This document shows positions 1-64,000 of a stretch of DNA of 64,000 bases, piece by piece; positions within the stretch are counted from its first letter, which is position 1, and each line of letters opens with the position of its first letter. The DNA is from Planctomycetia bacterium (GTDB lineage Bacteria > Planctomycetota > UBA8108 > UBA1146): contig JAAXJX010000011.1 of NCBI GenBank assembly GCA_012269595.1, positions 68,184 to 132,183 of the forward strand, written 5' to 3'. The notes beneath the pieces were generated by a model. That model worked only from the letters and a program-made list of their open reading frames with translations. It was not told where the DNA came from and searched no databases. Made by a program: the position numbers and the translations under genes.

Positions 1-238
1 GATCCAGGCCGTTTATGCAGAGTCCGGGTCTTTCCATTGCTACGTCATGACCACCGGGAAACCGGAGAAGCGGAGCGTTCAGGTAGGGCGTTCGAATGAG
101 AGTTATCTTGAAATCACAGAGGGTTTGTCTGAGGGTGAAAAAGTCCTGCTTTACAAACCTGATCAGGCAGAGTCTTCCACTGAAGAAAAACCGGCAGTAG
201 GAACGACGGCAGCCATTCTTCCCGGAAGTAATCCCTGA
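1..238 (+). CDS. HlyD/MacA-family efflux membrane-fusion (periplasmic adaptor) protein, C-terminal fragment; the 5' end lies upstream of the window
   Basis: The frame is open from the window edge, with no stop before 238. The tail ...KRSVQVGRSNESYLEITEGLSEGEKVLLYKP matches the C-terminal beta-barrel of MacA/HlyD adaptors. It is followed 1 nt later by a MacB-type ATPase and an FtsX permease. Confidence 0.6.
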   Translation, partial: IQAVYAESGSFHCYVMTTGKPEKRSVQVGRSNESYLEITEGLSEGEKVLLYKPDQAESSTEEKPAVGTTAAILPGSNP

Positions 239-239
239 G

Positions 240-923
240 TTGCCCCAGCCGATCATTTCCCTTGAGGGAATTCACAAATACTACGGTGAAGTTGAACCAC
301 GATTGCATGTTCTCAAGGGGATTCACCTTGATGTCACTCAGGGGGAGTTCGTTTCAATCATGGGAACCTCAGGGTCTGGCAAGTCTACCCTTTTGAATCT
401 GCTGGGGTGTCTGGATGTTCCGACAGAGGGGTCTTATCTCCTGGGTGGAAAAGATGTTTCCCAGCAGTCCGATGACGAGCTTTCAAGAATCCGAAACGAA
501 GATATCGGATTCATCTTTCAGAGTTTTCAGCTGATTCCACAATTGACCGTTCTTGAGAATGTTCAGGTACCACTCTTGTATGGAGAATCTTCCATCAGGG
601 AAAAAGAGGAGCACTGTCGCTCGATTCTCGATTCAGTGGGTTTGTCTCACCGGCTCTCTCACCGTCCGTCTCAATTGTCCGGAGGAGAATGTCAACGCGT
701 GGCAATTGCCCGGTCTCTGGTCAATGATCCCTTGATCCTTCTGGCTGATGAACCGACCGGAAATCTGGATTCCAAAACAGGTCAGGAAGTTCTCGAGTTG
801 ATGGATTCTCTTCATGGTGAGGGAAGGACCATCATCATGATCACCCACGATCAGGAGGTGGCTCTGCGAGCTCAGAGGCAGGTTCGTATCCACGACGGAC
901 TGGTGATCGAGGAGACCTCATGA
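240..923 (+). CDS. ABC transporter ATP-binding protein, MacB/LolD-like
   Basis: Walker A GTSGSGKST, ABC signature LSGGECQRVAIARS, Walker B LLADEPTGNLD and H-loop ITHD. The start is TTG, directly after the adaptor stop. Confidence 0.92.
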   Translation: MPQPIISLEGIHKYYGEVEPRLHVLKGIHLDVTQGEFVSIMGTSGSGKSTLLNLLGCLDVPTEGSYLLGGKDVSQQSDDELSRIRNEDIGFIFQSFQLIPQLTVLENVQVPLLYGESSIREKEEHCRSILDSVGLSHRLSHRPSQLSGGECQRVAIARSLVNDPLILLADEPTGNLDSKTGQEVLELMDSLHGEGRTIIMITHDQEVALRAQRQVRIHDGLVIEETS

Positions 924-2209
924 TTTCGCGCAAGAAAAAAGAACTTTTGCGTATGGGATTGCAGAGCCTTCTGGGCTACCCCATGAGGACAGTTCTGACC
1001 ATGTTGGGGGTCGTGTTTGGAGTCGGATCTGTCATCGCGATGTTGGCTCTGGGGGCTGGTGCCGAGAAAGAGTTGCTGCAGGAAATCGGTCGTTTGGGAA
1101 TCCAGAACATCATCATCAACTCTGTTGAGCCGGAACAGCCAGAGAATAACAGCAGCAGTAGCAGTAGTCGCAGGGGGTGGATCAACTACTACGGTCTGAA
1201 ATTCAAGGATCACCGGCAGATCGTTGAGACGATTCCCGGAATCGAACGGGTGCTTCCAGTCCATCTCAGTAAAAAAAAGGCATGGAATGGAAGCCGCTGG
1301 ATCGAAAGTACCCTTTTTGCTGTTGAGCCGGACTACTTTGAAGTGTTCGGATTGGAGATTGCCAGTGGAAGGGCACTGAGTCCCCAGGATGAGGAAGACT
1401 TGGCCCGCGTTTGTGTGGTCCGCTCAGGCCTGCTTCAGGAACTGGGGATTTATGAAGACCCCGTCGGTTATGTACTGACGATCGAGGATCAAAAGTTCAC
1501 TATCGTCGGTGTTCTTTCGGAGGACCGTTTTCAGGGTTACGCACAAAAGGCCCTGGTCGCCGACGCCCGCAGTTCGGAAATCTATGTTCCCTATCAGACG
1601 GTACTCAAGCGACAGGGAACGAGATCCTTTTCAGGAAGCGCAGGTAGCTGGGAAGCCACCGACGTGGAATTGAACCAGATCGTGGTTGAGGTTGAAGACC
1701 TTGATCAGGTGATCTTGACCTCTCGAACGATTGAAAATCTTCTCTCCCGAAATCACCCGGAAAAAGATTACGAAATGATCGTTCCGCTGGAGGTTTTGGC
1801 CCAGCGACGAAAAACCCAGCAGGTCTTCAATATCGCACTGGTAGCCATCGCGTCCATATCCCTCCTGGTAGGAGGGATCGGCATCGCCAACATCATGCTG
1901 GCGACTGTCACTGAACGCACACGAGAGATTGGAGTTCGCAGGGCATTGGGGGCTCAAAAGAGACATATCATCGCCCAGTTTCTGACTGAGACGACAACGA
2001 TCTCTATCCTGGGGGGCGTTTTGGGTATCTTCCTGGGGTTTGCCCTGGTCCAGATCCTCGTGATTTTCACGGGTTGGACTGCGGTGATAACCCCAATAAG
2101 CATACTGGTCGCCTTGACGATTTCCGTCGCTGTCGGAATTACGTCAGGAATTTATCCGGCCAGAAGAGCTGCTGCTCTTGATCCCATCTCAGCACTTCGA
2201 CATCAGTGA
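920..2209 (+). CDS. ABC transporter permease, FtsX/MacB family
   Basis: 429 aa with an N-terminal TM helix, a large periplasmic domain and three C-terminal TM helices, the typical MacB-type FtsX permease layout. Its ATGA overlaps the ATPase stop. Confidence 0.9.
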   Translation: MISRKKKELLRMGLQSLLGYPMRTVLTMLGVVFGVGSVIAMLALGAGAEKELLQEIGRLGIQNIIINSVEPEQPENNSSSSSSRRGWINYYGLKFKDHRQIVETIPGIERVLPVHLSKKKAWNGSRWIESTLFAVEPDYFEVFGLEIASGRALSPQDEEDLARVCVVRSGLLQELGIYEDPVGYVLTIEDQKFTIVGVLSEDRFQGYAQKALVADARSSEIYVPYQTVLKRQGTRSFSGSAGSWEATDVELNQIVVEVEDLDQVILTSRTIENLLSRNHPEKDYEMIVPLEVLAQRRKTQQVFNIALVAIASISLLVGGIGIANIMLATVTERTREIGVRRALGAQKRHIIAQFLTETTTISILGGVLGIFLGFALVQILVIFTGWTAVITPISILVALTISVAVGITSGIYPARRAAALDPISALRHQ

Positions 2210-2234
2210 CCGGGCTGATGACACAAACTGAGGA

Positions 2235-2579
2235 TTAATCTTGCCCTGGAATGGTTCCGTGTTCGAAGGTTGTCTCGGCCTTGATTCCGTAACCTGCAAT
2301 ACAACGCAAAAGTTCAATCACTCCGGAGTTCGTCACGGTGTAGTAGATCTTGCGACCCTCCCGTTGACTCGAGAGCAAACCTGACCTTTGCATCAATCGA
2401 AGGTGTTCGGAAGCCATGTGATTTTGAATCTTGCAGACCTTGGCGAGTTCACCCACGTTGTAACGATTCAGCATCAACAACTGAAGCATTCGCAGGCGCA
2501 TGGGATGGGCCATGGTGCGCAACAAATCACTGACCAATACAGGATCGAACGGTAGTGTTTGATTTCTGTACTCTTCCAT
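2235..2579 (-). CDS. ArsR/SmtB-family HTH transcriptional regulator
   Basis: 114 aa winged-helix protein: ...MAHPMRLRMLQLLMLNRYNVGELAKVCKIQNHMASEHLRLMQRSGLL... Confidence 0.75.
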   Translation of the reverse strand: MEEYRNQTLPFDPVLVSDLLRTMAHPMRLRMLQLLMLNRYNVGELAKVCKIQNHMASEHLRLMQRSGLLSSQREGRKIYYTVTNSGVIELLRCIAGYGIKAETTFEHGTIPGQD

Positions 2580-2698
2580 AAGGGAAAATATACCGCCTGC
2601 AGATAATAAGTACTTGGGTTATTGGGGTCCGGAATACCTTTGTTCCAAAGGACCTGATTGGCACTCGTCAGAGGGAGAAATCAGCGAAAGAGGTCAGC

Positions 2699-3307
2699 CT
2701 AGTCACGAATGACAGGTTCCAGCCTCTGGCTTACCCAAAGTGCGATCAGCAGGCTTGCGAGTACGTCAGTGGGGTAGTGCCCGTGTTCGAGAATTCGAGT
2801 CGCTGCACAACCTGCTGCTGCCAGAAAGATCCATGGGGTCGTACCGGGCCAATGTCTGCTGATGGCGATGGCTGCACCGAACGCCACTGCGCTGTGACCG
2901 CTGGGAAAGCAGAAATCAGTGCCGTCCCACCACTCAGGCCCAAAAGGGGCCCGTTGCCACGTATCGACCAGCCCGGGAAATGGATCAGGCCTTCTGAAGA
3001 TCGGTTTCAAGGCCTCTGAGAGGGCCCCTGAGATCATTGGAGTCAGCAGGAGACTCTTGGTGTGCGAAGGCAGTCGGGGCCTGTCAGTGTTCGATTGGGC
3101 GACCAGCAGGAGGAGGGAGATTCCCACCCATGTCGGCAGGTATCCGAGGATTCTGAAGAGTGCCATCAGATCACCTCTTTGTTGACCCGGACTTTCCGGA
3201 ATTGCAGAGATGATCCCACTGTCGAAGGGGGTCAGCAGGGCGATCATGATCAACACTGTCAGGAAGGACCAGCGTGGAATCGCGGGGACCGGGTCCAGTG
3301 AGTTCAT
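2699..3307 (-). CDS. PAP2-family phosphatase (phosphatidic acid / undecaprenyl-PP phosphatase-like)
   Basis: PAP2 motifs KxxxxxxRP (LKPIFRRPDP), PSGHS and SRxxxxxHxxxD (TRILEHGHYPTDV) in a multi-TM protein. Its start overlaps the downstream GT39 gene. Confidence 0.8.
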   Translation of the reverse strand: MNSLDPVPAIPRWSFLTVLIMIALLTPFDSGIISAIPESPGQQRGDLMALFRILGYLPTWVGISLLLLVAQSNTDRPRLPSHTKSLLLTPMISGALSEALKPIFRRPDPFPGLVDTWQRAPFGPEWWDGTDFCFPSGHSAVAFGAAIAISRHWPGTTPWIFLAAAGCAATRILEHGHYPTDVLASLLIALWVSQRLEPVIRD

Positions 3308-4860
3308 GGGCGATTCCCTTCTGAAGTACGCAACTTTGCCACAAAGATTTCGCGGGGCCGATTTCTTTGAATCAGTGTACCGAGTGACCGAATCTCTGTC
3401 GGTTGGAGGGCCAACTTCCAGGACTCGAGGTCTGCTCCGACCAGGATCACCTGCCTGCCGGAAAAACGGGAAGAAGGAAACCGGGTGCTCGTGAAATCAT
3501 CATACGCTGAAGGTCGGGATCCGAGTGCGACAGAAGCGCAGTAGACTTCGGGCTTAAGCGGAAGATAGTAGGCCAGCAGTGCAGTCTTGTCGTAGTAGTT
3601 GCAGACGACAGGGGCCTCAGAAAGACCTTCATCCTGCATTTTTCGGTGTAACTGGTCTGCAAACTGTTGGTGCCCGGAAATCCTGTGAATCGGCAGCCCC
3701 TTCAGGCCTGCCGAATTGAGCCAGGAGTTGAGAGTGGGAGCACTGGTGATCAAGGTCAACAACAGTATCCCCGTCAACAGTCCTCGTATTCCGATCAGGA
3801 TGCACCAGATTCGCTTCTGGAAGTCAGAGCATTCATGCTGGAGCCAAAATGCACCGAGGGGAAGCAGAGGGGCGTAGGCACCGACCGCCCAGTTTCCCTC
3901 AGTGGGTCCCTTGATGGAAACGAGCAGGTAAAAAGCCAGTAAAGGCAGGGCACTCCAGCGCAACACCGAGATGATTCTGGATTGTTTTGGAGTCACTGGA
4001 TTGCGAAGAAAAAAGCTTCTCAGCATGATCCAACCCAGCAGGGGGCCAGCGAGACCGAGAACTTGTGCCAGATACTTCAGAGTCCAGATCGGATCATACT
4101 CGAGCCATGAGGTGGTTCCGCTGTCACCGCCAGGGACATGAAGGTGTCCCAATAGGTGCTCAATCGTTGGCCAACCACGCTGGGCATTCCAAAGGATGAC
4201 TGGAAGCATTCCCAAGAGAAGAAATCCACAGGCTCCTGCGATTCCGGTGCGGAGTCCGCTGGTATTTTTCAACCGGGATCGTTGCAGCCAGAGTGCGACT
4301 CCCAAACCCAACGCTCCCAGTAGAGCGGTGTATTTGGCGAGAAATGCAAAACCGAGAGCGAGACCCATGACCCAGAGTGGAAGACAAACAGAGCGCCCCT
4401 CATCGGCTTTTTCCAGAGTTTGAAGTGTGGCGAGAGTGGCGATGGACCAGCCAGCGACCATCATCATGTCCACCGTGATCAGGGAGCCACCGATCTGGTA
4501 CCCGAGGAGGCATTGAAAACCGATCACAGTCATCAAAACTGTAGGGGGGTGCTGGTCCGACAGTCTGGTGGCAATGCTGCCGACGGCGACTCCGGCAATC
4601 CCATGACAGAGAAAACTTCCCAGGCGAATTCCGAAAATACCGTCACCAAAGATGGACGTGGTGATCGTGATCAACCAGGTCACTCCCGGACCCTTGGTGT
4701 AATACGAAAGGGAAGGATGTCGTGACCAATCCCAATACTGGGCTTCATCTCCACTCAGCTCCCATGGATAGAGAAAACCTTGAAAAAGGCTGCGGAGAAT
4801 CAATACGGCGAGGGGAACCCCCCAAATCCAATAGATCAGAGAGTGGTCACGGTTCAGCAC
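3304..4860 (-). CDS. GT-C glycosyltransferase, family 39/83 (ArnT/PMT_2-like)
   Basis: 518-aa polytopic membrane protein. The first periplasmic loop carries the GDEAQYW..SRHP...YYTKGP motif characteristic of ArnT/PMT-type lipid-linked sugar transferases. Confidence 0.8.
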   Translation of the reverse strand: MLNRDHSLIYWIWGVPLAVLILRSLFQGFLYPWELSGDEAQYWDWSRHPSLSYYTKGPGVTWLITITTSIFGDGIFGIRLGSFLCHGIAGVAVGSIATRLSDQHPPTVLMTVIGFQCLLGYQIGGSLITVDMMMVAGWSIATLATLQTLEKADEGRSVCLPLWVMGLALGFAFLAKYTALLGALGLGVALWLQRSRLKNTSGLRTGIAGACGFLLLGMLPVILWNAQRGWPTIEHLLGHLHVPGGDSGTTSWLEYDPIWTLKYLAQVLGLAGPLLGWIMLRSFFLRNPVTPKQSRIISVLRWSALPLLAFYLLVSIKGPTEGNWAVGAYAPLLPLGAFWLQHECSDFQKRIWCILIGIRGLLTGILLLTLITSAPTLNSWLNSAGLKGLPIHRISGHQQFADQLHRKMQDEGLSEAPVVCNYYDKTALLAYYLPLKPEVYCASVALGSRPSAYDDFTSTRFPSSRFSGRQVILVGADLESWKLALQPTEIRSLGTLIQRNRPREIFVAKLRTSEGNRP

Positions 4861-5558
4861 GTCTCGCCAGCCTCTTCCAGAAAACCACCGGGAAGCAACT
4901 GAGGTTCACCGAAGAGCAGTCTCAGGAAGACGAGAAGATCTGCAGGGAGAGGATCGATCTGTCGATGCTCTGAAATGGAGGAAGTTCCTCCGGGGTGATC
5001 GAGGAGATAGGCGTGAAGGAAGAGCCTGGGAAGGCCGTGGTCTCTCCGCAAGCTGTCATTGATTCGGCCTTTGCCGTAGGTGCTGTCTCCGACCACTTGA
5101 TGACCGAGGCGTGCGAGGTGCCTGCGGATCTGATGCCTTCTCCCTGTTTCAATTCTGGCTTCAAGCAGGCTGAAACCATTTTTCCCCATGATCTTGCGAA
5201 AACGGGTCAAGGCCGGGACAGGGGGTTCTTTCTTTTTTCTCGAGAGTGGCAGGTCACACTCAAACTCGAGGGGGGTGTCGCCTCTGGCCAGTACGAGGTA
5301 ACTCTTGATGGCCTGAGGGGCCTGGATCAACGCTTGCAACCCGGCTGCGGATTCCGAACTCATTCCCATACATACGATTCCAGATGAAGCCCGATCGATT
5401 CGATGAACAGGGTAGACGAATTGACCGACTTGATCGCGAATCCATGTCAACAGCGTCTCTCCGCTGCCTCGCTGCTCATCGGTAGGGTGAACAAACATGC
5501 CAGAGGGCTTGCTTGCATAGACTGCTTGATCCGTTTGATGAAGAATCTTTGGCAGCAT
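4854..5558 (-). CDS. RluA-family pseudouridine synthase
   Basis: Catalytic motif HRIDRASSGIV (HRLD motif with the catalytic Asp) and a conserved RluA-family core. Confidence 0.85.
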   Translation of the reverse strand: MLPKILHQTDQAVYASKPSGMFVHPTDEQRGSGETLLTWIRDQVGQFVYPVHRIDRASSGIVCMGMSSESAAGLQALIQAPQAIKSYLVLARGDTPLEFECDLPLSRKKKEPPVPALTRFRKIMGKNGFSLLEARIETGRRHQIRRHLARLGHQVVGDSTYGKGRINDSLRRDHGLPRLFLHAYLLDHPGGTSSISEHRQIDPLPADLLVFLRLLFGEPQLLPGGFLEEAGETC

Positions 5559-6043
5559 TAATCCAACTCCTCGAGTCGGATCAGGGGTGAGGAAAAATGA
5601 GGATTCCCGTTTTCTATGATCTGGTCAATTCCATGACAAAAGTTCTGGATGTGGATCCCCCGGTAATGAGAGTCATCCTGTTGTGAATCAATCAACACGA
5701 GTCTGGATTTCCCCCTGCCCCAGATCGAGTTGGCGGGGCGAGGTTGTTGAAGACGAATTTTCAAAAGTGCAGCACTCGCCTGGATCAAACCCTGGGTAAA
5801 GATTCTCAGGGGGTCTTCATTTTCGAGAGGAAGCCACAGGTCCTCCCAGGCTTCATGGGCTTCCCAGTAACAACCATGATTGAAAAGATCTACTCCGTGG
5901 AGGTAACTGTGATCCTCACTCCATGGACCGGGGGACTGCCTTGGCAGGATATGGAAATCGGGGTCCTTTTGATTCACTCCTGGCCAATAGGGAACGCCCG
6001 GGAGAGGAGCATTGGGTTGATATCTGGGAATTCCGGTGCCCAA
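5558..6043 (-). CDS. DUF309 domain protein
   Basis: Contains the DUF309 signature ...GCYWEAHEAWEDLW... Confidence 0.65.
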   Translation of the reverse strand: MGTGIPRYQPNAPLPGVPYWPGVNQKDPDFHILPRQSPGPWSEDHSYLHGVDLFNHGCYWEAHEAWEDLWLPLENEDPLRIFTQGLIQASAALLKIRLQQPRPANSIWGRGKSRLVLIDSQQDDSHYRGIHIQNFCHGIDQIIENGNPHFSSPLIRLEELD

Positions 6044-6162
6044 GCTGCCCCCTGAATGAAACGGGTTTCCTGATCAAGCAGAGGCAGAATACCCGCTTGC
6101 AGTGAATAAATCACAGAAGAAGTAGTCAGGATTTCGGAAGTGTTACTGCTTGAGCCGACCGA

Positions 6163-6984
6163 TCAGTCGCAGATCAGGAATTCTGCGCAATCGAGGGGAT
6201 CGTCATTGGTCAGATCCGGATTACAGTTCCCATCTGATCCCGGGATCGGGGCTCCGCCTGTGAACATGTACTGGAAGAGGTAGACCGCATCCCCGATCGT
6301 CAAGACTCCATCGTCATTGATATCGTCGGCGTCACGACAGCTGCCGGGGGGCTCGAGCCCGGAAACCCGGTACAGGAGGAGAACTCCATCGAGAAGACTG
6401 ACGCTGCCATTCTGATTCAGGTCCCCGCGGATAAAGAGAGGTTCTGTAATCAGGATAGATCCGGAAGCCATCGTGGGGGTCACCTCTGCCAACTCAAGGA
6501 CCATGACGGTTTGCACGGGTGGGCTGCCCAAATCGGAGGTCAGGGTCAAGGGTGAAAGAGTGCCCACTGGAGCATCCGGGAGAATCAGGTAATCGATCTG
6601 GATCAGGGGTTCTGAGGTCATCATGGGTAACAGGTCGAAGGGGCTGAACAGATCGGTAATGCAGGCAACGGTGATTCCGGTCCCGCCAGCAGGAGCGATA
6701 TTGACTTCAAAGAAGTCGGGGCCGGAATTGCCATTCAAAGCCTGAAGGAGTGCTCCGGCGTGAACATTCGTGAGGGATTCCACTGACAGAATCGCAGGAT
6801 CGTGGGATACACCAAGGCTGAAGCCGTGGGTGGGAAGATCGGTTGAGAAGAGAATCTGGGCTGTAATCGTTGTTTCGGCGTATCCTTCTCCACCGACGAT
6901 TTCCAGTCCGGCCACCTGAGCTTCAAGATTTGTTGTCTGGAATGCAATTACAAGAATCAACAATGAGATCGTTCGGAAACTCAT
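6163..6984 (-). CDS. Secreted protein with a C-terminal dockerin-type repeat pair and a Cys-rich tail
   Basis: Signal peptide MSFRTISLLILVIAFQTTNLEAQ, with start moved to the internal ATG that has a GGGGGAAA RBS. Dockerin repeats GDLNQNGSVSLLDGVLLL and DADDINDDGVLTIGDAVYLF, ending ...CNPDLTNDDPLDCAEFLICD. Paralogous to the genes at 34842 and 51421. Confidence 0.7.
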   Translation of the reverse strand: MSFRTISLLILVIAFQTTNLEAQVAGLEIVGGEGYAETTITAQILFSTDLPTHGFSLGVSHDPAILSVESLTNVHAGALLQALNGNSGPDFFEVNIAPAGGTGITVACITDLFSPFDLLPMMTSEPLIQIDYLILPDAPVGTLSPLTLTSDLGSPPVQTVMVLELAEVTPTMASGSILITEPLFIRGDLNQNGSVSLLDGVLLLYRVSGLEPPGSCRDADDINDDGVLTIGDAVYLFQYMFTGGAPIPGSDGNCNPDLTNDDPLDCAEFLICD

Positions 6985-7116
6985 ATCATTTCCCCCAATA
7001 AACGTATGTTCAAAATTTGCAGGGGACTGGCCCCATCTCATTTATAGCATTGCCATAAGGGATGACTTTGTGTCGGAAGTGTGAGCGTTACCAGATACAC
7101 AAATGACAAGTGGGAG

Positions 7117-8931
7117 TCACTTGACGGGTATTGAAACAGTGCGATTCAATCCCTCGGGCTCAAAGGTGTAGGCAGATTTTCCCTGCTCAAGAACGGTGAT
7201 AACGGGGATTTCTGTGGAATTCCCCAATCCAAAGGTGGCCACTGCTTCGCACTGGCTCAAATAGGAGCGGGTGGTCCCGATCATCTGCCTTTGGACTGAT
7301 TCTCCCTGACGACACTCAATCCAACTGCCGGGCGAGATTCCTTCAGTGCGGATGCGAATCCATTGGTGTCCTGTCCCTTGATCGTTTCGGAGCAGGCGTA
7401 CAGGTTCACCCACCTGGGTCAACAGAAGGTCCAGATCTCCATCCCCGTCGATGTCTGCACTGGCGAGGCCTCGGCCAATCGCCGGAATCGACAGATCACC
7501 GGTCTTGTCGCCAGCAACCTCTACATAGCAACCCGCACCGGGACCACGATTCCAGAAAAGTTGTGCCTGCTGTCGGTACTCTTGGCCCGGTTGAACTGTG
7601 GCAATCTCTTCCTCGAGATGCCCGTTGGCCTGAATCAGATCCTGGCGGCCATCCAGATCGACATCAAAAAAGAGCAGTCCAAAGGAAAGTGCCTTTCGAC
7701 TGGGGGGACCAATCCCCTCGTTCACCGATTCGTCGATAAAAAGCTCTGAAGCGGGCATCGAGCGGTAAAGGCCTGTCATCTCTGCCGAAAAGTTGGCAAC
7801 GGCAATTCCCAGTCCGCCATCATTGCGGTAATCGCAAAGGTCCAGTCCCATCGCTCCTGTTGCAGATCCATTGGCGTCATATGCCAATCCACATTCGACT
7901 CCGACTTCTTCGAATCGGGCTTGCCCGTCGTTTCTGAACACAAAGTTTCGTGTGGTGTCATTGGCGACGATGACGTCGATGTCGCCATCGCGGTCGAAGT
8001 CCGTCGTCAACATGGCAAGAGCTTTGGTCGCCTTGGAGAGATCCGGTGTCTGTAGCCCTGCCTCGATGCTGAAGTCATTAAAGGTACCGGAACCATCGTT
8101 GAGGTGAAGACGACACGGACTTCCCTCGAAGTTGGTGGGGGGGCCATAGGCCCTGCCAACCCCGGTGAGTCGATAATCGACTTCGAGGTCCTTCTCTGGG
8201 GACCATTGAACATACTGACAAACAAAGAGATCCAGATCTCCATCAGCATCCGCATCGAAGAAACCTGCACTGCTCGACCAGGCGTCGGAGCCGCCGGAAA
8301 CACCGGCTTGATCGGCAACACTGAAGTGATCCCCCTGATTCATCAGGAGCAGGTCCGAACCCACCGCCGCGACGAAAACATCCTGATCTCCGTCACCGTC
8401 GACATCACCGACGGCCAACCCTGTGCAGTACGCGTCGATCTCGAGTCGCCATTCCCGGCTGGCTTCGACAAACTGGCCGTTTCCGTCGTTCAGCCACAAT
8501 CGAAGTGTGGAATTCGCAGGTTTTTCGCTGGTCCATTTCCACGGGCGGCCACTGGCGAGAAGGATATCACTGTCCCCATCGGAGTCGACATCCACAAATG
8601 CACAGCCGCTTCCCATCGTTTCGGGGAGCAACTTTTTGCCTCGGGCCCCATCGTCGTGGGTGAAATCGATGCCTGCACTGAGAGTAATATCCTTGAAAGG
8701 GAGAGGGGGAGCACTGACTGTTCCATCATGACTCCTGGGACGGATCGGTACTTCAGGCCCAGATTCGACCGGTTCTGCGGAAGGCTCGTAGTTAGAGAGG
8801 AACCATAACCCGGCTGCGAGAAGAGCGAGGATTCCAAGGAATCGAACACTTTTTTGGAATGCTTGCCCAATGACTTCGTCGTCCTGATTTTCGGGATCAG
8901 GAGAGTCTGGAATATTGGAAGGATCGGTCAT
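7117..8931 (-). CDS. ASPIC/UnbV-domain FG-GAP repeat protein (CRTAC1-like)
   Basis: Multiple FG-GAP calcium-binding repeats (DVDSDGDSDILL, DVDGDGDQDVFV, DADADGDLDLFV, DFDRDGDIDVIV, DIDGDGDLDLLL) and a C-terminal UnbV/ASPIC domain. Its start overlaps the stop of the upstream cytochrome gene (TAATG). Confidence 0.85.
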   Translation of the reverse strand: MTDPSNIPDSPDPENQDDEVIGQAFQKSVRFLGILALLAAGLWFLSNYEPSAEPVESGPEVPIRPRSHDGTVSAPPLPFKDITLSAGIDFTHDDGARGKKLLPETMGSGCAFVDVDSDGDSDILLASGRPWKWTSEKPANSTLRLWLNDGNGQFVEASREWRLEIDAYCTGLAVGDVDGDGDQDVFVAAVGSDLLLMNQGDHFSVADQAGVSGGSDAWSSSAGFFDADADGDLDLFVCQYVQWSPEKDLEVDYRLTGVGRAYGPPTNFEGSPCRLHLNDGSGTFNDFSIEAGLQTPDLSKATKALAMLTTDFDRDGDIDVIVANDTTRNFVFRNDGQARFEEVGVECGLAYDANGSATGAMGLDLCDYRNDGGLGIAVANFSAEMTGLYRSMPASELFIDESVNEGIGPPSRKALSFGLLFFDVDLDGRQDLIQANGHLEEEIATVQPGQEYRQQAQLFWNRGPGAGCYVEVAGDKTGDLSIPAIGRGLASADIDGDGDLDLLLTQVGEPVRLLRNDQGTGHQWIRIRTEGISPGSWIECRQGESVQRQMIGTTRSYLSQCEAVATFGLGNSTEIPVITVLEQGKSAYTFEPEGLNRTVSIPVK

Positions 8932-11759
8932 TACTTCTTGCCCTCTTCTTCACCGGATTCTATCGGCTGAAGAGGGTAAATCACAATCGCTTCGGCTGAG
9001 GCATTTGCGGGTGGATTATTGGCCCGGTGGGCGGAAACGGCAACATCCCGGGCATTGTCGTCAACTTTGTATCGAGAGTGCTCACTTCTGTGGAAATTGG
9101 CCTTGGCTGCATGGTCGACCGAATCGGATGGGGAATCGGCGCCCTGATTTTGATCCAGCGCCAACAGGTCGTGGATTTGGGCCAGGTTCCAATGAGCGGA
9201 GGTATTTTCCGGGTCTTCTACCAATACCTTGTCGAACCAGTTGAGGGCGATCTGGAGATTTTCCGTTTTGCCTTCTTCTCTTTGACGGGCGATGGCAAAG
9301 CAGACTGTTCCCAGTTCATTGAGAAGACGCACGTCTCTGGAAAAATCAAAGCCTCTCTCGGCAGCACCGGGATAGCGGGTTTCGTAGAGGCGCAGAAGGG
9401 TTGTCAGGGCGGCGTCGTAATAACCGTTTTCCCGGTTCACAAGGCTGCCAAACCAATCGAGGCTCCATGGCGGGGGAGGAGGATCGTGTTGAGCTGCTTT
9501 GTCCAGAGACAAGGCCGCTTCATCCAGTCTTCCTGCCTTGATCAGTGCCCTTGCCTTGTTCATGGCACCGTCAGGTCGTCCGAGGCGAGTCACTTCTTCG
9601 AAGGCAGAGATGGCCGTGACCAGCTCTCCTCGAACAGCGCCTTTGGCTCCCTTGCGAAGCATGCCGATTCCATAATCATTCCAGCGCATCCAGGTGGGCT
9701 TGCTCTCTTCGATATCGATCTCGATTTCGGGGCCGCCGATGACAAAGGTCACTTCGTCCTCACCCAATGTCACCACAGGAAGATCATTTCGCTCACCATC
9801 CATGAACAGGCTCAGGAAGTGAGTGTCAAATTTTCTGTAGAGTGCTTTGGCTCGTACTGTCAACTTTGACCCCGGTGCATTCGGAACGTCGAGGCGATAG
9901 TGGAGAGAGTCCGCCGCGCCCGGAGGAATCTGGTGGTTGTAGAGCGCAATAAAGATGTCTTCGACATTGCGTTCGTGGATCCGATTCCCTTCCCGGTCAA
10001 GAACAAGGGCGTTCATCATGTGAGACCAGGGGTCCAGAACTCCCTTTTCATCGAGAAGTCCGCTGGAAGCGATCGGTTCACCGTCCAAAAAGACTTCCAT
10101 TGAGACCCAAGTCTGATTGGAGTCGGCTGTCCCCTCGGTGAAATGGTGACCCATTCCCATCGTTCGCAGGACTGTTTGGACGAGAATGGTCTCGCCAGGC
10201 TCGATTGCAGGAATTCTCGGATGAATCGGGGCCTCAAGGGGAGCATCCACATCGTCTCCACGGCGAATACCGAAGATATCGACGTCGATAGAACCTTCGA
10301 GGAACTTCCGATGCACTTCCAGCGAAGATTCGCTGGTTCCGACCATGGCTCGCATCGCCGTATTGGCTCCCGGGAACAGGTGGTCATGCACAGAAAGGAT
10401 TCCCGTACCGGTGATGTCTTTTGCACCAAAATCGGTACTGGGCATCGCCGGCATGTGACAGCCATTGCAATCGTTCTCAGCCTGGGCGGGGTAATAGAAG
10501 GAAGCCACACCGTGCCCACTGACTCCACTGAGAAGCCACGAATCGTAGTGATTCTGCCCTCGGAGCCATTTGTAATGATTGAGTTCTTCGGGGATATGAA
10601 CCTTGTGACATGAACCGCAGAACTCTGCCTGCTCATGCAAAGGCTTGAGGTAAGTTTTTTTGTGGAACGCAGGCTTGGCCTTGATCAATTGACGATTGAC
10701 CCATTTGAGAAGCGGGTCTTCGCTCATGGCAAACGGGTACAGCTCAGGCTGTCCGATCACATATTCGCCATTTCCTCTGGGACCCGGGACTGACTCAATG
10801 GCATGACAAACGGTGCATGTGATGGCGGCATGGGCTGTGGGGTGGTTGTCCATGTCGAAGTCCGGGTCATCAAATGCACCACTGAAGAATGGAACCGGGT
10901 CATGGCAGCCGGCGCAGAATCGGGAGGCATGGACGTCGCCATCCCTCTCCATGAGGAAGTCACGAGTGTTTTTGACACTCGCCAGATATGCAGGGTTGTT
11001 GAATGAACTGAATCGGTGTGCCGATTCGGACCAACGGGAATGAACGTCTGGGTGGCACTCTCGACAAGAGTCATCCCGCATCAAACGGTGGGCCTCGATG
11101 AACTTGCCATCACTGGTCCGTGCAAGTGATGGCTCAAAATACTGGTCTCCTGCCGCAGGCGTCATTCCGGGTGGGACCGAGTACTGATGCCAGACGAGCA
11201 TCAGGAGAACGAACAAGAGTCCGGCGAAACTCCAGCGATAACTGACTGCCCAGCGGATCGGTACTCCTGCAAGCCTGTGAAGAACAAAGAGCCAAATTGT
11301 AACCAGCGGTGTGGCAACATGAGTGGCATAGAAGATGGTTCTCCAGGCGGGGGACCGGATCTCGAGAATCCCCTCAATCCTGGTCAGTAACACCCCGGAA
11401 ATCAGGAGTAGCAAGCTGGCTATGAAAAGGCCCATACCCGCTTTGACAGCCCGTCTGTTGGGGTGAGACCAAGATCGTTTCAGGTGCCAGAAGCCAAAAA
11501 CCACAAAAGGCAAAATGATCAGTACACCCAGAACCAGATGGACGAGGAACATCCATTGGTAAAAGGAATCCTGAAACTGACTTTTGAGAACCTTTTCAGC
11601 GACCGTGACCGCCAACAGGTAGAAAGAGTTGATTCCCAACAGGGCAAACAGACCAAAGACCGCGGCCAGCCAGGGGCGCAATCCTGAGTGAACGGGGTCC
11701 GGTCGGGAACTCCGTGACTTTCGGCTATTTTGGTCGGGGTTTGTTTCTTGATTGCCCAT
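8931..11759 (-). CDS. Membrane-anchored multihaem c-type cytochrome with a C-terminal TPR domain
   Basis: Five predicted N-terminal TM helices followed by five CXXCH motifs (CRECH, CAGCH, CTVCH, CGSCH, CNGCH) and C-terminal TPR repeats. The ORF track extends it to 11873. I chose the internal ATG at 11759, which leaves a plausible divergent intergenic region; the start is uncertain. Confidence 0.75.
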   Translation of the reverse strand: MGNQETNPDQNSRKSRSSRPDPVHSGLRPWLAAVFGLFALLGINSFYLLAVTVAEKVLKSQFQDSFYQWMFLVHLVLGVLIILPFVVFGFWHLKRSWSHPNRRAVKAGMGLFIASLLLLISGVLLTRIEGILEIRSPAWRTIFYATHVATPLVTIWLFVLHRLAGVPIRWAVSYRWSFAGLLFVLLMLVWHQYSVPPGMTPAAGDQYFEPSLARTSDGKFIEAHRLMRDDSCRECHPDVHSRWSESAHRFSSFNNPAYLASVKNTRDFLMERDGDVHASRFCAGCHDPVPFFSGAFDDPDFDMDNHPTAHAAITCTVCHAIESVPGPRGNGEYVIGQPELYPFAMSEDPLLKWVNRQLIKAKPAFHKKTYLKPLHEQAEFCGSCHKVHIPEELNHYKWLRGQNHYDSWLLSGVSGHGVASFYYPAQAENDCNGCHMPAMPSTDFGAKDITGTGILSVHDHLFPGANTAMRAMVGTSESSLEVHRKFLEGSIDVDIFGIRRGDDVDAPLEAPIHPRIPAIEPGETILVQTVLRTMGMGHHFTEGTADSNQTWVSMEVFLDGEPIASSGLLDEKGVLDPWSHMMNALVLDREGNRIHERNVEDIFIALYNHQIPPGAADSLHYRLDVPNAPGSKLTVRAKALYRKFDTHFLSLFMDGERNDLPVVTLGEDEVTFVIGGPEIEIDIEESKPTWMRWNDYGIGMLRKGAKGAVRGELVTAISAFEEVTRLGRPDGAMNKARALIKAGRLDEAALSLDKAAQHDPPPPPWSLDWFGSLVNRENGYYDAALTTLLRLYETRYPGAAERGFDFSRDVRLLNELGTVCFAIARQREEGKTENLQIALNWFDKVLVEDPENTSAHWNLAQIHDLLALDQNQGADSPSDSVDHAAKANFHRSEHSRYKVDDNARDVAVSAHRANNPPANASAEAIVIYPLQPIESGEEEGKK

Positions 11760-11901
11760 GAAGAAAGTATAACTCCTGCGGTACCGAATGAGAATTCCGG
11801 CAAGTTCTATTTTTGGATTTGGGTGACGGTGAATCAGGTCCAGAATACCGGAATACCGGGGCCGGCGGGGCAAGGGCCGAGGATCATGTCAGGAGTTTCC
11901 C

Positions 11902-12732
11902 ATGACAGCAAAATTACACCTGATGACGAGAGTGGCCCCAGGAGAGAGCCCACAAAAATGGGTCCTTTTGCTGCACGGAATTCTGGGGGCCGGGGGGAAT
12001 TGGGCGGGATTTGCCCGAGATCTGGCCGAAGCCAGGCCTGATCTGGGGGTACTGGTCCCTGATCACAGACTGCATGGTCGATCCGAATCAGGAAGTCCGC
12101 CGGATCAACTGGATTCCTGTATCACCGATCTTGAAGAGATGATGGAGACCTTTGAGGGTGAGATTCATGCGGTGGTGGGGCACTCTTTCGGTTCCAAGAT
12201 TGGCATTCTGCTCGCTCTTCGACAGTCGTCTATTCGTCAGGCGTTTGTACTGGATGCGGACCCGGGACCCTTGTTGATGTCCGGGAAATCCAGAGCGGAT
12301 TTTCAGGTTTTGACGTTGATGGATGCACTTCGGGCAGCACCAGCGGCGTTTGCTTCTCGGGGAGAGTTCGTCGAATACATGGGTAGATTCGGTTTTCGAC
12401 CTGAGATTGCCGGTTGGGTCGGAAAAAACCTTCGCAGGGAGGGCGAAACACTGCACCTGCCACTCGACCTGGACCGTATTGAAAATCTCCTGGTGAGTCA
12501 TCATGAGTTTGACGCATGGCCGTGTCTTTCCCATGAAGGTGTCGAACGAATCGATTTCATCGTGGGGGAGCGATCGAAAGTAGTGGGAGAGTCGACCCGA
12601 TCCCGAATGAGATCTCTGTGCGACAGTGATCGGCTCCGGCATACACTGGAAGTGTTACCGAACGCCGGCCACTGGTTGCACGTGGATCAGCCAAAACTGC
12701 TTTTGCAGTCTCTTTTGAAACGACTGATCTAG
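11902..12732 (+). CDS. Alpha/beta-fold hydrolase
   Basis: HGxxG oxyanion region (LLLHGILGAGGNW) and nucleophile elbow GHSFG; 276 aa. Confidence 0.8.
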   Translation: MTAKLHLMTRVAPGESPQKWVLLLHGILGAGGNWAGFARDLAEARPDLGVLVPDHRLHGRSESGSPPDQLDSCITDLEEMMETFEGEIHAVVGHSFGSKIGILLALRQSSIRQAFVLDADPGPLLMSGKSRADFQVLTLMDALRAAPAAFASRGEFVEYMGRFGFRPEIAGWVGKNLRREGETLHLPLDLDRIENLLVSHHEFDAWPCLSHEGVERIDFIVGERSKVVGESTRSRMRSLCDSDRLRHTLEVLPNAGHWLHVDQPKLLLQSLLKRLI

Positions 12733-12745
12733 ATCTTCATTCTCC

Positions 12746-14089
12746 TCAGGGAGCGAAGTTCCCACTTCCGGAAGTTCTCGAGAGTTCTCCTCCCGGGCCA
12801 AACTTTTCCACCTGTTGTCGGAGCTGATCTCCGGAGGGCACTTTTTCTTCCGGGAAGGGGTGCTCTGGAGTGGACTCGACGTAAAGGCTGGTTGATGGGA
12901 AAGCGAACCCGACTTCCAATTCCTCTGCAAGACGAATCACTTCGAGAAGGAAGCGCTGTTTGACCTGAAGTTCTTCGGTGTAATCCGCAACGATCAAGCG
13001 AACGTTGACGAGGACGTCCAGGCTGGATGCTCCGAAATCCACGAGAGCCGCTCTGACCGTCTCTGTTTCAATCTTCTCCTGAGCCGCTGCGATCGCTTTG
13101 ACGCCTTCACAAAACGCTTCAATTTTGTCTGCGGGGGTTTCGTAGCGGAGACCAACCATGGTTTTGAATCTGCGGTAGTTTCGTTGGCCCATATTGTCGA
13201 TCACGCCGTTGACCAGCTCCGAGTTGGGCACACTGACCAGAGAACTCTCAAAAGTGCGGATCCGGGTGCAACGGAAACCGATCTCCTCGACGACCCCCTG
13301 GATCCCTCCGACCTTGACCCAATCGCCGAGTTGGAAGGGGCGATCGGTGAAAACCGTGATGGAACCAAAAAGATTGGCGAAGGTGTCCTTGGCAGCAAGA
13401 CTGACACCGATACCGAGCACACCGAGACCGGTGACAAGGGGCATCACGTCTTCTCCAGTACTCTGGATCAGGTATATCACTGCTCCAATGGTGACGAGAA
13501 ACTTCAGGCTTTTGCGAATCATGGGGGCCAGCTGGTCGTCCAGTTTGCTTTCAGAGAGACTGGCGGCCTCCTCCATGCGGGCACCGAGAAGATCAACCAG
13601 GCGATAGGCCAAAAGCAGACCGCCGATGGTTGCGAGTGCTCGCACGACCACGTCCATGATGGAAACACCAAATTGTGAAAATTGGAGTGCCGGAGCCAAC
13701 AGGTCGACGGTCAGTGCTGATGCAAACCATCCCAGTGATTTACCGACCGATGTAATCACGGCAGTCGTCTTTTCAGACTGGCCGACTCTTGCCAGGATGG
13801 AATTCAGAATGGAACCACCGATATGCGAGCTGATTTTTTGAATCAGCCAGGCGGCAATGGCGATCACTGCCAGAAGCAACCATTGCCACTGTTCCATAAA
13901 CAGGATGGTTGATCTCATCCCATCGGGGATTCGATCCTGAAGCCACTCAAACCCTGTTTCGGTCACCACCAAAGGGGCCGGGTCAGAGCCGGATTCCTGA
14001 GGCTGTGCCGAGATGGCCATTGGGCAAAGCAACAGAAGTGCCCCAAGGAAAAATGCCTGAAGACGCATCAGCAAACTCTCTTCCCTCAC
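12746..14089 (-). CDS. Mechanosensitive ion channel, MscS family
   Basis: A conserved MscS pore helix and beta domain (...GVLGIGVSLAAKDTFANLFGSITVFTDRPFQLGDWVKVGGIQGVVEEIGFRCTRIRT...), with N-terminal signal and TM segments. Confidence 0.85.
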   Translation of the reverse strand: MREESLLMRLQAFFLGALLLLCPMAISAQPQESGSDPAPLVVTETGFEWLQDRIPDGMRSTILFMEQWQWLLLAVIAIAAWLIQKISSHIGGSILNSILARVGQSEKTTAVITSVGKSLGWFASALTVDLLAPALQFSQFGVSIMDVVVRALATIGGLLLAYRLVDLLGARMEEAASLSESKLDDQLAPMIRKSLKFLVTIGAVIYLIQSTGEDVMPLVTGLGVLGIGVSLAAKDTFANLFGSITVFTDRPFQLGDWVKVGGIQGVVEEIGFRCTRIRTFESSLVSVPNSELVNGVIDNMGQRNYRRFKTMVGLRYETPADKIEAFCEGVKAIAAAQEKIETETVRAALVDFGASSLDVLVNVRLIVADYTEELQVKQRFLLEVIRLAEELEVGFAFPSTSLYVESTPEHPFPEEKVPSGDQLRQQVEKFGPGGELSRTSGSGNFAP

Positions 14090-14118
14090 GCAACTGCGGC
14101 AAAATGCCGGCCGTGCTC

Positions 14119-15270
14119 TCAGGGAAGGAATTTACCCGGATTTTTCAGCTTTTGGGGCAAATATTCTTCAATGACGTAGTTCAGGCCCCACATCGCCAAA
14201 GCCTGTTGTTCGGCACGGACTCCCATCGACAACAATTGCTCAATCGCCGATTTCCACTGCTTCTTGCTCTTGAAGAAGGGGTCATTCTTGAGGGCGTCCT
14301 TGGCACGCTTGATATCGACATCCTTCAAGGGGTGGGTCGGAAGTTCGTAGTCGATGATGTCCTGGGGAGTCACTCCCAGATAGGTGGCATTGGGAACACA
14401 GAAGAAGCGATTGATGTGCGCGGCGTTACCCGATCCGACCTTCAAGGTTCGATAAATGTTGGAGATCCCGTAGGGATCGCAATCGACGAAGGCGTAAACC
14501 GGAATCTTGGCCTGTTCGCTGAGTCGGCGAATGAATCGGCGGGTCGAGCGGGTGGGGACTCCCGCCATATTGACGAGAATGCAATTGGAGGTTTTCCAGA
14601 ACTTGTGACTTTGCAGTCTTTGGAAAACACCTCCGGTTTCGATGGCGAGGATGAACTTGGCGCCGGTTTCAAAACTCAAATGCTCGACGGAAGTGGGAAT
14701 GGAATAGGCGCCACTGCCGAAGCGTGTGCAGTCAATGCGTTCGATCTCTCCGGATTCCAGATCGGGATCGAGGACCACCAGATCCCCAGCCACAGCTCCG
14801 CCATGCTCATCGGGCACAAAGCGCAACTGCTCACGACTGACATCGTCGACTGAGAAGAGCGCCTCGATGTCATCCATGACCGTGTCCGATTCGGTTTGGT
14901 CGTCAAACTTGGCTTCTTCCCAGTTTTTGGATTGGTAATAAACGTCTCGCTTGGTAGCAAAATCGTTGTTGATCACCAGTTCCCGGGAAAGGCCCATCAT
15001 GCGCAGTGTTTGTGCGAATCCCTTGACGGTGTTGACGGTCAGGGTGCGTTCCTTGCGGGCGCGGCCAATTTCGAGGTAACCCTTGCGCTTGTCGTAGGAG
15101 ACGTTGCTGAGACTGCGAACCGGGAAACGCATCAAGGGCTTGCCCTTGCGCTGAATCTTTTTGTAAATGTCATCTGCAGCACTCTCGATGCTGGAGATGG
15201 TCTTCTTGTCTTTTTTGGCGTTTTCCCGGCGGACCTTGTCCATGTATGCCCGGGTGATTTTCTTCGTCAT
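14119..15270 (-). CDS. top6A: DNA topoisomerase VI subunit A (Spo11/Top6A)
   Basis: Catalytic-tyrosine motif KRDVYYQSK in the CAP domain and the Toprim acidic motif AFVDCDPYGISNIYRT. 383 aa, with an AAGGGAG RBS. It starts 10 nt after the top6B stop. Confidence 0.9.
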   Translation of the reverse strand: MTKKITRAYMDKVRRENAKKDKKTISSIESAADDIYKKIQRKGKPLMRFPVRSLSNVSYDKRKGYLEIGRARKERTLTVNTVKGFAQTLRMMGLSRELVINNDFATKRDVYYQSKNWEEAKFDDQTESDTVMDDIEALFSVDDVSREQLRFVPDEHGGAVAGDLVVLDPDLESGEIERIDCTRFGSGAYSIPTSVEHLSFETGAKFILAIETGGVFQRLQSHKFWKTSNCILVNMAGVPTRSTRRFIRRLSEQAKIPVYAFVDCDPYGISNIYRTLKVGSGNAAHINRFFCVPNATYLGVTPQDIIDYELPTHPLKDVDIKRAKDALKNDPFFKSKKQWKSAIEQLLSMGVRAEQQALAMWGLNYVIEEYLPQKLKNPGKFLP

Positions 15271-15280
15271 TCAGTCTCCC

Positions 15281-17119
15281 TTACATCTTCCGGCTTTTTT
15301 CGAGAACATCGGCCAGTTTGGATTCTGCTCCGGTTCTCTGTTTATCGCTCAGCTCCAGAATGTCCTGGAGGGCGATGCCGATCTGGGGAATATACTTTTT
15401 GATGTAATCCTTCTTGCGCTCTGCATCCGCGAGTCGACGTTTCTTGCGCAGGTGGATCGCCAATTTTCGGCCCGCCTCCATGATGGCGAGGCGCATCTCC
15501 TTGAGGATCTCGTCGTATCCGGCGACCGCTTTCTTGCTTTCCGAGGTGAATGGAACCCACACACTCGCAATGTGAACCAGGATCGCCAGTGGACCGGTTG
15601 GCAGTGCTCCCCGTGCCTGTTGGACCTCGTAGTTTTTCCACGGGGTCGAAATGATCGATTGCGTGATGGCGCATGCACCCTGTTCGTATTGCAAGGGAAC
15701 CCGATTGGCGAAGCGGAAAATGCTGGCGAGCTCGTCTCCGGGAAGTTCTCCGCCATAAGCGATCCCCGCCTCTACCTGAAAGGGATTTCCGCGATAGACG
15801 GCAGGTTGACGGGTGACTGTCAGGACCAATTCGGGGTCAAAGTTGCGCCGGAGGGTTTTCGCCATCAAATCTTCTCCGATGGGGGAGAGGCAGTTGGTTG
15901 GCGGCGCCATCATCTTGGTCTGTTCGATGGACTTGTGAAGAATCTTGACATCGGCACTGCTCAGCCTGCGGGGGTGACGATCGGTATCGATGTACTTGCC
16001 CAGTTCTTCGCTTTGCTCACTGACCTTTTTCACCACATTCGGGGTCATTCGACAAAACTCGCTGCACAGGAATCCGCTGACAGTTCTGGAAGAGGTGTCC
16101 TTCATCATTTGCATGAGGATTCCCAGTTCCACTCCGTGTGGATGAGGCAGGATTTCCATGGGGGCTTCCGGAAGTTTCTTTGTCACCCGTTCCCAAATGA
16201 TGGGCGCTTTGTCCACAGGGTTTTTGTACTGGATTTCGACTTGGGGGTTGGCGAGGGAGACCTGTTCCAGGAAAGCATCGATAGAGTGCTTGCCTTTCTT
16301 GTAGGTCCCCTCCAACTCGATATGGATTTCGGTTCCATGGGCCCAATCGACGTCGACTTCCTGCTCTTTTTTGACCACCGGTTGGTTTTTTGCCATGTCG
16401 ATGGCAAGGGTGACCCGGGTGGCGGGTTTTCTTTTGGAGGTTCTGCTGGTGACCACCATCGGTTTACCGGTGGTCAGGTTTCCGTACATGCCTGCAGCAC
16501 TGATCCCGATTCCCTGTTGCCCCCGGGTCTGCTTGCGGGCATGGAACTTGGATCCATAAAGCAGTCGACCAAAAATCTTGGGCAACTGCGCAGGAACGAT
16601 GCCTGGCCCATTATCCCTTACGAGAATGGTGTGTTGTTCCTCGGAGGCCGCCGTGACTTCAACGACAATTGTCGGCAGGTATTCCGCTTCCTCGCAGGCA
16701 TCCAGAGAGTTGTCGACCGCTTCCCTGACGGTAGTCAGGAGAGCTCGCGCCGGGCTGTCAAAACCCAGCAGGTGGCGATTCTTGGCGAAGAACTCACTGA
16801 CGGAGATGTCTTTCTGCTTGGCCGCCAACTGTTCAGCCTTATTGGCAGATGCGAAGTCATCTCCGGAGGTCGCACGAGATTTTTTGGTCTTCTTTTTGGA
16901 TCGGGGAGCGGAGCTCTTGGCGGCTTTGCCCCTGGGGCTTTGACTGAAAAGATCCGCCTGTTCCGGTTTCGATCGGGATCCGGTCTTGCCACCGGAAGAT
17001 CGTTTTTTGGCCGCTTTTTTCGTGGCCTTCTTTTTGGCGACTTTTTTGGCTGCCTTTTTTGTCGTTTTTTTGGTGCTCTTCTTCGCGCTCTTTTTCTTTG
17101 CGCTTTTGGTCGGGGACAA
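15281..17119 (-). CDS. top6B: DNA topoisomerase VI subunit B (GHKL ATPase) with an N-terminal Lys/Ala-rich histone H1-like extension
   Basis: Bergerat-fold N box [16 protein letters not shown]1 box DNGPGI, and downstream transducer-domain regions. The first ~100 aa are [31 protein letters not shown]-type repeats. TTG start preceded by GGAGG. Confidence 0.9.
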
Positions 17120-17225
17120 CCCGCCTCCTCATCCACTCCGCGATGTTCGCGGGCTTTCAACTCTGGCGTGCACGAATCCTAGCCGCTCTTTCCGCAGCAT
17201 CCAGTAACGCTTTGCCGAGAAACGG

Positions 17226-17768
17226 TCAGTCTTCCTCTGCCCAAAAGTCGACTCCGGTTCCCGCCTCGATGGGAGTGGCGAGGGCCACTTTGAGATGGGG
17301 GGGGCGAATATCGAGATGTTCCAGCCTTGAGCGGGGAATCCACTCCAGGTCTTCGGTTGCCTGGACCCCATCGACTCCATGAACAAAGTTCTCACGGGAC
17401 CCCGGCGTAACCTTGCAGCGGTAGATCAGGGCGATCACATGCAGTTCGGGTGGCATCTCGGGAGAAAGGCGTTGGTGTCGGCCCGCGATAAACTCCCGCA
17501 GAAAGGCGGGTTGCAAAGCCTCGATCTCGAGACCGGTCTCTTCTCGTATCTCCCTGCAAAGTGCGGATTCAAGGGTTTCGCCGTGTTCGACATGGCCTCC
17601 CGGCAGGAAATACCAGCATCCATCCTCTGCGGACGAACTGGAGTCCTTTGCCCGCAAAAAGAGGATTTCATCGTCGCGCTCGACGGCAGCCCTGACCGTA
17701 AATCCCGGTTTGCGTTTTCTTGGCTTCTCTGTCACCCATTCCCCCGTCCGAAGGCGATCTAGGCCCAT
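17226..17768 (-). CDS. NUDIX hydrolase
   Basis: Nudix box GGHVEHGETLESALCREIREETGL. Confidence 0.85.
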   Translation of the reverse strand: MGLDRLRTGEWVTEKPRKRKPGFTVRAAVERDDEILFLRAKDSSSSAEDGCWYFLPGGHVEHGETLESALCREIREETGLEIEALQPAFLREFIAGRHQRLSPEMPPELHVIALIYRCKVTPGSRENFVHGVDGVQATEDLEWIPRSRLEHLDIRPPHLKVALATPIEAGTGVDFWAEED

Positions 17769-17858
17769 CTGGAGACCAAGTTATGATAACCTGAGCCCGC
17801 CTGCTACCGATCAGAAGGATCGATGGCACAAGTTTGACGTACGAGAGGACCCTGAAAC

Positions 17859-18911
17859 ATGACCGGTTCACGTCTGCGGATATTGATCGCACTGCTTGCC
17901 TTGCTCCCGGCAAGCTTCCTGATCTCCAGTGATCTGGGAGCCCAATCGCCGGAAGAATTGGAGCGCCGCTGGAAAAAGAAGCAGGAGTCCTCCTTTCTCA
18001 AGGCGGTCAAATGGGAGCGCTCCCTCGACTCTGCGGTGGAAAGAGCGCGCAGGGACAATCTGCCCATCGTGGCCTACTTCACCCGATCCTATGCCCCATG
18101 ACCGCCTTGCACCGCTTTGGAGAGGGGTCCTCTCCAGTCCGATTGGTGGAAGGAAATGGCCGGCAAGGATTTTGTGCCCTACGTCAACATCAGTGCTCGA
18201 CTTCAGGACAAGCCTGATCAGGATCTGCTGAGAGAGATCGGAGCACGATCCTTTCCGACCACGGTGGTGATGGACGCAGACGGTCAGGTGATCTTGCGTA
18301 ATGACACGGCGGGAGCTTTCCGACCGAATGCAGAAAACAGGGTTCGTGGTGCGGTGGAGGTCGCCTCCGAGTTGGTCAAAGCGAGGTCCTGGGTCAAAAA
18401 CAGTGAAGAAGGTTCCGCAGATCAGGCCGCAGCCAAGGCGAGCCTGTTGCTGCTGGAATCGATTATGGATCTGCGCAAATCCACGGAAAAGGAACTGAAG
18501 CAGGCGGCCAAAACCGAAGGAGTCGACAAAAAGTTGTTGGCCCGTTTTGAGCGCTGGAATGCCTATCAGCCTGTGAACCGCCTTTTGCAGGAGTATGTCC
18601 GCAAGGTCAGGGCTCTCGATTCCGAGGACAAGGTCGGGCGCGGGAAGTTGTATCTGGATACTTCCCGGGAGATGCTCGAACTGTATCGGGCGGGGACCCG
18701 TCTCAATGATGCCAGAATCAACATCTTTTCCGATTACTGGCGGCTGGTTTTTGATGGGGCGATCACCGCAAAGGACCTCGCTGCGGCTGAAACAGCATTG
18801 ACGACCTACCGCAGGGCCTACGGATCCCGAGCTGATCTCAAACCCCGGATCAATCTCATGAGTTCCAAACTCGCAGCCCTGAAAGAAGAACTGGAAGTGA
18901 GTCAGCCATGA
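17859..18911 (+). CDS. Secreted thioredoxin-fold protein; candidate selenoprotein with in-frame TGA (Sec) at 18099-18101 giving a UPPC redox motif
   Basis: ORF-track entries 17859..18101 and 18117..18911 share one reading frame, separated only by TGA plus 5 sense codons. The read-through product ...LPIVAYFTRSYAP-U-PPCTALE... aligns with the Trx motif ...vvdFyAdWCgpCk... (UXXC in place of CXXC). Downstream a cis-Pro FPTTVVMDADGQV matches the Trx fold. A stem-loop lies about 17 nt after the TGA. Confidence 0.5.
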
Positions 18912-19843
18912 AGTCGAAGGATCAGCCTGTTGAATTGATCGGTGTGCCACTGGATCACGGTGCAGGGCAGAGAGGGGTCGCCATGGGCCCGACAGCCTTG
19001 AGAATCGCTGGGCTGACCAAGGCATTGGAGCGACTTGAGCTGAATGTGATAGACGGAGGGGATATTGCGGTTCCCATCCCTGAGCTGGAAAAGCCGGGAG
19101 ATCCGAAAGCCCGTTACCTTGAGACGATTTCCCAGACATGCGGTCAACTGAGTGATCGCGTGAAGGGGGCACTGGACAGTGGTCGGTTGCCGCTGGTGCT
19201 GGGAGGGGATCACTCCGTTGCTGTGGGAACCATCAGTGGTGTTGCCAGTCACTACAACAGTCAAAACCCCGGTTCGATTCCAAAAATCGGTGTGCTCTGG
19301 CTGGATGCCCACGCTGACCTGAATACTCCGGACACTTCACCTACAGGTAATGTCCACGGTATGCCCCTTGCCTGTCTTCTTGGGAATGGGCCCCGCGAGT
19401 TGACCGAAGTCGGTTATGCCGGAACCAAGTTGGAACCCCACCGCATCGTGCAGGTCGGGCTCCGCGATCTGGATCCTGGGGAACGTCGGAATATCCGCGA
19501 AAACAACATTCGTGCCTACACGATGGAAGACGTTGACCGCAGGGGCTTGCCCGTGGTGTTGGAGGAAGCGATCTCTCATGCTCTTGAGGACTGCGATCAC
19601 CTTCATGTGAGTTTCGACATCGATGTCATCGATCCCAGATTTGCACCGGGTACCGGAACCGCGTTGGAGGGGGGCTTCACCTACCGGGAGGCTCATCTGG
19701 CGATGGAAATGATCGCCGAGACTGGCAAGGTTGGGTCCCTTGAACTGGTAGAGGTCAATCCCGTGCTCGATCATGGCAACAAAACCGCAGAAGTGGGCGT
19801 TGCCATCCTCGCGAGTGCGCTGGGAGAGGAAATCCTCGGATAA
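18908..19843 (+). CDS. Arginase-family ureohydrolase (likely arginase)
   Basis: Mn-binding motifs GGDHSVAVG, DAHADLNTP and SFDIDVIDP. ATGA overlap with the upstream gene. Confidence 0.88.
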   Translation: MKSKDQPVELIGVPLDHGAGQRGVAMGPTALRIAGLTKALERLELNVIDGGDIAVPIPELEKPGDPKARYLETISQTCGQLSDRVKGALDSGRLPLVLGGDHSVAVGTISGVASHYNSQNPGSIPKIGVLWLDAHADLNTPDTSPTGNVHGMPLACLLGNGPRELTEVGYAGTKLEPHRIVQVGLRDLDPGERRNIRENNIRAYTMEDVDRRGLPVVLEEAISHALEDCDHLHVSFDIDVIDPRFAPGTGTALEGGFTYREAHLAMEMIAETGKVGSLELVEVNPVLDHGNKTAEVGVAILASALGEEILG

Positions 19844-19945
19844 ACTCCCTATGGGGCTCTCTGAGGCCCTCTGTTCTCATTGTGGGATTTTTCGCCAACC
19901 TTTATGATGTGCGGCGAACAGAAGTCCCGTCAGACAGGGGGAAAG

Positions 19946-21175
19946 ATGGCGTCAGTTCCTGCAGGCAATGACATCCCGGACAGTTGGCCTCCACCACCAC
20001 CGGATAAACCAGGCAAAAGATCCGGGGGAGGCGGTGGCAAACGAAATTCAGGAGGCGGCGACTTCCAATTGCACCCTATGGCGGTTCCAGGATTTTTGCT
20101 GGCTCTGATTTTGGGGGTCTTCCTCTTTCTGGTGCTCACCGGCAGAGCGGGAATCGTCGATATTTCCGATACGGAAGTCGCGGTGATCGTCAACTACCTG
20201 ACCGGTGAAGAAGAAGTGGTCACCACTCCGGGAGTGACCTTCTTCCTGCCATGGCTCAGCGAGGCGTATGTCATGGACAAATCGCCGAATGAGTTTCAGA
20301 TGACGGGAACCAGAAACATTGATTACAACCATGTCCGTGAATTGTCCGTCAGGGCCTCGGATGGTTCCTCTTTCAAATTCAATGTGATTTCACTTCAGTA
20401 CCAGTTGATCCCCTCCGAAGCAGCGAGGGTATTACAGGACAGTGGGCCCGGTGAAGCCTTCAAGCGTAACTGGGTCAGGGCCTTCGCAAGGTCGGTCCTT
20501 CGTGACGAGTTCGGTCGCTACTCTTCCGAGGATATTGCCGACCCGAGCAACTACACCACCGCGACGAATCAATCCAAGAATCGCCTGAATGAATATCTCA
20601 GGGATCACGGCATCGAGATTCTGCAGATCATCACTCCGAAACCCAGTTTTGATATCAAGGTCGAGAATGCCATCGAGGATCGCAAAAACGCCAACCAGGA
20701 GGTGGAGCGACTGCGCATCGAGCAGGCCAAACTGATCAATGAGCTGGAGCGCAAGCTCGCGGAAACAGAGCGAACCAAGGCCTCCGAATATGAACAGGCT
20801 TTGGGAAAACTCGAAGCAGACAAGATCAATGCGGAAAAGGATCGGGTCCAGATCGAGAAATCGGCAGACGCCTACAAGATCACCCAGATCAACGCAGGCA
20901 AGGCAGAAGAGGCTCGCAAGACTCAGGAAGCACGGGCTCTGGAAAACAGTGCCCGCAAGGAAGCAGAAGGTTTGCTGGCCCGTGTCGCCGCACTGGAGCG
21001 TCAGGGTGAAGTCCTCGTCCGTGAGGAACTCTCCAGGCTCTTCCAGCGTGTGAAATTCAGTGTGGTGCCGTATCGCAGGGATTCCGCACCGGTTCGAGTG
21101 GAGCATTTGCTTCCTCCGGCGGGACAATCCGCAGGGGCTCAGGGGATTCCCGAGTTGAAGGGAGACCGTCGATGA
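19946..21175 (+). CDS. SPFH/band-7 domain protein (HflK-like) with a C-terminal coiled coil
   Basis: TM helix followed by an SPFH core (IVDISDTEVAVIVNYLTGE...TPGVTFFLPW) and a long coiled coil. Start set at the ATG with the GGGGGAAAG RBS; the ORF track starts at 19880. Confidence 0.8.
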   Translation: MASVPAGNDIPDSWPPPPPDKPGKRSGGGGGKRNSGGGDFQLHPMAVPGFLLALILGVFLFLVLTGRAGIVDISDTEVAVIVNYLTGEEEVVTTPGVTFFLPWLSEAYVMDKSPNEFQMTGTRNIDYNHVRELSVRASDGSSFKFNVISLQYQLIPSEAARVLQDSGPGEAFKRNWVRAFARSVLRDEFGRYSSEDIADPSNYTTATNQSKNRLNEYLRDHGIEILQIITPKPSFDIKVENAIEDRKNANQEVERLRIEQAKLINELERKLAETERTKASEYEQALGKLEADKINAEKDRVQIEKSADAYKITQINAGKAEEARKTQEARALENSARKEAEGLLARVAALERQGEVLVREELSRLFQRVKFSVVPYRRDSAPVRVEHLLPPAGQSAGAQGIPELKGDRR

Positions 21176-22275
21176 AGTTTCTCTCCGTAATTCTGTCGAT
21201 TTTGATTGTTGGTTTGTTTCTGCTGACCGCCGTCACCCAGAAAATTCCACCTGCTTCCATCGGTGTCAAACAAGTGGTTTTCGGACCTGGCAAGGGAGTG
21301 GTGCAGGAAGATTTTCGCACCGGGCTGGTTCTTGCCATTCCCAGTTATCATCGTTGGCACCTGTTGCCCCGCCAGACTCATTTCCTGCATTTCGTCAGTG
21401 GTGAGAAGCTGCGAGACAACCGGAATACTTCCCGGGGGATCGAGGATTGGCAGCAGCCCCTCGAGCTTCGTACCAAAGACAACAACAATGTGACCATCGA
21501 TGTTTCATTGACCTATCGAATCGTCGAAGGGTCCGGTTACAAGTTGGTGGAAGAGGGATTGCGTCTTTCTTACGTGGAGCGTGTCCGCTCGCAGGTTCTC
21601 AATGTTTTGCGGACTGAACTTGCGAAGTTGACTTCTGAAGACCTTCAGTTGACGGACAAGCGATCGGTGCAAGCGGCGGAAACCCTCACCGTTCTTCGAT
21701 CGGAACTGGCGAGTTTTCATGTCGAGCCGGAAGACCTGTTGATCCGTGCGGTAAAATTCCTTCCCGACTACGAAAGCAAACTTCAGAACAAACAGCTTTT
21801 GCGTCAGGAATCAAAACTGGAAGAGGCTTTGACCAAACAGGCTGAGGAAGATCAGAAGGTTCAGACCCAGAAGCGCCAGATTGCGGCAGCAGTCCTTGCC
21901 AAGGAGCGGGACTGGGAGAAAAGGATTCAGGAGCAGCGATCGGCATTCGAGGTGGAAATCGCCACGATCTCGTCAGAAGCCCAGCTCTACGACCGCAAAA
22001 CCCGATCTGAGGGCGATGCAGAGAGGGATATCCTGATCGCGGAAGGGGATCTGGCCATCGAAAAGTCGAAGGCCCTGCGCGACGACTTGCGAAATCAGGC
22101 TCTCGATACCACCGGGGGCCGAATCCTGCTCGCACTGGAAGCGGTCAAGAATCTGGAGATCCCGGAAGTCATTCTCAACAGTGATGATCCCTCGGTTCCG
22201 ATGCTTCTCGATATGAGTCGCATGACGAGGCTGTTGGTCGGGGAATCTCCGCCACCGCCGTCATTGACAGATTAG
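21172..22275 (+). CDS. SPFH/band-7 domain protein (HflC-like)
   Basis: N-terminal TM helix, SPFH domain and coiled coil. ATGA overlap with the upstream SPFH gene, the typical HflK/HflC-like pairing. Confidence 0.8.
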   Translation: MKFLSVILSILIVGLFLLTAVTQKIPPASIGVKQVVFGPGKGVVQEDFRTGLVLAIPSYHRWHLLPRQTHFLHFVSGEKLRDNRNTSRGIEDWQQPLELRTKDNNNVTIDVSLTYRIVEGSGYKLVEEGLRLSYVERVRSQVLNVLRTELAKLTSEDLQLTDKRSVQAAETLTVLRSELASFHVEPEDLLIRAVKFLPDYESKLQNKQLLRQESKLEEALTKQAEEDQKVQTQKRQIAAAVLAKERDWEKRIQEQRSAFEVEIATISSEAQLYDRKTRSEGDAERDILIAEGDLAIEKSKALRDDLRNQALDTTGGRILLALEAVKNLEIPEVILNSDDPSVPMLLDMSRMTRLLVGESPPPPSLTD

Positions 22276-22367
22276 GTTGACGGACTGATTCTCAGGACTG
22301 ATTCGCACGATTGATTCAGTGCGAGGCAGTTTGAAATGGAAGTAAAAAAGGAATCAAAAAAAGAAGA

Positions 22368-22408
22368 GGGAGTTGCCAGAGTCAGGACTCTGGCAACTCC
22401 CCTTTTTG
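22368..22408. terminator. Bidirectional rho-independent terminator between convergent genes
   Basis: Perfect 16-bp inverted repeat GGGAGTTGCCAGAGTC-agg-GACTCTGGCAACTCCC, flanked by a T-tract on the + strand (CTTTTTGATT) and an A-tract upstream (the T-tract for the - strand). Confidence 0.6.
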
Positions 22409-22681
22409 ATTGACGTCAGAAAGTCTGACCAGTGCGCTCACCGTTTCTCGGGGAATGCGAATGGTCGAAACTCTGGGCCAGTGTCCCATCTGTCGGGCTC
22501 TGGAGAGCCAATCGACAGGATTCTCGTCACTTTCACTGACCACGTGCTGGTCGGCATCGTGAAGGATGACCTCGATGGCATCCTCACTGTGACAGCGGCC
22601 GATCCAGGTGTTTCCATCTTTTTGGCGGACCACCACGGTGATGCCGTGGAGTTCACCCATGTGGTCATGAAACGTACCCAA
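22382..22681 (-). CDS. Hypothetical small protein (99 aa)
   Basis: Begins 4 nt after the BrxA-like gene stop, with a TTG start and no clear RBS. Its 3' end runs into the terminator stem. No recognisable domain. Confidence 0.3.
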   Translation of the reverse strand: MGTFHDHMGELHGITVVVRQKDGNTWIGRCHSEDAIEVILHDADQHVVSESDENPVDWLSRARQMGHWPRVSTIRIPRETVSALVRLSDVNQKGELPES

Positions 22682-22684
22682 GGT

Positions 22685-23113
22685 TCAGTTGGCCTTGCTG
22701 GAGCAGTGCTCTTCGTACGCCTGGACCAGATCGAAAGCAATGCTCTGAGGGTCACGGCCTTCAATCATATGGCGTGGCAGGAACCAGACCAGCTCCGAGC
22801 CCTTGAAGAGGGCCATCGATGGGCTGCTGGGGGGGACCTGTGAACAGAAGTCACGGGCTTTTTGAGTCGCTTCCACATCCTGACCGGCGAAGACGGTACC
22901 GATGCGATCCGGTTTCGTTTCGGCCTGAATCGAGAGAACAGCACCGGGGCGTGCACCACCAGCGGCACAGCCACAGACGCTGTTGATGATGACCAGTGAA
23001 GTTTCTTCAGATCCGAGGAAATCCTCTACCTCAGTAGCAGATTTCAGTTCGGTGACTCCATGGTCGGTCAGTTCCTTGCGCATGGGCGCAACCAATTCTT
23101 CAGGGTAAGGCAT
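22685..23113 (-). CDS. BrxA/YphP-family (DUF1094) thiol-disulfide oxidoreductase (bacilliredoxin-like)
   Basis: Contains the CGC-type motif INSVCGCAAGGARP characteristic of the YphP/YqiW (BrxA/B) family; 142 aa. Confidence 0.75.
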   Translation of the reverse strand: MPYPEELVAPMRKELTDHGVTELKSATEVEDFLGSEETSLVIINSVCGCAAGGARPGAVLSIQAETKPDRIGTVFAGQDVEATQKARDFCSQVPPSSPSMALFKGSELVWFLPRHMIEGRDPQSIAFDLVQAYEEHCSSKAN

Positions 23114-23221
23114 GGGCCTTCCTTCCTCAGGGGTTCAGGATCCCCGCAGGGATCTCCCCGATGCTAGCCACAGAAGGTGCTCAGGACAACCAGACCCGAC
23201 CGGGTCTCAGGATCAGGAGCA

Positions 23222-25075
23222 TCATGAACCGCCAGATGGCGGAGTCGGAGGAGTCGGTTCGACCACGTTGGAAGAACAGCATGAGCCGTCATCTTCCTGA
23301 TTGTCGGTGGTTGGAACTCCGAAGACCTGGGTCATGAATGGCCTGGGCCCTTTGCGGAAAAGACTGAGCAGGAAGAGTCCACCAAGGGCATAGAGAGCAA
23401 TTTTGGTGAGTTCGAAACCTGATTCGGAATGATCGTGCATGTGATCATGGCCCAGATGGGCGGCTGCACCGACTTCCACCGAGGGAAGAGCGGCGTCGAC
23501 CGCATATCCGCAACCGATCGCTCCAAGGCCGACGCTGACCGCAAAAAGGATGGCCGTTTTTTTGCCGTGAAGATCTGCGAGCACCCCAAAGGTGGTGGCG
23601 TTGGTGGCTGGACCAGTGAGCAGGAATGCCAGTGCTGCGCCGGGAGATGCCCCTCCTGCAATCAGGACTGCAGCCAGAGGAGTGGCACCACTGGCGCAGA
23701 CGTAGACCGGCAGGCCGAGCAGGGCAAAGGCCGGAACCTTCAGCATTTCGGGGATTTTTTCGAGGACTGAACCGTCCGCAACCAGGGGGGACAGGGCGGA
23801 AGCCAGAAACAGTCCGAGAATAATCCATGGAGCGGTGCCGTCGACCAGATCACAGAGGCCCACTTTCAATCCTGCAAAGATCCGTTTTCCGAGCGGGGCT
23901 TCCGGCTCGGAAGGCTGTTCCTTGAGAAGGTGTCCCTTGATCCTGGGCACATAATGAACTGCGAGCAGGCCTCCAAAGATGGCCAATGCTGCGGCTGCCA
24001 AAACTCTGGCCAAGGCAAAGGGGCCGTCGATCATGGTGACGGACAGGAAGACTGCATCGATTCCCAACTCGGGGGTGGCGATCAGAAGAGTGATCGCCGC
24101 AGCTGTCGGGACTCCCCGTTCAACCAGACTTCGATAGAGGGGGAGTACTCCGCAGGAACAGATCGGCAATGGCAGGGCAAACAACATGCCGCGTACAGAT
24201 TGCTGGGCATGAGAGCCTTTTCCCATCCAATCGATGGTGGTTTTGGGAAGCAGGGCATGGATCAGGCCGGCCACGGTATAGGCAAGTAACAGAGCCGGTG
24301 CGCTTTCCTGCGCCAATGCCAGAAAGTTTTCAAACAGTTGAGCGACTCCGCCATGGGCGTGATCATGACCGGATCCGATATGGGCGCTGTCGGTGACATG
24401 GGTTGCCAAAAACAACATCCCCAAGAGGGCCCCGATGGCGGAGAGAGCCGGCGTTTTTCCAGACTCCTCGATTTTTGGAGAAGCGGAATGGATCAGGACG
24501 TGGAGCAGAGATCCGCCGAGGAATGCGAGTAATCCACCCAGAGGAAAGTTTTTCAGGGCCGTTTGAATTTCCTGTCCCCCGATAAATCCACCAGCGTGGA
24601 TCAATGTTCCCAATCCTATGAGAGCCAGAGCAGGGGCTATCCCGTATTGGGGACGAACAATCCACCAAATGGCCATTCCTTCGACAAGTCGGTGAAGGAT
24701 CACTGCCAAAGCCAATCCTTCAGTCTGGGTTCCCGCGCTACCCAGAGACAGTGCGACGCCATCCAGAGTCGAGTGGATCAGGATGGCGGAGACTCCAAAC
24801 CAGGTCGCCCAATGATGGGCACTGTGAGCCATTTTGTGGTAGCGCTTCTCAATCATGCTGGGAACGAGAAGCCCCAGCAGTGCCAGTGGAATCGCCCACA
24901 GGCCGACTTCCTCCATGGAATGGGGGATCACTTCCATGAGAATCAGGCCTGTCACCGAGAGCAGGACAAAGCCATCGAGAACCGGCAGGAACAAGGGAAA
25001 CCTGCGGCCCAATGAAGCAGTGGCGGGGCCCAGAATGAAGGCCACCGTGCTCAACAAAAGAAGATTCAGATCCAA
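23222..25075 (-). CDS. Metal permease fusion: N-terminal ZIP-family domain and C-terminal COG0701/DUF318 (ArsP-like) permease
   Basis: ZIP signatures HSTLDGVALSLG and HRLVEGMAIW in the first ~230 aa. DUF318 repeat units with PLPICSCGVLP, plus His-rich loops GSGHDHAHGG and HLGHDHMHDHSESG. Confidence 0.7.
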   Translation of the reverse strand: MDLNLLLLSTVAFILGPATASLGRRFPLFLPVLDGFVLLSVTGLILMEVIPHSMEEVGLWAIPLALLGLLVPSMIEKRYHKMAHSAHHWATWFGVSAILIHSTLDGVALSLGSAGTQTEGLALAVILHRLVEGMAIWWIVRPQYGIAPALALIGLGTLIHAGGFIGGQEIQTALKNFPLGGLLAFLGGSLLHVLIHSASPKIEESGKTPALSAIGALLGMLFLATHVTDSAHIGSGHDHAHGGVAQLFENFLALAQESAPALLLAYTVAGLIHALLPKTTIDWMGKGSHAQQSVRGMLFALPLPICSCGVLPLYRSLVERGVPTAAAITLLIATPELGIDAVFLSVTMIDGPFALARVLAAAALAIFGGLLAVHYVPRIKGHLLKEQPSEPEAPLGKRIFAGLKVGLCDLVDGTAPWIILGLFLASALSPLVADGSVLEKIPEMLKVPAFALLGLPVYVCASGATPLAAVLIAGGASPGAALAFLLTGPATNATTFGVLADLHGKKTAILFAVSVGLGAIGCGYAVDAALPSVEVGAAAHLGHDHMHDHSESGFELTKIALYALGGLFLLSLFRKGPRPFMTQVFGVPTTDNQEDDGSCCSSNVVEPTPPTPPSGGS

Positions 25076-25160
25076 GAGGTTCCCTTTCGCCTATTAGAAT
25101 AACGTAAAAGCGTCATTCTTAAAGCGATCTGATCAGGTCGCGGATCCCACTCGGGCCAGA

Positions 25161-26372
25161 TCAGCCCCTGCGAATCACGTCGAGCGGTTTGGCCCCGCGG
25201 GAAACCTCAGATCTGCCTTTCAGACCGAACCATTTCTGTTCAATGGTGGCATAGAGGCGGCGGTAGTCGGTGGTGTGGATCAGGTCATCCCTGACCAATT
25301 TCCCGAGATCAGGCTGTCTGCCGGAGAAGCCTCCCTTGATATTGCCACCGAGCAACAAGTGTGGGGCGGCGGTGCCGTGGTCGGTTCCCTCACTGCCATT
25401 CTCTCTGGCACGGCGTCCAAACTCCGAGTAGGTGCTGATCAGGGTGCGATCCCATTTACCGGTGGCGATCAGTGCCTTGCGCAGGGCTGCCAAACCATCC
25501 GCCAACTCTGTCAACAGACGGGAGTGGCGATTGAGTTGGTTGTTATGCGTGTCAAAGCCGCCGATGGAGATCTTGATGACTGGGCAGGGAACTCCGGAGG
25601 TGACCATCTCTGCGGCAATCTTGCAGCGTTGGCCAAACCGGGTGCCGGGGAACCGGACTCCGTGATCCGGTGAAGCCTGAATCTTTTCTTCGATGATCCC
25701 TGCCGCTTTTTTGATGTCATCCTGAACATCGAGAAGGTGCTCCAGTGCCTTGCGAGCATCCGTACCGCGAGCGACTTCCGGAACTGCACGGGCCTGGCGT
25801 GAAAATTTTTCGGGGTCATCCATGTTGATCACTCGCAAGCCGGTTCCGTACAGAGGGCCAGCGTCACCTCCACCGATGATGATTCCTTCGGCGGCACGCT
25901 CCGGATCGGGCTGAGCCTTGAGCATTCTCGTCAGCCAGCCTTCCTGCAATTCCTCGTCGCTGTCGGAACCGGTTTCCCAGATTTCGATGGACCGGAAGTG
26001 AGACCGATTGGGATCCGGGTAGCCGAGGCCGAGTATCCAGTTGGCTTCCTCAGCCTCCCATGCCTCTGTCAGCGGTTTCAGGGAAGAATGCATTCCCTGT
26101 TTAGAATCCAACTCGATGATCTGGTTCTTTTTCAAGCCGATACGGGGTCTCAGTTCCTGATAACGCTCATCACGGAGGGGGATCACGGTATTCAAACCGT
26201 CATTTCCTCCCTGAAGCTCCACGAGTATCAGAGTCCGTTCGCGTAATCCGGGTGCGACCTTCAACTGCTTCTGTTGCGGGTCGTCAAATGCCCAGGCTTC
26301 CACTCCGGGAACCAGCCATGGAAGGCATGCTCCTCCGCTGAGATGAAGAAAGGTTCTGCGATCAAATTCCAT
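25161..26372 (-). CDS. DUF1501 domain protein (sulfatase-like, Tat signal)
   Basis: Twin-arginine signal MEFDRRTFLHLSGGA and a conserved DUF1501 core (...ISIGGFDTHNNQ...). Downstream partner of DUF1800. Confidence 0.9.
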   Translation of the reverse strand: MEFDRRTFLHLSGGACLPWLVPGVEAWAFDDPQQKQLKVAPGLRERTLILVELQGGNDGLNTVIPLRDERYQELRPRIGLKKNQIIELDSKQGMHSSLKPLTEAWEAEEANWILGLGYPDPNRSHFRSIEIWETGSDSDEELQEGWLTRMLKAQPDPERAAEGIIIGGGDAGPLYGTGLRVINMDDPEKFSRQARAVPEVARGTDARKALEHLLDVQDDIKKAAGIIEEKIQASPDHGVRFPGTRFGQRCKIAAEMVTSGVPCPVIKISIGGFDTHNNQLNRHSRLLTELADGLAALRKALIATGKWDRTLISTYSEFGRRARENGSEGTDHGTAAPHLLLGGNIKGGFSGRQPDLGKLVRDDLIHTTDYRRLYATIEQKWFGLKGRSEVSRGAKPLDVIRRG

Positions 26373-26378
26373 GGGATC

Positions 26379-27998
26379 TCATTTCAGCTGATAGGTCGGG
26401 TCGAGAATCAGTTCCTGCAGGCGTCCAAAACCGGTATCGCTCTGATCGGCATCCGTCACCGGTTGAAAAGGCAACCACGAAAGGGTCCATGCTTCTTCGT
26501 TCATCGATTTACCGTCGATGAATTGCTGGTACAGCTTTTCAACAGACTGTGCTGCAACTGGGCGATAACGGCGAATCTGTCGCCGGTTCAATCGCCTGGT
26601 CGCCCTGTTTCCTGCTGGATTCATTTCCGGTTTCATGTCCGGTGACATCTCCGGATCCATTTCCGGGTTCATTTCTGGATCCATCTCGGGTGTTTTTTCG
26701 GGATTCATCCCGGACTTGCCGACATTGGCAGAGCCTTCCCGCTTTTGCCACGTGGAAAAAATCATGGCTGTGGGGACGGCATCCTGAAGAAACTTTCGTC
26801 TCTCCAGCAAAGACGTCGTATCGATCCATGCAGTTCCACCGGGCCACCCAGCCACATTTGGCGGGTCGAAGAGAACCTGTCCCATCGCTTGAAGATTGCG
26901 GTTGAGCTGCAGCCCTGGAATCTCGCTGATTTCCAATCTTCGCAGAGAGCCCATCACCAGATCGACCGGGCTTTTGACCAGCGCTCCCCGATATTCTGAT
27001 GACCAGAATTGATCTGATTTGAAGACGTGTGACAGGAATGCTTTCAAATCCCAATCGGATCGGCGCAGCACCTTGCCCCACTTTTTGATCACATCCTGAT
27101 CGGGGGTGGGTGAGACGAATTCGAGCCAGAACCTGCGTGCAATCCACTCACCACAAGCGGGATGCTTGAGGACCAGATTGACGACGTCCAGCCCATCGAG
27201 GCGGCCTCTTTTACCCAGGACGGTTTTGACGGAAGAATCATGGAGACGGGAGACTTTGCGAACCTGACCCTGACCCTGGACTCGATATCCGGTAAAGGCA
27301 CGGGCGGCTTCCTTGACGTCCCGTTCTGTGTAATGACCTTCTCCAAGACTGAAGAGTTCGAAGAGTTCCCGGGCAAAGTTCTCATTGGGTTTGCCCTTTT
27401 TGCTCTGTTGGGTGTTGAGATAGATGGCCATGGCGTTGTCCATGGAAACAGCTCTCAAGAGATCAGCGAAGTTGTCGCTTCCATTTTTACGGAAGAGCTG
27501 ATTTTGAGCGAGCATTGCGTGCGGTGATCTGACGGTCCGCATTTCTGAAGTGAAATGCCCATGCCACATCAATACCAGGCGTTCAGTCAGGGGCGATGAA
27601 GTGGTCAGGATTTCCTGTGCCCACCAGGATCGGGCTTCCTGTTGCCAACCTCTTTGCGTTCTACCGAATGCTTGCCTGTCCTCCAGCCGAAGATCCCGAA
27701 TCTCCTGAAACGATAATCCGGTCCATTCGGGAAGGGGGGTTTGTGCTTCGGTTTCCAAGGTGCTGACCAGTTGATCGACGGCTTGATCTCTGGTCAGGGA
27801 AGCGTAGTTCTCCAGCGTTTGATGGGGGGCTCCGAAGCAGGTTCGATCGAGGAGGTGTCTCGCGTCGGCGATCCCCATCCCTTTTGGGGAATCGGTTCGA
27901 TCAACTTTTGCCTGTTGAGCGGTCGAAGGAGAATCGATGACCGGCTGAACAGCGATAAGGCTGCCAACGATGATCAGAAGGCCGGGAAGTGGACTCAT
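26379..27998 (-). CDS. DUF1800 domain protein
   Basis: Signal peptide and DUF1800 core (RHLLDRTCFGA...). Start moved to the ATG with a GGAGAG RBS; the ORF track extends to 28055. Contains an internal PEM(N/D) tandem repeat. Confidence 0.85.
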   Translation of the reverse strand: MSPLPGLLIIVGSLIAVQPVIDSPSTAQQAKVDRTDSPKGMGIADARHLLDRTCFGAPHQTLENYASLTRDQAVDQLVSTLETEAQTPLPEWTGLSFQEIRDLRLEDRQAFGRTQRGWQQEARSWWAQEILTTSSPLTERLVLMWHGHFTSEMRTVRSPHAMLAQNQLFRKNGSDNFADLLRAVSMDNAMAIYLNTQQSKKGKPNENFARELFELFSLGEGHYTERDVKEAARAFTGYRVQGQGQVRKVSRLHDSSVKTVLGKRGRLDGLDVVNLVLKHPACGEWIARRFWLEFVSPTPDQDVIKKWGKVLRRSDWDLKAFLSHVFKSDQFWSSEYRGALVKSPVDLVMGSLRRLEISEIPGLQLNRNLQAMGQVLFDPPNVAGWPGGTAWIDTTSLLERRKFLQDAVPTAMIFSTWQKREGSANVGKSGMNPEKTPEMDPEMNPEMDPEMSPDMKPEMNPAGNRATRRLNRRQIRRYRPVAAQSVEKLYQQFIDGKSMNEEAWTLSWLPFQPVTDADQSDTGFGRLQELILDPTYQLK

Positions 27999-28112
27999 GG
28001 TGTCTCTCCAATTGATCGTATCGGGCCTCAAAAGAACCGAAGCCGTCAGGGTCACAAAAGAATAACACCGAATCTGCTAAATGGTTGCACCTAATGATTA
28101 CCGCAGGGTGAC

Positions 28113-29132
28113 TCAGGAAGCGGATTGCTCCAGAGTCTGATCCCACTCTCCTGTCGATGCGGCGGCATTGCTTCGAGCCCTTTGCATGAAGGCTGCTGAG
28201 GCAGCGGCAAGATTTTCCGCCTTGCCCGACCAGGTCTTCATGGCTGTTGCCTGAAGCGCTCTGCCATAGGAGAAAGTCAGGTTCCAGGGATGACCACCCA
28301 ACTTGTTCATCGCATCCAGATGACCTGTGGCGTCCTCATCGCTTTGCCCGCCAGAAAGGAATGCAATACCCGGAACGGCATCAGGAACGGTACGTTTGAG
28401 ACAATCGACGGTTCTGGAGGCCACTACGTCACGGCCTGCCGCTGTGGCACCGGTTCCCGGGATGATCATGGAGGGTTTGAGAACAATCCCTTCGAGCATC
28501 ACGTCCTGCTCTTCCAGTTGACGGAAGGTCAAATGCAAGGCATTGGTGGTCACGCGGTCACATACATCGATGTCGTGGTCGCCGTCCATCAGCACTTCCG
28601 GTTCGACGATGGGGACGATCGAAGCTTCCTGACACAATCGGGCATAACGGGCGAGGGCATGGGCATTGGCCATGTAGCATCCCTCGGACGGAATACCGTC
28701 TCCGATGGTGATCACGGCACGCCACTTCGCAAAGCGGGCACCCAACTCAAAGTATTCTGCGAGTCGATCCCTGAGACCGTCGAGGCCTTCCGTGACTTTC
28801 TCTCCCGGGAATCCGGCGAGATCCTTGGCTCCCGTATCGACCTTGATTCCGGGAACGATCCCTTTTGCATTCAGATTTTCCGGGAAAGGAACGCCGGCAT
28901 CGTCGCTCTGGCGAAGGGTTTCATCAAAAAGGATGACCCCGGAGATGTATTTTTCGACATCGGGACTGTTGAAAAACATTTGCCGGTAGATTCGGCGGTT
29001 TTCTGAGGTGTTTTCGATGCCGAGAGCCTCAAAGCGTTTTCCACAGGTGGGGTGGCTCTCATCGGCAGCAAGGATGCCCTTGCCGCGGGCGACCATCTTT
29101 TGTGCAGTTTCTTTCAGCAGGTTCTTGTCCAT
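28113..29132 (-). CDS. fba: Fructose-bisphosphate aldolase, class I
   Basis: Class I aldolase signature GKGILAADES and a Schiff-base lysine region. 339 aa, with a GGGGAG RBS. Confidence 0.9.
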   Translation of the reverse strand: MDKNLLKETAQKMVARGKGILAADESHPTCGKRFEALGIENTSENRRIYRQMFFNSPDVEKYISGVILFDETLRQSDDAGVPFPENLNAKGIVPGIKVDTGAKDLAGFPGEKVTEGLDGLRDRLAEYFELGARFAKWRAVITIGDGIPSEGCYMANAHALARYARLCQEASIVPIVEPEVLMDGDHDIDVCDRVTTNALHLTFRQLEEQDVMLEGIVLKPSMIIPGTGATAAGRDVVASRTVDCLKRTVPDAVPGIAFLSGGQSDEDATGHLDAMNKLGGHPWNLTFSYGRALQATAMKTWSGKAENLAAASAAFMQRARSNAAASTGEWDQTLEQSAS

Positions 29133-29304
29133 CGGGCACTCCCCATTTCATGCTTGATCCGGAATCGGGATCGAGAACTCTGTCGCAACCATAGAAGGGC
29201 GACGGGATCTTTTTACAGTATGGGGTGAGACCATGCCACCGGAGTGGATGGTTGAAAGATCTGATTCTCGTCAGCGGGGAAGGGGAACCGGTTTCCGGAG
29301 GAAA

Positions 29305-29406
29305 CTAGTTCTTGAACTTGGCCGTGCGCTTCTGGCGGCGGTTGTGGTTCGCCGGACGCTTGCCGTGGTTGGCCTTCTTGACCCGTCGGTTGTTTCTGTT
29401 GGACAT
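29305..29406 (-). CDS. Possible small, highly basic protein (33 aa)
   Basis: ATG...TAG ORF MSNRNNRRVKKANHGKRPANHNRRQKRTAKFKN. Preceded on the - strand by TTGACC-N18-TAATTT and a hairpin. Absent from the ORF track because it is shorter than the 60-aa cut-off. Confidence 0.25.
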   Translation of the reverse strand: MSNRNNRRVKKANHGKRPANHNRRQKRTAKFKN

Positions 29407-29418
29407 GGTGCGAAATTA

Positions 29419-29475
29419 CCGCAGACCCCCCAGCCGGGTCAACTGAACCCGGGGGAGGTCTGCGGCTCTTTTTGG
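29419..29475. terminator. Strong GC-rich hairpin with flanking T-tract (terminator-like) downstream of the tricorn-like gene
   Basis: CCGCAGACC....GGTCTGCGG with an internal CCCGGG core, followed by CTCTTTTTGG on the + strand and TAATTT on the - strand. Confidence 0.4.
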
Positions 29476-29483
29476 CGAAAGAC

Positions 29484-32400
29484 CTAAAAAGTGGCCCTTG
29501 GGGCAGGGGGAAGGTCTTCCAGAAGCCGTTCGATGGCCATGTCCAGCTGGAAATCCCAGTGGTTTTCCTCTGCTTCCGGGGTGGAAGGAACCAGGAGGTC
29601 GGGGATCGCTCCATTCAGATCCATGTCGAGCCCTCCTGGAATGGTGTACCAACCGCGGAAGGGAACCCGAATACTGCTGCCGTCGATCAGGGTAGAGCTG
29701 CCGGTACTGATCACGCTTCCCGATGTGGGCATGCCGATCAGGGGGCCGCGTTTGAGGTTTTTGATGGCGTGGGAGAAGATTTCGGCATTGCTGTAGGAGT
29801 TTTCATTGCACAGGACCGCAATCGGTTTTGTCCACGAGGGAGCAGCGAGGCGATCATTGGGATAACCCAGGCCGCCGGCACGGGGTTGAGTCAACGCATG
29901 GGGTTGCCGGGTCAGGGAGACGAGCAAGCGGTCGGTAGTCCATCCACCGCCATTTTCACGCACATCAATGATCAGGCCTTCCCGATCGTGGCCCGCTTCG
30001 TAGAGCTGCACTGCAAAGCGGTCGAGGCTGGTCTGGTCCATGCTTCGAATGTGAAGGTATCCGAGTCGTCCGGCGGACTCCCTGTGGACCTGCTGACGAC
30101 ATTCCTCGAGCCAATGATCGTAGAGCCTGCTGCGCAGAACGTTGTTGGAGATGGGACGAAGAATCACTTCGAAGGCTTCTCCGTCGCGTTCCAATTCGAA
30201 TGCCACCCGCTTGCCGACTTTGCCGTTGAGCGGGATGGAGGTGTTGCTGCCGAGAGTCAGAGGCGATCCGTCGATGGCAAGGATGAGATCACCGGGTTGG
30301 ACGTCGACCGCTTCGTCCGCAGCCGGGGTTCCCGGAACGATCTGTCCGACCTGGTATCGCCCTGAATCGGAATCCCTTTCCCAGCGCCAGCCGGGAACTC
30401 CCGTGGCACGGATTGACCGGGACCATTTTCCGGCAGCCGAGAATCGCTGATGGGAGGAGTTCAACTCACCAATCATGCGGTTGATGATCCACTCGAATTC
30501 GCTGCGGTGGCGCCTTTGTACCGCGTAAGGGCGGTAGAGTTCTCCGATGGCGTCCCAATCCAGTCCCTTGAGATCGATGTCATAGAAGCGATCCCGCATC
30601 GTTGCCCAGGCCTCATCAAAAACTGCGCCCTGTCGCTCCTGTTGATCGACGGTGAATTTGCTGGAAATCGGCAGGCTGGTGCTGGATCCGCTTTCACTGA
30701 TGAGATTGGGAACCCCGGAAGCCAGTCGCAGATATTTCTTCGATTTCGCAATCCAGGGACCGAAGGGATCCCGTCCGCTGGTGACCTTTTTGGCTGAGGA
30801 TCTGGCAGTCGTGTCGACGCTGTATACGGCAGAGGAAGACTCATGGCTCGAAACAAAAAAGATCTTCTTCGATTTTGATCCCCAGGCGGGCCCACGCACT
30901 CCGGAATCAGAGCTGAAAGCCCGGGTGAAGCGATCGCGGATTCCCTTCAGATCGATTTTGACTTCCGGAGCTTTTTTGGTGGAGTCCTCTTTTTCATTCT
31001 TGGACCCGTTTTTTTCCTTCTTCCCATCTTCCGATTTTTCCTGGGGAGGAAGGGGGTCGCTGGCGAGCTCCCGATCCTCCGCTCCGGGTTGGTCATCTGC
31101 TTCCGTCAGCCACAACCACCAGAGGTCACCACCGGATTCATCTCTTTGTGAGATAAAGGCCAGCTTCTTTCCGTCTGGACTCCAGCGGGGACTGCGGTCG
31201 GGGCGAGGGTTGGCGGTCAAATTGAAGGGGGCACGGGTGCCATCGACGGGGACGAGCCAGATGTCCCGGTTGAAATTGTTGTCCTGGGTCGAAAAGGCGA
31301 TCCAGCGACTGTCCGGGGACCACTCAAAGCTGGGAGGTGACCAGCCGGTGTGAAGAACCCGTGAATCACTGCCATCCAGATTTTGAATGGCGAGGTCACC
31401 GTCTCCCAGAACGAAGGCCAGCAGTTTGCCATCGGGAGATATCTGCGGATACCTGCGGCGGTCGCCAGATCCGGGGAAAGGCGTGACTTCAGTAGAACGA
31501 CAGCGATCCAATCGGGGTTCACCCTCTTCAGTGCTTTTCAACGTGTAGAGATTTTCTGTTCCTCCTCGACGACTGACGAAGAGCAGATTCTGAACCGATT
31601 GTCCTTCTTCCAAAGGAAGCCAGACCGGATTCGTGTCTTTGGCAGGGTGGTGCGTCACACGATTGACGGAGAGGCCCTTTTTGACCCTGCGCACCAGAAT
31701 GTCACCTTCACTGCCCACCGCCAGCATTTTGCCGTCAGCGGAGATGGAGGCACTGGTGGCGCGGTTGTAGGAGAGGTCTTGCAACCCGAGAACAGCCAGA
31801 TCTTCGAGGGCATACCAGGACACCTTTTTCAACTCTCCTGTTTTTCTGTGAAGGTGCCACGCGTTCATCTCTGACTCGAAGAAGATGTGTTGTCCATCAC
31901 GGGAAATACTGGGGGACCGCACCGAATCGGATTCGATATTGGTCCAGACCTTTTCAAAGTTCCCAGAGAGATCCCGCTCGACCAATTGACCGCGACCGTC
32001 GATGGTTTTGACCATGAGAAAGTGATCGTCGTCGATCCAGACCGGAGACCGATGGTCCTTGTAGGTCGGGGTCAACTGTGTCCATTCCTGACTGGTCAAA
32101 TCGTAGAGCCAGATCTGGCTCGCCATCGATCCTTCATAGCCTTGGCGGGTGACGCCTGTTCCCCAACGGGTTGCAAGGATCTTCTTTCCCGAAGGAGAAA
32201 GTCGTGCGTTGGCTGCGGCAGCCAGAGTGAGGCGCTGTGGTTCATGAATTATGGAATCGTCTCCGGGGAGAGTCAGGGAGTAGAGGCGAGTTCCACCGCG
32301 CTTCCAGGTATCAACACGATCACTGGAAATCAGGATCGACTTTTCATCCGGATACCAGTCGCAAGCGCGATCGGTTCCACTCCACCAGGTCAGCCTTTGT

Positions 32401-32765
32401 GGTTGGCCGCCATCCACGGAGATCTTCCAGACATCGTCACTCCCCTCCCTTCGGGAGGAGAAGAGCAGTTGTGTGCCACTTCGATTCCAACGGACACCAG
32501 AATCCATCGCCGGGTGATCCGTCAATCTCTTGGCTTGGCCACCGTTCGTCGGGGCAAGCCAAAGGTCCCCTTCCCACAGGAAAGCGACCTGATCTCCATT
32601 AGGAGAGATTTGTGGGAAAAGGGGCCACCGCATCGGTTCGCCCCCGCTGGGAGCGAGGGTGGCCTGGGAGGCGGAAGAGGCTTCGATCGGATTCAGGAAG
32701 GTGAGTAGCCAGCAAGTGGTCAACACGGTGAGCAGTGGCAATGTTGAAGGCCGTAGTATCTTCAA
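29484..32765 (-). CDS. Tricorn protease homologue (TolB-like beta-propellers, PDZ and a C-terminal S41 peptidase domain)
   Basis: 1090+ aa. N-terminal propeller repeats (FPQISPNGDQVAF, RWNRSGTQLLFSS...) and a C-terminal S41 core (LIIDVRENGGGW ... NENSYSNAEIFSHAIKNLKRGPLIGMPTSGS). Start moved to the TTG with an AGAGGA RBS, which gives a canonical signal peptide MKILRPSTLPLLTVLTTCWLLTFLNPIEA. The ORF track extends to 32858. Confidence 0.85.
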   Translation of the reverse strand: MKILRPSTLPLLTVLTTCWLLTFLNPIEASSASQATLAPSGGEPMRWPLFPQISPNGDQVAFLWEGDLWLAPTNGGQAKRLTDHPAMDSGVRWNRSGTQLLFSSRREGSDDVWKISVDGGQPQRLTWWSGTDRACDWYPDEKSILISSDRVDTWKRGGTRLYSLTLPGDDSIIHEPQRLTLAAAANARLSPSGKKILATRWGTGVTRQGYEGSMASQIWLYDLTSQEWTQLTPTYKDHRSPVWIDDDHFLMVKTIDGRGQLVERDLSGNFEKVWTNIESDSVRSPSISRDGQHIFFESEMNAWHLHRKTGELKKVSWYALEDLAVLGLQDLSYNRATSASISADGKMLAVGSEGDILVRRVKKGLSVNRVTHHPAKDTNPVWLPLEEGQSVQNLLFVSRRGGTENLYTLKSTEEGEPRLDRCRSTEVTPFPGSGDRRRYPQISPDGKLLAFVLGDGDLAIQNLDGSDSRVLHTGWSPPSFEWSPDSRWIAFSTQDNNFNRDIWLVPVDGTRAPFNLTANPRPDRSPRWSPDGKKLAFISQRDESGGDLWWLWLTEADDQPGAEDRELASDPLPPQEKSEDGKKEKNGSKNEKEDSTKKAPEVKIDLKGIRDRFTRAFSSDSGVRGPAWGSKSKKIFFVSSHESSSAVYSVDTTARSSAKKVTSGRDPFGPWIAKSKKYLRLASGVPNLISESGSSTSLPISSKFTVDQQERQGAVFDEAWATMRDRFYDIDLKGLDWDAIGELYRPYAVQRRHRSEFEWIINRMIGELNSSHQRFSAAGKWSRSIRATGVPGWRWERDSDSGRYQVGQIVPGTPAADEAVDVQPGDLILAIDGSPLTLGSNTSIPLNGKVGKRVAFELERDGEAFEVILRPISNNVLRSRLYDHWLEECRQQVHRESAGRLGYLHIRSMDQTSLDRFAVQLYEAGHDREGLIIDVRENGGGWTTDRLLVSLTRQPHALTQPRAGGLGYPNDRLAAPSWTKPIAVLCNENSYSNAEIFSHAIKNLKRGPLIGMPTSGSVISTGSSTLIDGSSIRVPFRGWYTIPGGLDMDLNGAIPDLLVPSTPEAEENHWDFQLDMAIERLLEDLPPAPRATF

Positions 32766-32874
32766 GGGGGATCCTCTCAGCTGATTCGTGGGTCCAGTCT
32801 GTGGTGAGTTTGGGTTCCGGGCAAGGCCGGACTTGACCTTCCGGGTACGAATGGGCACGCTTTAGGAAACCGAT

Positions 32875-33621
32875 ATGGGGGCAGGGGAATCTCGCATGGA
32901 TCAGTCCGACAACAAGGGGAACAGTTCTTCCAAGGAATCCACGGGTGAGAGCACCCTGGTTCAAAGATTTCCCGCATCCAATCTGCAGGTCCTGGCCCAT
33001 TTCTATCGTGGAGAACTGGCGAGGGCGAATGTCTGGCGTCAGCGAATGGATGCGACGACCCATTGGGCGGTGGTTTCGACGATGGCCATCATTTCTCTGG
33101 CCTATTCCACTCCGGAAGCATCGATGCTGTTGTTGCCTTTCTGTTGTGTCCTGCTGTATCTGCTGTTGCACATCGAGGCGCGCCGGTACCGGTACTTTGA
33201 TGTCTGGCGCATGAGGGTTCGCATGCTAGAAGTCCATCTGATGGTACCCGCACTGTTACAGGGGCAGGATCTCGCGGAAGGCAATTGGCGGGAAACCCTC
33301 TGCAATGATTTACTCGCCCCTCATTATAAAATGAGTCGGATCGAGGCTCTGGGTCGCCGATTGCAGCGAACCTACATATGGCTCTTCCTGATTGTTCTGG
33401 GGACCTGGTTGCTGCTGGGCTTCAATCGCGTACCCGCAGAGAAAATGGACATCGGTTCCTTTTTGTCCGTCTTTGGTCAGGGATCTGTCTCCGGTGCAGC
33501 GGTGCTCGGATTCGTGGGCGTCTTTTACCTCTACCTTTTTTCGATTCTGGTGATCGCAGGACCGCGACAGGATACGGAAATCCGTCGCAAGGAGCCTTCG
33601 CGACAGCACTGGCCGATTTGA
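32875..33621 (+). CDS. DUF2270-like integral membrane protein
   Basis: The N-terminal motif YRGELARANVWRQRMDATTHWAVVST resembles DUF2270, followed by 4-5 TM helices. Confidence 0.55.
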   Translation: MGAGESRMDQSDNKGNSSSKESTGESTLVQRFPASNLQVLAHFYRGELARANVWRQRMDATTHWAVVSTMAIISLAYSTPEASMLLLPFCCVLLYLLLHIEARRYRYFDVWRMRVRMLEVHLMVPALLQGQDLAEGNWRETLCNDLLAPHYKMSRIEALGRRLQRTYIWLFLIVLGTWLLLGFNRVPAEKMDIGSFLSVFGQGSVSGAAVLGFVGVFYLYLFSILVIAGPRQDTEIRRKEPSRQHWPI

Positions 33622-33625
33622 TCGG

Positions 33626-34669
33626 TCACTTCTTGCGGGAGCCCGCCCTGAAACTTTCGAGGAGTTTTTTGGCCTCCTGGGCGATCGCAGTTTCCCCAAG
33701 TCTCTGGACCAGTTGTTCCGCTTCGGTCATGCGTCCTGCCTGAAGCAGAGTGCTGACCGTCTCGAGGGGGGGCTCGGAAGCATTGGGCATTGCCGCCCCT
33801 GCACGGGCAAACCAGCGCAGTGATTCTCCATAGACGGAAAGATCACGGTGGACCCTTCCCAATTCGAGAAGAATGGATCCTTCTTCCGGATTCAGAGCCC
33901 AGCGTTCCTTCAGCAAAGCAATCCTCGATCTCCCCGACAGGATTTTCTGATAACGGGCCATGGCTGACCGTGCTTCTTCAGGTTTCTTCAGGTTCCTCAA
34001 GGCCAGTGCACGGTTGTATGCGGCGCCATGTTGAAGTGGGTCTCGGAGCAGTACCTGATCGAGCAGATCGAGGGCAAGGCGGGGATCCTCGTCCAGAAGC
34101 AGTTGTGCCAAACGGTAGCGAGCCCGATCGAATTGATCATCAATCTTCAGGACTTCCTCAAATTTATGACGAGCTTCCTGGAGCTGATTTTGCGATTGAA
34201 GGGAAAGCCCTTCACCAAAGATGCCCCGAACCCTGAGAGCCGTTTCCTGTCGACTCTGCATCGCACGGAAAACCCTGATTGCTTCCCCATGCTGACCCAG
34301 GTTCTGAAGCGCACGACCATAGTTGAACAACTCACCCAGTTTTTTCGGCTCCTTTTCAACTCCCCTGGAAAAGGAATCCACTGCCAGCTGATACCTCTCA
34401 AGGGCAAAACAGGCTTCTCCCTTGAGGAGCAACAGGGCCGGGTTTTCGGGATATTGAACCAGGTAGGCCTCCAGATAAGGCAGAGCGACGATGGATCGTC
34501 CCTCTGCGATCAGGCTTCGAAGGCGAATTCGTTCTGAGGGCAGTTGCTGAATCGACACCGGAGCCACAGACGCGGGGCCTGAATCGGTTCCCGTTGTCGG
34601 CGGGGTCTGTGCCTGAATGGGATCAGGCAGGATGAGCAGCAGGATCAGCAGGACAGCAGCCAACTTCAA
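33626..34669 (-). CDS. Secreted TPR-repeat protein
   Basis: Signal peptide followed by multiple TPR-like helical repeats. Confidence 0.75.
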   Translation of the reverse strand: MKLAAVLLILLLILPDPIQAQTPPTTGTDSGPASVAPVSIQQLPSERIRLRSLIAEGRSIVALPYLEAYLVQYPENPALLLLKGEACFALERYQLAVDSFSRGVEKEPKKLGELFNYGRALQNLGQHGEAIRVFRAMQSRQETALRVRGIFGEGLSLQSQNQLQEARHKFEEVLKIDDQFDRARYRLAQLLLDEDPRLALDLLDQVLLRDPLQHGAAYNRALALRNLKKPEEARSAMARYQKILSGRSRIALLKERWALNPEEGSILLELGRVHRDLSVYGESLRWFARAGAAMPNASEPPLETVSTLLQAGRMTEAEQLVQRLGETAIAQEAKKLLESFRAGSRKK

Positions 34670-34841
34670 TTCCGTTTCTTAAGGTACAGATTTCTTCTGC
34701 CCTGAAATCATCCGGAAATTTCAGGGGGAAATCAATCCCACCGCCGACTGGATCAGTTGTGAGTATTCTTGTCATTCTGCAAGAGAGTGCCTGATACAAT
34801 GAAATAGCTCTACAAGGTACGACAATAATGAGGGAAAAAGC

Positions 34842-35984
34842 ATGAAGAGATTCTACTTCAAAGGTCTGCTGACTTTTCTTTGTCTGTTGCTGGGGCAGGA
34901 TCAGGCGGAGTCCCAACAGCTCATTCCCCGAACCGTGGACGTCAATGGCGTGACGCGGGAGTATACGGTTTACCTGCCCGTCAACTTTGATCCGGCCGAT
35001 CAGCTTCCCGTACTTTTTGCATTTGGTGGAGGGGGTGATACCGGGGCTTTTTTCATGCAGTTTGAAGGAGATTTCCGTCCGCTGTCGGATGCGGAGCGAT
35101 TTATTGCGGTCTACCCCGAGCCGCTCCTTGACGTCAACGGTTGCCTCTGCTGGAACAACCTGGGGCCTTACAGTACAGGGATCGACGAAGTCGGATTTGC
35201 GGATGCCATGATCGATGCCATGGTCGCCGATTATTCTGCGGACCCTCAGCGGATGTTTGCCTGCGGGTTTTCGCTCGGTGGCAGCCTGATGTGGGATTAC
35301 GCCTGTGAGCTCAGTGACCATTTTGCGGCAGTGGGTGTCGTTGCGGCCAACATGTGGGAATGGACCCAGTCCGCCTGCACACCCGCCCAACCCATCGGCA
35401 TCGTCCACGTTCTCGGGACCAACGACTTTTATGCTCCCTACAACGGTAACCAATATTCGATTGCGACCAATGTTCAGAACAGCTTCTGGGCTGGTGTGAA
35501 TCAGACCCAGTCCGCGCCGACAGAAACTTCCCAGGGCGGAGGGGTCACCCTCTTCGAATGGACCGAGGGGCCCGGTTGCCATACGGTCGCACACTATCGC
35601 ATTCAAAATGGAGATCATGTCTGGCCTGCATTTTCGCAGCAGGCGCTGTGGAACTTCTTCTCGAATTACACTCTTTCCGGAACGGGAATCGGCCCCGGCT
35701 GCGCCCCAGCCACCGGTGGCTTCCGCAGGGGCGATGTCAATGGCGATGGCAGCCTGAACATCAGCGATGCGGTATCGGCCCTGATTTACCTGTTTGATGG
35801 GGGACAGGTCGACTGTGAGAGTGCGGTCGACGGCAATGACGATGGTTCGATCAACCTGGCGGATGCCGTCTCGATCCTTGCCTACCTCTTCAGCGGCAGC
35901 GGGACGCTCCCCGCTCCCTTCCCCGATTGTGGAGCCGATTCGACTATCGATACGCTGGATTGTCTTCAGTACAACGGCTGTTGA
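34842..35984 (+). CDS. Secreted esterase (PHB-depolymerase/LpqC-like alpha/beta hydrolase) with a C-terminal dockerin pair and Cys-rich tail
   Basis: Signal peptide, nucleophile elbow GFSLGG, and dockerin repeats GDVNGDGSLNISDAVSALIYLF and VDGNDDGSINLADAVSILAYLF, ending ...PFPDCGADSTIDTLDCLQYNGC. Confidence 0.8.
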   Translation: MKRFYFKGLLTFLCLLLGQDQAESQQLIPRTVDVNGVTREYTVYLPVNFDPADQLPVLFAFGGGGDTGAFFMQFEGDFRPLSDAERFIAVYPEPLLDVNGCLCWNNLGPYSTGIDEVGFADAMIDAMVADYSADPQRMFACGFSLGGSLMWDYACELSDHFAAVGVVAANMWEWTQSACTPAQPIGIVHVLGTNDFYAPYNGNQYSIATNVQNSFWAGVNQTQSAPTETSQGGGVTLFEWTEGPGCHTVAHYRIQNGDHVWPAFSQQALWNFFSNYTLSGTGIGPGCAPATGGFRRGDVNGDGSLNISDAVSALIYLFDGGQVDCESAVDGNDDGSINLADAVSILAYLFSGSGTLPAPFPDCGADSTIDTLDCLQYNGC

Positions 35985-36010
35985 TTTCAGGGAGAGTCGG
36001 GAGAGAAAAA

Positions 36011-36086
36011 TGGTGGGCGAAGAGGGACTCGAACCCCCGGCATCTTCGGTGTAAACGAAGCGCTCTACCAACTGAGCTATTCGCCC
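36011..36086 (-). tRNA. tRNA-Val (anticodon TAC)
   Basis: The reverse complement GGGCGAATAGCTCAGTTGGTAGAGCGCTTCGTTTACACCGAAG...GGTTCGAGTCC...CGCCCACCA folds as a cloverleaf with anticodon loop TTTACAC. CCA is encoded. Confidence 0.85.
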
Positions 36087-36239
36087 TGATCGTGATCGAA
36101 ACTCCATCGTAAGGATTCCGTCGGAAAATCCCAGCGGAAAGACTGAGATCGCACAAGAGTTTCCTAGTCTGAACAAATCTGCTCTGTGAGTTTTAAGGCT
36201 TTTGGGTATTCTGTTTTACAACCAGCGAAAGGAACCCTG

Positions 36240-36605
36240 ATGAGCGAAGAACGGGAAATCGAGCAGTTGGTCCAGAGGTATTACGAAAGCCTCTACGAGT
36301 CGGACGCAGAGAAAGTGCGGTCGGTCTTTCATGAGAAGGCGATGATCGCAGGTTATCTTCATGGTGAATTGGTTCAGATGTCTTTGGAAGAATTCGCCGG
36401 TTTCGTCGCTGCCCAACAACCTTCACCTCAGGAGAGCGGTGCGAAGCAGCATCTTGAGATTGAATCTGTAGAGTACGCGGGTGAAACAGGTTGTGTCATG
36501 CTGAGTGAAGAGTATCTGGGCATGACCTTCTTTGACACACTTTCATTGCTGAGAGTGGATGGTGAATGGAAGGTCTATAATAAACTCTTCCATGTCGAGG
36601 ATTAA
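36240..36605 (+). CDS. NTF2-like/SnoaL-like (lumazine-binding-type) small protein
   Basis: About 120 aa with the EQLVQRYYESLYESDAEKVRSVFHEKAMI... pattern typical of NTF2-like folds. Start set at the ATG with an AAAGGAA RBS; the ORF track starts at 36186 (GTG). Confidence 0.55.
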   Translation: MSEEREIEQLVQRYYESLYESDAEKVRSVFHEKAMIAGYLHGELVQMSLEEFAGFVAAQQPSPQESGAKQHLEIESVEYAGETGCVMLSEEYLGMTFFDTLSLLRVDGEWKVYNKLFHVED

Positions 36606-36660
36606 ATCGATTTAATAGAACGATTGCTGTTCTTTTTTCATGAAGGAATAGGGATCCATT

Positions 36661-37461
36661 ATGAGTTCTGAATCTGATCCATGGCCAGCCAACCCGGAAG
36701 CGGCACTCCCCCGATTGGTGGAGGAGCAAGGGGGGCGACTCTACTCTCTCGGATTGAAATTCTGCGGAAATGCGGCTGAGGCAGAGGATCTGGTTCAAGA
36801 GACTTTTATTCTGGCATATCAGAACTGGGAATCCTTTGAAGGGCGTTCAAAGGTCTCAACCTGGCTGTACTCCATTGCGGCCCGGGTTTGTCAAAAAATG
36901 CATCGCAAGCGTGCCGGAGAGCCGGATCAAATCGGATCTCTCGAGGAATTACTTCCATTTGGCGAGCCCCGGATCGCGCAAACCGCTTCCGAAATGGATC
37001 CCGCTGATATCCAAATGATCCATATCGAGTCGAGGGAGGATTTGGAGCGGGCCATCGCTAAAATGCCCCAGGACTTTCGTATGCCACTGGTACTCAAGGA
37101 CATCATCGGTTTGACCGTTCCCGAAATTGCTTCAGTGATGGGAATGGAAGAGGGGACGGTGAAATCCCGGGTCCACAGGGCACGGCTCAAACTGAGGAAA
37201 CTGGTCGACGACCGTCTTCCCAGAACCCCCGATGACGTGCCACCTGCTGCCTATCCGATTCAGGTTTGCCTCGATTTGCTTGAGGCGAAGCAGCGATCTC
37301 TGGATCTGAATGAGGAGTTCAGTTCTGAGGTGATCTGCCAGCGGTGTCAGTCCGTCTTTGCTTCCATGGACCTGGCTCAGGATATCTGTCAATCCCTGGC
37401 GGAGGATCATATCCCAGAGGGGTTGAATGAGCGTTTGCGGAAGGCTCTGTCAGAGCTGTAA
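36661..37461 (+). CDS. ECF (sigma-70 family) RNA polymerase sigma factor with a Cys-containing C-terminal extension
   Basis: Sigma-2 region (DLVQETFILAYQNWESFEG) and sigma-4 region (EIASVMGMEEGTVKSRVHRARLKLRK), plus about 90 extra C-terminal residues containing the spaced cysteines VC..ICQRC....ICQ. Confidence 0.85.
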   Translation: MSSESDPWPANPEAALPRLVEEQGGRLYSLGLKFCGNAAEAEDLVQETFILAYQNWESFEGRSKVSTWLYSIAARVCQKMHRKRAGEPDQIGSLEELLPFGEPRIAQTASEMDPADIQMIHIESREDLERAIAKMPQDFRMPLVLKDIIGLTVPEIASVMGMEEGTVKSRVHRARLKLRKLVDDRLPRTPDDVPPAAYPIQVCLDLLEAKQRSLDLNEEFSSEVICQRCQSVFASMDLAQDICQSLAEDHIPEGLNERLRKALSEL

Positions 37462-37560
37462 GTCCCAACTCTCAAACCAGTTAAAAAAAACTCAAAAAAG
37501 TCGGGAACGATGACGGCGTTTTCTGCCTCTCAGATGATGAACCTGAGTGGAGGTGCGCCC

Positions 37561-38985
37561 ATGTTTGTCAGGCAGATCACAGACGATCAGTTGGCTCAAT
37601 ACAGCTATCTCATTGGCTGTCAGCGCACCGGTGAAGCCATCGTTTTCGATCCCATGCGGGATATCGACCGCTACGTCGACCTGGCGAAGCAGCAGGGGCT
37701 CAAGATTGTGGCCGCTGCGGAAACCCACATTCATGCGGACTTTTTGTCGGGACTCCGGGAATTGGGTGAACTTCCCGGTGTAGAGCTGTTTCTTTCGGGT
37801 GAAGGTGACAAGGAATGGAGTCCCCGCTGGCTCGATCAGCATTCAGGGGGTGGTTCCTATGATCATCGGCTTCTGAAGGATGGAGAGGTCTTCTCCATAG
37901 GAAATATCGACTTCAAGGTTCTTCATACCCCCGGACATACTCCTGAGCACTTGTCCTTTCTGGTCACCGATCGTGGGGCAGGGGCTGATCAGCCAATGAC
38001 ACTGATTTCCGGAGACTTTCTATTTGTGGGTGATCTGGGGCGCCCGGATCTGTTGGAGACCGCTGCTGGCCATGCAGGGTCGATGGAGCCCGCAGCCCGA
38101 GAGCTTTTCCAGAGTGCTCACTTGATCAACCTTCTTCCCGAGTTTGTTCAGGTCTGGCCCGGTCATGGATCTGGCAGTGCGTGTGGAAAAGCATTGGGCG
38201 CAGTGCCCACAAGTACCATTGGTTATGAAAAGAGATTCAATTCTGCCCTCTCCCATTCAGCGAGCGAAGAGGAGTTCGTGCAGAAAATCCTTTCGGGACA
38301 ACCGGAACCCCCTCTGTATTTTTCAGAAATGAAACGCCTCAACAGGGATGGGGTTCCGGTACTTGAAAAGATCAGAACTCCAAAAAGAATGAATGAGGAT
38401 CAGTTTGTTGCCGCTTATGAAAGCGGTGCCATCGTGGTGGATGCCCGCGATTGGGTACTGTTCAAGGAGCAGTTTTTGCCGGGATCCCTGTCGATCCCCA
38501 TGAACAGCAAGCTTCACTCGATGTTGGGCAGTTTTGTTGAACTCCAAGATCGCCTGCTTCTCGTGTGTGAAGAAGAAGACCTCAAGGTGCTGGTCCGTCG
38601 CCTGATCAGAATCGGATACGACAAGATTCTGGGGTGGGTCCATCCTGACGAAATCATCGGTTTAAGCAGTTATCTGGGAGCATGGGGAACGATTGAAGAG
38701 TCGGATCCGGTAGAGATTTCCACAAAGATCGAGTTATCGGGACGCAGGATTCTGGATGTTCGAAAATCCTCCGAATTTGAAAATGATCATATTCCTGGCG
38801 CAATCAACATCCCTCACACACTCTTGAGGTCTCGTCTCAAAGAGTTGGATCGTGGGGTGACCTGGTACGTCGTCTGTGAAACAGGTGATCGCTCTGCTCG
38901 CTCAGCCAGCTTTTTGAATGCCATGGGCTGGCCAGTCGTCAATCTCTCCGGTGGCATGCATGCATTGCGTGCGAAGAGGGTTTAA
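37561..38985 (+). CDS. Persulfide dioxygenase (MBL fold, ETHE1-like) fused to two rhodanese domains
   Basis: MBL metal motifs ETHIHADF and HTPGHTPEH, and a C-terminal rhodanese module (...VVCETGDRSARSA...). Start at the ATG with GGAGG 8 nt upstream; the ORF track starts at 37510. Confidence 0.85.
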   Translation: MFVRQITDDQLAQYSYLIGCQRTGEAIVFDPMRDIDRYVDLAKQQGLKIVAAAETHIHADFLSGLRELGELPGVELFLSGEGDKEWSPRWLDQHSGGGSYDHRLLKDGEVFSIGNIDFKVLHTPGHTPEHLSFLVTDRGAGADQPMTLISGDFLFVGDLGRPDLLETAAGHAGSMEPAARELFQSAHLINLLPEFVQVWPGHGSGSACGKALGAVPTSTIGYEKRFNSALSHSASEEEFVQKILSGQPEPPLYFSEMKRLNRDGVPVLEKIRTPKRMNEDQFVAAYESGAIVVDARDWVLFKEQFLPGSLSIPMNSKLHSMLGSFVELQDRLLLVCEEEDLKVLVRRLIRIGYDKILGWVHPDEIIGLSSYLGAWGTIEESDPVEISTKIELSGRRILDVRKSSEFENDHIPGAINIPHTLLRSRLKELDRGVTWYVVCETGDRSARSASFLNAMGWPVVNLSGGMHALRAKRV

Positions 38986-39581
38986 TGGCTATGGAAAAAG
39001 AAACTGTCCAAAAGAATCTTCAGAGAGGGCTTTCGAACGAAGAGTCCCGGGCACTGATTGAACGTGGACAGGCCCTGCTGATCGATGTGCGAGAACATGC
39101 CGAGTTTAAGGCAGAGGCGATTTCAGGAGCACTGTCGCACCCACTTTCAACATTTGACTCTGAAACCCTTCAGGTCTTCATGGGGAAGCGGGTACCGATT
39201 TTTTACTGTCGTACCGGCATTCGTTCTGAAGAAGCGTTACAGCGCTGGTTAAAAGAGGAGAGAGACGGATTCCATCTCGTTGAAGGAATCCGCAATTGGA
39301 CCTCTGCAGGTTTTGAAGTGAGAACTCGTCAGGCAGGGTCAAGGATCGATGTCATGAGACAGACCCAGATGGTGGCTGGATCCCTGATTTTAAGCCTGTC
39401 CTGTTTGGCCATTTTTGTGAATTCGCTCTTTTGGATCGGTTCAGTCGCAATTGGATTGGGCTTGTTCCATGCCGGAGCCAGTGGAACTTGTGGGTTGGCC
39501 ACGGTGATCTCCTGGCTCCCCTGGAATCGGCGAGTCCCTGTATCAGTTGTGGGTGATGCAGGAGTGGGATCGATTTCATAG
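38985..39581 (+). CDS. YgaP-like protein: rhodanese domain plus C-terminal DUF2892 membrane domain
   Basis: Rhodanese active-site loop FYCRTGIRS followed by two TM helices with a GxxxG-rich DUF2892-like segment. ATGG overlap with the upstream gene. Confidence 0.75.
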   Translation: MAMEKETVQKNLQRGLSNEESRALIERGQALLIDVREHAEFKAEAISGALSHPLSTFDSETLQVFMGKRVPIFYCRTGIRSEEALQRWLKEERDGFHLVEGIRNWTSAGFEVRTRQAGSRIDVMRQTQMVAGSLILSLSCLAIFVNSLFWIGSVAIGLGLFHAGASGTCGLATVISWLPWNRRVPVSVVGDAGVGSIS

Positions 39582-39924
39582 AAATTGAAGAGAGATTCCT
39601 CCCGACTTTAATGGCTGGGGGGGCGGCCTGGGACTTCCCATCCCTGCTCAGAGGGCAAAGAGACCTTTGAGTGGAGTCCGGGTCGAGACGAAGAAGGAAC
39701 TTCCGAATCTCAAGGTCGGAGTGCCTGAAAAAAGAGAGTTAACTCAGCTGCCAATGCACCTCCTCAGAGGCGGGCCAGCGATTCACCCCAAACGGTGTCG
39801 TTGGCCTCGCCTCTATTATTTTGGCGGGCCATGAGACATTTTTTTGCGGGACGGGATACCCCGAATCGTCACCAGCGTTCGCCTCAGAGAGGCAGAATAA
39901 TTTTGCCTCCAGGCAGGAGAAACA

Positions 39925-40118
39925 TGGAAATAGCCCTGGGGATTCTTTTCGTCGTCATTGCTGCCATTCCGGTGGTCTACCTGCTGAATGACAAACGTTT
40001 GAAGAAGCAAAAACGTCCTCATCCCCGATACACCAAAGATCAGGCTGTACGCCTGTTTTTGATTGGGGAGATGAACGATGACATCCTCGACAGCCTGGAA
40101 CGTGGCCCGGATCGTTAA
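39925..40118 (+). CDS. Small single-TM membrane protein (64 aa), hypothetical
   Basis: ATG with an AGGAGA RBS 4 nt upstream: MEIALGILFVVIAAIPVVYLLNDKRLKK.... Followed by a terminator hairpin at 40147-40178. Confidence 0.4.
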
Positions 40119-40146
40119 TCGCATTACCGTGAATGCCAAAAAGAAA

Positions 40147-40180
40147 TCCCGCTTCAGCCAATGACTGAAGCGGGATTTTG
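40147..40180 (+). terminator. Rho-independent terminator
   Basis: CCCGCTTCAGCC-aatga-CTGAAGCGGG followed by ATTTTGAATT. Confidence 0.55.
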
Positions 40181-40188
40181 AATTCTGG

Positions 40189-40265
40189 ATGGTGGGCGAT
40201 ACTGGACTCGAACCAGTGACCTCATCGATGTGAACGATGCGCTCTAGCCAGCTGAGCTAAACGCC
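40189..40265 (-). tRNA. tRNA-Val (anticodon CAC)
   Basis: The reverse complement GGGCGTTTAGCTCAGCTGGCTAGAGCGCATCGTTCACATCGATG...GGTTCGAGTCCAG...CGCCCACCA folds with anticodon loop TTCACAT. Confidence 0.85.
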
Positions 40266-40279
40266 CCCAAGTTTTAAAG

Positions 40280-40370
40280 TTGGTGCCGAAGAGAGGATTC
40301 GAACCTCCACCCGGTGTGAACCGGACCAGGACCTGAACCTGGCGCGTCTGCCAGTTCCGCCACTTCGGCA
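40280..40370 (-). tRNA. tRNA-Leu (anticodon CAG), class II with a long variable arm
   Basis: The reverse complement GTGCCGAAGTGGCGGAACTGGCAGACGCGCCAGGTTCAGGTCCTGG...GGTTCGAATCC...GGCACCA has anticodon loop TTCAGGT; 91 nt. Confidence 0.85.
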
Positions 40371-40502
40371 CAAGCAAGCATGAATATCCTTTCCCCCGGG
40401 GAAAGTCAAGACTCCCCGACGATGTTGGCCCAGTTCATGGTAAAACTCTTCCTTGACCCCGCTATTCGGGGGTGGATCGGGAGCGAGGAAGGAATCGATG
40501 CG

Positions 40503-40952
40503 ATGAAGGTGGTGGCCCAGAATCGACGGGCACGCTTCGAACTGGAGATCCTTGACACTCTGGAGGCGGGAATCGTCCTGCAGGGCTCCGAGGTCAAGAG
40601 TCTTCGTGCAGGCCAATGTGAAATGGTCGATGGTTTTGTCCGTGTTGAGGCGGGTGAGGCCTTCATGCACAAGGTGCGCATCGCAGAATACAGTCATGGT
40701 GGTTACTCCAATCATGAGCCGACCCGCAAGCGCAAACTGCTGGTTCACAAACGTGAGGCCAACCAGCTACGGGTCAAGATGGAGGAAAAGGGTCTGACCA
40801 TCGTCCCCCTGAAGATCTATTTCAACGAGAAGGGCAAGGTCAAGGTCGAGATCGGTATCGGTCGCGGCAAGAAGGCCCATGACAAGCGCAAGGCCACAAA
40901 AGACAGGGAAACGAAGCGGGAGATCGACCGCGAAATGCGTCGACGTCGCTGA
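40503..40952 (+). CDS. smpB: SsrA-binding protein SmpB
   Basis: Canonical SmpB sequence (MKVVAQNRRARFELEILDTLEAGIVLQGSEVKSLR ... KLLVHKRE...) with a basic C-terminal tail. Start set at the internal ATG to give 150 aa; the ORF track starts at 40380. Confidence 0.9.
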   Translation: MKVVAQNRRARFELEILDTLEAGIVLQGSEVKSLRAGQCEMVDGFVRVEAGEAFMHKVRIAEYSHGGYSNHEPTRKRKLLVHKREANQLRVKMEEKGLTIVPLKIYFNEKGKVKVEIGIGRGKKAHDKRKATKDRETKREIDREMRRRR

Positions 40953-41053
40953 CGAGTCGGGCTTTGCCTTGTCAGGATTCCTTGCCGAATCCGTAAATCA
41001 GGATAGATTAAGAGATCACACGTTTACTGTTTCTCAGTAAACGCGGTTCTGTC

Positions 41054-41406
41054 GGGGGCGAAACGGTTTCGACCGGACGATGGAACGTCGTGTGGCAGGT
41101 GGAGGTTGTCCGGAGGCCTCCTTAAACACCGGCAAAATTTTTGACTGCGAACAACAACTTCGCACTGGCTGCCTAATACTGGCGCCCCTTCCCCCGCGGC
41201 ATGTCCAGGGCCGCGGACGGAGGGCCATTTTTCTGGACTGGCCGAAGAAGACCCTGCCAGTGGTCTTTGAGGCGAGATCGAACTGGCGACCGTGGATCGG
41301 ATCCTGTCCGTTGGAGCTGACCTCGGTTTTAAAGAACGGACTATGCCTGTAGAAGCTCGGCGGGAAACGTTTCGGGACCCGGGTTCGACTCCCGGCGCCT
41401 CCACCA
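41054..41406 (+). ncRNA. ssrA: tmRNA (ssrA)
   Basis: The 5' end GGGGGCGAAACGGTTTCGAC pairs with the 3' end. The 3' T-arm-like GGGTTCGACTCCCGGCGCCTCCACCA ends in CCA. An internal tag-peptide frame ...GCG AAC AAC AAC TTC GCA CTG GCT GCC TAA gives (A)NNNFALAA. It lies immediately downstream of smpB. Confidence 0.85.
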
Positions 41407-41431
41407 TATTCAACACGCGTCTCTTGCGTGG

Positions 41432-41884
41432 TCAGGAAACGGCTCTCCTGTGCGCAAGCATGATCAGGGGAATCCCTATGGCTGTGGGGGTCAGCCAGGC
41501 AACCCACGGTGAGAACTGGTTGAAGAGGGGAAGTTCCATGGCATTCACGGCAAGGATGGCCGTGACCATGGCAATGTAGGACCCCAGCATTCCTGTGATA
41601 TGTTTTTTCAGCCAACCATTTGCTTTCCGCTTTGCGGCCAGAAAGCCGTAGAGGGCGAATGCATAACTGACGATGGCGATGAAAAACAGATACCAATGTT
41701 TATCCCAGGTCATGGTCGAGAAGATCATGCCGGTGGAGCAGGTCACCAGTACCAGCCAGTGGTATAGGTTGCCAGATCTTGTGTGCCAACCCCGGGATTT
41801 TTGGGTGAAACTCGCCAAAGGACCCAGAAGCAACCCCAGATTGGCGGCAGCCAGGTGGACGTAGAGCAGATAGTTTTCCCACAT
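41432..41884 (-). CDS. Hypothetical 4-TM membrane protein
   Basis: 150 aa with four hydrophobic helices and no recognisable motif; coding-like composition. Confidence 0.55.
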   Translation of the reverse strand: MWENYLLYVHLAAANLGLLLGPLASFTQKSRGWHTRSGNLYHWLVLVTCSTGMIFSTMTWDKHWYLFFIAIVSYAFALYGFLAAKRKANGWLKKHITGMLGSYIAMVTAILAVNAMELPLFNQFSPWVAWLTPTAIGIPLIMLAHRRAVS

Positions 41885-42077
41885 GATCAGCGACTCCTGA
41901 CGATCCCGGACGAAGGATCGTCATTCTAGTCAATCCGGCTCTCCAGTGACAGATTCATGAAGTGGTGGCGGCAGTCTCTCCACACTTCTTGCGATCAGTG
42001 GCAACTGGGCAGGAATTGGTTTAGATAATTCTATTCAGTAAGAACTGTGCTTTCTGACGGGGGCCGCAATCGGAATT

Positions 42078-43010
42078 GTGGGTGGTATGGGTCGCCGATC
42101 CCGAAAATCGCGAAATGAAGAAGAGGTTCTGGATGGCGGCATCGTCGTCTGGAAGCCGCGGGGACCATCTTCCCGCGCAGTGGTCAATCGTGTCCAGCGC
42201 CAGGTGGGGTTTCGGGGTCTCGGCCACTGTGGAACTCTCGACCCTCTCGCGAGTGGGGTCATGGTTCTCACCGGTGGTTTGGGCAGCAAATTCCAGCAGT
42301 GGCTGACGGTTCACGACAAGAGTTATATTGCAACCATCTGGTGGGGGTTGGGGAGTGACAGCGGTGACGCAGAGGGGCCCTTGTGGCGACCAGAGGAGCC
42401 CGTGTCGATTCCGACCAGAGCTGCCATCGAGGCTGTTCTGCCAAAGTTCCTCGGTGTGCAAATGCAGATTCCTCCCCGTCACAGTGCGATCCGTGTCGAC
42501 GGTCGTCGCTCCTATGATGAAGCCCGCGCTGGAGTGGAAGTTGACATGAAACCCCGGGAGGTTCGGATCGATGCTCTGGAGTTGCTGGAAGTGGAGGGGC
42601 CCCGTTGTCGTCTGCGAATCGATTGTGGTCCCGGGACTTACATCCGAAGCCTTGCCCATGATCTGGGATCGGCATTGGAGGTACCGGCAACCCTGATCGG
42701 CTTGCAGCGAACCGCTTGTGGAATCCACACCCTCGCTGATTCGACTCGTATCGATCAAATTGGCAGATCGGAGTGGTGGCCTCTGGAGCGGTTGGTGGAC
42801 CACCTGCCAAAGCAGGAACTCTCTGAGCCTGAGTGTCTGGTACTCGCACAGGGGCAGCAAATTCCCGGACAGATTTCAGAAGAATGCGTGGCATGGTCCG
42901 GTGGAGTGGTCCAGGGAATCCTTGAGCCTGCGGGGGACGGCACCATCAAGGCGCGTCGCTGGCTCTCCAGGGGGATCCGCAAGTGGGAATCGAAGGCTGA
43001 GACCGACTAG
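42078..43010 (+). CDS. truB: tRNA pseudouridine(55) synthase TruB
   Basis: Catalytic motif GHCGTLDPLASGVMVL and a conserved YIRSLAHDLG region. Start ambiguous between GTG at 42078 and ATG at 42087. Confidence 0.85.
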   Translation: MGGMGRRSRKSRNEEEVLDGGIVVWKPRGPSSRAVVNRVQRQVGFRGLGHCGTLDPLASGVMVLTGGLGSKFQQWLTVHDKSYIATIWWGLGSDSGDAEGPLWRPEEPVSIPTRAAIEAVLPKFLGVQMQIPPRHSAIRVDGRRSYDEARAGVEVDMKPREVRIDALELLEVEGPRCRLRIDCGPGTYIRSLAHDLGSALEVPATLIGLQRTACGIHTLADSTRIDQIGRSEWWPLERLVDHLPKQELSEPECLVLAQGQQIPGQISEECVAWSGGVVQGILEPAGDGTIKARRWLSRGIRKWESKAETD

Positions 43011-43975
43011 GGCCTCTCGAGCTTGACGGCATCGATGACGAGCGTTTTCTTGTGCGACGGGGGAACCGTCAGCAGCATCATCGACTGGATGTCGGTCCAG
43101 GTCAGATTGGGATCCTTTTTCAATTCCCTGGCGAGATCGACACGGAAATGATTCCAGCCTTTGCGACGGATCGTGATCTGATGTGAATAGCAGTTGTTAC
43201 GCAGGTAACCGGCGAGCCCGCCCGCGTTAGCCCAGCCCTGATTGCCACCCTGAATCGGATCGGTGCCGAAATAGACGATGTATTTTCCGAAGTTGTCGTC
43301 TTCATTGAAAATCGAGAAATTCAGCCAGCGGTAATCATCGACAACCACTTCTTCAAGACTGGCCAGCGGCAATCTGCCGAATGCAAAGTTCCCGAAGCCG
43401 CCAAATCCTGCTCCCCCGGTGTTTCCTGCAGACCAGATCAGGGCTCCCTTGCCTTCATGAATCACGTCCGGATCCTGGGTCAGGCGTGTCTGATTTTCGG
43501 GCCATGCTTCGCGGGCCTTTTTTTCCGGCTCCGGAGGATCGGTTTCAAAGGTCGCAAGATCGAAGAACAGTTCCGGATAGATGGTCTTGTGCAATTCTTC
43601 GAGGTGGGTGGACAAGGGCGTTGAGCCATACTTTTTCTGTTGGGTCAGCCAGCCGGTCCAGGCCTTGCGCCATTTTTTCTTTTCGATGTCCTTGCTGATA
43701 CGATCCAGCTTCTTCCCGCCCTTGGCGGCATCGACATAGGCGTCCACGATCTTTCGCGAAGCCTTGTCTGCAGTTTCCTTGACGATTTCCTGGAAAGCCC
43801 TGGTCGCTTCCTTCCAGTTCTTCTCAGAAAAAACGACGCAGGCTTCCTTGAACTTTTGAAGGGCTTCGGGAGTCTTGAAGGTGGGTTCTTTGTCTTCAGC
43901 ATTGATGAGGGCAGGAGCCTTCGCCTCGAGAAGGAGAGGAAGACCCAGACCAAAAGTGAGGCTGAAAAGAGCCAT
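43007..43975 (-). CDS. Hypothetical secreted protein
   Basis: Signal peptide MALFSLTFGLGLPLLLEAKA; start moved to that ATG (the ORF track extends to 44104). A Lys-rich helical N-terminal half and a Gly/aromatic-rich C-terminal half. Confidence 0.5.
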   Translation of the reverse strand: MALFSLTFGLGLPLLLEAKAPALINAEDKEPTFKTPEALQKFKEACVVFSEKNWKEATRAFQEIVKETADKASRKIVDAYVDAAKGGKKLDRISKDIEKKKWRKAWTGWLTQQKKYGSTPLSTHLEELHKTIYPELFFDLATFETDPPEPEKKAREAWPENQTRLTQDPDVIHEGKGALIWSAGNTGGAGFGGFGNFAFGRLPLASLEEVVVDDYRWLNFSIFNEDDNFGKYIVYFGTDPIQGGNQGWANAGGLAGYLRNNCYSHQITIRRKGWNHFRVDLARELKKDPNLTWTDIQSMMLLTVPPSHKKTLVIDAVKLERP

Positions 43976-44163
43976 CAGGCAAATTGGGAAAAAAAGATCC
44001 CGTTGCCCTGATCGTGGTTGGAAATGGTTCAAAGTTCCTCCTCGAAAGCAAAAATGTCCGTGGGGTCCGTTCTGACAGGCTTCGATCGGATCGATTCGGT
44101 GCACCCGGGGATGACGCCTTCTTTATTGGTGTTATTCTATGATTGAGTAAGGGGGAGATTCCA

Positions 44164-45855
44164 GTGAGCAACGAATTCATCGGACAGAACGTGATCGTTT
44201 TGGTCCAAAAATCGTTTTTGACCCATCTGTTGATCTTCTGCATGGTTTTGACCGGTTGCACCGCTGAAAGACCCACAGTCCCCGTTGAGAAGGTCTCAGA
44301 GGCTCCTGAGCCTGCTCCAAAAGCGGAAAAAGCCGTTACTCCCTCCTCGAAGGAGGCTCTCCCCGAAGAGTCTCTCTCTTTCCTCATGGAACCCAAACTC
44401 AAACGGGCAGACTTGCCGAAGCCCACCGATGAACAGATCGATCAGGCTGAGAACCTGGTGATGGGAGCGTGTAGCCGATGTCACTCTCCTTTGCCTGCGG
44501 ATGCCCTTCCGAAGGCTGCCTGGGAAAAGGTGATCCTCTCGATGGCTGAGATGACAGGACCCTGGGATCAGCCACCGCCCACTCCCGAAGAGCTGGCCAT
44601 CGCACTTTACTGGTATGAAAAGGAAGCCCCGGAATCGTTGGAGGTGGTTCGCCATCCCGCCGAGGAGGATTTGCAGTTTGAAGTGATCGGTTTGACACCC
44701 AGAGGGCTGGAAAAGGAACGCATCCCCGCGGTTTCTGACATCATGTTGCTCAAGGGTGAAAGAGGCGTTCCACAGGGGATTTTGATTTCCGAGTTGAGAA
44801 GCCGACGGTTGATGGCGATCCCTTACGGATCCATCGACTCGGGGTCGCTTCGTCCTTTCATGGGGCCTGTGGATTTCAATTATCCCGCAGCGATCTCTCA
44901 CGGTGACTATAACAATGATCGAAAGCTCGATATTTTTGTCGCCAGCCTCGGGGGCATGAATCCCACCGATGAAGAAAAAGGCGGAGTCTCCTACATCCTT
45001 TCAGAGGATGGCGGCTGGAGAACCGTATCGGTTCCCGTGAATCTGGGAAGAGCCTGCGACATCGATGTGGCTGATCTTGATCTGGACGGGGACACGGACA
45101 TGGTCGTTTGTGCGTTCGGTTTTCGTGGTCCCGGAAAGCTGCTGTGGTTGAAAAACATTCAGGATCAGTTCGTGGTCAAAACCCTCGATGAACGTGACGG
45201 ATTTGTCGCAGCGATCCTCGACGACATCGACGACGATGAAGACGAAGACATTATCGCCCTGCTCTCTCAGGAGCACGAAGTTCTGATTCAGTTCACCAAC
45301 GATGGCGAAGGCTCTTTTACCATGAAGGAACTTTTGCGCCTTCCGCATGCGGCATGGGGATCTTCCGATCTGATGCGGGTCGATATTGATCGGGATGGGG
45401 ATCGGGACCTGCTGTTGGTCAATGGCGACACACTCGATGACCATACTCCCAAACCTGTTCATGGAGTTCGTTGGCTGGAGCGAGTGGGGAAAGAGTTTGT
45501 GGGTTTCCATGAAATCCTGTTGTTGCCCGGTTGCGAGCGCGCCGCTGTCGGCGATCTCGATGGTGACGGCGATTACGATGTGGTCGGTGCTGCATTCATG
45601 CCGCAGATTCCGTCGGAAGAGTGGGGGCAATGGGACTCATTGGTCTGGGCGGAAAATCTCGGAGATTCCAAAGCGTGGGATGTCAAAACCCTGGAGGTGG
45701 GCAATCCGGTTCACTCTGCCGTTCATCTCGATGATCTCGATCGAGATGGGAATATGGATATTGTGACCGGAAACTACGTCTGGATACGGGGCAAAGGCGA
45801 AGATCAGATTCGCCGTGATTATTTGACCGTATGGAAGGGCCAACCACGGCCCTGA
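44164..45855 (+). CDS. FG-GAP repeat lipoprotein with an N-terminal CXXCH (Planctomycete cytochrome-C-like) segment
   Basis: GTG start with an AAGGGGGAG RBS. Lipobox LTGC. CSRCH motif. Multiple FG-GAP calcium-binding loops (DVADLDLDGDTDMVV, VDIDRDGDRDLLLV, GDLDGDGDYDVV, DLDRDGNMDIV). Confidence 0.8.
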   Translation: MSNEFIGQNVIVLVQKSFLTHLLIFCMVLTGCTAERPTVPVEKVSEAPEPAPKAEKAVTPSSKEALPEESLSFLMEPKLKRADLPKPTDEQIDQAENLVMGACSRCHSPLPADALPKAAWEKVILSMAEMTGPWDQPPPTPEELAIALYWYEKEAPESLEVVRHPAEEDLQFEVIGLTPRGLEKERIPAVSDIMLLKGERGVPQGILISELRSRRLMAIPYGSIDSGSLRPFMGPVDFNYPAAISHGDYNNDRKLDIFVASLGGMNPTDEEKGGVSYILSEDGGWRTVSVPVNLGRACDIDVADLDLDGDTDMVVCAFGFRGPGKLLWLKNIQDQFVVKTLDERDGFVAAILDDIDDDEDEDIIALLSQEHEVLIQFTNDGEGSFTMKELLRLPHAAWGSSDLMRVDIDRDGDRDLLLVNGDTLDDHTPKPVHGVRWLERVGKEFVGFHEILLLPGCERAAVGDLDGDGDYDVVGAAFMPQIPSEEWGQWDSLVWAENLGDSKAWDVKTLEVGNPVHSAVHLDDLDRDGNMDIVTGNYVWIRGKGEDQIRRDYLTVWKGQPRP

Positions 45856-45889
45856 ATTCGAAGTCGGGATTCAGATCTGCTGAGGGTAA

Positions 45890-47857
45890 TCAGTCTTCGG
45901 AGGCAGAGCCCTCACTTGAAGTGGCTTCGGATTCAACCAGAGTTCGCAACTGATCCTGCAAGCGGGATCTCAGCTCTTCGAGACCGGGATAGAGCTCCCG
46001 GCCTGCCGTTCGATCGAGGAGCCTTTCTGCCTGCCCGGTTTCACGCCTCAACAAGCGGACTCTCGCTTCCAGGAGCACCGCCAGGGGGTTCTCCGGCTCG
46101 AGTCTGCGGGCTCTTTGATAGGCATCCAGTGCACCCGGATACATCTGTTGGGACTCCAGCAATTGACCCAGATTGAGCCAGGCATTGGTGTATTGGGGGT
46201 CGACCTCCACGGCTTTGCGAACAGACTTCAGCGCACGGGGGCCATCGATGGTGGTCAGCATCGTTCCAAGGCTGTTCCAGGAAGGGGCATGATCCGCATC
46301 GGCAATCACTGCTTTCTCAAAGAATTGCAGGGCAATGCCGAAGTCGCCCCGGTTTTGACTGAGATGCCCCAAATTGTGCAATGCCCGGACGTCATCCGGA
46401 TCCTGCTCCAGGCATTTCTGATACCACTCTTCTGCGAGAGTGAGGTCTCCCCGTTGCTCATGGATGTATCCGATGGCCATCGGATCGATGCAGTAGGTTT
46501 CCATCAACGATTTCGATGGGATGGGAATCAGGTGAGTACTCAGGCTCAAGAGCAAGAGGGGGATTGCGTCGCGCCAGTGAAGCGTTGCCCGGGTCAGTCC
46601 CACACCCCCGAGAACGCACCCCAGGGCGATCATGGGAACCCGATAACGCCCGGCGACAAAAAAGACCCACGTCAGGAGAGTGAGAATGACGATGGTCACC
46701 ACGATGGGAAGCCCGCGACTCCACAGTTCACGGCGCAGCTTCCAGCCTCCAAAGAGCATGAGTGCGATGAGAAAGCCGGAGGTTCCGGGGCCGAAACGGA
46801 GGATCTTCAAGACGGGATTCAGTTCTTCTTCATCGACCAGATTTTTGTTGTTGGGAACATCTCTGGCAGAGATCAGGGCCAGAGCCTTGACGCCCATTCG
46901 CTTCAGCCAGGCACCTGGATCAGCAGAGATCTCAGCCCAGGCGAGGCGGGTATAGAGTTGGCTTCGTTCAGAAGGCTTTTCCAGATGGTCTGCCAACTCA
47001 AGGAGTTCATCCCATCGTGGCCCTGCAGCTACTGAGGTCAGTCCATCCGCACCGATACCTCCTCCGGCACGATTTCCGATCAGCAGGTTGATTCCACCAT
47101 TGGAACTGACGAGAACCCGATCTTCACCGGCCCAGCGATTCAGGGCCATCACCGGTCCGACTGACATGAGAAAGCCGAGAAGCAGAGCCCCGAAAGCGTT
47201 CCAGCGTTGAGGAGTGTTCCAGGTTGCCCGCAATGCGATCAGTGAATAAAGGGGGCCAAGTGGCAGTGCGATGGCCCGGGTGATGGCTGCGAGACCGGTC
47301 ACGAAGCCGACGAGAGCCCAGGATTTCTCCCGGGGTTGGCGACTTTCGTCTTCCAGTTTGAGTACTCGATCGAGGCGTTCTACAGAAAGAATGATCAGGA
47401 AAGTAAAAAGAGTGGTGTCGAGAAATTGACCTGCAAAATAGGCGGATAACCCACACAGACCATGGAGCGCGCCTGTCCACAGTGCCGCTCGGCGACCACC
47501 CCAACGGAATGCCAGCAGTGCGAGGAGAAGGGTGGTCCCCGCATCGAGCAGGGCCTGAATCACTTTGACGGTCCACGCCCATGATGGGGGGACTCCCTGA
47601 CCCATCGGACCGATATCGTCAAAGCCGCTGCCGATGGCTGCCAGAAGGGCTGGATATCCGGGGGGTTTCCACCATGGGGTTCCTGCGGCTGGCCCCTCCT
47701 CCAGGAAGAGTCGAGCCTGATCGACATTCGTCATTTCATCCACGAAGGGGTAGTGAAAACAGATGTCATGAGCAGACATCTGACTGATCACTGCGAGGCG
47801 AATCAGAAGTGAGCCAAAAAACAGAATCAGAAGCAGGCGTGACTTTTCGGGGATCAC
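45890..47857 (-). CDS. GT-C glycosyltransferase (family 39/PMT_2-like) fused to a C-terminal TPR domain
   Basis: About 11 TM helices with a DEM/D-type first-loop motif (YPFVDEMTNV), followed by at least four TPR repeats. Confidence 0.8.
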   Translation of the reverse strand: MIPEKSRLLLILFFGSLLIRLAVISQMSAHDICFHYPFVDEMTNVDQARLFLEEGPAAGTPWWKPPGYPALLAAIGSGFDDIGPMGQGVPPSWAWTVKVIQALLDAGTTLLLALLAFRWGGRRAALWTGALHGLCGLSAYFAGQFLDTTLFTFLIILSVERLDRVLKLEDESRQPREKSWALVGFVTGLAAITRAIALPLGPLYSLIALRATWNTPQRWNAFGALLLGFLMSVGPVMALNRWAGEDRVLVSSNGGINLLIGNRAGGGIGADGLTSVAAGPRWDELLELADHLEKPSERSQLYTRLAWAEISADPGAWLKRMGVKALALISARDVPNNKNLVDEEELNPVLKILRFGPGTSGFLIALMLFGGWKLRRELWSRGLPIVVTIVILTLLTWVFFVAGRYRVPMIALGCVLGGVGLTRATLHWRDAIPLLLLSLSTHLIPIPSKSLMETYCIDPMAIGYIHEQRGDLTLAEEWYQKCLEQDPDDVRALHNLGHLSQNRGDFGIALQFFEKAVIADADHAPSWNSLGTMLTTIDGPRALKSVRKAVEVDPQYTNAWLNLGQLLESQQMYPGALDAYQRARRLEPENPLAVLLEARVRLLRRETGQAERLLDRTAGRELYPGLEELRSRLQDQLRTLVESEATSSEGSASED

Positions 47858-47882
47858 CCGGCGCTCCTTCTTGATCAGGTGG

Positions 47883-48272
47883 CTACTGAAGACCCTTGAC
47901 GATCTCGATTCTGCCCGTCAGTCCTGTGATTTGCTTAAAGGAGTCCTCAGGAGTAAAGGTTCCCAGCATGACGGGTTGATCGCGGCGGAAGACCTTTGTG
48001 TTCCCGGAGGCATCGAAGGAGCCAAGGATTTCAAAGACGGTGTTGTACACGTAGTTGATTTCGTTCTCGGTTTGGGTTCCACCGACCTTGACGTCGATTT
48101 TCCGAAACCCGACATAACCCACCAACTCATCCTCAAGAAGGACTCTCGACCAGGAGATGGGTGTCGCCGAGGCAGATTGGTCGACGGTGATTTTTGCTCC
48201 CTGGGTTCCTGAGCAGCCACTGAAGCTGATCAGGCTCACCAGCAGCAGGCAGACCAGATGAAAGATCGACAT
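47883..48272 (-). CDS. Hypothetical lipoprotein
   Basis: Signal peptide with lipobox MSIFHLVCLLLVSLISFSGCSG; start moved to that ATG (the ORF track extends to 48323). Confidence 0.5.
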   Translation of the reverse strand: MSIFHLVCLLLVSLISFSGCSGTQGAKITVDQSASATPISWSRVLLEDELVGYVGFRKIDVKVGGTQTENEINYVYNTVFEILGSFDASGNTKVFRRDQPVMLGTFTPEDSFKQITGLTGRIEIVKGLQ

Positions 48273-48431
48273 GGAAAGGTTGCTCCGAAGTGACAGGGAT
48301 TCTTGTTTGTCAGTGGGACTCATGATGGCATCCTTTTCGGAGGCTGAGGGTGTCAGCTCTCAGGCAAAGTTTTTTGTTCAATGGTCACGTGAGAAATCAC
48401 TTGTCAGGTATCGCGACCCGGGATCCGCCAA

Positions 48432-48992
48432 ATGGAAGGGAACCCCATGGAAATTACCCTAGCGGAGACCGTTGGAGGGATCTACTACCTCGTCATTGCA
48501 CTCTCCTCATTGTTGGGGTGTTTTTTGGTGGCAATGGGATTTCCAGGCCAATTTTTTCCAGGTGTGACCGCCGCCATATTATGGCTCTCCGGGGTGTCCG
48601 ACGAGGCCGGTGAAGTCATCATCGGGGGTGAGGTCGTACTGACCCTGTTTGGTTTGGGGTTATTGGCGGAAGGGTTCGAATTCGTCAGTGGTCTGGTGGG
48701 CGGAAAGGCCGCAGGATCCCGCTGGCGGGGAGCCGTGGGGGGCATGATCGGGGGCTTTGCCGGAGCGATCTTTGGAAATCTGCTGTTCCCACTCTTCGGA
48801 GGCTTGCTGGGAATCGTCGTCGGGACCCTGTTCGGAGCAATTTTCGGGGAGATGCAAGGGGAGGAAGCTGCCGGAACAGAGCAAGCGGTCAAGGTCGGTC
48901 TCGCCTCGGCAATCGGCAAGGCGGTCGGGCTGGTAGCCAAAGTTGCGCTCAACTTTGCCATCGGTTTCTGGGCAATTCTGCAGTTGTTTTGA
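48432..48992 (+). CDS. GxxxG-rich small membrane protein (DUF456-like)
   Basis: 186 aa with four or five TM segments rich in GxxxG / GGxxG motifs. Confidence 0.55.
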   Translation: MEGNPMEITLAETVGGIYYLVIALSSLLGCFLVAMGFPGQFFPGVTAAILWLSGVSDEAGEVIIGGEVVLTLFGLGLLAEGFEFVSGLVGGKAAGSRWRGAVGGMIGGFAGAIFGNLLFPLFGGLLGIVVGTLFGAIFGEMQGEEAAGTEQAVKVGLASAIGKAVGLVAKVALNFAIGFWAILQLF

Positions 48993-49211
48993 CGATCTGC
49001 CAGCAGATCCCAACTCGTGAAAAAAACGACGATTTTCGGCCTTTGATCGAGCTGAAATTGTGATTCCCGCCTTCTTTCGGAAGTCATTCCCGGTTTGCCA
49101 ACAGGTGATCTTGACAGAACCGAGAAGAGGGATATGCTTCATCCTCTGGCGGGAATTCGTCTCAGCGAAATCCTGCCACCTGCCTTCGTATGCTCAGGGC
49201 CACGACTGGTA

Positions 49212-49288
<77 letters not shown>

Positions 49289-49395
49289 GTCGTGGCCCTT
49301 TTCTTTTTTCCTTATTTTCCTTCTCTCCCAAATTTTCACACTTCATTTGTAATTCGTTTTTCGGATTCCATGTCGCTCCGGGTATTTCCGTCTTG

Positions 49396-49415
49396 CTTGT
49401 CGATTCATCGACAAG
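49396..49415. promoter_or_regulatory. Perfect palindrome CTTGTCGAT-tc-ATCGACAAG; candidate operator upstream of the sugar-isomerase/oxidoreductase locus
   Basis: 9-bp arms with a 2-bp spacer, about 70 nt upstream of the ATG at 49485. Confidence 0.35.
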
Positions 49416-49484
49416 GATGCTGGGACACGCAAATCTAGTCGCCCTCTGCCTGCAAGCGGAGGCCCTGGTTCAGTGTTCTGAAGC

Positions 49485-50312
49485 GTGAGGATTCCGATGC
49501 GTAAAGCGGTTTGTTCCTGGTCGCTGCAACCCACAGGGGTGCAGGATCTTTTGACCAAAGTTGGTGAAACCGGTGTGAAGGGGATTCAGCTCGCCCTGGA
49601 TCCTTTGCGTTCTTCCACTTCCGTGACCGATGATCTGCAACTGTTGCGGGATTCGGATTTGACCATCGTCAGCGGAATGATGGAGATGGTGGGGGAAGAT
49701 TATTCGACCTTCGAGACGATCAGGGAAACCGGTGGAGTTCGTCCTGATCAAACCTGGGAGTCCAACCTTGAAAATGCCCGTGGGAACGCGGTATTGGCCA
49801 GTGAGTTGGGATTGAGTCTGGTCACTTTTCATGCCGGTTTCATTCCACATGATCCCGCTGACCCGGAGCGACAGCAGATGATGGATCGCCTGGTGATGAT
49901 CGCAGACGTCTTTGCTGAACAGGGTTGTCAGGTTGCGCTGGAGACGGGCCAGGAAAGCGCAGAAACTTTGCTGACCGTCCTTCAGGAAATGAATCACCCG
50001 GGAATCGGAGTCAATTTCGATCCGGCCAACATGATCCTCTACGGTATGGGTGAACCGGTCTCCTCTCTGGATCTCCTTTCTGCCTGGGTTCGGCAAATCC
50101 ACATCAAGGACGCCGACCCCTCTTCAACAGCCGGGACCTGGGGGAGTGAAGTCCCCGTGGGCACGGGAAGTGTCGACTGGGGGCGGTTTTTTGAAGTCGT
50201 CAGGAAGTGCAACCTTGCCGTGGATCTCGTGATTGAACGAGAAGCGGGCGACGATCGTATCGGGGACGTGAAAGTGGCTTCTTCAAGGTTGAGCGAGTGG
50301 CAGGGAATTTGA
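49485..50312 (+). CDS. Sugar phosphate isomerase/epimerase (xylose-isomerase-like TIM barrel), cytoplasmic
   Basis: 275 aa with AP-endonuclease-2/TIM-barrel family features (...VTFHAGF..., ...HIKD...); no signal peptide. Confidence 0.85.
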   Translation: MRIPMRKAVCSWSLQPTGVQDLLTKVGETGVKGIQLALDPLRSSTSVTDDLQLLRDSDLTIVSGMMEMVGEDYSTFETIRETGGVRPDQTWESNLENARGNAVLASELGLSLVTFHAGFIPHDPADPERQQMMDRLVMIADVFAEQGCQVALETGQESAETLLTVLQEMNHPGIGVNFDPANMILYGMGEPVSSLDLLSAWVRQIHIKDADPSSTAGTWGSEVPVGTGSVDWGRFFEVVRKCNLAVDLVIEREAGDDRIGDVKVASSRLSEWQGI

Positions 50313-50323
50313 GGGGCAGGAAG

Positions 50324-51343
50324 ATGGCGACAGGTATTGGAATCATCGGTTTTGGATTTATGGGCAAAACCCATTTGCATGCATGGCTGGATGCCATCGA
50401 AGGCGGTGCCGATGCCAGAGTGGTGGCGATCCAGTGCCCCGAGGATCTCACTTCTGCTTCGGCAGGGAATGTCGAGACGGGAGCGGAAGAGGAAGTGAAT
50501 CCTCTCGACCTGGGGATCACCCATCACCGGGATCTGGATTCTTTTCTGGCGGATTCCCGGGTGGAAGCGGTCAGCCTGTGTACACCCACGGACACCCATG
50601 TGGAGCTGGCCACTCTCGTCTTGCAGGCGGGCAAGGATGTCCTCATCGAAAAGCCGGTTGCCCTCGAGGCTGAAGAGATTGAGAAGCTTGCGAAGGTGGC
50701 TCAAGAGAACGACAGGGAATGCATGCCAGCGATGTGCATGCGTTACTGGCCTGGTTGGTCATGGTTGCGAGAGCAGGTCAAAACCGGTTGTTTGGGCCCG
50801 GTCCACACTGCCCACTTTCAGAGGATTGGTGCCATACCCGGCTGGAGTCAGGATTTTTATCACGATGAATCCCGTTCCGGTGGAGCCCTGACCGATCTTC
50901 ATATTCATGACGTGGATTTCATTCTTTCCACTTTCGGATCTCCTGCGACGGTGACGACCAGTGGTAACCGCAATCAGATGATGACAACGTACGCCTACCC
51001 TGAAGGTCCCTCTTCTGTCACAGCGGAGGGTGCGTGGTATCCCGCGGCCAGTTATCCCTTTCAAATGCGCTATCGGGTTTCCTTTGCTGATGGGGTCGCA
51101 GATTACGACCTTGCACGGGAGGGACGGGAGTTGCTTCTTTATCAGGGAGATTCGGTGGAGGAGATCGAACTGACTCCGACCGGTGGATATCAGTTGGAGA
51201 TCGAGCACTTTCTGGCTCTGGTCAGAGGGGAGTCCCCAACACCTGCTCCGACCTTGGCGGAGGCGGCAAATGTGGCACGGTGGATTCAGGCGGAGGCCCG
51301 AAGTCTCTCCAGTGGCCTGGCGACAGAAAGAGATCCCTCCTGA
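50324..51343 (+). CDS. Gfo/Idh/MocA-family NAD(P)-dependent oxidoreductase (no signal peptide)
   Basis: Rossmann motif IGIIGFGFMGKTH and an EKP motif (VLIEKPVA). Start at the ATG with a GAGGGG...GAAG RBS; the ORF track starts at 50297 (GTG). Confidence 0.85.
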   Translation: MATGIGIIGFGFMGKTHLHAWLDAIEGGADARVVAIQCPEDLTSASAGNVETGAEEEVNPLDLGITHHRDLDSFLADSRVEAVSLCTPTDTHVELATLVLQAGKDVLIEKPVALEAEEIEKLAKVAQENDRECMPAMCMRYWPGWSWLREQVKTGCLGPVHTAHFQRIGAIPGWSQDFYHDESRSGGALTDLHIHDVDFILSTFGSPATVTTSGNRNQMMTTYAYPEGPSSVTAEGAWYPAASYPFQMRYRVSFADGVADYDLAREGRELLLYQGDSVEEIELTPTGGYQLEIEHFLALVRGESPTPAPTLAEAANVARWIQAEARSLSSGLATERDPS

Positions 51344-51420
51344 CAGAGGGGGGGCGGAAATGAAAAGTGGTGTGATCCGGGGTTCGGATCACACCACTTT
51401 TTTATGCTGAGACAGCCTTG

Positions 51421-52782
51421 CTAGTTGCAGTAAGGGTGCTCAAGACAGTCGGTCGGCTCCTGATCTGCGGCGATTCCGCAATCCGGGAACGGTGCGGAAG
51501 GTGCCGCTCCGTCAAGGAACTGGTAACTGATCACGAAGACCGGGTCTGCTGTGTCGTAGAGACCGTCGCCATTGGCGTCGTTGGCGGCCAGGCAGTTGTA
51601 GGTCGGTCCACCCAGGAAGAGATCTGAGAGCATCCAGATCGCATCGGCGACGTCATTGCGACCGTCCGCATTGGCGTCACTGCGCAGGAATGGAGTGACC
51701 GAAACCGCTTCAAAAGTGAGCGAGGCATCGTTGAGCTGGGCAGCCAGTGAGTTTCCACCGACCACCATGACGTTGCTGACAGGAGGGGATCCGAGTCCAC
51801 CGGACCATGTCAGAGCGGAAGATGCTCCGTCCTCGTCTCCTGCCAGAGCTCCGGCAACCGTGGAGTAATCGGCGATGACGGCGGTCTCACCTGCAGTGCT
51901 GAAGGTGATCGTCTCGGCACCAATGAAGGAGTAAACGACTCCACCGGTCCAACCGTCGGTGTAGATGCTGAGTTCAGCGAATCCGGGGCCATTGCCTCCG
52001 TCGAGAGCCGCCACGGATCCGGTGAAGGAAACGGAGGTGGCTTCGAGAAGGGCCGGGTCATGGGCCAGGCCCATGGAGAAGCCCTGAGTGGCATTCGGGA
52101 ACGGAGTTCCCAGTGCACTGTTGTCAATCTCGGCAATGGTGACGTCGATGCTGAAGGAGGCATTGCCGTCGTCCGGCGAGTAATTGACGGTTCTGTCGGA
52201 AGCGGTGTAGGAGTAGCCCGGATCGGGGATGTCGATCACGGTGATGGATCCACTGTTTGTTGAAGGAGTATTGGAAGATCCGCCAACAACGACCACCGTG
52301 CTGACCGGCGGTGATCCAAGGGTTGAGCAGTAATCGAGGGGGAAATCTCCCGGAGAAGCTCCGCCGTCGATATCGTAGCTGGTGCTGGCCATAAGGAATC
52401 CACTGGTTCCACCAGCAAGAGTTGCGCAGCCGGTGAAGCAGATGACGACTCCCTGAGTCCAACCATCCGAGTAAAGGCTGCCCTCAAGGAAGTCCGCTGG
52501 ACTGCCATTTTTGACGGTGGAGGTACTGTTGGCCGCACCATCTCCAGTGCCGATGGCTGTAGCGGTTACTTCGGGTCCATTACAAACACCCAGAGACCAG
52601 CCCTGGATATCGCCTGCCCCGGCGTCCAAGGTGAAATCGACCGTGACTGATGAACCTGCGGCTCCGGAAGCGGATCCCCCGTTCATCGTCTGTGATTCGG
52701 CAGTGCCGAAGGGGAACAAAGTCATGACCGCGAAGATCATGGCATGTGAAATAAAACGTGACATCGAACGAATTCCTCCCAT
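51421..52782 (-). CDS. Secreted protein with two copies of a ~120-aa domain, a C-terminal dockerin pair and a Cys-rich tail
   Basis: Signal peptide MSRFISHAMIFAVMTLFPFGTAESQ. Repeated domain (...GFSMGLAHDPALLE...LGSPPVSNVMVV...). Dockerin repeats DANADGRNDVADAIWMLSDLF and ANDANGDGLYDTADPVFVISYQF, ending ...PFPDCGIAADQEPTDCLEHPYCN. Confidence 0.75.
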   Translation of the reverse strand: MGGIRSMSRFISHAMIFAVMTLFPFGTAESQTMNGGSASGAAGSSVTVDFTLDAGAGDIQGWSLGVCNGPEVTATAIGTGDGAANSTSTVKNGSPADFLEGSLYSDGWTQGVVICFTGCATLAGGTSGFLMASTSYDIDGGASPGDFPLDYCSTLGSPPVSTVVVVGGSSNTPSTNSGSITVIDIPDPGYSYTASDRTVNYSPDDGNASFSIDVTIAEIDNSALGTPFPNATQGFSMGLAHDPALLEATSVSFTGSVAALDGGNGPGFAELSIYTDGWTGGVVYSFIGAETITFSTAGETAVIADYSTVAGALAGDEDGASSALTWSGGLGSPPVSNVMVVGGNSLAAQLNDASLTFEAVSVTPFLRSDANADGRNDVADAIWMLSDLFLGGPTYNCLAANDANGDGLYDTADPVFVISYQFLDGAAPSAPFPDCGIAADQEPTDCLEHPYCN

Positions 52783-52935
52783 GGGTCGATAAAGAACGAC
52801 AGGTCTCAGAAGTTTGAATATTTACTTTGGGCCATAATTCTGGCCGTTAGTAAGTAGTTTCTTTGTGTTTACAGGGGGATTCAAGTACTAGTTTGTAAAA
52901 TTCGCACGAGAAAATGTCACTGGAGGAGATTGGGG

Positions 52936-53640
52936 CTAAAGTTCTTTAATGGTGATATTACGGAACTTTAGGGGCGTTCCATGGCTTTGAAGTTCTATGG
53001 GACCGCGGATGGGGAGCGGCTCGTTCCTCCTCCAATAGTTTTCCAGGGGAGTGTCTTTTACAACTAACCTGTCATTCAAGTATACGGTGACGCGATCCGC
53101 CTTCATCAGGATGCGGAAGTGGTTCCAATCCCCAAGGGGTGAATCAGCCACTTCCAGAGGGTTCGCCCCCCCTTTTTGATTGTTGAAGAGTCCTCCGGAG
53201 CCGACTGGGTTTTTCAGGTGATCCCAGATCTGGACCTGCGGGCAACCCCTCAAGTAGACCCCGCTGTCACCTCCCGGGGTGATCTGCCACTCCATTTGCA
53301 ACTCAAAATCTCCATATTCCTTTTGAGTCACCAGATGGCTGCCTTTGCCGTCGAAGCACAGGACTCCGTCCTCCACTTTCCAGTGCCGGCGCATCTTTTC
53401 ATTCGCTTCGTGTTGGAGCTGTGTTTTCTCTGCGGCGCCCATGTTCTGTAACTGATAGGGGTTTGCAACCAGCCCCTGCCATCCATTCAGGGAGACTCCG
53501 TCGAAGAGAGAGATCTCCCGGGAGTGGGTTTCAGGGCCAATTGAGGCGATTCCGGAGCAGCCTGCGATCAGTGCAGGCAGGATCAGTGCTGGAAGGATGA
53601 AACACAGAGGGGTCCTCAGGGTGAGTAATCGGGTCTTCAT
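52936..53640 (-). CDS. DUF1080 (3-keto-disaccharide hydrolase / LamG-like) lipoprotein
   Basis: Lipobox LIAGCSG. DUF1080 pattern (FDGVSLNGWQG ... VEDGVL ... YGDFELQMEWQITPGGDSGVYLR ... GPIELQSHG). Confidence 0.85.
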   Translation of the reverse strand: MKTRLLTLRTPLCFILPALILPALIAGCSGIASIGPETHSREISLFDGVSLNGWQGLVANPYQLQNMGAAEKTQLQHEANEKMRRHWKVEDGVLCFDGKGSHLVTQKEYGDFELQMEWQITPGGDSGVYLRGCPQVQIWDHLKNPVGSGGLFNNQKGGANPLEVADSPLGDWNHFRILMKADRVTVYLNDRLVVKDTPLENYWRRNEPLPIRGPIELQSHGTPLKFRNITIKEL

Positions 53641-53845
53641 CGGTCATTTCCTTCCGTTCATGGGTTCAGGGGTCGGTCATAGCCTCGGAAGATCACAGAC
53701 CTTACGATCTTTTCCCTGTTGATCCGCCATGGAGTCGAAGCTGGATGGGGTTCTGGCAGGCCAAATCGGGCCTGGTTCGCATTTTTCAGTCGAGACCCGT
53801 CGGAGTCTGCCTCGGTTGACGACCTCTGTCACAGGAAGGGTAACC

Positions 53846-55198
53846 GTGACTCAGCCCCTCGATAAAGTTCTGAATTTCAAATTGTCGCTGATGATGTTTC
53901 TCCAGTATGCGATCTGGGGGGCATGGCTGCCGCTGTTGTACCCCTATCTCAAGAATCACATGAAGTTTGCCGACGGAGACATTGGCAACATGTTCGCGGT
54001 GGGTGCCGTCGGTGCGATTCTGGCTCCCTTTATCGCCGGTCAGATCGCGGATCGATTCTTTCGGACGGAGCATTTCCTGGCACTCAGCCATCTGGCCGGT
54101 GCTGCGGTGGTTTGGCAGTTGGCTTCCATCGAGCCCGGCGAGGGGGCTGTGAACCAATTCCTGATCTTCAGCCTGATCTACAGTTTGATCTATTCACCAA
54201 CTCTGTCGTTGACGAATTCCCTGAGTTTTCATCATCTTCCCGATCGGGATCGCGACTTTGGTCGTGTTCGGGTATGGGGCACGGTGGGGTGGATCGCAGT
54301 TGGAATCATCATCGGCCAACATCTTCTCAAAAGTTATGCTGGGGGAGATTTTGCCAATGCGGCGAGTCCCGAGGTTTATGCGGGCTACGCTGATGCGTTC
54401 AGACTGTCAGCCATCATCGGTGCAGGAATGGGAATCTTCTGTTTTCTGCTTCCTGCCACGCCGCCCGGAGGCAAAGCGGAGGACAACGCAACCTTTGCCG
54501 CTCTGGGTGAGGTCAAGCGCCAGCCTTTGCTGACCCTTTTTGCTCTTGCGGTGCCGATCTCCTGTATCCATCAGTTCTACTTTGTTCACACATCCGGATT
54601 CCTGGGCACACTGCAAACGCAGTTGAATGACGCCGATCTCGCGAACTCCATCAATACCCTGTTTGGTATCGGTGGCGGAGGCCTGATGACGGTGGGTCAA
54701 ATGAGTGAGATTCTGGTTCTCGCGATGATTCCCCTGCTGGCCAGCAAGTTTTCGCGGAAACAACTGCTGCTCATGGGATTGATCGCCTATGCCTTGCGCA
54801 TGGCCATCTTCGCTTATGCCCCGGGTTGGCTCGGTGAATCTGCCATGGGGCTGGTACTAGTGGGAGTGGCTCTGCACGGATTCTGTTTCGGCTGCTTCAT
54901 CTTTGTCGCCTTCATGATCGTCGATGAAGAGTGCCGGATGGACATCCGTGCCAGCGCACAGAGTCTCTTTAATCTGGTGATTGTCGGAATCGGCATCATC
55001 GTGGGCAGCAAGATCGCCACAAGCGTCTCTGTTTGGGCGAATGACACCAGTGTGATCACTGAGGGGACGCCCTGGCATTTGCCTTATGAGCGTCTCTTCT
55101 CGATTCCGATGTGGGCGAGTGTGATCTGTATTGGAATCCTGCTCTTGTGCTACCCCTCTGGATCCAACTCCGACAACGAAGAAAAAACGGCCTCATGA
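53846..55198 (+). CDS. MFS transporter, nucleoside:H+ symporter (NHS) family-like
   Basis: 12-TM protein whose N-terminus ([23 protein letters not shown]) resembles NupG/XapB-type transporters. Start set at the GTG with an AGGAAGGG RBS; the ORF track starts at 53729. Confidence 0.75.
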
Positions 55199-56163
55199 AC
55201 GACTCCCTTGAATCCATCGATCGCAGGAAATTTCTGTCCCTTGCCGGTGCCGGTTTGGCCGCTGGATTATCCGGTTGTGGCGGATTGAGTGTGGGAGGCT
55301 ATCAGTTGATTCCTGGACCTCAACCCCCGCAGACATTCGACATCTCTCTGGCGGAGTGGTCTTTGCACCGAACTCTTCGCAAGGGCGAGATGACGAACCT
55401 CGATTTTCCCCGGGTCACCCGGGAGAAGTTTGGCCTCGATGCGGTGGAGTACGTCAACAGTTTCTTCAAGGACAAGGCCCGAGATGAAGTCTACCTCAAG
55501 GATCTTCGACAGCGCTGTGAAGACCATGGAGTCAAAAGCCTCCTGATCATGTGCGATGGCGAAGGAAATTTGGGAGACCCGGACGACGCGGCTCGCTCAC
55601 GGGCCATCGAAAATCATCATCGCTGGATCGATGCCGCGAAGTTTCTCGGTTGTCACTCCATCCGCGTCAATGCCGCGAGCTCCGGCAGTTACGAGGAGCA
55701 GATGCGACTTGCAGCGGACGGTCTGTCCCGGTTGACCGAATACGGTGCTTCCCAGGGACTGAATGTCATCGTTGAAAATCATGGCGGACTTTCTTCGAAT
55801 GGGGCATGGCTCGCTGGAGTCATGAAGATGGTGAACCATCCCCGATGTGGAACGCTGCCCGATTTCGGCAATTTCAACCTCGGCAACGGAAAGACCTACG
55901 ACCGTTATCAGGGGATTGAGGAATTGATGCCCTTTGCCAAAGCGGTCAGTGCAAAGAGTCACGAGTTTGATGAGAATGGAAACGAAGTTCACACGGATTA
56001 TCGAAGAATGATGAGACTCGTCCGTGATGCCGGATACCAGGGCTACGTCGGCATTGAATTTGAAGGCCCCGGTGATGAAGCCGAAGGCATTCTTGCGACC
56101 AAGAGACTTCTCGAAAGGGAACGCGATCGCTGGTGGCAAGATGATGAAATCAAGAAATCCTGA
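55195..56163 (+). CDS. Sugar phosphate isomerase/epimerase (xylose-isomerase-like TIM barrel) with a Tat signal
   Basis: Twin-arginine signal [22 protein letters not shown] and the TIM-barrel family fold. ATGA overlap with the transporter stop. Confidence 0.85.
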
Positions 56164-56188
56164 ATTGAAAAGCAGAGAGGAACCTGCA

Positions 56189-57529
56189 ATGACACAGCAA
56201 AATCAAAATGCGGCACCCCAAAACGGCCGCAGGGACTTTCTCAAGGGTGCAGCTCTTGCTGCAGGAGCGATGGCCGTCACCGGTTGTGTTGCTCCGGGAG
56301 CGGCGCGGATCGGCGCGGTACCGGGAACCATCGGAACCGCCCGCACTCGAACTCCAGTGGGAGAAGACGGTCTGGTCAATATCGCCATTCTGGGCACCGG
56401 CGGCATGGGTGGGGGTCACATCGATTCCTTCATGCGCTTTGCCAAGAAGGGTGAGGAGAAGGTTCAGATCGTTGCGGTCTGTGACGTCAATACGGTTCGC
56501 CGCAAGGTGGCCGAAGACAAGGTCAACAACAGTCAGGGTGGAGAGGTGGCGGTCTACACCGATTACCGCGAGATGCTCGAGAGAGATGACATTCACGGAG
56601 TGGTCATCGCCTCACCGGAGCACTGGCATGGCAAGCAGGCAGAGGACTGCCTTCTTGCGGGTAAAGACGTTTACCTCGAAAAACCGATGACACTGAACCT
56701 TCCCGACGCCCTGCGCCTGCGGGAAGTGGTTCGGAAGAATCCGGATGTCCTGATTCAGGTGGGCACCCAAAAGATCATGTTGCCCAAATACAAGGCGGCT
56801 CAAGAACTGATGGGACGCGGGGACATCGGCAAGATGACCTTCAGCCAGACCTCATACTGTCGCAACTCCAAGAATGGAGAGTGGCTCTACTACGGCATCG
56901 ATCCCAAGGTACAACCGGGTGAAACTCTCGATTGGGATATGTGGTGCGGCCCTCTGGGCAAGAGGGAGTGGGATCCGGCGTTCTATGCACGCTGGCGCCG
57001 TTACCGGGATGCCTCGACGGGCATCATCGGAGACTTGCTGGTCCATGAGGTGACTCCGTTGGTCATGGCTCTCGACCAGGGCTGGCCGACACGCGTGGTC
57101 GCGACCGGCGGTCACTATGTCGACAAGGCGATGGAAAACCACGACCAGGTCAACCTGCAGGTACAGTTTGAAAAAGGACATACCCTGATCGTTGCAGGAT
57201 CGACCTGTAACGAAAATGGTCTGGAGACGATGGTTCGTGGCCATATGGGAACCGTCTACCTCAATGGCGGAAACTGCAAAATGGTTCCGCAGCGGATCTT
57301 TGCCGACGATGTTGACCCTGAAGAGGTCGTCTGTGAAAACATCGGCAATGATCAGGATGCCCTGCGCAAGAATTGGCTCGATTGCATCCGTACCCGTCGC
57401 CAGCCCGACTCCAATGTCGAGTTGGGAACCAAAGTGATGGTGATCGTTGATCTGGCTTCCCGTTCGATGTGGGAAGGCAAGGCCTTCGAGTTTGACCCGG
57501 CCACGATGACGGCCTCCGCCATCGGCTAG
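56189..57529 (+). CDS. Gfo/Idh/MocA-family oxidoreductase with a Tat signal (periplasmic)
   Basis: Tat motif NGRRDFLKGAALAAGAMA, a Rossmann-like IAILGTGGMGGGH and an EKP motif (VYLEKPMT). ATG with a GAGAGGAA RBS. Confidence 0.85.
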   Translation: MTQQNQNAAPQNGRRDFLKGAALAAGAMAVTGCVAPGAARIGAVPGTIGTARTRTPVGEDGLVNIAILGTGGMGGGHIDSFMRFAKKGEEKVQIVAVCDVNTVRRKVAEDKVNNSQGGEVAVYTDYREMLERDDIHGVVIASPEHWHGKQAEDCLLAGKDVYLEKPMTLNLPDALRLREVVRKNPDVLIQVGTQKIMLPKYKAAQELMGRGDIGKMTFSQTSYCRNSKNGEWLYYGIDPKVQPGETLDWDMWCGPLGKREWDPAFYARWRRYRDASTGIIGDLLVHEVTPLVMALDQGWPTRVVATGGHYVDKAMENHDQVNLQVQFEKGHTLIVAGSTCNENGLETMVRGHMGTVYLNGGNCKMVPQRIFADDVDPEEVVCENIGNDQDALRKNWLDCIRTRRQPDSNVELGTKVMVIVDLASRSMWEGKAFEFDPATMTASAIG

Positions 57530-57532
57530 GGG

Positions 57533-58459
57533 GTGGACTTGTTGGAGCGCGGCGCCCTCGCGGCGATGGGGACACGATTTGAAATCATCGTCGCGGGGGA
57601 GCCCGGCTCCCACGCGAGGGCTTCCATCGAGGCAGCCCTCGCTGAGATTGAGCACTGTCACAAGCTCTGGAGTCCCTTCAGCGGGGACAGCATGTTGGCT
57701 CGTCTCCACGATCCCATGCGTGAAGTGGTCCCCATCGATGGGTTAACGCTGGAACTGCTGTCTCTCTGCGAAAGACTGGAACGGGAGACCGGTGGAGCCT
57801 TCTCGGCGACGGTGGGTTCTGTTCTGGCTTCCCGTGATCCCCGCAGGGAGTGCCATGAGGGGGCAGGGGTTCCTGAGGGCCGATCCGCATATGAAATCCA
57901 TGACCAGCCTCCCTGCGTACGAATCCTCCATCCCGATGTCCGTTGGGATTTCGGAGCCATCGCCAAAGGTTTTGCTCTGGATCTCGCCGTGGAGGTCCTG
58001 CGGGAGTCGGGAGTGGAAAACGCATTTTTGCATGGGGGATCGAGCAGTATCACCGTATTGGGCAGTGCTCCGGGATTGACCGGTTGGGACGTCCAGCTTC
58101 CTCATGGAGAAGTGGTTTCGCTGCAGGACGGGCAGAGCCTCGGTGTCAGCAGTGATGCCGGAAGCTACGAGGGAGATCATTTGATCGACCCTTTCGGCGG
58201 AGAATGGATCGAGAGTCAGTCCATGGGCTGTTGGGTCCTTGGGAAAAGTGGTGCGGAAGTGGATGCATGGGCCACCGCGCTCCTGGTTTCCCGACTCCGT
58301 TCCACAACAGCAACGAATCCCGGTAATGAGGGGGAAGACTGGGGCTTCTTCGAGCACCCCCGTTCAGAGAAGCCTGTCCATGATGAGACTGCTGAAGTGC
58401 AAGTCTCTTCATTGGTTGCTGAATCCCCTCGTGATTGCGGGTTCAGGAAAGAAATTTGA
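57533..58459 (+). CDS. apbE: FAD:protein FMN transferase (ApbE family)
   Basis: ApbE hallmarks AAMGTRFEI (MGT motif) and GAIAKGFALD. Confidence 0.85.
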   Translation: MDLLERGALAAMGTRFEIIVAGEPGSHARASIEAALAEIEHCHKLWSPFSGDSMLARLHDPMREVVPIDGLTLELLSLCERLERETGGAFSATVGSVLASRDPRRECHEGAGVPEGRSAYEIHDQPPCVRILHPDVRWDFGAIAKGFALDLAVEVLRESGVENAFLHGGSSSITVLGSAPGLTGWDVQLPHGEVVSLQDGQSLGVSSDAGSYEGDHLIDPFGGEWIESQSMGCWVLGKSGAEVDAWATALLVSRLRSTTATNPGNEGEDWGFFEHPRSEKPVHDETAEVQVSSLVAESPRDCGFRKEI

Positions 58460-58505
58460 CCGACGAGAGAAACCTATCGGGGAAAGGATCCCCACTGGAG
58501 GAAAC

Positions 58506-59735
58506 ATGGCGACTGATCGCAGAGAGTTCATGATTCAAAGTGCCGGTGCTTTGGCGGGGGTAGCCCTGCTTCCGGGTTTGGAAGGCTGGGCCCGATCCAT
58601 CGAGGATGGTTATCCGGTGGGAATCATCGGTACCGGTCGCCAAGGGCGGGCCATCGCTGCTGAATTACAAAAGATCGGTGCAAAGATCGTGGCGATCTGT
58701 GACAACGATGCTCCCCGTCTTCGCAGCGGCAGTCGCCGGGTCAAGGAAGCGAAGACCTATTCGGATGCCGCCGAAATGCTGGCCACGGAAAAAGGAATGG
58801 AAGCGGTCTTCGTGGCCACTCCCACCCATTTGCATCGGGAAGTGGTGGAGGCAGCCATCGCTGCAGGGAAACACGTGTACTGTGAGGCTCCCCTTGCCCA
58901 TACCATCGAAGACGCAAAGGCCATCGCAATGGCTGCTCGAGGCAGCTCGAAAGTGTTTCAGGCTGGACTGCTGGCCCGTTCGAACCCGGTGTACTCTCTG
59001 GCACGTTCCTTCTATCGCACCGAGGCGTTTCTCAAACTGGTCTCCATGAGAGGGCAAAACTCGCGCAAGGACAGTTGGCGTCAGGCGGCATCCACGGCCG
59101 AGCGTCAGGCTCGTCTCGATTGGCGTTTGAATGAAGCCACTTCAACCGGATTGCCGGGTGAGTTGGGGACCCACCAGTTCGATGTTTTCCACTGGTTCAC
59201 CGGCAAGTATCCGGTGCGTGTGCAGGGACGTGGGGGAGTTCTGGTTTGGGAGGATGGTCGCAAGGTTGCCGACACCGTCAATCTCGTTCTCGAGATGGAA
59301 GGCGGAGAATGTATCGAATATCAGGCGACTCTCGGCAACTCCTATGGCGGGCGCTATGAAGTGCTCCATGGAGTCAACTCCGCGTTCCGATTGGCCTGGT
59401 CCCATGGCTGGATGTTCAAGGAAGCGGATGCGGCAACTCAGGGATGGGAAGTCTATGCCAATCGTCAAAGATTCTTCAATGACGAAGGCATCACCCTGAT
59501 TGCTGACGCAACCAAGTTGGCAAGCCAGAATAAATTGAAGGATGGTGTGGGACTTCCCCATGATTCTCTCTACTACGGAATCATGGATTTCCTCACCAGT
59601 TGTCAGGAAGAGAAGTTCCCTACGACGGGAGCAGGTGAGGGGTACCGGGCTACCGTGGTGGGCATTGCTGCTCACAGGGCAGTGGTGGAGGGGACGACCG
59701 TGGAAATCTCCCCTGACGACCTGAAGGAGGCCTGA
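58506..59735 (+). CDS. Gfo/Idh/MocA-family oxidoreductase with a Tat signal
   Basis: Tat motif TDRREFMIQSAGALAGVA, a Rossmann-like VGIIGTGRQGRA and a family-characteristic CEAP segment (EKP-type position). ATG with a GGAGG RBS. Confidence 0.85.
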   Translation: MATDRREFMIQSAGALAGVALLPGLEGWARSIEDGYPVGIIGTGRQGRAIAAELQKIGAKIVAICDNDAPRLRSGSRRVKEAKTYSDAAEMLATEKGMEAVFVATPTHLHREVVEAAIAAGKHVYCEAPLAHTIEDAKAIAMAARGSSKVFQAGLLARSNPVYSLARSFYRTEAFLKLVSMRGQNSRKDSWRQAASTAERQARLDWRLNEATSTGLPGELGTHQFDVFHWFTGKYPVRVQGRGGVLVWEDGRKVADTVNLVLEMEGGECIEYQATLGNSYGGRYEVLHGVNSAFRLAWSHGWMFKEADAATQGWEVYANRQRFFNDEGITLIADATKLASQNKLKDGVGLPHDSLYYGIMDFLTSCQEEKFPTTGAGEGYRATVVGIAAHRAVVEGTTVEISPDDLKEA

Positions 59736-59736
59736 T

Positions 59737-60510
59737 TTGAAAATCGGAATCGGAGAGGGGCTTCACTCTCTTCCATTGGGAGCGCGACTGGGTTTGACGG
59801 GATTGTGCATCGTTCTTTTGGGCGGGCTCTTTGCCAGCTTCCAGCATATGAAGAATCACTATGCCGATCGCGATGCCAAACCCGAGTTTTCCACGGACGA
59901 TGTCGTCAGTGCCTATCATGGTCTCGACAGTCCTGCCCCACTGAAAGTGGCCATCGAGAGTGGGCATCCTGAAACCCTTCCGCAAGAGCAACGTGACATC
60001 CTTCTCAGCTGGTTGACGGGGGATCGTGTACTCATGAAGTATGACAGTGAAGACTGGCCTCAGGTTCCGGCAGATATTCTGGATGAATATTGCCTCTCCT
60101 GTCATACGCGTGATCTGGCAGAGCAACAGGGGATTCCTGCCCTCGAATATTTCGACGATATCAAGCCACTGGTGATTTCACGCAAGGTGGAGAGAACTCC
60201 GGATGAAATCCTTGCAGCATCGACCCACGCTCACGCCCTGAGCATGTCGATTCAGGGGATCGTGGTGCTGTTTCTGGCTTTGCTGACTGCGTGGCCGACA
60301 AAGGGGATCAGTCTTCTTTGTGCATTCATGGGCCTGGGTCTGGTCGGTGACATCGGGGGTTGGTGGCTCGCCCGATACAGTGCATCATTTGTCACCATGA
60401 TCATGATATGCGGAGCGGCATACAGCGGCGTACAGACCCTGTTGCTCGGCGGGATCATCTGGGACACCTGGCTCGGTCGGGGAAGCTCAAAAGAGCAAGA
60501 CCAGAGCTGA
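59737..60510 (+). CDS. Membrane protein with a single CXXCH motif (putative c-type cytochrome subunit)
   Basis: An N-terminal TM helix, a periplasmic segment containing CLSCH, and two or three C-terminal TM helices. Sits between two Tat-Gfo/Idh/MocA genes, 1 nt after the previous stop. Confidence 0.55.
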   Translation: MKIGIGEGLHSLPLGARLGLTGLCIVLLGGLFASFQHMKNHYADRDAKPEFSTDDVVSAYHGLDSPAPLKVAIESGHPETLPQEQRDILLSWLTGDRVLMKYDSEDWPQVPADILDEYCLSCHTRDLAEQQGIPALEYFDDIKPLVISRKVERTPDEILAASTHAHALSMSIQGIVVLFLALLTAWPTKGISLLCAFMGLGLVGDIGGWWLARYSASFVTMIMICGAAYSGVQTLLLGGIIWDTWLGRGSSKEQDQS

Positions 60511-60542
60511 ACAGATCAAAAACGCTCTTCGAAGGAGGAACG

Positions 60543-61820
60543 ATGACTTCAAAATCCTCAGGAACTCACCGCAGGGATTTTCTCAAGGGTGCGGCAGCCA
60601 CTGCGGCGCTGGCTGGATTGGCACCGGGTCTTTCCATGGGAATGGGCCCTGTTTCCGGATCGGATGAGATTCGTGTCGGATTGATCGGTTGTGGTGGTCG
60701 CGGTTCCGGTGCTGCTGACAACTGTGTGAAAGCAGCAGACGGAGTCAAAATCGTCGCCATGGCGGATCTGTTCCGCGACCGACTGGAGTCGAGTCGCAGT
60801 CATTTGATGGGACTTGGAGACAGTTTTGACGTACCTGAAGAGCGCTGTTTTGTCGGCTTCGATGCCTATCAGCAGCTGCTCGCCTGTGATGTCGATCTGG
60901 TCATCCTTGCGACTCCTCCGGGGTTCCGTCCGATGCACTTTGAAGCAGCCATCGAGGCGGGGAAGCACGTCTTTATGGAAAAACCGGTAGCCACCGATGC
61001 ACCGGGAATCCGCAAGGTTCTGGCAGCAGCCCGAAAGGCCAAGGAAAAGAATCTGGCCGTGGTCGCCGGAACCCAGAGACGCCACCAAAAGGGATACATC
61101 GAAACGATGGAGAGAATCCACGATGGAGCCATCGGTGAGTTGGTCGGCGCCCAGGTCTATTGGAATCAGGGCGGTCTGTGGGTCGTTCCGCAGAACAAGG
61201 AAATGTCGGACATGGAGTGGCAGTGTCGAAACTGGCTCTATTTCACCTGGGCCAGTGGCGACCATATCGTCGAACAGCACATTCACAATATTGATGTCAT
61301 GAATTGGGCTTTCGGCGGTCCTCCGAAGAAAGCGTTGGCGATGGGAGGAAGGCAGGTCCGTACCGGAGAACAGTATGGAAACATCTTCGATCACTTCGCC
61401 GTCGAGTTTGAATTTGAAGGCGGTGTTCGTGCTCTCAGCGAATGTCGCCAGATCGACAACTGCTGGAATCGGGTTTCGGAGAAGATCATCGGAACTGAGG
61501 GAACCGCCAACCCTTCAGGAAGTATCTCCAGCAGCAAGAATGGTGACTGGCGTTCCAGCGGCGGAGGAAAGAATGCCTACGTCCAGGAGCACACGGATCT
61601 GATCGAGAGTATCCGTCGTAATGAAGTTCTGAATGAGGGCGAGACGGTCGCGATGAGCACCCTGACCGCCATCATGGGCCGCATGAGTGCCTACACCGGC
61701 AAGGAAGTGACCCTCGAGTTCGCTCTTCAGTCGCAGGAAAGCCTGTTGCCCGAAAAATGGGAGTTTGGACCTCTGGCCACACCTCCCATCGCAGTTCCCG
61801 GAAAAACCCCGTTGATCTGA
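60543..61820 (+). CDS. Gfo/Idh/MocA-family oxidoreductase with a Tat signal
   Basis: Tat motif THRRDFLKGAAATAALAGLA, a Rossmann-like VGLIGCGGRGSGA and an EKP motif (VFMEKPVA). ATG with a GGAGGAA RBS. Confidence 0.85.
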   Translation: MTSKSSGTHRRDFLKGAAATAALAGLAPGLSMGMGPVSGSDEIRVGLIGCGGRGSGAADNCVKAADGVKIVAMADLFRDRLESSRSHLMGLGDSFDVPEERCFVGFDAYQQLLACDVDLVILATPPGFRPMHFEAAIEAGKHVFMEKPVATDAPGIRKVLAAARKAKEKNLAVVAGTQRRHQKGYIETMERIHDGAIGELVGAQVYWNQGGLWVVPQNKEMSDMEWQCRNWLYFTWASGDHIVEQHIHNIDVMNWAFGGPPKKALAMGGRQVRTGEQYGNIFDHFAVEFEFEGGVRALSECRQIDNCWNRVSEKIIGTEGTANPSGSISSSKNGDWRSSGGGKNAYVQEHTDLIESIRRNEVLNEGETVAMSTLTAIMGRMSAYTGKEVTLEFALQSQESLLPEKWEFGPLATPPIAVPGKTPLI

Positions 61821-61836
61821 TACTGAAGGAGACTCC

Positions 61837-62766
61837 ATGGATCGTCGCACCTTTATGACTCTGACCGCACTTGGATTGCTGGGAGGGTGTGCCAACACCA
61901 TGACCGGAAGTCGAAATCCCTGGGCTGGAAATTACCCGTCGCTGGTGGGAAACAACCGATCCAAAATTCTGAAGTGTCTCAAGATCGGTATGGTCAATGT
62001 CGAGGGAACCCTCCATGAAAAGTTCCAGCTTCTGAAAGAAGTCGGTTTTGACGGAGTGGAGATGGATTCTCCTTCCGGAGTCGATTGGGACGAAGTGGTT
62101 CAGGCTCGTGATGATACCGGGTTGGTGATTCCGGGAGTGGTTTGCTCAACTCATTGGGGAAAGCCGCTCTCCTCTCCCGACCCGGCGGTTCGCAAGTCCG
62201 GTATCGAGGGAATGGAAACGGCACTCAGAGACTGTCGAAAGGTGGGTGGCTGGACCGTTCTTCTGGTTCCCGGTGTGTGTAACAAGGAAGTTTCTTATGA
62301 GCAGGCCTGGGAGAGATCGACGGAGGCGGTCAAGGAGTTGATTCCTCTCGCCGAGGAATTGAAAGTTCAGATTGCTTTCGAAAATGTCTGGAACAACTTT
62401 ATCACCAAAGCGGATGAGGCCGTTCGCTATGTAGACCAGTTTGAGAGTCCGACGGTGGGTTGGTATTTCGATACGGGCAACATTGTTCGTTACGAAGAAC
62501 CGGTCGACTGGGTCCGTAAACTGAATTCCAGAATCCTCAAACTCGATATCAAGGACTACTCTCGCAAACTGATGGAAGCGGAGGGGGTCTGGGCCGGTTT
62601 CCGATGCAAGATCGGGGATCCGGACTCGTCGGTCGGTTGGGCTGCCGTCATGGCTGAAATCCGCAAACTCGGTTTCTGTGGCTGGGGTTCGGCGGAAGTC
62701 TCCGGTGGAGGCAAGGAACGCCTGGCAGACATCTCGAAAAGAATGGACGACGTTTTCAACCGCTGA
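61837..62766 (+). CDS. Sugar phosphate isomerase/epimerase (xylose-isomerase-like TIM barrel), Tat/lipoprotein signal
   Basis: MDRRTFMTLTALGLLGGC signal and the TIM-barrel family fold. Confidence 0.85.
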   Translation: MDRRTFMTLTALGLLGGCANTMTGSRNPWAGNYPSLVGNNRSKILKCLKIGMVNVEGTLHEKFQLLKEVGFDGVEMDSPSGVDWDEVVQARDDTGLVIPGVVCSTHWGKPLSSPDPAVRKSGIEGMETALRDCRKVGGWTVLLVPGVCNKEVSYEQAWERSTEAVKELIPLAEELKVQIAFENVWNNFITKADEAVRYVDQFESPTVGWYFDTGNIVRYEEPVDWVRKLNSRILKLDIKDYSRKLMEAEGVWAGFRCKIGDPDSSVGWAAVMAEIRKLGFCGWGSAEVSGGGKERLADISKRMDDVFNR

Positions 62767-62841
62767 GATGGGTGTTTGGAAGTCTGCTCCCCAGTGAATA
62801 CAATAGGGTTCCACCTTAAAGGAATACCTGTTCGGAGGAAG

Positions 62842-64000
62842 CATGATTTTCAACGCAAGTCTGCCTTGCAGATTTCTGTTGGTTTTGATCGTTTTGATTC
62901 TGCCGCAATGTTTGCCTCATGGGGTTCATGGCCAGGAGTCCTGGACCAACTGGGAGAGTCCGCCGGTTCATCCGATTGAAAAGGTTCCCGGATCTTCCCT
63001 GCTTTTGGCAGTCAATACGGCGGATGGACAACTGGAGGTTCACGACGTCTCCGGTGGCAACCTGGCTCCGTTGATGTCGATTCCGGTAGGTCTTGATCCT
63101 GTTTCGGTCAGAGCCCTTTCTTCTTCCAAGGCGTGGGTCGTCAATCGCATCTCAGACAGTATCAGCATCGTTGATCTGGATCGGGGTGTGGTCGAATGGA
63201 CCATCCTGACACCGGACGAACCGGCGGATGTGGTTTTTGCCGGTTCCCCCTTGCGTGCATTCGTGTCCTGTTCCGGAACGGATCAGGTTTTGGTTTATGA
63301 CCCGCTGCAGCCGCGACCGGTTCCACTGGCAACGCTGGAAATCATTGGCGAGGAGCCGCGGGCACTGGCAGTCAGTCCTGATGGCATGACCGTCTATTGC
63401 GCCATTTTCGAATCGGGTAATGCGACGACGATTCTGGGTGGAGGACTGGAAATCAGCACGACTCTGGCGTTTCCGCCGAATGTGGTCAATCACCCCTCGG
63501 GTCCCTATGGAGGAGTCAATCCTCCTCCCAACGCCGGATCTTCTTTCGTACCGCCTCTCAATCCACTGGCGGGAACCCCTCCTCCGGTGGGATTGATCGT
63601 CCGTCGTGTGGCCCCGGGAGTCTGGCTCGATGACAACGGGGGCGACTGGTCCAATTTGGTCTCCGGTCCCCAAGCGGATTTGAGTGGACGCCCCGTGGGT
63701 TGGGATCTCACAGACAATGATGTGGCCGTCATCGATACCGCCACTCTTTCCGTCAGCTACATCGGTGGATTGATGAATATTTGCATGTCATTGCAAGTGC
63801 GATCGAGTGACGGTGCTCTTTCGGTCATCGGTACGGAGGCTCACAATGAGGTCCGGTATGAACCGAATTTGAATGGCAACTTTATTGACGTTTTGCACGC
63901 CATGATCACACCCGGGGGGGCGTCTGTTTCCCTCAACGATCTCAATCCACATCTGCCTGACAGTGGTTCCTCGGTTCCTGCGGATCTCCGTGAAATCAGT
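62842..64000 (+). CDS. Secreted YVTN/lactonase-type beta-propeller protein, N-terminal part; the 3' end lies beyond the window
   Basis: ATG with a GGAGGAAG RBS, a signal peptide, and repeats such as ...LAVSPDGMTVYCA.... The frame is open to the window end. Not in the ORF track because no stop falls inside the window. Confidence 0.55.

What the first reader, a model, noticed from the sequence alone, without database searches (positions are those of the whole stretch)
49485..62766. Periplasmic Gfo/Idh/MocA, xylose-isomerase-like TIM-barrel and DUF1080 locus; putative oxidative (3-keto) glycoside catabolic system
Four Gfo/Idh/MocA oxidoreductases are present (three with Tat signals), along with four xylose-isomerase-like TIM-barrel proteins (two secreted), a DUF1080 lipoprotein and an NHS-type transporter. 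The same three-family combination was characterised in Bacteroides thetaiotaomicron BT2157-BT2159 and in C-glycoside-cleaving bacteria. There the sugar is oxidised at C3 by a Gfo/Idh/MocA glycoside 3-dehydrogenase, the 3-keto-glycoside is cleaved by TIM-barrel lyases (or by DUF1080 3-keto-disaccharide hydrolases), and the products are then taken up. The present locus is a greatly expanded, periplasm-targeted version with its own transporter.
Basis: partly seen in the sequence, partly recalled or inferred. Interest (0 to 1): 0.7.

Follow-up and report, generated by a model that had tools for sequence, protein, structure and literature searches.

The report
Respiratory-linked periplasmic sugar oxidation operon
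A marine planctomycete carries a tightly conserved 12-gene cluster for oxidising sugars outside the cytoplasm. At its centre is an undescribed four-gene unit (two exported dehydrogenase-like proteins, a flavin-attaching enzyme and a haem-motif membrane protein) that probably passes the electrons to the respiratory chain.

Summary
The locus is real, at the stated coordinates, and is a conserved unit. All 12 genes keep the same order and strand in 15 marine Planctomycetota MAG loci, down to about 54% identity.

Two points are wrong or missing:
- There are three xylose-isomerase-like TIM barrels, not four.

The comparison with BT2156-2159/AL1-4 holds only at Pfam level. Every protein scores far below the curated family cut-offs.

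The main result is a four-gene core, Tat-Gfo, then signal-less ApbE, then Tat-Gfo, then CxxCH membrane protein. It was present in all seven distant contexts examined, one of them lacking the membrane protein. The second Gfo (G9) has lost the catalytic Lys and carries an invariant Thr336 in a subfamily-specific insert. In relatives this site reads as the canonical ApbE motif DxxSGAT, and ApbE sits immediately upstream in 10 of 10 such loci.

I infer an FMN- and haem-linked periplasmic sugar dehydrogenase feeding respiration. The substrate is unknown and nothing has been tested biochemically.

The parts
49485..50312 (+). G1: cytosolic xylose-isomerase-like TIM barrel (275 aa)
   Evidence: PF01261, 90 bits. 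Closest solved structure is 3tva, an uncharacterised TIM barrel, at 4.5e-32. No signal peptide. Syntenic in the MAG loci.
50324..51343 (+). G2: cytosolic Gfo/Idh/MocA oxidoreductase (339 aa), EKP motif intact
   Evidence: PF01408, PF22725 and PF02894. The best NCBIfam hit, IolG, scores 94 bits against a 355-bit cut-off; BT_2159_fam scores 29 against 650. An 11-base gap after G1. A G1/G2-like pair also sits beside the core in L030 and L031.
51421..52782 (-). G3: secreted 453-aa protein with two internal ~130-aa repeats and, by my reading of the sequence, an Asp/Asn-rich dockerin-like C-terminus; function unknown
   Evidence: No Pfam hit even at E<=5. The repeats are 38% identical, E 6e-17. Syntenic in the full MAG loci at 51-95% identity.
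52936..53640 (-). G4: DUF1080 / '3-keto-disaccharide hydrolase' family lipoprotein (234 aa)
   Evidence: PF06439, 148.9 bits. Lipobox LIAGC. Weak matches to solved DUF1080 proteins, including 8tda and 8rr2, at about 1e-8. No NCBIfam hit.
53846..55198 (+). G5: NHS-type MFS transporter (450 aa)
   Evidence: PF03825, 262 bits. The start at 53846 follows the independent gene calls. The stop overlaps the G6 start by 4 bases. NHS genes also flank the core in L030 and L087.
55195..56163 (+). G6: exported TIM barrel (322 aa) with a Tat motif (DRRKFL) and lipobox (LSGC)
   Evidence: PF01261, 104 bits. Matches PDB 4ovx, an uncharacterised 'xylose isomerase domain protein', at 1.3e-121. Only its C-terminal ~60 residues resemble the DgpC-type C-deglycosidase subunit (3.8e-7).
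56189..57529 (+). G7: Tat-exported Gfo/Idh/MocA with a C2-type C-terminal domain (446 aa), EKP intact; proposed catalytic dehydrogenase of the core
   Evidence: PF01408 and PF19051, plus a TAT signal. Best PDB matches are 8tdf and 8tdh at 1e-17. BT_2158_fam scores 103 bits against 750. It is 74-79% identical where G10 is only about 54%. It is the first gene of the core in all seven distant contexts.
57533..58459 (+). G8: ApbE-family FAD:protein FMN transferase (308 aa) without a signal peptide, so cytoplasmic
   Evidence: PF02424, 108 bits. The ORF cannot extend upstream because G7's stop lies 3 bases before it. It keeps the AKG, DHLIDP (general-base His) and DAWATAL motifs. All core orthologues start within 45 residues of the AMGTRFE motif. 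It is the fastest-evolving gene of the cluster, at 38-48% identity.
58506..59735 (+). G9: Tat-exported Gfo/Idh/MocA-like protein (409 aa) lacking the catalytic Lys (EAP in place of EKP); proposed FMN carrier
   Evidence: PF01408. EAP/ECP occurs in all orthologues. The insert at residues 298-349 is almost invariant, with T336 invariant in 21 sequences, yet is modelled at pLDDT <50. Lys loss and an [AS][TS] dipeptide at positions 335-336 co-occur: 31 of 39 against 9 of 53. ApbE-Gfo fused ORFs exist.
59511..59513 (+). Codon of Thr336 of G9: candidate FMN attachment site (…GITLIADATKLAS…)
   Evidence: Invariant in A3. Aligned relatives read DFTSGAT, TSGATHDL, DTGATAQT and IAGATQLA. The canonical ApbE motif is D-x-x-[S/T]-G-A-[S/T]. 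This assignment is an inference and has not been tested.
59737..60510 (+). G10: membrane protein (257 aa) with four predicted TM helices and a periplasmic helical domain carrying an invariant CxxCH; proposed haem c membrane anchor and electron exit
60543..61820 (+). G11: third Tat-exported Gfo/Idh/MocA (425 aa), EKP intact
   Evidence: PF01408 and TAT_signal. All NCBIfam hits are far below their cut-offs. It is 75-83% identical across the marine clade. A G11-like Tat-Gfo with the same VFMEKPVA motif lies beside a TIM barrel in L087.
61837..62766 (+). G12: exported TIM barrel (309 aa) with a Tat motif (DRRTFM) and lipobox (LLGGC)
   Evidence: PF01261, 129 bits. The nearest solved relatives are sugar 3-epimerases (UlaE at 1e-11, TM0416, psicose/tagatose epimerases), with a faint hit to a 3-keto-D-glucoside 4-epimerase. 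NCBIfam hits are below their cut-offs.

Best explanation
The locus is one conserved catabolic system that oxidises a sugar or glycoside in the periplasm and couples that oxidation to the respiratory chain.

Proposed mechanism:
1. G7, and probably G11, are Tat-exported Gfo/Idh/MocA dehydrogenases with the catalytic EKP Lys intact. They oxidise a secondary alcohol of the substrate, using NAD(P) that I assume to be tightly bound as in GFOR and AL3/BT2158. By analogy with BT2158/AL3, the position is most likely C3.
2. The reduced cofactor is not recycled by a keto-sugar, as in Bacteroides. It is re-oxidised through G9, a catalytically disabled Gfo paralogue.
3. G9 carries an FMN attached to Thr336 by the cytoplasmic ApbE G8 before Tat export.
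4. The flavin converts two-electron chemistry to one-electron chemistry and reduces the haem c of the membrane protein G10. G10 hands the electrons to quinone or a cytochrome.
5. The keto-sugar intermediates are processed in the periplasm by the exported TIM barrels G6 and G12 and by the DUF1080 lipoprotein G4, through elimination, hydration or epimerisation.
6. The product enters the cell through the NHS transporter G5 and is finished by the cytosolic pair G1/G2.

Shown: domain content, export signals, operon packing, synteny, the recurrent four-gene core, loss of the catalytic Lys in G9, the invariant Thr and CxxCH, and ApbE adjacency and fusion.

Inferred: flavinylation of G9, haem binding by G10, the direction of electron flow, a G7:G9:G10 complex, C3 regiochemistry and the substrate.
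For: (1) The cluster is a unit. All 12 genes have identical order and strand in 15 MAG loci, and G5-G12 have gaps of -4 to 46 bases.

(2) The core G7-like, ApbE, G9-like, Aq_1264_TM recurs in six distant contexts (L027-L031, L087), and in L086 without G10. Three of these have no TIM, DUF1080 or transporter genes nearby, so the core is self-sufficient.

(3) G9 orthologues all have E[A/C]P instead of EKP. They keep the GxGxxG motif and the Asp (D66) that I read as the NAD-ribose ligand.

(4) Of the 92 full-length proteins among the 150 best 50%-identity cluster representatives returned for G9, loss of the Lys goes with an [AS][TS] dipeptide at the Thr336 position. The counts are 31 of 39 against 9 of 53. 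The sequences are related, so this is descriptive rather than a true probability.

(5) Relatives read DFTSGAT, a perfect canonical ApbE motif, at that site.

(6) In metagenome loci of those relatives, an ApbE ORF lies immediately upstream of the Gfo gene in 10 of 10 cases with enough upstream DNA. No ApbE match was found in any of the roughly 40 loci with weaker Gfo hits.

(7) Four cluster representatives are in-frame ApbE-[Tat signal]-Gfo ORFs.

(8) The core ApbEs have no signal peptide while G7 and G9 have Tat signals. This fits cofactor loading before Tat export. Cytoplasmic ApbEs are documented.

(9) G8 keeps the ApbE catalytic His and the Mg-binding motif.

(10) In G10 the CxxCH and five other polar residues at the predicted periplasmic membrane face are invariant over 15 sequences down to 36% identity. 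A pentahaem-motif protein elsewhere in the window suggests that the organism makes c-type cytochromes.

(11) DUF1080, TIM barrels and NHS genes recur beside the core in independent lineages. A Bacteroides finegoldii locus has Tat-Gfo, an 80-aa membrane protein, Gfo, DUF1080 and a signal-less ApbE between GH43 and GH115 genes.

(12) For BT2158/AL3 the re-oxidant of the bound cofactor in vivo is acknowledged as unknown or as a keto-sugar.
Against: - No protein of the locus carries the canonical [ST]GA[TS] motif. G9 has ADAT, with Asp where the conserved Gly should be, and the effect of that change on ApbE is unknown.
- G7 also has an invariant AGST, so the flavin target could be G7 or something else.
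- G8 is the least conserved gene of the cluster, which could mean relaxed constraint.
- G10 gives no significant match to any cytochrome family (E 0.21 only). CxxCH alone does not prove haem attachment.
- The G9 insert is modelled with low confidence, so nothing structural supports a swinging-arm flavin.
- How a hydride would pass from NAD(P)H bound in G7 to a flavin on G9 is unexplained.
- Some related ApbE-Gfo loci have a YceI-like lipoprotein or no obvious membrane partner instead of G10, so the electron exit is not universal.
- Substrate and regiochemistry rest on families that score 7 to 20 times below curated cut-offs.
Confidence: 0.5

Rival explanations
1. This is a redox-neutral BT2156-2159/AL1-4-type pathway. 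The Tat-Gfo enzymes oxidise glycosides at C3, the TIM barrel and DUF1080 lyases cleave them, and the bound NAD(H) is recycled by reducing the 3-keto-sugar product. ApbE and G10 are then bystanders or serve some other purpose.
For: The domain families match the characterised clusters. The best structural and curated-family hits of G7 are to the glycoside 3-dehydrogenase clade. The AL/BT enzymes demonstrably work by ping-pong with keto-sugars.
Against: ApbE and the CxxCH protein are interleaved inside the operon with 1- to 46-base gaps. They are conserved with the two Gfo genes in every distant context, including loci with no lyase-type genes at all. G9 has lost the catalytic Lys. No protein reaches any BT/AL curated cut-off.
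Confidence: 0.17
2. The machinery is the same respiratory-linked periplasmic dehydrogenase, but the substrates are free cyclitols or monosaccharides (inositol-, aldose- or anhydro-sugar-type) rather than glycosides. The TIM barrels act as inosose or keto-sugar isomerases, epimerases or dehydratases, and no glycosidic bond is cleaved.
For: The top curated hits of G2, G9 and G11 are IolG inositol 2-dehydrogenase (79-101 bits). G12 hits IolO, IolE and sugar 3-epimerases. The structural neighbours of G9 are levoglucosan dehydrogenase, 1,5-anhydrofructose reductase and inositol dehydrogenases. The core occurs alone in several genomes.
Against: All those scores are far below their cut-offs (355-650 bits) and are no better than the glycoside-dehydrogenase hits. 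DUF1080, characterised only on 3-keto-glycosides apart from one endo-xanthanase/lichenase, recurs with the core. Glycoside hydrolase and sulfatase genes flank related loci.
Confidence: 0.2
3. Electron flow is the reverse. G10 takes electrons from the quinol or cytochrome pool and, via FMN on G9, keeps the periplasmic Gfo enzymes reduced. They can then reduce keto-sugars, for example the products of an elimination/hydration pathway, outside the cytoplasm.
For: Many ApbE-dependent systems deliver electrons outward to periplasmic reductases. The AL/BT pathway ends with a 3-keto-sugar that must be reduced.
Against: A cytosolic Gfo/TIM pair (G1/G2) and a transporter are present for downstream handling. 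Spending respiratory electrons on sugar reduction gives no obvious benefit to what I assume is an aerobic marine heterotroph. No evidence on direction exists either way.
Confidence: 0.08
4. The Tat-Gfo proteins are themselves GH109/GH4/GH188-like NAD-dependent glycosidases. Oxidation, elimination, hydration and re-reduction all occur in one active site, and the rest of the cluster is accessory.
For: G7 carries the PF19051 C2-type C-terminal domain. From memory, and not checked here, this domain is typical of GH109-like proteins. The NAD-dependent glycoside hydrolases 8qc2 and 8qc8 are among the sequence and structural neighbours of G9.
Against: The similarity is weak (8qc2 at 6e-6 to G9). It does not explain ApbE, the CxxCH protein or the Lys-less G9. 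Separate lyase-type families are present.
Confidence: 0.05

Closest known systems
Bacteroides thetaiotaomicron BT2156-BT2160 and Alistipes AL1-AL5 3-keto-glycoside pathway (Liu et al. 2021, PMC8121099; Nasseri et al. 2024 preprint 10.1101/2024.03.25.586180)
   Same: The same four Pfam families in one cluster: a Tat-exported Gfo/Idh/MocA, a secreted DUF1080, a secreted xylose-isomerase-like TIM barrel and a cytosolic Gfo. Both are periplasmic. G7's best curated family is BT_2158_fam, and its best solved-structure hits (8tdf, 8tdh) appear to come from the same work.
   Different: Every protein is far below the curated cut-offs (for example 103 bits against 750). No TIM barrel here is detectably similar to the AL1/BT1 lyases. 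This locus has three exported Gfo proteins, an NHS transporter, an ApbE and a CxxCH membrane protein, and one Gfo lacks the catalytic Lys. No SusR/DUF6377-type regulator appears among the genes scanned within about 5 kb upstream. The Bacteroides system is redox-neutral, whereas this one appears wired to an electron-transfer chain.
Membrane-bound flavoprotein-cytochrome c sugar dehydrogenases: LacABC lactose/glycoside 3-dehydrogenase and FAD glucoside 3-dehydrogenase-type complexes (as discussed in PMC8121099 and PMC9007349; subunit details from general knowledge)
   Same: Periplasmic oxidation of glycosides with electrons passed through a flavin and a c-type haem to the respiratory chain. They are encoded next to DUF1080 proteins, a transporter, epimerases and a reductase. 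This is the closest analogue for how the core is proposed to work.
   Different: The catalytic subunit there is a GMC-type FAD flavoprotein with a Tat 'hitch-hiker' subunit. No GMC domain is present here. Here the dehydrogenase has an NAD(P)-type Rossmann fold, the flavin would be FMN attached by ApbE, and the haem protein is a single-CxxCH four-helix membrane protein of an unrelated family.
ThuAB trehalose 3-dehydrogenase of rhizobia and Agrobacterium (as cited in PMC8121099)
   Same: ThuB is a Gfo/Idh/MocA protein that needs a second protein (ThuA) to form 3-keto-disaccharides. One G9-like cluster representative (P0136, 46% identical to G9) is fused to a ThuA domain.
   Different: No ThuA domain is present in this locus. 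ThuAB are, to my knowledge, not associated with ApbE. I could not compare sequences with ThuB directly.
ApbE-dependent flavinylated electron-transfer proteins (NqrC/RnfG, NosR, PceC, DUF2271, DUF3570; cytoplasmic ApbE with Klebsiella fumarate reductase) (PMC8238504, PMC12052999)
   Same: A dedicated ApbE is encoded beside its presumed target and a membrane electron-transfer partner. The candidate site is a Thr preceded by Ala, and relatives have the full DxxSGAT motif. There is a precedent for signal-less cytoplasmic ApbE.
   Different: The presumed target is a Gfo/Idh/MocA fold, not an FMN_bind, DUF2271 or DUF3570 domain. Neither the 2021 survey nor the 2025 review mentions it. The survey kept only clusters in which a target gene had a signal peptide or lipidation site. 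The motif in G9 itself is non-canonical (ADAT).
Zymomonas glucose-fructose oxidoreductase (GFOR)
   Same: A Tat-exported Gfo/Idh/MocA enzyme exported with tightly bound NADP. It appears among the sequence and structural neighbours of G7 and G9.
   Different: GFOR recycles its cofactor with a second sugar substrate and has no flavin or haem partners. Identity to G9 is about 15-17%.

Membership tests
BT2156-2159 / AL1-4 3-keto-glycoside pathway | Tat-exported glycoside 3-dehydrogenase of the BT2158/AL3 family (NCBIfam NF058561, cut-off 750 bits) | tested here: not met
   G7 scores 102.7 bits, G9 69.6 and G11 49.2. G7 matches 8tdf and 8tdh at 1e-17, over the N-terminal half only. This is distant homology, not membership.
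BT2156-2159 / AL1-4 3-keto-glycoside pathway | Secreted DUF1080 protein acting as 3-keto-alpha-glucoside 1,2-lyase/hydratase (BT2157/AL2) | tested here: inconclusive
   G4 meets Pfam PF06439 (148.9 bits against 26.8) and has a lipobox. It matches 8tda only over residues 84-130 at 1.3e-8 and has no NCBIfam hit. The catalytic residues named for BT2 were not checked.
BT2156-2159 / AL1-4 3-keto-glycoside pathway | Secreted TIM-barrel 3-keto-beta-glucoside 1,2-lyase (BT2156/AL1) | tested here: not met
   G6, G12 and G1 meet only the superfamily model PF01261. None has a PDB match at E<=0.01 to a chain with an AL/BT-series (8td*) entry code. Their best relatives are uncharacterised planctomycete TIM barrels or sugar epimerases.
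BT2156-2159 / AL1-4 3-keto-glycoside pathway | Cytosolic Gfo of the BT2159 family (NF058563, cut-off 650 bits) | tested here: not met
   G2 scores 29.1 bits.
BT2156-2159 / AL1-4 3-keto-glycoside pathway | Formation and cleavage of 3-keto-glycosides | not testable with these tools
   Needs enzyme assays or NMR.
ApbE-flavinylated proteins | A functional ApbE flavin transferase encoded with the target | tested here: met
   G8 matches PF02424 at 108 bits against 25.6. It keeps the AKG, DHLIDP His and DAWATAL motifs. It lies immediately upstream of G9 in all contexts.
ApbE-flavinylated proteins | Canonical target motif D-x-x-[S/T]-G-A-[S/T] | tested here: not met
   No [ST]G[AS][TS] occurs in any of G1-G12. 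G9 has LIADAT. Aligned relatives have DFTSGAT, TSGAT, DTGAT and IAGAT. Thr336 is invariant.
ApbE-flavinylated proteins | Covalent FMN phosphoester on the target Thr/Ser | not testable with these tools
   Needs co-expression, in-gel fluorescence and mass spectrometry.
c-type cytochromes | CxxCH haem-attachment motif in an extracytoplasmic domain | tested here: met
   C119, C122 and H123 are invariant in 15 sequences. The motif lies between predicted TM helices 1 and 2. By the positive-inside rule (my reading of the sequence and of the model) this domain is periplasmic.
c-type cytochromes | Significant match to a known cytochrome c family or fold | tested here: not met
GMC-flavoprotein/cytochrome c sugar dehydrogenase complexes (LacABC, FAD-G3DH) | GMC-type FAD catalytic subunit | tested here: not met
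   No GMC domain was found in any of the 12 proteins at E<=0.01. The resemblance is functional analogy only.
Gfo/Idh/MocA dehydrogenases (catalytically competent) | EKP motif Lys, with Asp/His in the C-terminal domain | tested here: met
   Met for G2, G7 and G11 (IEKP, LEKP, MEKP). Not met for G9 (CEAP, with the catalytic His position variable among orthologues).

The most novel reading that the evidence does not exclude
G7-G8-G9-G10 encode a previously unrecognised class of respiratory dehydrogenase. An NAD(P)-bound Gfo/Idh/MocA enzyme is paired with a pseudo-enzyme paralogue that carries a covalent FMN, installed by a cytoplasmic ApbE before Tat export. The FMN delivers electrons to a new family of single-haem four-helix membrane proteins.

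This would make Gfo/Idh/MocA a new class of ApbE substrate. It would also give a general answer to how periplasmic NAD-dependent sugar dehydrogenases are re-oxidised. Related ApbE-plus-Tat-Gfo modules extend to Bacteroides polysaccharide-utilisation-type loci.
Probability: 0.4. Interest if true: 0.85.

Novelty: new variant of a known kind. Interest (0 to 1): 0.72.

Why it matters
Tat-exported Gfo/Idh/MocA 'oxidoreductases' and xylose-isomerase-like TIM barrels are, to my knowledge, among the most expanded and least understood gene families in Planctomycetota, Verrucomicrobiota and Bacteroidota.

The two studies that characterised such enzymes left open how the tightly bound NAD(H) is re-oxidised in a compartment without a nucleotide pool. 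In vitro it needs a keto-sugar.

This locus offers a concrete and testable answer for aerobic marine bacteria: a flavin- and haem-based wire to the respiratory chain, which would make sugar oxidation in the periplasm energy-yielding.

It also nominates a new ApbE substrate class. The systematic flavinylation survey would have missed it unless one of its four target genes carried a signal peptide, and the ApbE here has none. Finally, it gives a function to the uncharacterised PF27139 membrane family.

If only the conservative reading holds, the locus is still a well-delimited candidate for an unknown marine carbohydrate catabolic route.

Tried and rejected
- **Fourth TIM barrel.** I searched the whole interval and the whole window and found none.
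- **Equivalog assignment.** NCBIfam placed nothing; every hit is 4 to 40 times below its cut-off.
- **Solved-structure neighbours.** These were used to infer substrates. G6 and G1 hit only uncharacterised structural-genomics TIM barrels (4ovx, 3tva), and the Gfo proteins hit inositol, levoglucosan, DgpA and AL-type enzymes about equally. This does not discriminate.
- **Canonical flavinylation motif in the locus.** Absent.
- **Literature.** Searches for ApbE with Gfo/MocA, Gfo with flavinylation, ApbE with polysaccharide utilisation, and aq_1264 found nothing relevant.
- **Promoter and terminator scan.** No more hits than in shuffled sequence, so it is uninformative.
- **First attempt at related loci.** The 15-sequence alignment had no stretch conserved enough to search with. 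A tighter alignment worked.
- **ThuB comparison.** tblastn of G9 against plasmids listed no thuB-annotated gene among its 15 best hits, but it did turn up the Bacteroides finegoldii locus.
- **Chance juxtaposition.** Rejected on synteny.

Full report
**What is in the sequence**

The interval 49485-62766 holds twelve genes. Independent gene calls on four metagenome contigs that carry identical G12 proteins agree with them.

- G1 (49485-50312, +): PF01261 TIM barrel, no signal.
- G2 (50324-51343, +): Gfo/Idh/MocA, no signal.
- G3 (51421-52782, -): 453-aa secreted protein with no Pfam match even at E<=5. It has two internal repeats (38% identity, E 6e-17) and, by my reading, a dockerin-like Asp/Asn-rich C-terminus.
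- G4 (52936-53640, -): PF06439/DUF1080 protein with a lipobox.
- G5 (53846-55198, +): NHS-type MFS transporter (PF03825, 262 bits).
- G6 (55195-56163, +): TIM barrel with a twin-arginine motif and lipobox.
- G7 (56189-57529, +): Tat-Gfo with the C2-type C-terminal domain.
- G8 (57533-58459, +): ApbE (PF02424, 108 bits).
- G9 (58506-59735, +): Tat-Gfo.
- G10 (59737-60510, +): 257-aa membrane protein with a CxxCH motif. Precomputed annotation assigns it to PF27139 'Aq_1264_TM', a family absent from the local Pfam copy.
- G11 (60543-61820, +): Tat-Gfo.
- G12 (61837-62766, +): TIM barrel with a Tat motif and lipobox.

G5 to G12 are packed with gaps of -4 to 46 bases. G1/G2 are 11 bases apart, and G3/G4 diverge from G5.

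No other Gfo or TIM genes occur in the remaining 49 kb of the window, which encodes housekeeping and typical planctomycete genes.

**Source and conservation**

Identical or near-identical proteins come from marine metagenomes and Planctomycetota MAGs. I used G10 as the probe because it is the rarest component.

In 22 genome loci the twelve genes appear in the same order and orientation wherever the contig is long enough: 15 loci are complete and 7 are truncated by contig ends.

At the depth where G10 is about 54% identical:
- the three exported Gfo proteins remain 74-80% identical;
- the TIM barrels remain 56-82% identical;
- ApbE is only 38-47% identical.

This is a conserved functional unit, not a chance cluster.

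**A four-gene core**

I looked up more distant G10 and G9 homologues on long contigs, mostly annotated as Phycisphaerae or other Planctomycetota.

- Six contexts (L027-L031, L087) have the same ordered block: G7-like Gfo (with PF19051), then ApbE, then G9-like Gfo, then PF27139 protein.
- A seventh (L086) has the first three genes followed by a TIM barrel.
- In L027-L029 the block stands alone among unrelated genes, so it is self-sufficient.
- In L030, L031, L086 and L087 it is again accompanied by TIM barrels, a cytosolic Gfo/TIM pair, DUF1080 and/or an NHS transporter.
- In L087 it also sits near GH2, UxaC and sulfatase genes.

The association of the core with 'keto-sugar-processing' families is therefore recurrent across lineages.

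**G9 is not an ordinary dehydrogenase**

All G9 orthologues replace the EKP catalytic Lys with Ala or Cys, and the catalytic His position is variable. The GxGxxG motif is kept, as is D66, which I read as the NAD-ribose-binding Asp. G2, G7 and G11 keep EKP.

G9 also carries a subfamily-specific insert at residues 298-349 that is almost invariant (…AWSHGWMFKEADAPTQGWEVYANRQ.F.NDEGITLIADATKLA.QGKLK…). Thr336 is invariant in 21 sequences of 54-85% identity.

An exhaustive HMMER scan of 1.84 billion representative proteins found 37,880 Gfo relatives, but only 127 at E<=1e-30. Among the 92 full-length sequences in the 150 best hits, absence of the Lys goes with an [AS][TS] dipeptide at the Thr336 position: 31 of 39 against 9 of 53. 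These counts are descriptive, because the sequences are related.

In more distant Tat-Gfo relatives that keep the Lys, the aligned site reads DFTSGAT, TSGATHDL or DTGATAQT. In L086 it reads IAGATQLA. DFTSGAT is a perfect instance of the ApbE recognition motif D-x-x-[S/T]-G-A-[S/T], whose last residue receives FMN.

The AlphaFold model of G9 gives a confident Gfo fold but pLDDT below 50 for the invariant insert. That would fit a segment which orders only with a partner or cofactor, though this is inference. Structural neighbours are generic sugar dehydrogenases at 15-21% identity.

**Link between ApbE and the G9-type protein**

- Four cluster representatives are in-frame ApbE-[Tat signal]-Gfo ORFs (P0165, P0171-P0173). 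Another is a G9-like-ThuA fusion (P0136).
- In metagenome loci recovered with the canonical-motif relative P0184, an ApbE ORF lies immediately upstream of the Gfo gene in 10 of 10 loci with enough upstream DNA. No ApbE match appeared in any of the roughly 40 loci with weaker Gfo hits.
- The ApbEs of the core have no signal peptide, because the AMGTRFE start of the domain lies within 45 residues of the N-terminus. In the window the ORF cannot extend upstream.
- G7 and G9 always have Tat signals. Tat substrates are exported folded, together with their cofactors, and cytoplasmic ApbEs are documented. Flavinylation before export is therefore coherent.
- G8 keeps the ApbE AKG motif, the general-base His (DHLIDP) and the Mg-binding D..T motif.
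- A cultured gut bacterium shows the same logic. A Bacteroides finegoldii plasmid encodes GH43, Tat-Gfo, an 80-aa two-helix membrane protein, Gfo, DUF1080, a signal-less ApbE and GH115.

I found no paper linking ApbE or flavinylation with Gfo/Idh/MocA. The 2021 flavinylation survey and the 2025 ApbE review do not mention it. The survey kept only clusters in which a target gene had a signal peptide or lipidation site.

**G10**

Fifteen homologues down to 36% identity share invariant C119-x-x-C122-H123, H41, R45, D46, Y60, H77, H164, H166, D205 and W209.

The model (pLDDT 85) has four long helices and a helical domain between helices 1 and 2 that carries the CxxCH. By the positive-inside rule this domain and the conserved polar cluster face the periplasm (my reading).

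No solved structure resembles it beyond generic helical bundles. The only cytochrome signal is a sub-threshold class-I match at the motif (E 0.21). A five-CxxCH protein elsewhere in the window suggests that the organism matures c-type cytochromes.

**Comparison with known systems**

The BT2156-2160 and AL1-5 clusters contain the same families. There the Tat-Gfo (BT2158/AL3) oxidises glycosides at C3 with tightly bound NAD. The TIM barrel (AL1/BT1) and DUF1080 (AL2/BT2) proteins act as 3-keto-glycoside 1,2-lyases and hydratases. The cofactor is recycled by a keto-sugar, and the in vivo oxidant is unresolved.

Here membership fails at every curated threshold:
- G7 scores 103 bits against 750 for BT_2158_fam.
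- G2 scores 29 against 650 for BT_2159_fam.
- G4 has no NCBIfam hit.
- The TIM barrels are not detectably similar to AL1/BT1.

Inositol-dehydrogenase models score similarly low. It does not account for ApbE, G9's lost Lys or G10.

Functionally the core resembles the membrane-bound flavoprotein-cytochrome c glycoside dehydrogenases (LacABC type). Those are also encoded beside DUF1080 proteins, a transporter, epimerases and a reductase, but they are built from unrelated parts.

**Best explanation**

The locus encodes a periplasmic sugar/glycoside oxidation pathway.
1. G7, and probably G11, perform the oxidation.
2. Their dehydrogenase core is wired to the respiratory chain through FMN on G9, installed by G8.
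3. The electrons leave through haem c on G10.
4. G4, G6 and G12 transform the keto-intermediates.
5. G5 imports the product.
6. G1 and G2 complete catabolism in the cytoplasm.

The gene-level facts are shown. Flavinylation, haem binding, complex formation, direction of electron flow, regiochemistry and substrate are all inferred.

The main weaknesses are:
- the non-canonical ADAT site in G9;
- an alternative conserved AGST site in G7;
- the fast evolution of G8;
- the lack of any model for hydride transfer between subunits;
- the replacement of G10 by other partners in related loci, such as a YceI-like lipoprotein or a small TM protein.

My overall confidence in the full statement is about 0.5. 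Confidence that the twelve genes form one periplasmic carbohydrate-oxidising system is higher, about 0.8.

**Novelty and interest**

As a 3-keto-glycoside-type locus this is a new variant of a known kind. The conserved Gfo-ApbE-Gfo-haem protein module appears undescribed. It makes a standing question directly testable: how periplasmic NAD-dependent sugar dehydrogenases are re-oxidised. The most direct experiment is simple, namely co-expressing G8 and G9 and looking for covalent flavin.

Noticed in passing
window 14119-17119 (-): Adjacent genes for topoisomerase VI subunit A (Spo11/Toprim, PF21180 at 5.8e-60) and subunit B (PF09239 at 3.8e-58). Type IIB topoisomerase is, to my knowledge, mainly archaeal and eukaryotic and uncommon in bacteria.
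   Followed up: no
window 8931-11873 (-) and 7117-8931 (-): A 980-aa protein with five CxxCH motifs (weak cytochrome c554 match) plus TPR repeats lies directly downstream of an FG-GAP/ASPIC protein. A second FG-GAP protein and a TPR/glycosyltransferase-like protein sit at 44143-47857.
   Followed up: partly
window 62843-64000 (+), runs off the window: A secreted protein with no significant Pfam match starts 76 bases after G12. Only faint beta-propeller hints appear. It is called as a 1019-aa gene at the same position in all four metagenome contigs. Whether it belongs to the system is unknown.
   Followed up: partly
window 51421-52782 (-) (G3): A secreted 453-aa protein with two ~130-aa repeats and, by my reading, a dockerin-like C-terminus. 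It is conserved inside the cluster across the marine clade but absent from the distant core-only loci. It has no family assignment.
   Followed up: partly
L089 (Bacteroides finegoldii plasmid NZ_OY725916.1) 5819-15113: The locus encodes GH43, Tat-Gfo, an 80-aa two-helix His-containing membrane protein, Gfo, a tandem DUF1080 protein, a signal-less 'FAD:protein FMN transferase' and GH115. This is an ApbE-plus-Tat-Gfo module in a gut Bacteroides glycan-utilisation setting. Its Gfo has a conserved G-x-S-W-x-P-E site instead of the ADATK insert.
   Followed up: partly
L037 7536-8225 and L038 7522-8211: In some ApbE-Gfo loci the ApbE has a signal peptide. By my reading of its sequence, the gene after the Gfo encodes a YceI-like (polyisoprenoid/quinone-binding type) lipoprotein rather than a PF27139 protein. 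L087 also has a YceI-FGE-sulfatase fusion and a second, secreted ApbE nearby.
   Followed up: partly
P0136 (647 aa): A G9-like Tat-Gfo (46% identical, EAP, NATK site) is fused at its C-terminus to a ThuA 'trehalose utilisation' domain. This links the subfamily to the ThuAB 3-keto-disaccharide system.
   Followed up: partly
window 25161-28055 (-): A DUF1501/DUF1800 gene pair, which I recall as a typical planctomycete pairing of unknown function. Class-I fructose-bisphosphate aldolase lies next to it at 28113-29132.
   Followed up: no
window 57533-58459 (G8) compared with its neighbours, loci L005-L026: ApbE diverges much faster (38-48% identity) than the Gfo genes flanking it (74-89%) over the same set of genomes. 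The cause is unexplained. It could reflect relaxed constraint on a maturation factor.
   Followed up: no

Follow-up and report, generated by a model that had tools for sequence, protein, structure and literature searches.

Genes for Tat-exported Gfo/Idh/MocA "dehydrogenases" of no known function are very numerous in Planctomycetota and related phyla. A stretch of 64,000 nucleotides from a Planctomycetia bacterium (the window) raises the question of why genes for an ApbE-family flavin transferase and a CXXCH membrane protein lie among such enzymes, and whether they provide an electron route from the exported enzymes to the membrane. An earlier note had treated positions 57533 to 60510 as the unit concerned; its genes are real, but the unit is larger and begins at 56189 with another oxidoreductase gene, GFO_A. 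Positions 56189 to 60510 hold a colinear cassette of four genes:

56189-57529, forward strand: GFO_A, a Tat-exported Gfo/Idh/MocA oxidoreductase of 446 aa and the probable catalytic subunit (Pfam GFO_IDH_MocA plus C, C2 and C3 domains)
57533-58459, forward strand: leaderless ApbE-family protein, 308 aa (Pfam PF02424, 108 bits versus a cut-off of 25.6)
58506-59735, forward strand: GFO_B, a Tat-type Gfo/Idh/MocA paralogue of 409 aa with EAP at residues 127-129 in place of EKP (Pfam GFO_IDH_MocA plus C and C3 domains)
59737-60510, forward strand: four-helix membrane protein (TM protein), 257 aa, family PF27139 (Aq_1264_TM), assigned from hydrophobic segments, AlphaFold2 and precomputed family matches

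These four genes are an operon conserved across Planctomycetota, of which the ApbE and CXXCH genes are two parts. A pattern based on the DIGGWWLAR motif of the TM protein retrieved 72 genome loci; counting one locus per species, and only loci with at least 4.3 kb of upstream sequence, the order GFO_A-ApbE-GFO_B-TM occurs in 53 of 59 species-level Planctomycetota loci. One further locus (L061) holds a 54th cassette with a split ApbE, and the TM gene stands alone in five. Genes outside the cassette are unrelated between genomes and include cell-wall genes, a sulfatase and an acyl-CoA dehydrogenase, among others. The median distance from the GFO_A stop codon to the ApbE core is 43 nt (56 loci), and that from the GFO_B stop codon to the CxxCH of the TM protein is 364 nt, so the TM gene begins directly after GFO_B. 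In the window, GFO_A and ApbE share a frame, with the ApbE reading frame opening 1 nt after the stop codon of GFO_A, and 1 nt separates the end of the GFO_B stop codon (59735) from the TTG start of the TM gene (59737), which has an AAGGAGG Shine-Dalgarno sequence upstream. The earlier note had placed the membrane protein gene between two Gfo/Idh/MocA genes (58506-59735 and 60543-61820) with 1-nt spacing to the first, and both details are confirmed; the grouping of ApbE and the CXXCH protein with Tat-type dehydrogenase genes, which it had also pointed out, recurs in independent genomes beyond chance. The data support a conserved functional unit in which two Tat-type Gfo/Idh/MocA proteins are joined by ApbE and the CXXCH membrane protein. 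At about even odds (roughly 0.5), we read the cassette as a membrane-linked periplasmic sugar dehydrogenase module that passes electrons via a haem-c anchor to the respiratory chain, with ApbE flavinylating a component before export.

GFO_A carries a twin-arginine motif (RRDF, residues 14-17), GTGGMG (69-74), EKP (164-166) and GDLLVH (281-286). Its Tat signal passes the TIGR01409 cut-off (23.8 versus 16.7 bits), EKP is kept in 57 of 57 orthologues, and D-x-x-x-H is likewise retained. The top NCBIfam match is the BT_2158_fam glycoside 3-dehydrogenase (NF058561), but GFO_A is not a BT2158 equivalog, scoring 102.7 bits where the cut-off is 750. Its best solved relatives are 8TDF and 8TDH, and on NCBIfam and PDB matches together it lies nearest to the BT2158/AL3 glycoside 3-dehydrogenases. 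The substrate chemistry of the module is probably C3 oxidation of a glycoside. Several flanking genes are accessory:

52936-53640, reverse strand: DUF1080/3-keto-disaccharide hydrolase (Pfam PF06439, 149 bits)
53729-55198, forward strand: MFS transporter of the nucleoside:H+ symporter type (Pfam Nuc_H_symport, 262 bits)
55195-56163, forward strand: xylose-isomerase-like TIM barrel (Pfam AP_endonuc_2, 104 bits); its translation shows a twin-arginine leader (RRKF)
60543-61820, forward strand: third Tat-exported Gfo/Idh/MocA oxidoreductase, EKP kept (TIGR01409, 25.1 versus 16.7 bits)
61837-62766, forward strand: xylose-isomerase-like TIM barrel (Pfam AP_endonuc_2, 129 bits)

All three Gfo/Idh/MocA proteins match PF01408, PF02894 and PF22725. 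Only in the marine clade of closest relatives (e.g., L007-L025, L030, L032, L068) does the third oxidoreductase gene come after the cassette; it is missing downstream in most Phycisphaerae loci. At locus L079, a DUF1080 gene lies immediately upstream of GFO_A and a Nuc_H_symport gene is also upstream of the cassette; an AP_endonuc_2 gene adjoins the cassette in L001 and L079.

GFO_B shares 23% identity with GFO_A and has no catalytic lysine: this residue is replaced by A, T, S or V in 62 of 62 orthologues, and lysine occurs in none. Of the two dehydrogenase-like proteins in the unit, GFO_A alone has an intact EKP. GFO_B does retain a Rossmann motif, GTGRQG (residues 42-47), and Asp66; across orthologues the first two glycines of GxGxxG are present in 62/62, the third in 61/62 and the aspartate in 62/62. 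An AlphaFold2 model has the typical family fold (TM-score of about 0.7 to 2GLX and 6A3I). Tat models gave no match to GFO_B; its N terminus reads DRREF followed by a hydrophobic stretch, and the twin arginine (RR-x-F) is conserved in at least 95% of the 62 orthologues, which makes it a likely Tat substrate. One segment of the protein is ultra-conserved:

59391-59558, forward strand: near-invariant GFO_B block, residues 296-351, LAWxHGWMFKEADAxTQGWEVYANRQ..GITLIADATxLAxQxKLxxGVGLP (62 orthologues plus 37 database homologues)

Within this block, residues 300-307, 311-335 and 342-348 fall below pLDDT 50 in the monomer model, the only such parts of it besides the N-terminal signal region. In AL3 structures an arm extends into the active site of the partner monomer (bioRxiv 10.1101/2024.03.25.586180), and the conserved GFO_B block is a probable docking arm.

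The earlier note had argued that Tat-exported NAD(P)-type oxidoreductases require an electron outlet to turn over, an argument weakened by known redox-neutral recycling: periplasmic NAD-bound Gfo/Idh/MocA enzymes can regenerate NAD by reducing the 3-keto-sugar product (bioRxiv 10.1101/2024.03.25.586180; PMC8121099). The cassette could perform redox-neutral glycoside cleavage only, as in BT2156-BT2159/AL1-AL4, with C3 oxidation, elimination and hydration, after which the NADH still bound to the enzyme would reduce 3-ketoglucose. Electrons would then not exit at all, and ApbE and the TM protein would serve elsewhere or be accessory, for example in repair of over-reduced enzyme. This fits the affinities of GFO_A, the published recycling mechanism and the presence near the cassette, in the window and in L079, of DUF1080, two xylose-isomerase-like proteins and the MFS transporter, with DUF1080 and xylose-isomerase-like genes belonging to the 3-keto-sugar pathway. 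The cassette nevertheless stays intact even in genomes without adjacent DUF1080 and AP_endonuc_2 genes, and its genes are tightly spaced. GFO_B, having lost the catalytic lysine, is not simply the second oxidoreductase of the BT2156-BT2159 pathway. We regard a purely redox-neutral role as unlikely.

The membrane-linked module that we prefer assigns work to ApbE, in which the transferase residues are conserved. The PF02424 match spans profile positions 1-248 of 266, and PDB ApbE and Ftp chains match at E values of 5e-7 to 4e-4; the E. coli-type equivalog model NF007774 was not reached (34.7 bits versus a cut-off of 498). Probable catalytic residues are Ser206, His216 and Asp244, together with Thr248, assigned by motif position rather than structural superposition. 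Among 57 orthologues, the serine is present in 55 (threonine in the other two), the histidine in all, the aspartate in 48 (glutamate in 9) and the threonine in 53. The catalytic triad of the Vibrio cholerae enzyme is Ser241, His257 and Asp285 (PMC12052999), and the His-to-Asp spacing of 28 residues is identical. The conserved core (AMGTRFE) starts at residue 11 and is preceded by at most 10 residues in the window. No signal peptide or hydrophobic leader was found in any locus: at most 14 residues can precede the core in 21 of 54 loci, and the remainder have no hydrophobic stretch. The N-terminal lipoprotein or secretion signal that is typical of, but not universal in, the ApbE family is thus absent, and with no room for a signal peptide this ApbE must act in the cytoplasm, as other ApbEs are known to do (PMC12052999). 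The earlier note needs correcting on this point: the periplasmic mode of action of canonical ApbE is not available to this protein, and any flavinylation would have to precede Tat export.

The acceptor is harder to place. The earlier note had made the presence of a flavinylation motif in neighboring proteins a test of its model, and that test went against it: Dxx[ST]GA[ST] was absent from window ORFs of at least 150 aa and was not conserved in any cassette or neighboring protein of 81 related loci, where sporadic matches comprised one in a variable part of a single GFO_B (L049) and others in antisense frames. FMN_bind, DUF2271 and DUF3570 domains were likewise missing from the proteins scanned. 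The nearest conserved look-alikes, both weak, occur in GFO_A (A-G-S-T, Thr in 57/57), which aligns pairwise with a core family strand of GFO_B, and in GFO_B itself (I-A-D-A-T, Thr in 62/62). The flavin step cannot be confirmed from sequence, and we infer both flavinylation and its target.

For the TM protein, four hydrophobic segments coincide with AlphaFold2 helices at residues 14-42, 156-182, 188-211 and 217-246 (pLDDT 88), and a helical domain of about 115 residues between helices 1 and 2 is predicted to be periplasmic. In the consensus, the helix 2-3 loop and the C terminus are rich in Arg and Lys, which fits an N-in, domain-out orientation. A direct Pfam scan with a profile library lacking the PF27139 model matched no family; precomputed PF27139 matches exist for a protein 98% identical to that of the window (P0001) and for 43 of 46 other homologues, and the family comprises 646 clusters at 50% identity. 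Three motifs stand out:

60091-60105, forward strand: CLSCH, residues 119-123, putative haem-c attachment site (Cys119, Cys122, His123) and the only CxxCH in the protein
60223-60234, forward strand: THAH, residues 163-166, at the predicted periplasmic end of helix 2; may supply the distal haem ligand or belong to a quinone or metal site
60349-60375, forward strand: DIGGWWLAR, residues 205-213, at the predicted periplasmic end of helix 3; Asp205 and Trp209 invariant, motif kept in a distant clade

The CxxCH was invariant in a first set of TM proteins (30/30) and in orthologues (70/70), a result that the earlier note had made a test of its reading and that goes in its favor; the motif is also present in 104 of 107 full-length representatives of the wider family and in a distant Pirellulaceae clade. 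His164 and His166 are found in 70/70 orthologues, and [ST]HxH is retained in the Pirellulaceae clade and, by strict pattern, in 80 of the 107 representatives. Conserved His, Asp and Trp residues gather at the predicted periplasmic ends of helices 1-3. Members of a sister clade, which never adjoins GFO or ApbE genes, are annotated at source as "mono/diheme cytochrome c family protein" and "cytochrome c553". A multi-CxxCH protein with a match to the Cytochrome_C554 Pfam model is also encoded by the window's organism. Judged by its sequence, the TM protein is probably a small, previously uncharacterized cytochrome; we infer haem attachment to CxxCH, the membrane topology and complex formation.

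CxxCH, THxH and Asp could instead hold a metal ion. The TM protein would then supply or sense a metal (e.g., Mn or Co for partner lyases) or assemble GFO_B, with ApbE serving as an FAD-binding or -hydrolyzing helper and not as a transferase. Pfam cytochrome c models reached the TM protein only below threshold (E values of 0.07-0.2), and neither a solved cytochrome nor any other structural relative was found; several invariant His and Asp residues lie close to the membrane surface, related pathway enzymes are metal dependent (bioRxiv 10.1101/2024.03.25.586180), and the missing flavin acceptor motif points the same way. However, the standard attachment site for haem c is just such a CxxCH in an exported domain, and 97% of the family retains it. 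The cytochrome annotations, the Cytochrome_C554-matching protein and the conserved ApbE transferase residues also argue for haem and flavin, leaving the metal alternative quite unlikely.

ApbE might alternatively be exported by riding with a Tat substrate, hitch-hiking of this kind being known for other proteins, and flavinylate a periplasmic target whose gene lies elsewhere in the genome (NqrB/C or RnfD/G, for example). A cassette devoid of the acceptor motif would suit such a role, but L079 encodes a second ApbE, with a leader, on the same contig 4 kb downstream of the cassette; such targets would fall to that enzyme, and its presence marks the cassette ApbE as a dedicated paralogue. Moreover, ApbE is fixed beside GFO_A in every cassette found, and we consider this account improbable.

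As a membrane-linked dehydrogenase module, the cassette would work as follows. GFO_A would be the catalytic subunit, which Tat would export in folded form with its NAD(P) tightly bound. Before export, cytoplasmic ApbE would place FMN at a non-canonical site on a Tat substrate, most likely GFO_A, and this flavin would provide the step from two-electron to one-electron transfer that is required between NAD(P)H and haem. The lysine-less GFO_B would act as an adaptor whose conserved arm docks the dehydrogenase on the periplasmic domain of the membrane protein. The latter may hold one c-type haem at CxxCH, just above the His/Asp/Trp cluster on the outer face of the helix bundle, from which electrons would pass to the quinone pool or respiratory chain. 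The route from dehydrogenase to membrane proposed earlier remains the most economical reading of the conserved unit, with the reservation that its flavinylated-carrier step has no canonical acceptor motif. Electron flow would run from sugar to membrane; the opposite, in which electrons from quinol reach bound NAD(P)+ by way of the haem protein, and perhaps of a flavin, in a periplasmic reductase for keto-sugars or other carbonyls, has the same gene association (sequence is silent on direction) and the precedent of 3-keto-sugar reduction by related enzymes (bioRxiv 10.1101/2024.03.25.586180), but is very improbable given that this transfer should be strongly uphill by established redox potentials and that the cassette contains no energy-coupling component that we could find.

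The sharpest version of this proposal is possible but doubtful: a new respiratory class in which an NAD(P)-bound, Tat-exported Gfo/Idh/MocA heterodimer, carrying covalent FMN that a dedicated cytoplasmic ApbE attached before export at a non-canonical site, meets a new kind of membrane cytochrome c, the four-helix, single-haem PF27139 protein, which reduces quinone. If true, Planctomycetota would be able to pass electrons from sugars oxidized outside the cytoplasm directly into the respiratory chain. The cassette is a concrete candidate for such an electron route from Tat-exported dehydrogenases, would give PF27139 its first functional context, and would point to ApbE modifying Tat substrates at a non-canonical site while they are still in the cytoplasm, in cases that signal-peptide-based surveys would miss.

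A full-text literature search for ApbE together with Gfo/Idh/MocA returned nothing relevant. Several known systems share parts of the cassette. Among the closest are BT2156-BT2159/AL1-AL4 of Bacteroides (Liu et al. 2021, PMC8121099; bioRxiv 10.1101/2024.03.25.586180), which share a Tat-exported Gfo/Idh/MocA enzyme with tightly bound NAD, the best matches of GFO_A, and DUF1080 and xylose-isomerase-like neighbors. They recycle NAD through 3-ketoglucose reduction and have no ApbE, membrane cytochrome or second Gfo-like protein minus the catalytic lysine. Glucose-fructose oxidoreductase of Zymomonas mobilis, a structural neighbor of the GFO_B model, is likewise a Tat-exported Gfo/Idh/MocA enzyme, with non-dissociable NADP (PMC8121099), but is a homo-oligomer that uses two sugar substrates to keep its redox cycle in balance and has neither an ApbE nor a cytochrome as partner.

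ApbE-dependent extracytosolic electron-transfer systems (Meheust et al. 2021, PMC8238504) resemble the cassette in that an ApbE gene is grouped with genes for exported redox enzymes and for a membrane protein that transfers electrons. They differ in their FMN_bind, DUF2271 or DUF3570 acceptors, and the TM protein matches none of the Pfam families behind their NapH-, MsrQ-, PepSY- and DsbD-like anchors. That survey kept clusters only if ApbE or the FMN-binding protein bears a signal peptide (PMC8238504) and would thus skip this cassette. The cytoplasmic ApbE of Klebsiella pneumoniae and the ApbE domain of trypanosomatid fumarate reductase (PMC12052999) are similarly leaderless, with a dedicated partner adjacent or fused; their targets carry D-x-x-[S/T]-G-A-[S/T] and remain in the cytoplasm or glycosome, whereas the cassette neighbors are Tat exported and motif free.

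Acetic acid bacteria have flavoprotein-cytochrome c sugar dehydrogenases that oxidize sugars in the periplasm and deliver the electrons to a c-type cytochrome and the respiratory chain; these enzymes and LacABC combine an FAD (GMC-type) catalytic subunit with a soluble or multi-haem cytochrome subunit. The cassette has instead an NAD(P)-type Rossmann enzyme, and its cytochrome candidate is a four-helix, single-CxxCH membrane protein of an uncharacterized family. LacABC and ThuAB, cytochrome-c-dependent periplasmic glycoside 3-dehydrogenases (PMC8121099), share with the proposed module the overall path of sugar electrons through a c-type cytochrome to the respiratory chain.

The four genes under study, here called the cassette, encode in order GFO_A and GFO_B, the first and second Tat-type Gfo/Idh/MocA proteins, with an ApbE between them, followed by TM, a four-helix membrane protein. 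Their neighborhood is a run of same-strand genes.

Genes of the cassette and its surroundings (window coordinates, strand, product)
52936-53640, minus: DUF1080 / 3-keto-disaccharide hydrolase
53729-55198, plus: MFS transporter, nucleoside:H+ symporter type
55195-56163, plus: xylose-isomerase-like TIM barrel with twin-arginine leader
56189-57529, plus: GFO_A, Tat-exported Gfo/Idh/MocA protein
57533-58459, plus: ApbE (PF02424, 108 bits)
58506-59735, plus: GFO_B, second Gfo/Idh/MocA protein
59737-60510, plus: TM, membrane protein of 257 aa
60543-61820, plus: third Tat-exported Gfo/Idh/MocA protein
61837-62766, plus: second xylose-isomerase-like protein

The TTG start of TM lies 1 nt past the GFO_B stop codon, with AAGGAGG just upstream. 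The gene calls, the CLSCH motif, and the 1-nt GFO_B/TM gap of the earlier note were thus correct in all details. The third Gfo/Idh/MocA gene directly 3′ of the cassette occurs only in the marine clade nearest the window (loci L007-L025, L030, L032, and L068), and in the window (60543-62766) and locus L001 the next gene is xylose-isomerase-like. On the other side, 51421-52782 (minus) encodes a secreted-looking 453-aa protein with no Pfam match, whose C terminus carries two repeats of the D-x-N-x-D-G type (DANADGRNDVADAIWML ... NDANGDGLYDTADPVF), reminiscent of dockerins.

Neighborhoods of TM homologs at 40 to 45% identity revealed the same gene order in four further genomes, which share none of the genes flanking the cassette. 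Profiles built from five cassettes were used to score all open reading frames of 72 loci, retrieved by scanning a single genome for each species; 71 of the loci are labeled Planctomycetota or unclassified. A close TM homolog together with at least 4.3 kb of upstream sequence is available in 59 loci; the full colinear cassette is present in 53 of these, L061 has it with a split ApbE, and the other five carry TM but no other cassette gene. ApbE is invariably next to GFO_A (median of 43 nt between the GFO_A stop and the conserved ApbE core), and TM next to GFO_B; the median of 364 nt from the GFO_B stop to CxxCH places the TM start directly behind GFO_B. The cassette consists of two pairs, GFO_A-ApbE and GFO_B-TM, and these are separable: a 2.2-kb insert lies between them in L055, and L029 and L080 have GFO_B-TM without the other pair. 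We consider it almost certain that the cassette is a conserved functional module. The wider context of the window (MFS transporter, DUF1080, cassette, xylose-isomerase-like, GFO) is mirrored in L079, a 13-kb locus from a 5.5-Mb contig, linking the cassette to 3-keto-glycoside metabolism. The MAG containing L019 (same contig as L001) is labeled "Bacillota bacterium" in the public record; all other classified family matches are Planctomycetota, and this contig is probably misbinned or mislabeled.

TM has four hydrophobic segments and a single CLSCH at residues 119 to 123. It had no match in local Pfam or NCBIfam libraries, and its homologs carry the newer Pfam family PF27139 ("Aq_1264_TM"), which comprises 646 clusters at 50% identity (E ≤ 0.001); a literature search for "aq_1264" returned no papers, and a PDB profile search with the TM alignment gave no match below E = 0.1. 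The proposal that this motif binds heme was borne out as far as conservation goes: CxxCH is invariant in 30 database homologs and 70 genome orthologs, is retained in a Pirellulaceae sister clade at just 23 to 28% identity, and is present in 104/107 full-length representatives of the whole family. Both the cassette and sister clades also keep [ST]-H-x-H where helix 2 begins and D-x-G-x-W-W-L-A-R where helix 3 ends. His77 is invariant in the cassette clade only, which makes either His164 or His166 a better candidate for the distal heme ligand. A confident AlphaFold2 model (pLDDT 88) comprises helix 1, a helical domain of ∼115 residues with CxxCH, and three further helices; the distribution of positive charge in the consensus, a charge pattern rather than a topology prediction, is compatible with an N-in orientation and the domain outside. 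We infer heme binding and regard TM, a member of an uncharacterized family, as probably a c-type cytochrome with a single heme and a four-helix anchor, and as the likely heme-c membrane partner of GFO_B.

The sister-clade gene is monocistronic, and neither its neighbors nor those of the lone TM genes included a consistent alternative redox partner. In L081 and L082 (∼6001-6870) it faces a convergent DUF4198 gene, beyond which lie repeated TP_methylase and SBP_bac_10/N_methyl pairs and a PadR regulator, and no redox partner is evident in these surroundings. Elsewhere in the window, 8931-11873 (minus) encodes a 980-aa protein that combines five CxxCH motifs and TPR repeats with a match to Cytochrome_C554, which suggests c-type cytochrome production in this organism; an FG-GAP/ASPIC protein (7117-8931, minus) comes next. 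An FG-GAP protein at 44143-45855 (plus) has one CSRCH, and 41034-41696 (minus) encodes 220 aa that match no Pfam family and include CRECH inside a His-rich stretch.

The two Gfo/Idh/MocA proteins are, judged by their conserved residues, different in kind. GFO_A retains the E-K-P lysine (57/57) and the D-x-x-x-H motif, and both its best family match (NF058561, at 102.7 bits far below the equivalog cutoff of 750) and its best structure matches (PDB 8TDF/8TDH) are glycoside 3-dehydrogenases of the BT2158/AL3 type. In GFO_B the Rossmann glycines and the acidic residue that follows strand 2 are conserved (62/62), whereas the lysine position is occupied by A, T, S, or V, and never by Lys, in all 62 sequences. 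Residues 296 to 351 of GFO_B, a block of ∼55 residues, are near invariant phylum-wide; apart from the N-terminal signal region, segments below pLDDT 50 in its AlphaFold2 model are confined to this block, and the remainder superposes on family structures. Being highly conserved yet unplaceable in a monomer model, the block is most simply read as an interface. Crystal structures of AL3 show an arm reaching into the active site of the partner monomer (bioRxiv 10.1101/2024.03.25.586180), and on these grounds GFO_B would be a noncatalytic adaptor, paired with GFO_A and docked onto TM.

The cassette ApbE is a true family member, with the Ser, His, and Asp catalytic residues (as described in PMC12052999) and a conserved Thr four residues past the Asp. 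It carries no export signal: the frame in the window opens 1 nt past the GFO_A stop codon, just 10 residues ahead of the conserved core, in 21/54 loci the core can be preceded by no more than 14 residues, and longer stop-to-stop extensions in other loci contain no hydrophobic stretch. In L079 another ApbE, this one with an ordinary hydrophobic leader, is encoded on the same contig 4 kb downstream of the cassette, which argues that the cassette ApbE is a dedicated cytoplasmic paralog; cytoplasmic ApbEs are already known (PMC12052999). Second ApbE genes a few kilobases from the cassette (L079, 12032-13069, plus; L030, 12193-13266, minus; L032, 14286-14759, minus) adjoin other Gfo/Idh/MocA or xylose-isomerase-like genes, the L079 copy also with canonical motifs, and more than one link between ApbE and these sugar loci may exist. 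GFO_A and ApbE in the window share one frame, with TAG and one codon between them (57527-57535), and many loci have the same-frame arrangement; stop-codon read-through fusing the two was rejected because the frame relation varies and many loci overlap in another frame.

The flavin carrier proposed in the earlier note was not borne out in canonical form: the acceptor motif Dxx[ST]GA[ST] is absent from all window ORFs of at least 150 aa, and none is conserved across 81 loci. Tyr60 of TM, in a loosely motif-like D-x-x-[G/S]-A-Y-H-G, was rejected as an acceptor; it is Phe in four orthologs and the entire sister clade, and spacing one residue shorter than the motif counts against it. Published mutagenesis found a minor effect of Asp to Ala and ∼50% residual flavinylation with Gly to Ala or Ala to Val, so a noncanonical site is possible. 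The best conserved look-alikes are A-G-S-T in GFO_A (Thr339, 57/57), less attractive because pairwise alignment puts it on a core strand of the family fold, and I-A-D-A-T in GFO_B (Thr336, 62/62), which sits in the block that the structure model left unplaced relative to the nucleotide pocket. We regard flavinylation before export at a noncanonical site as a tentative proposal.

A two-electron hydride donor such as bound NAD(P)H is unable to reduce a one-electron heme directly, and the conversion is usually made by a flavin. Because Tat substrates leave the cytoplasm already folded and loaded with cofactors, any transferase acting on them must itself be in the cytoplasm, which would explain a leaderless ApbE translationally coupled to GFO_A. 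Electrons from a glycoside would pass to NAD(P) in GFO_A, then to FMN, then to heme c on TM, which GFO_B would hold in place, and finally to quinone; downhill thermodynamics favors this glycoside-to-quinone direction. We assign a probability of roughly 0.5 to electron transfer from the dehydrogenase to the membrane.

A full-text literature search combining ApbE with the Gfo/Idh/MocA name or MocA found nothing relevant, though phrase queries may miss the family name because of its slashes. Meheust et al., in their survey of flavinylation, retained only those clusters where ApbE or the FMN-binding protein carries a signal peptide (PMC8238504), a rule that excludes the cassette. Like the cassette, the Bacteroides BT2156-59/AL 3-keto-glycoside pathway has a Tat-exported GFO with bound NAD, but there the NAD is recycled by reduction of 3-ketoglucose (PMC8121099; bioRxiv 10.1101/2024.03.25.586180), and the earlier argument that exported NAD(P)-type enzymes need an electron outlet for turnover is therefore not generally valid. 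The LacABC catalytic subunit is of the FAD type, whereas the cassette enzyme is of the NAD(P) type. LacABC and ThuAB are described as cytochrome-c-dependent periplasmic 3-ketoglycoside dehydrogenases (PMC8121099), and reoxidation by "specialized proteins, such as cytochromes" was left open for the Bacteroides pathway (bioRxiv 10.1101/2024.03.25.586180). The cassette would be an instance of a known principle, in which a cytochrome connects a periplasmic dehydrogenase to the membrane, but with an unusual combination of components.
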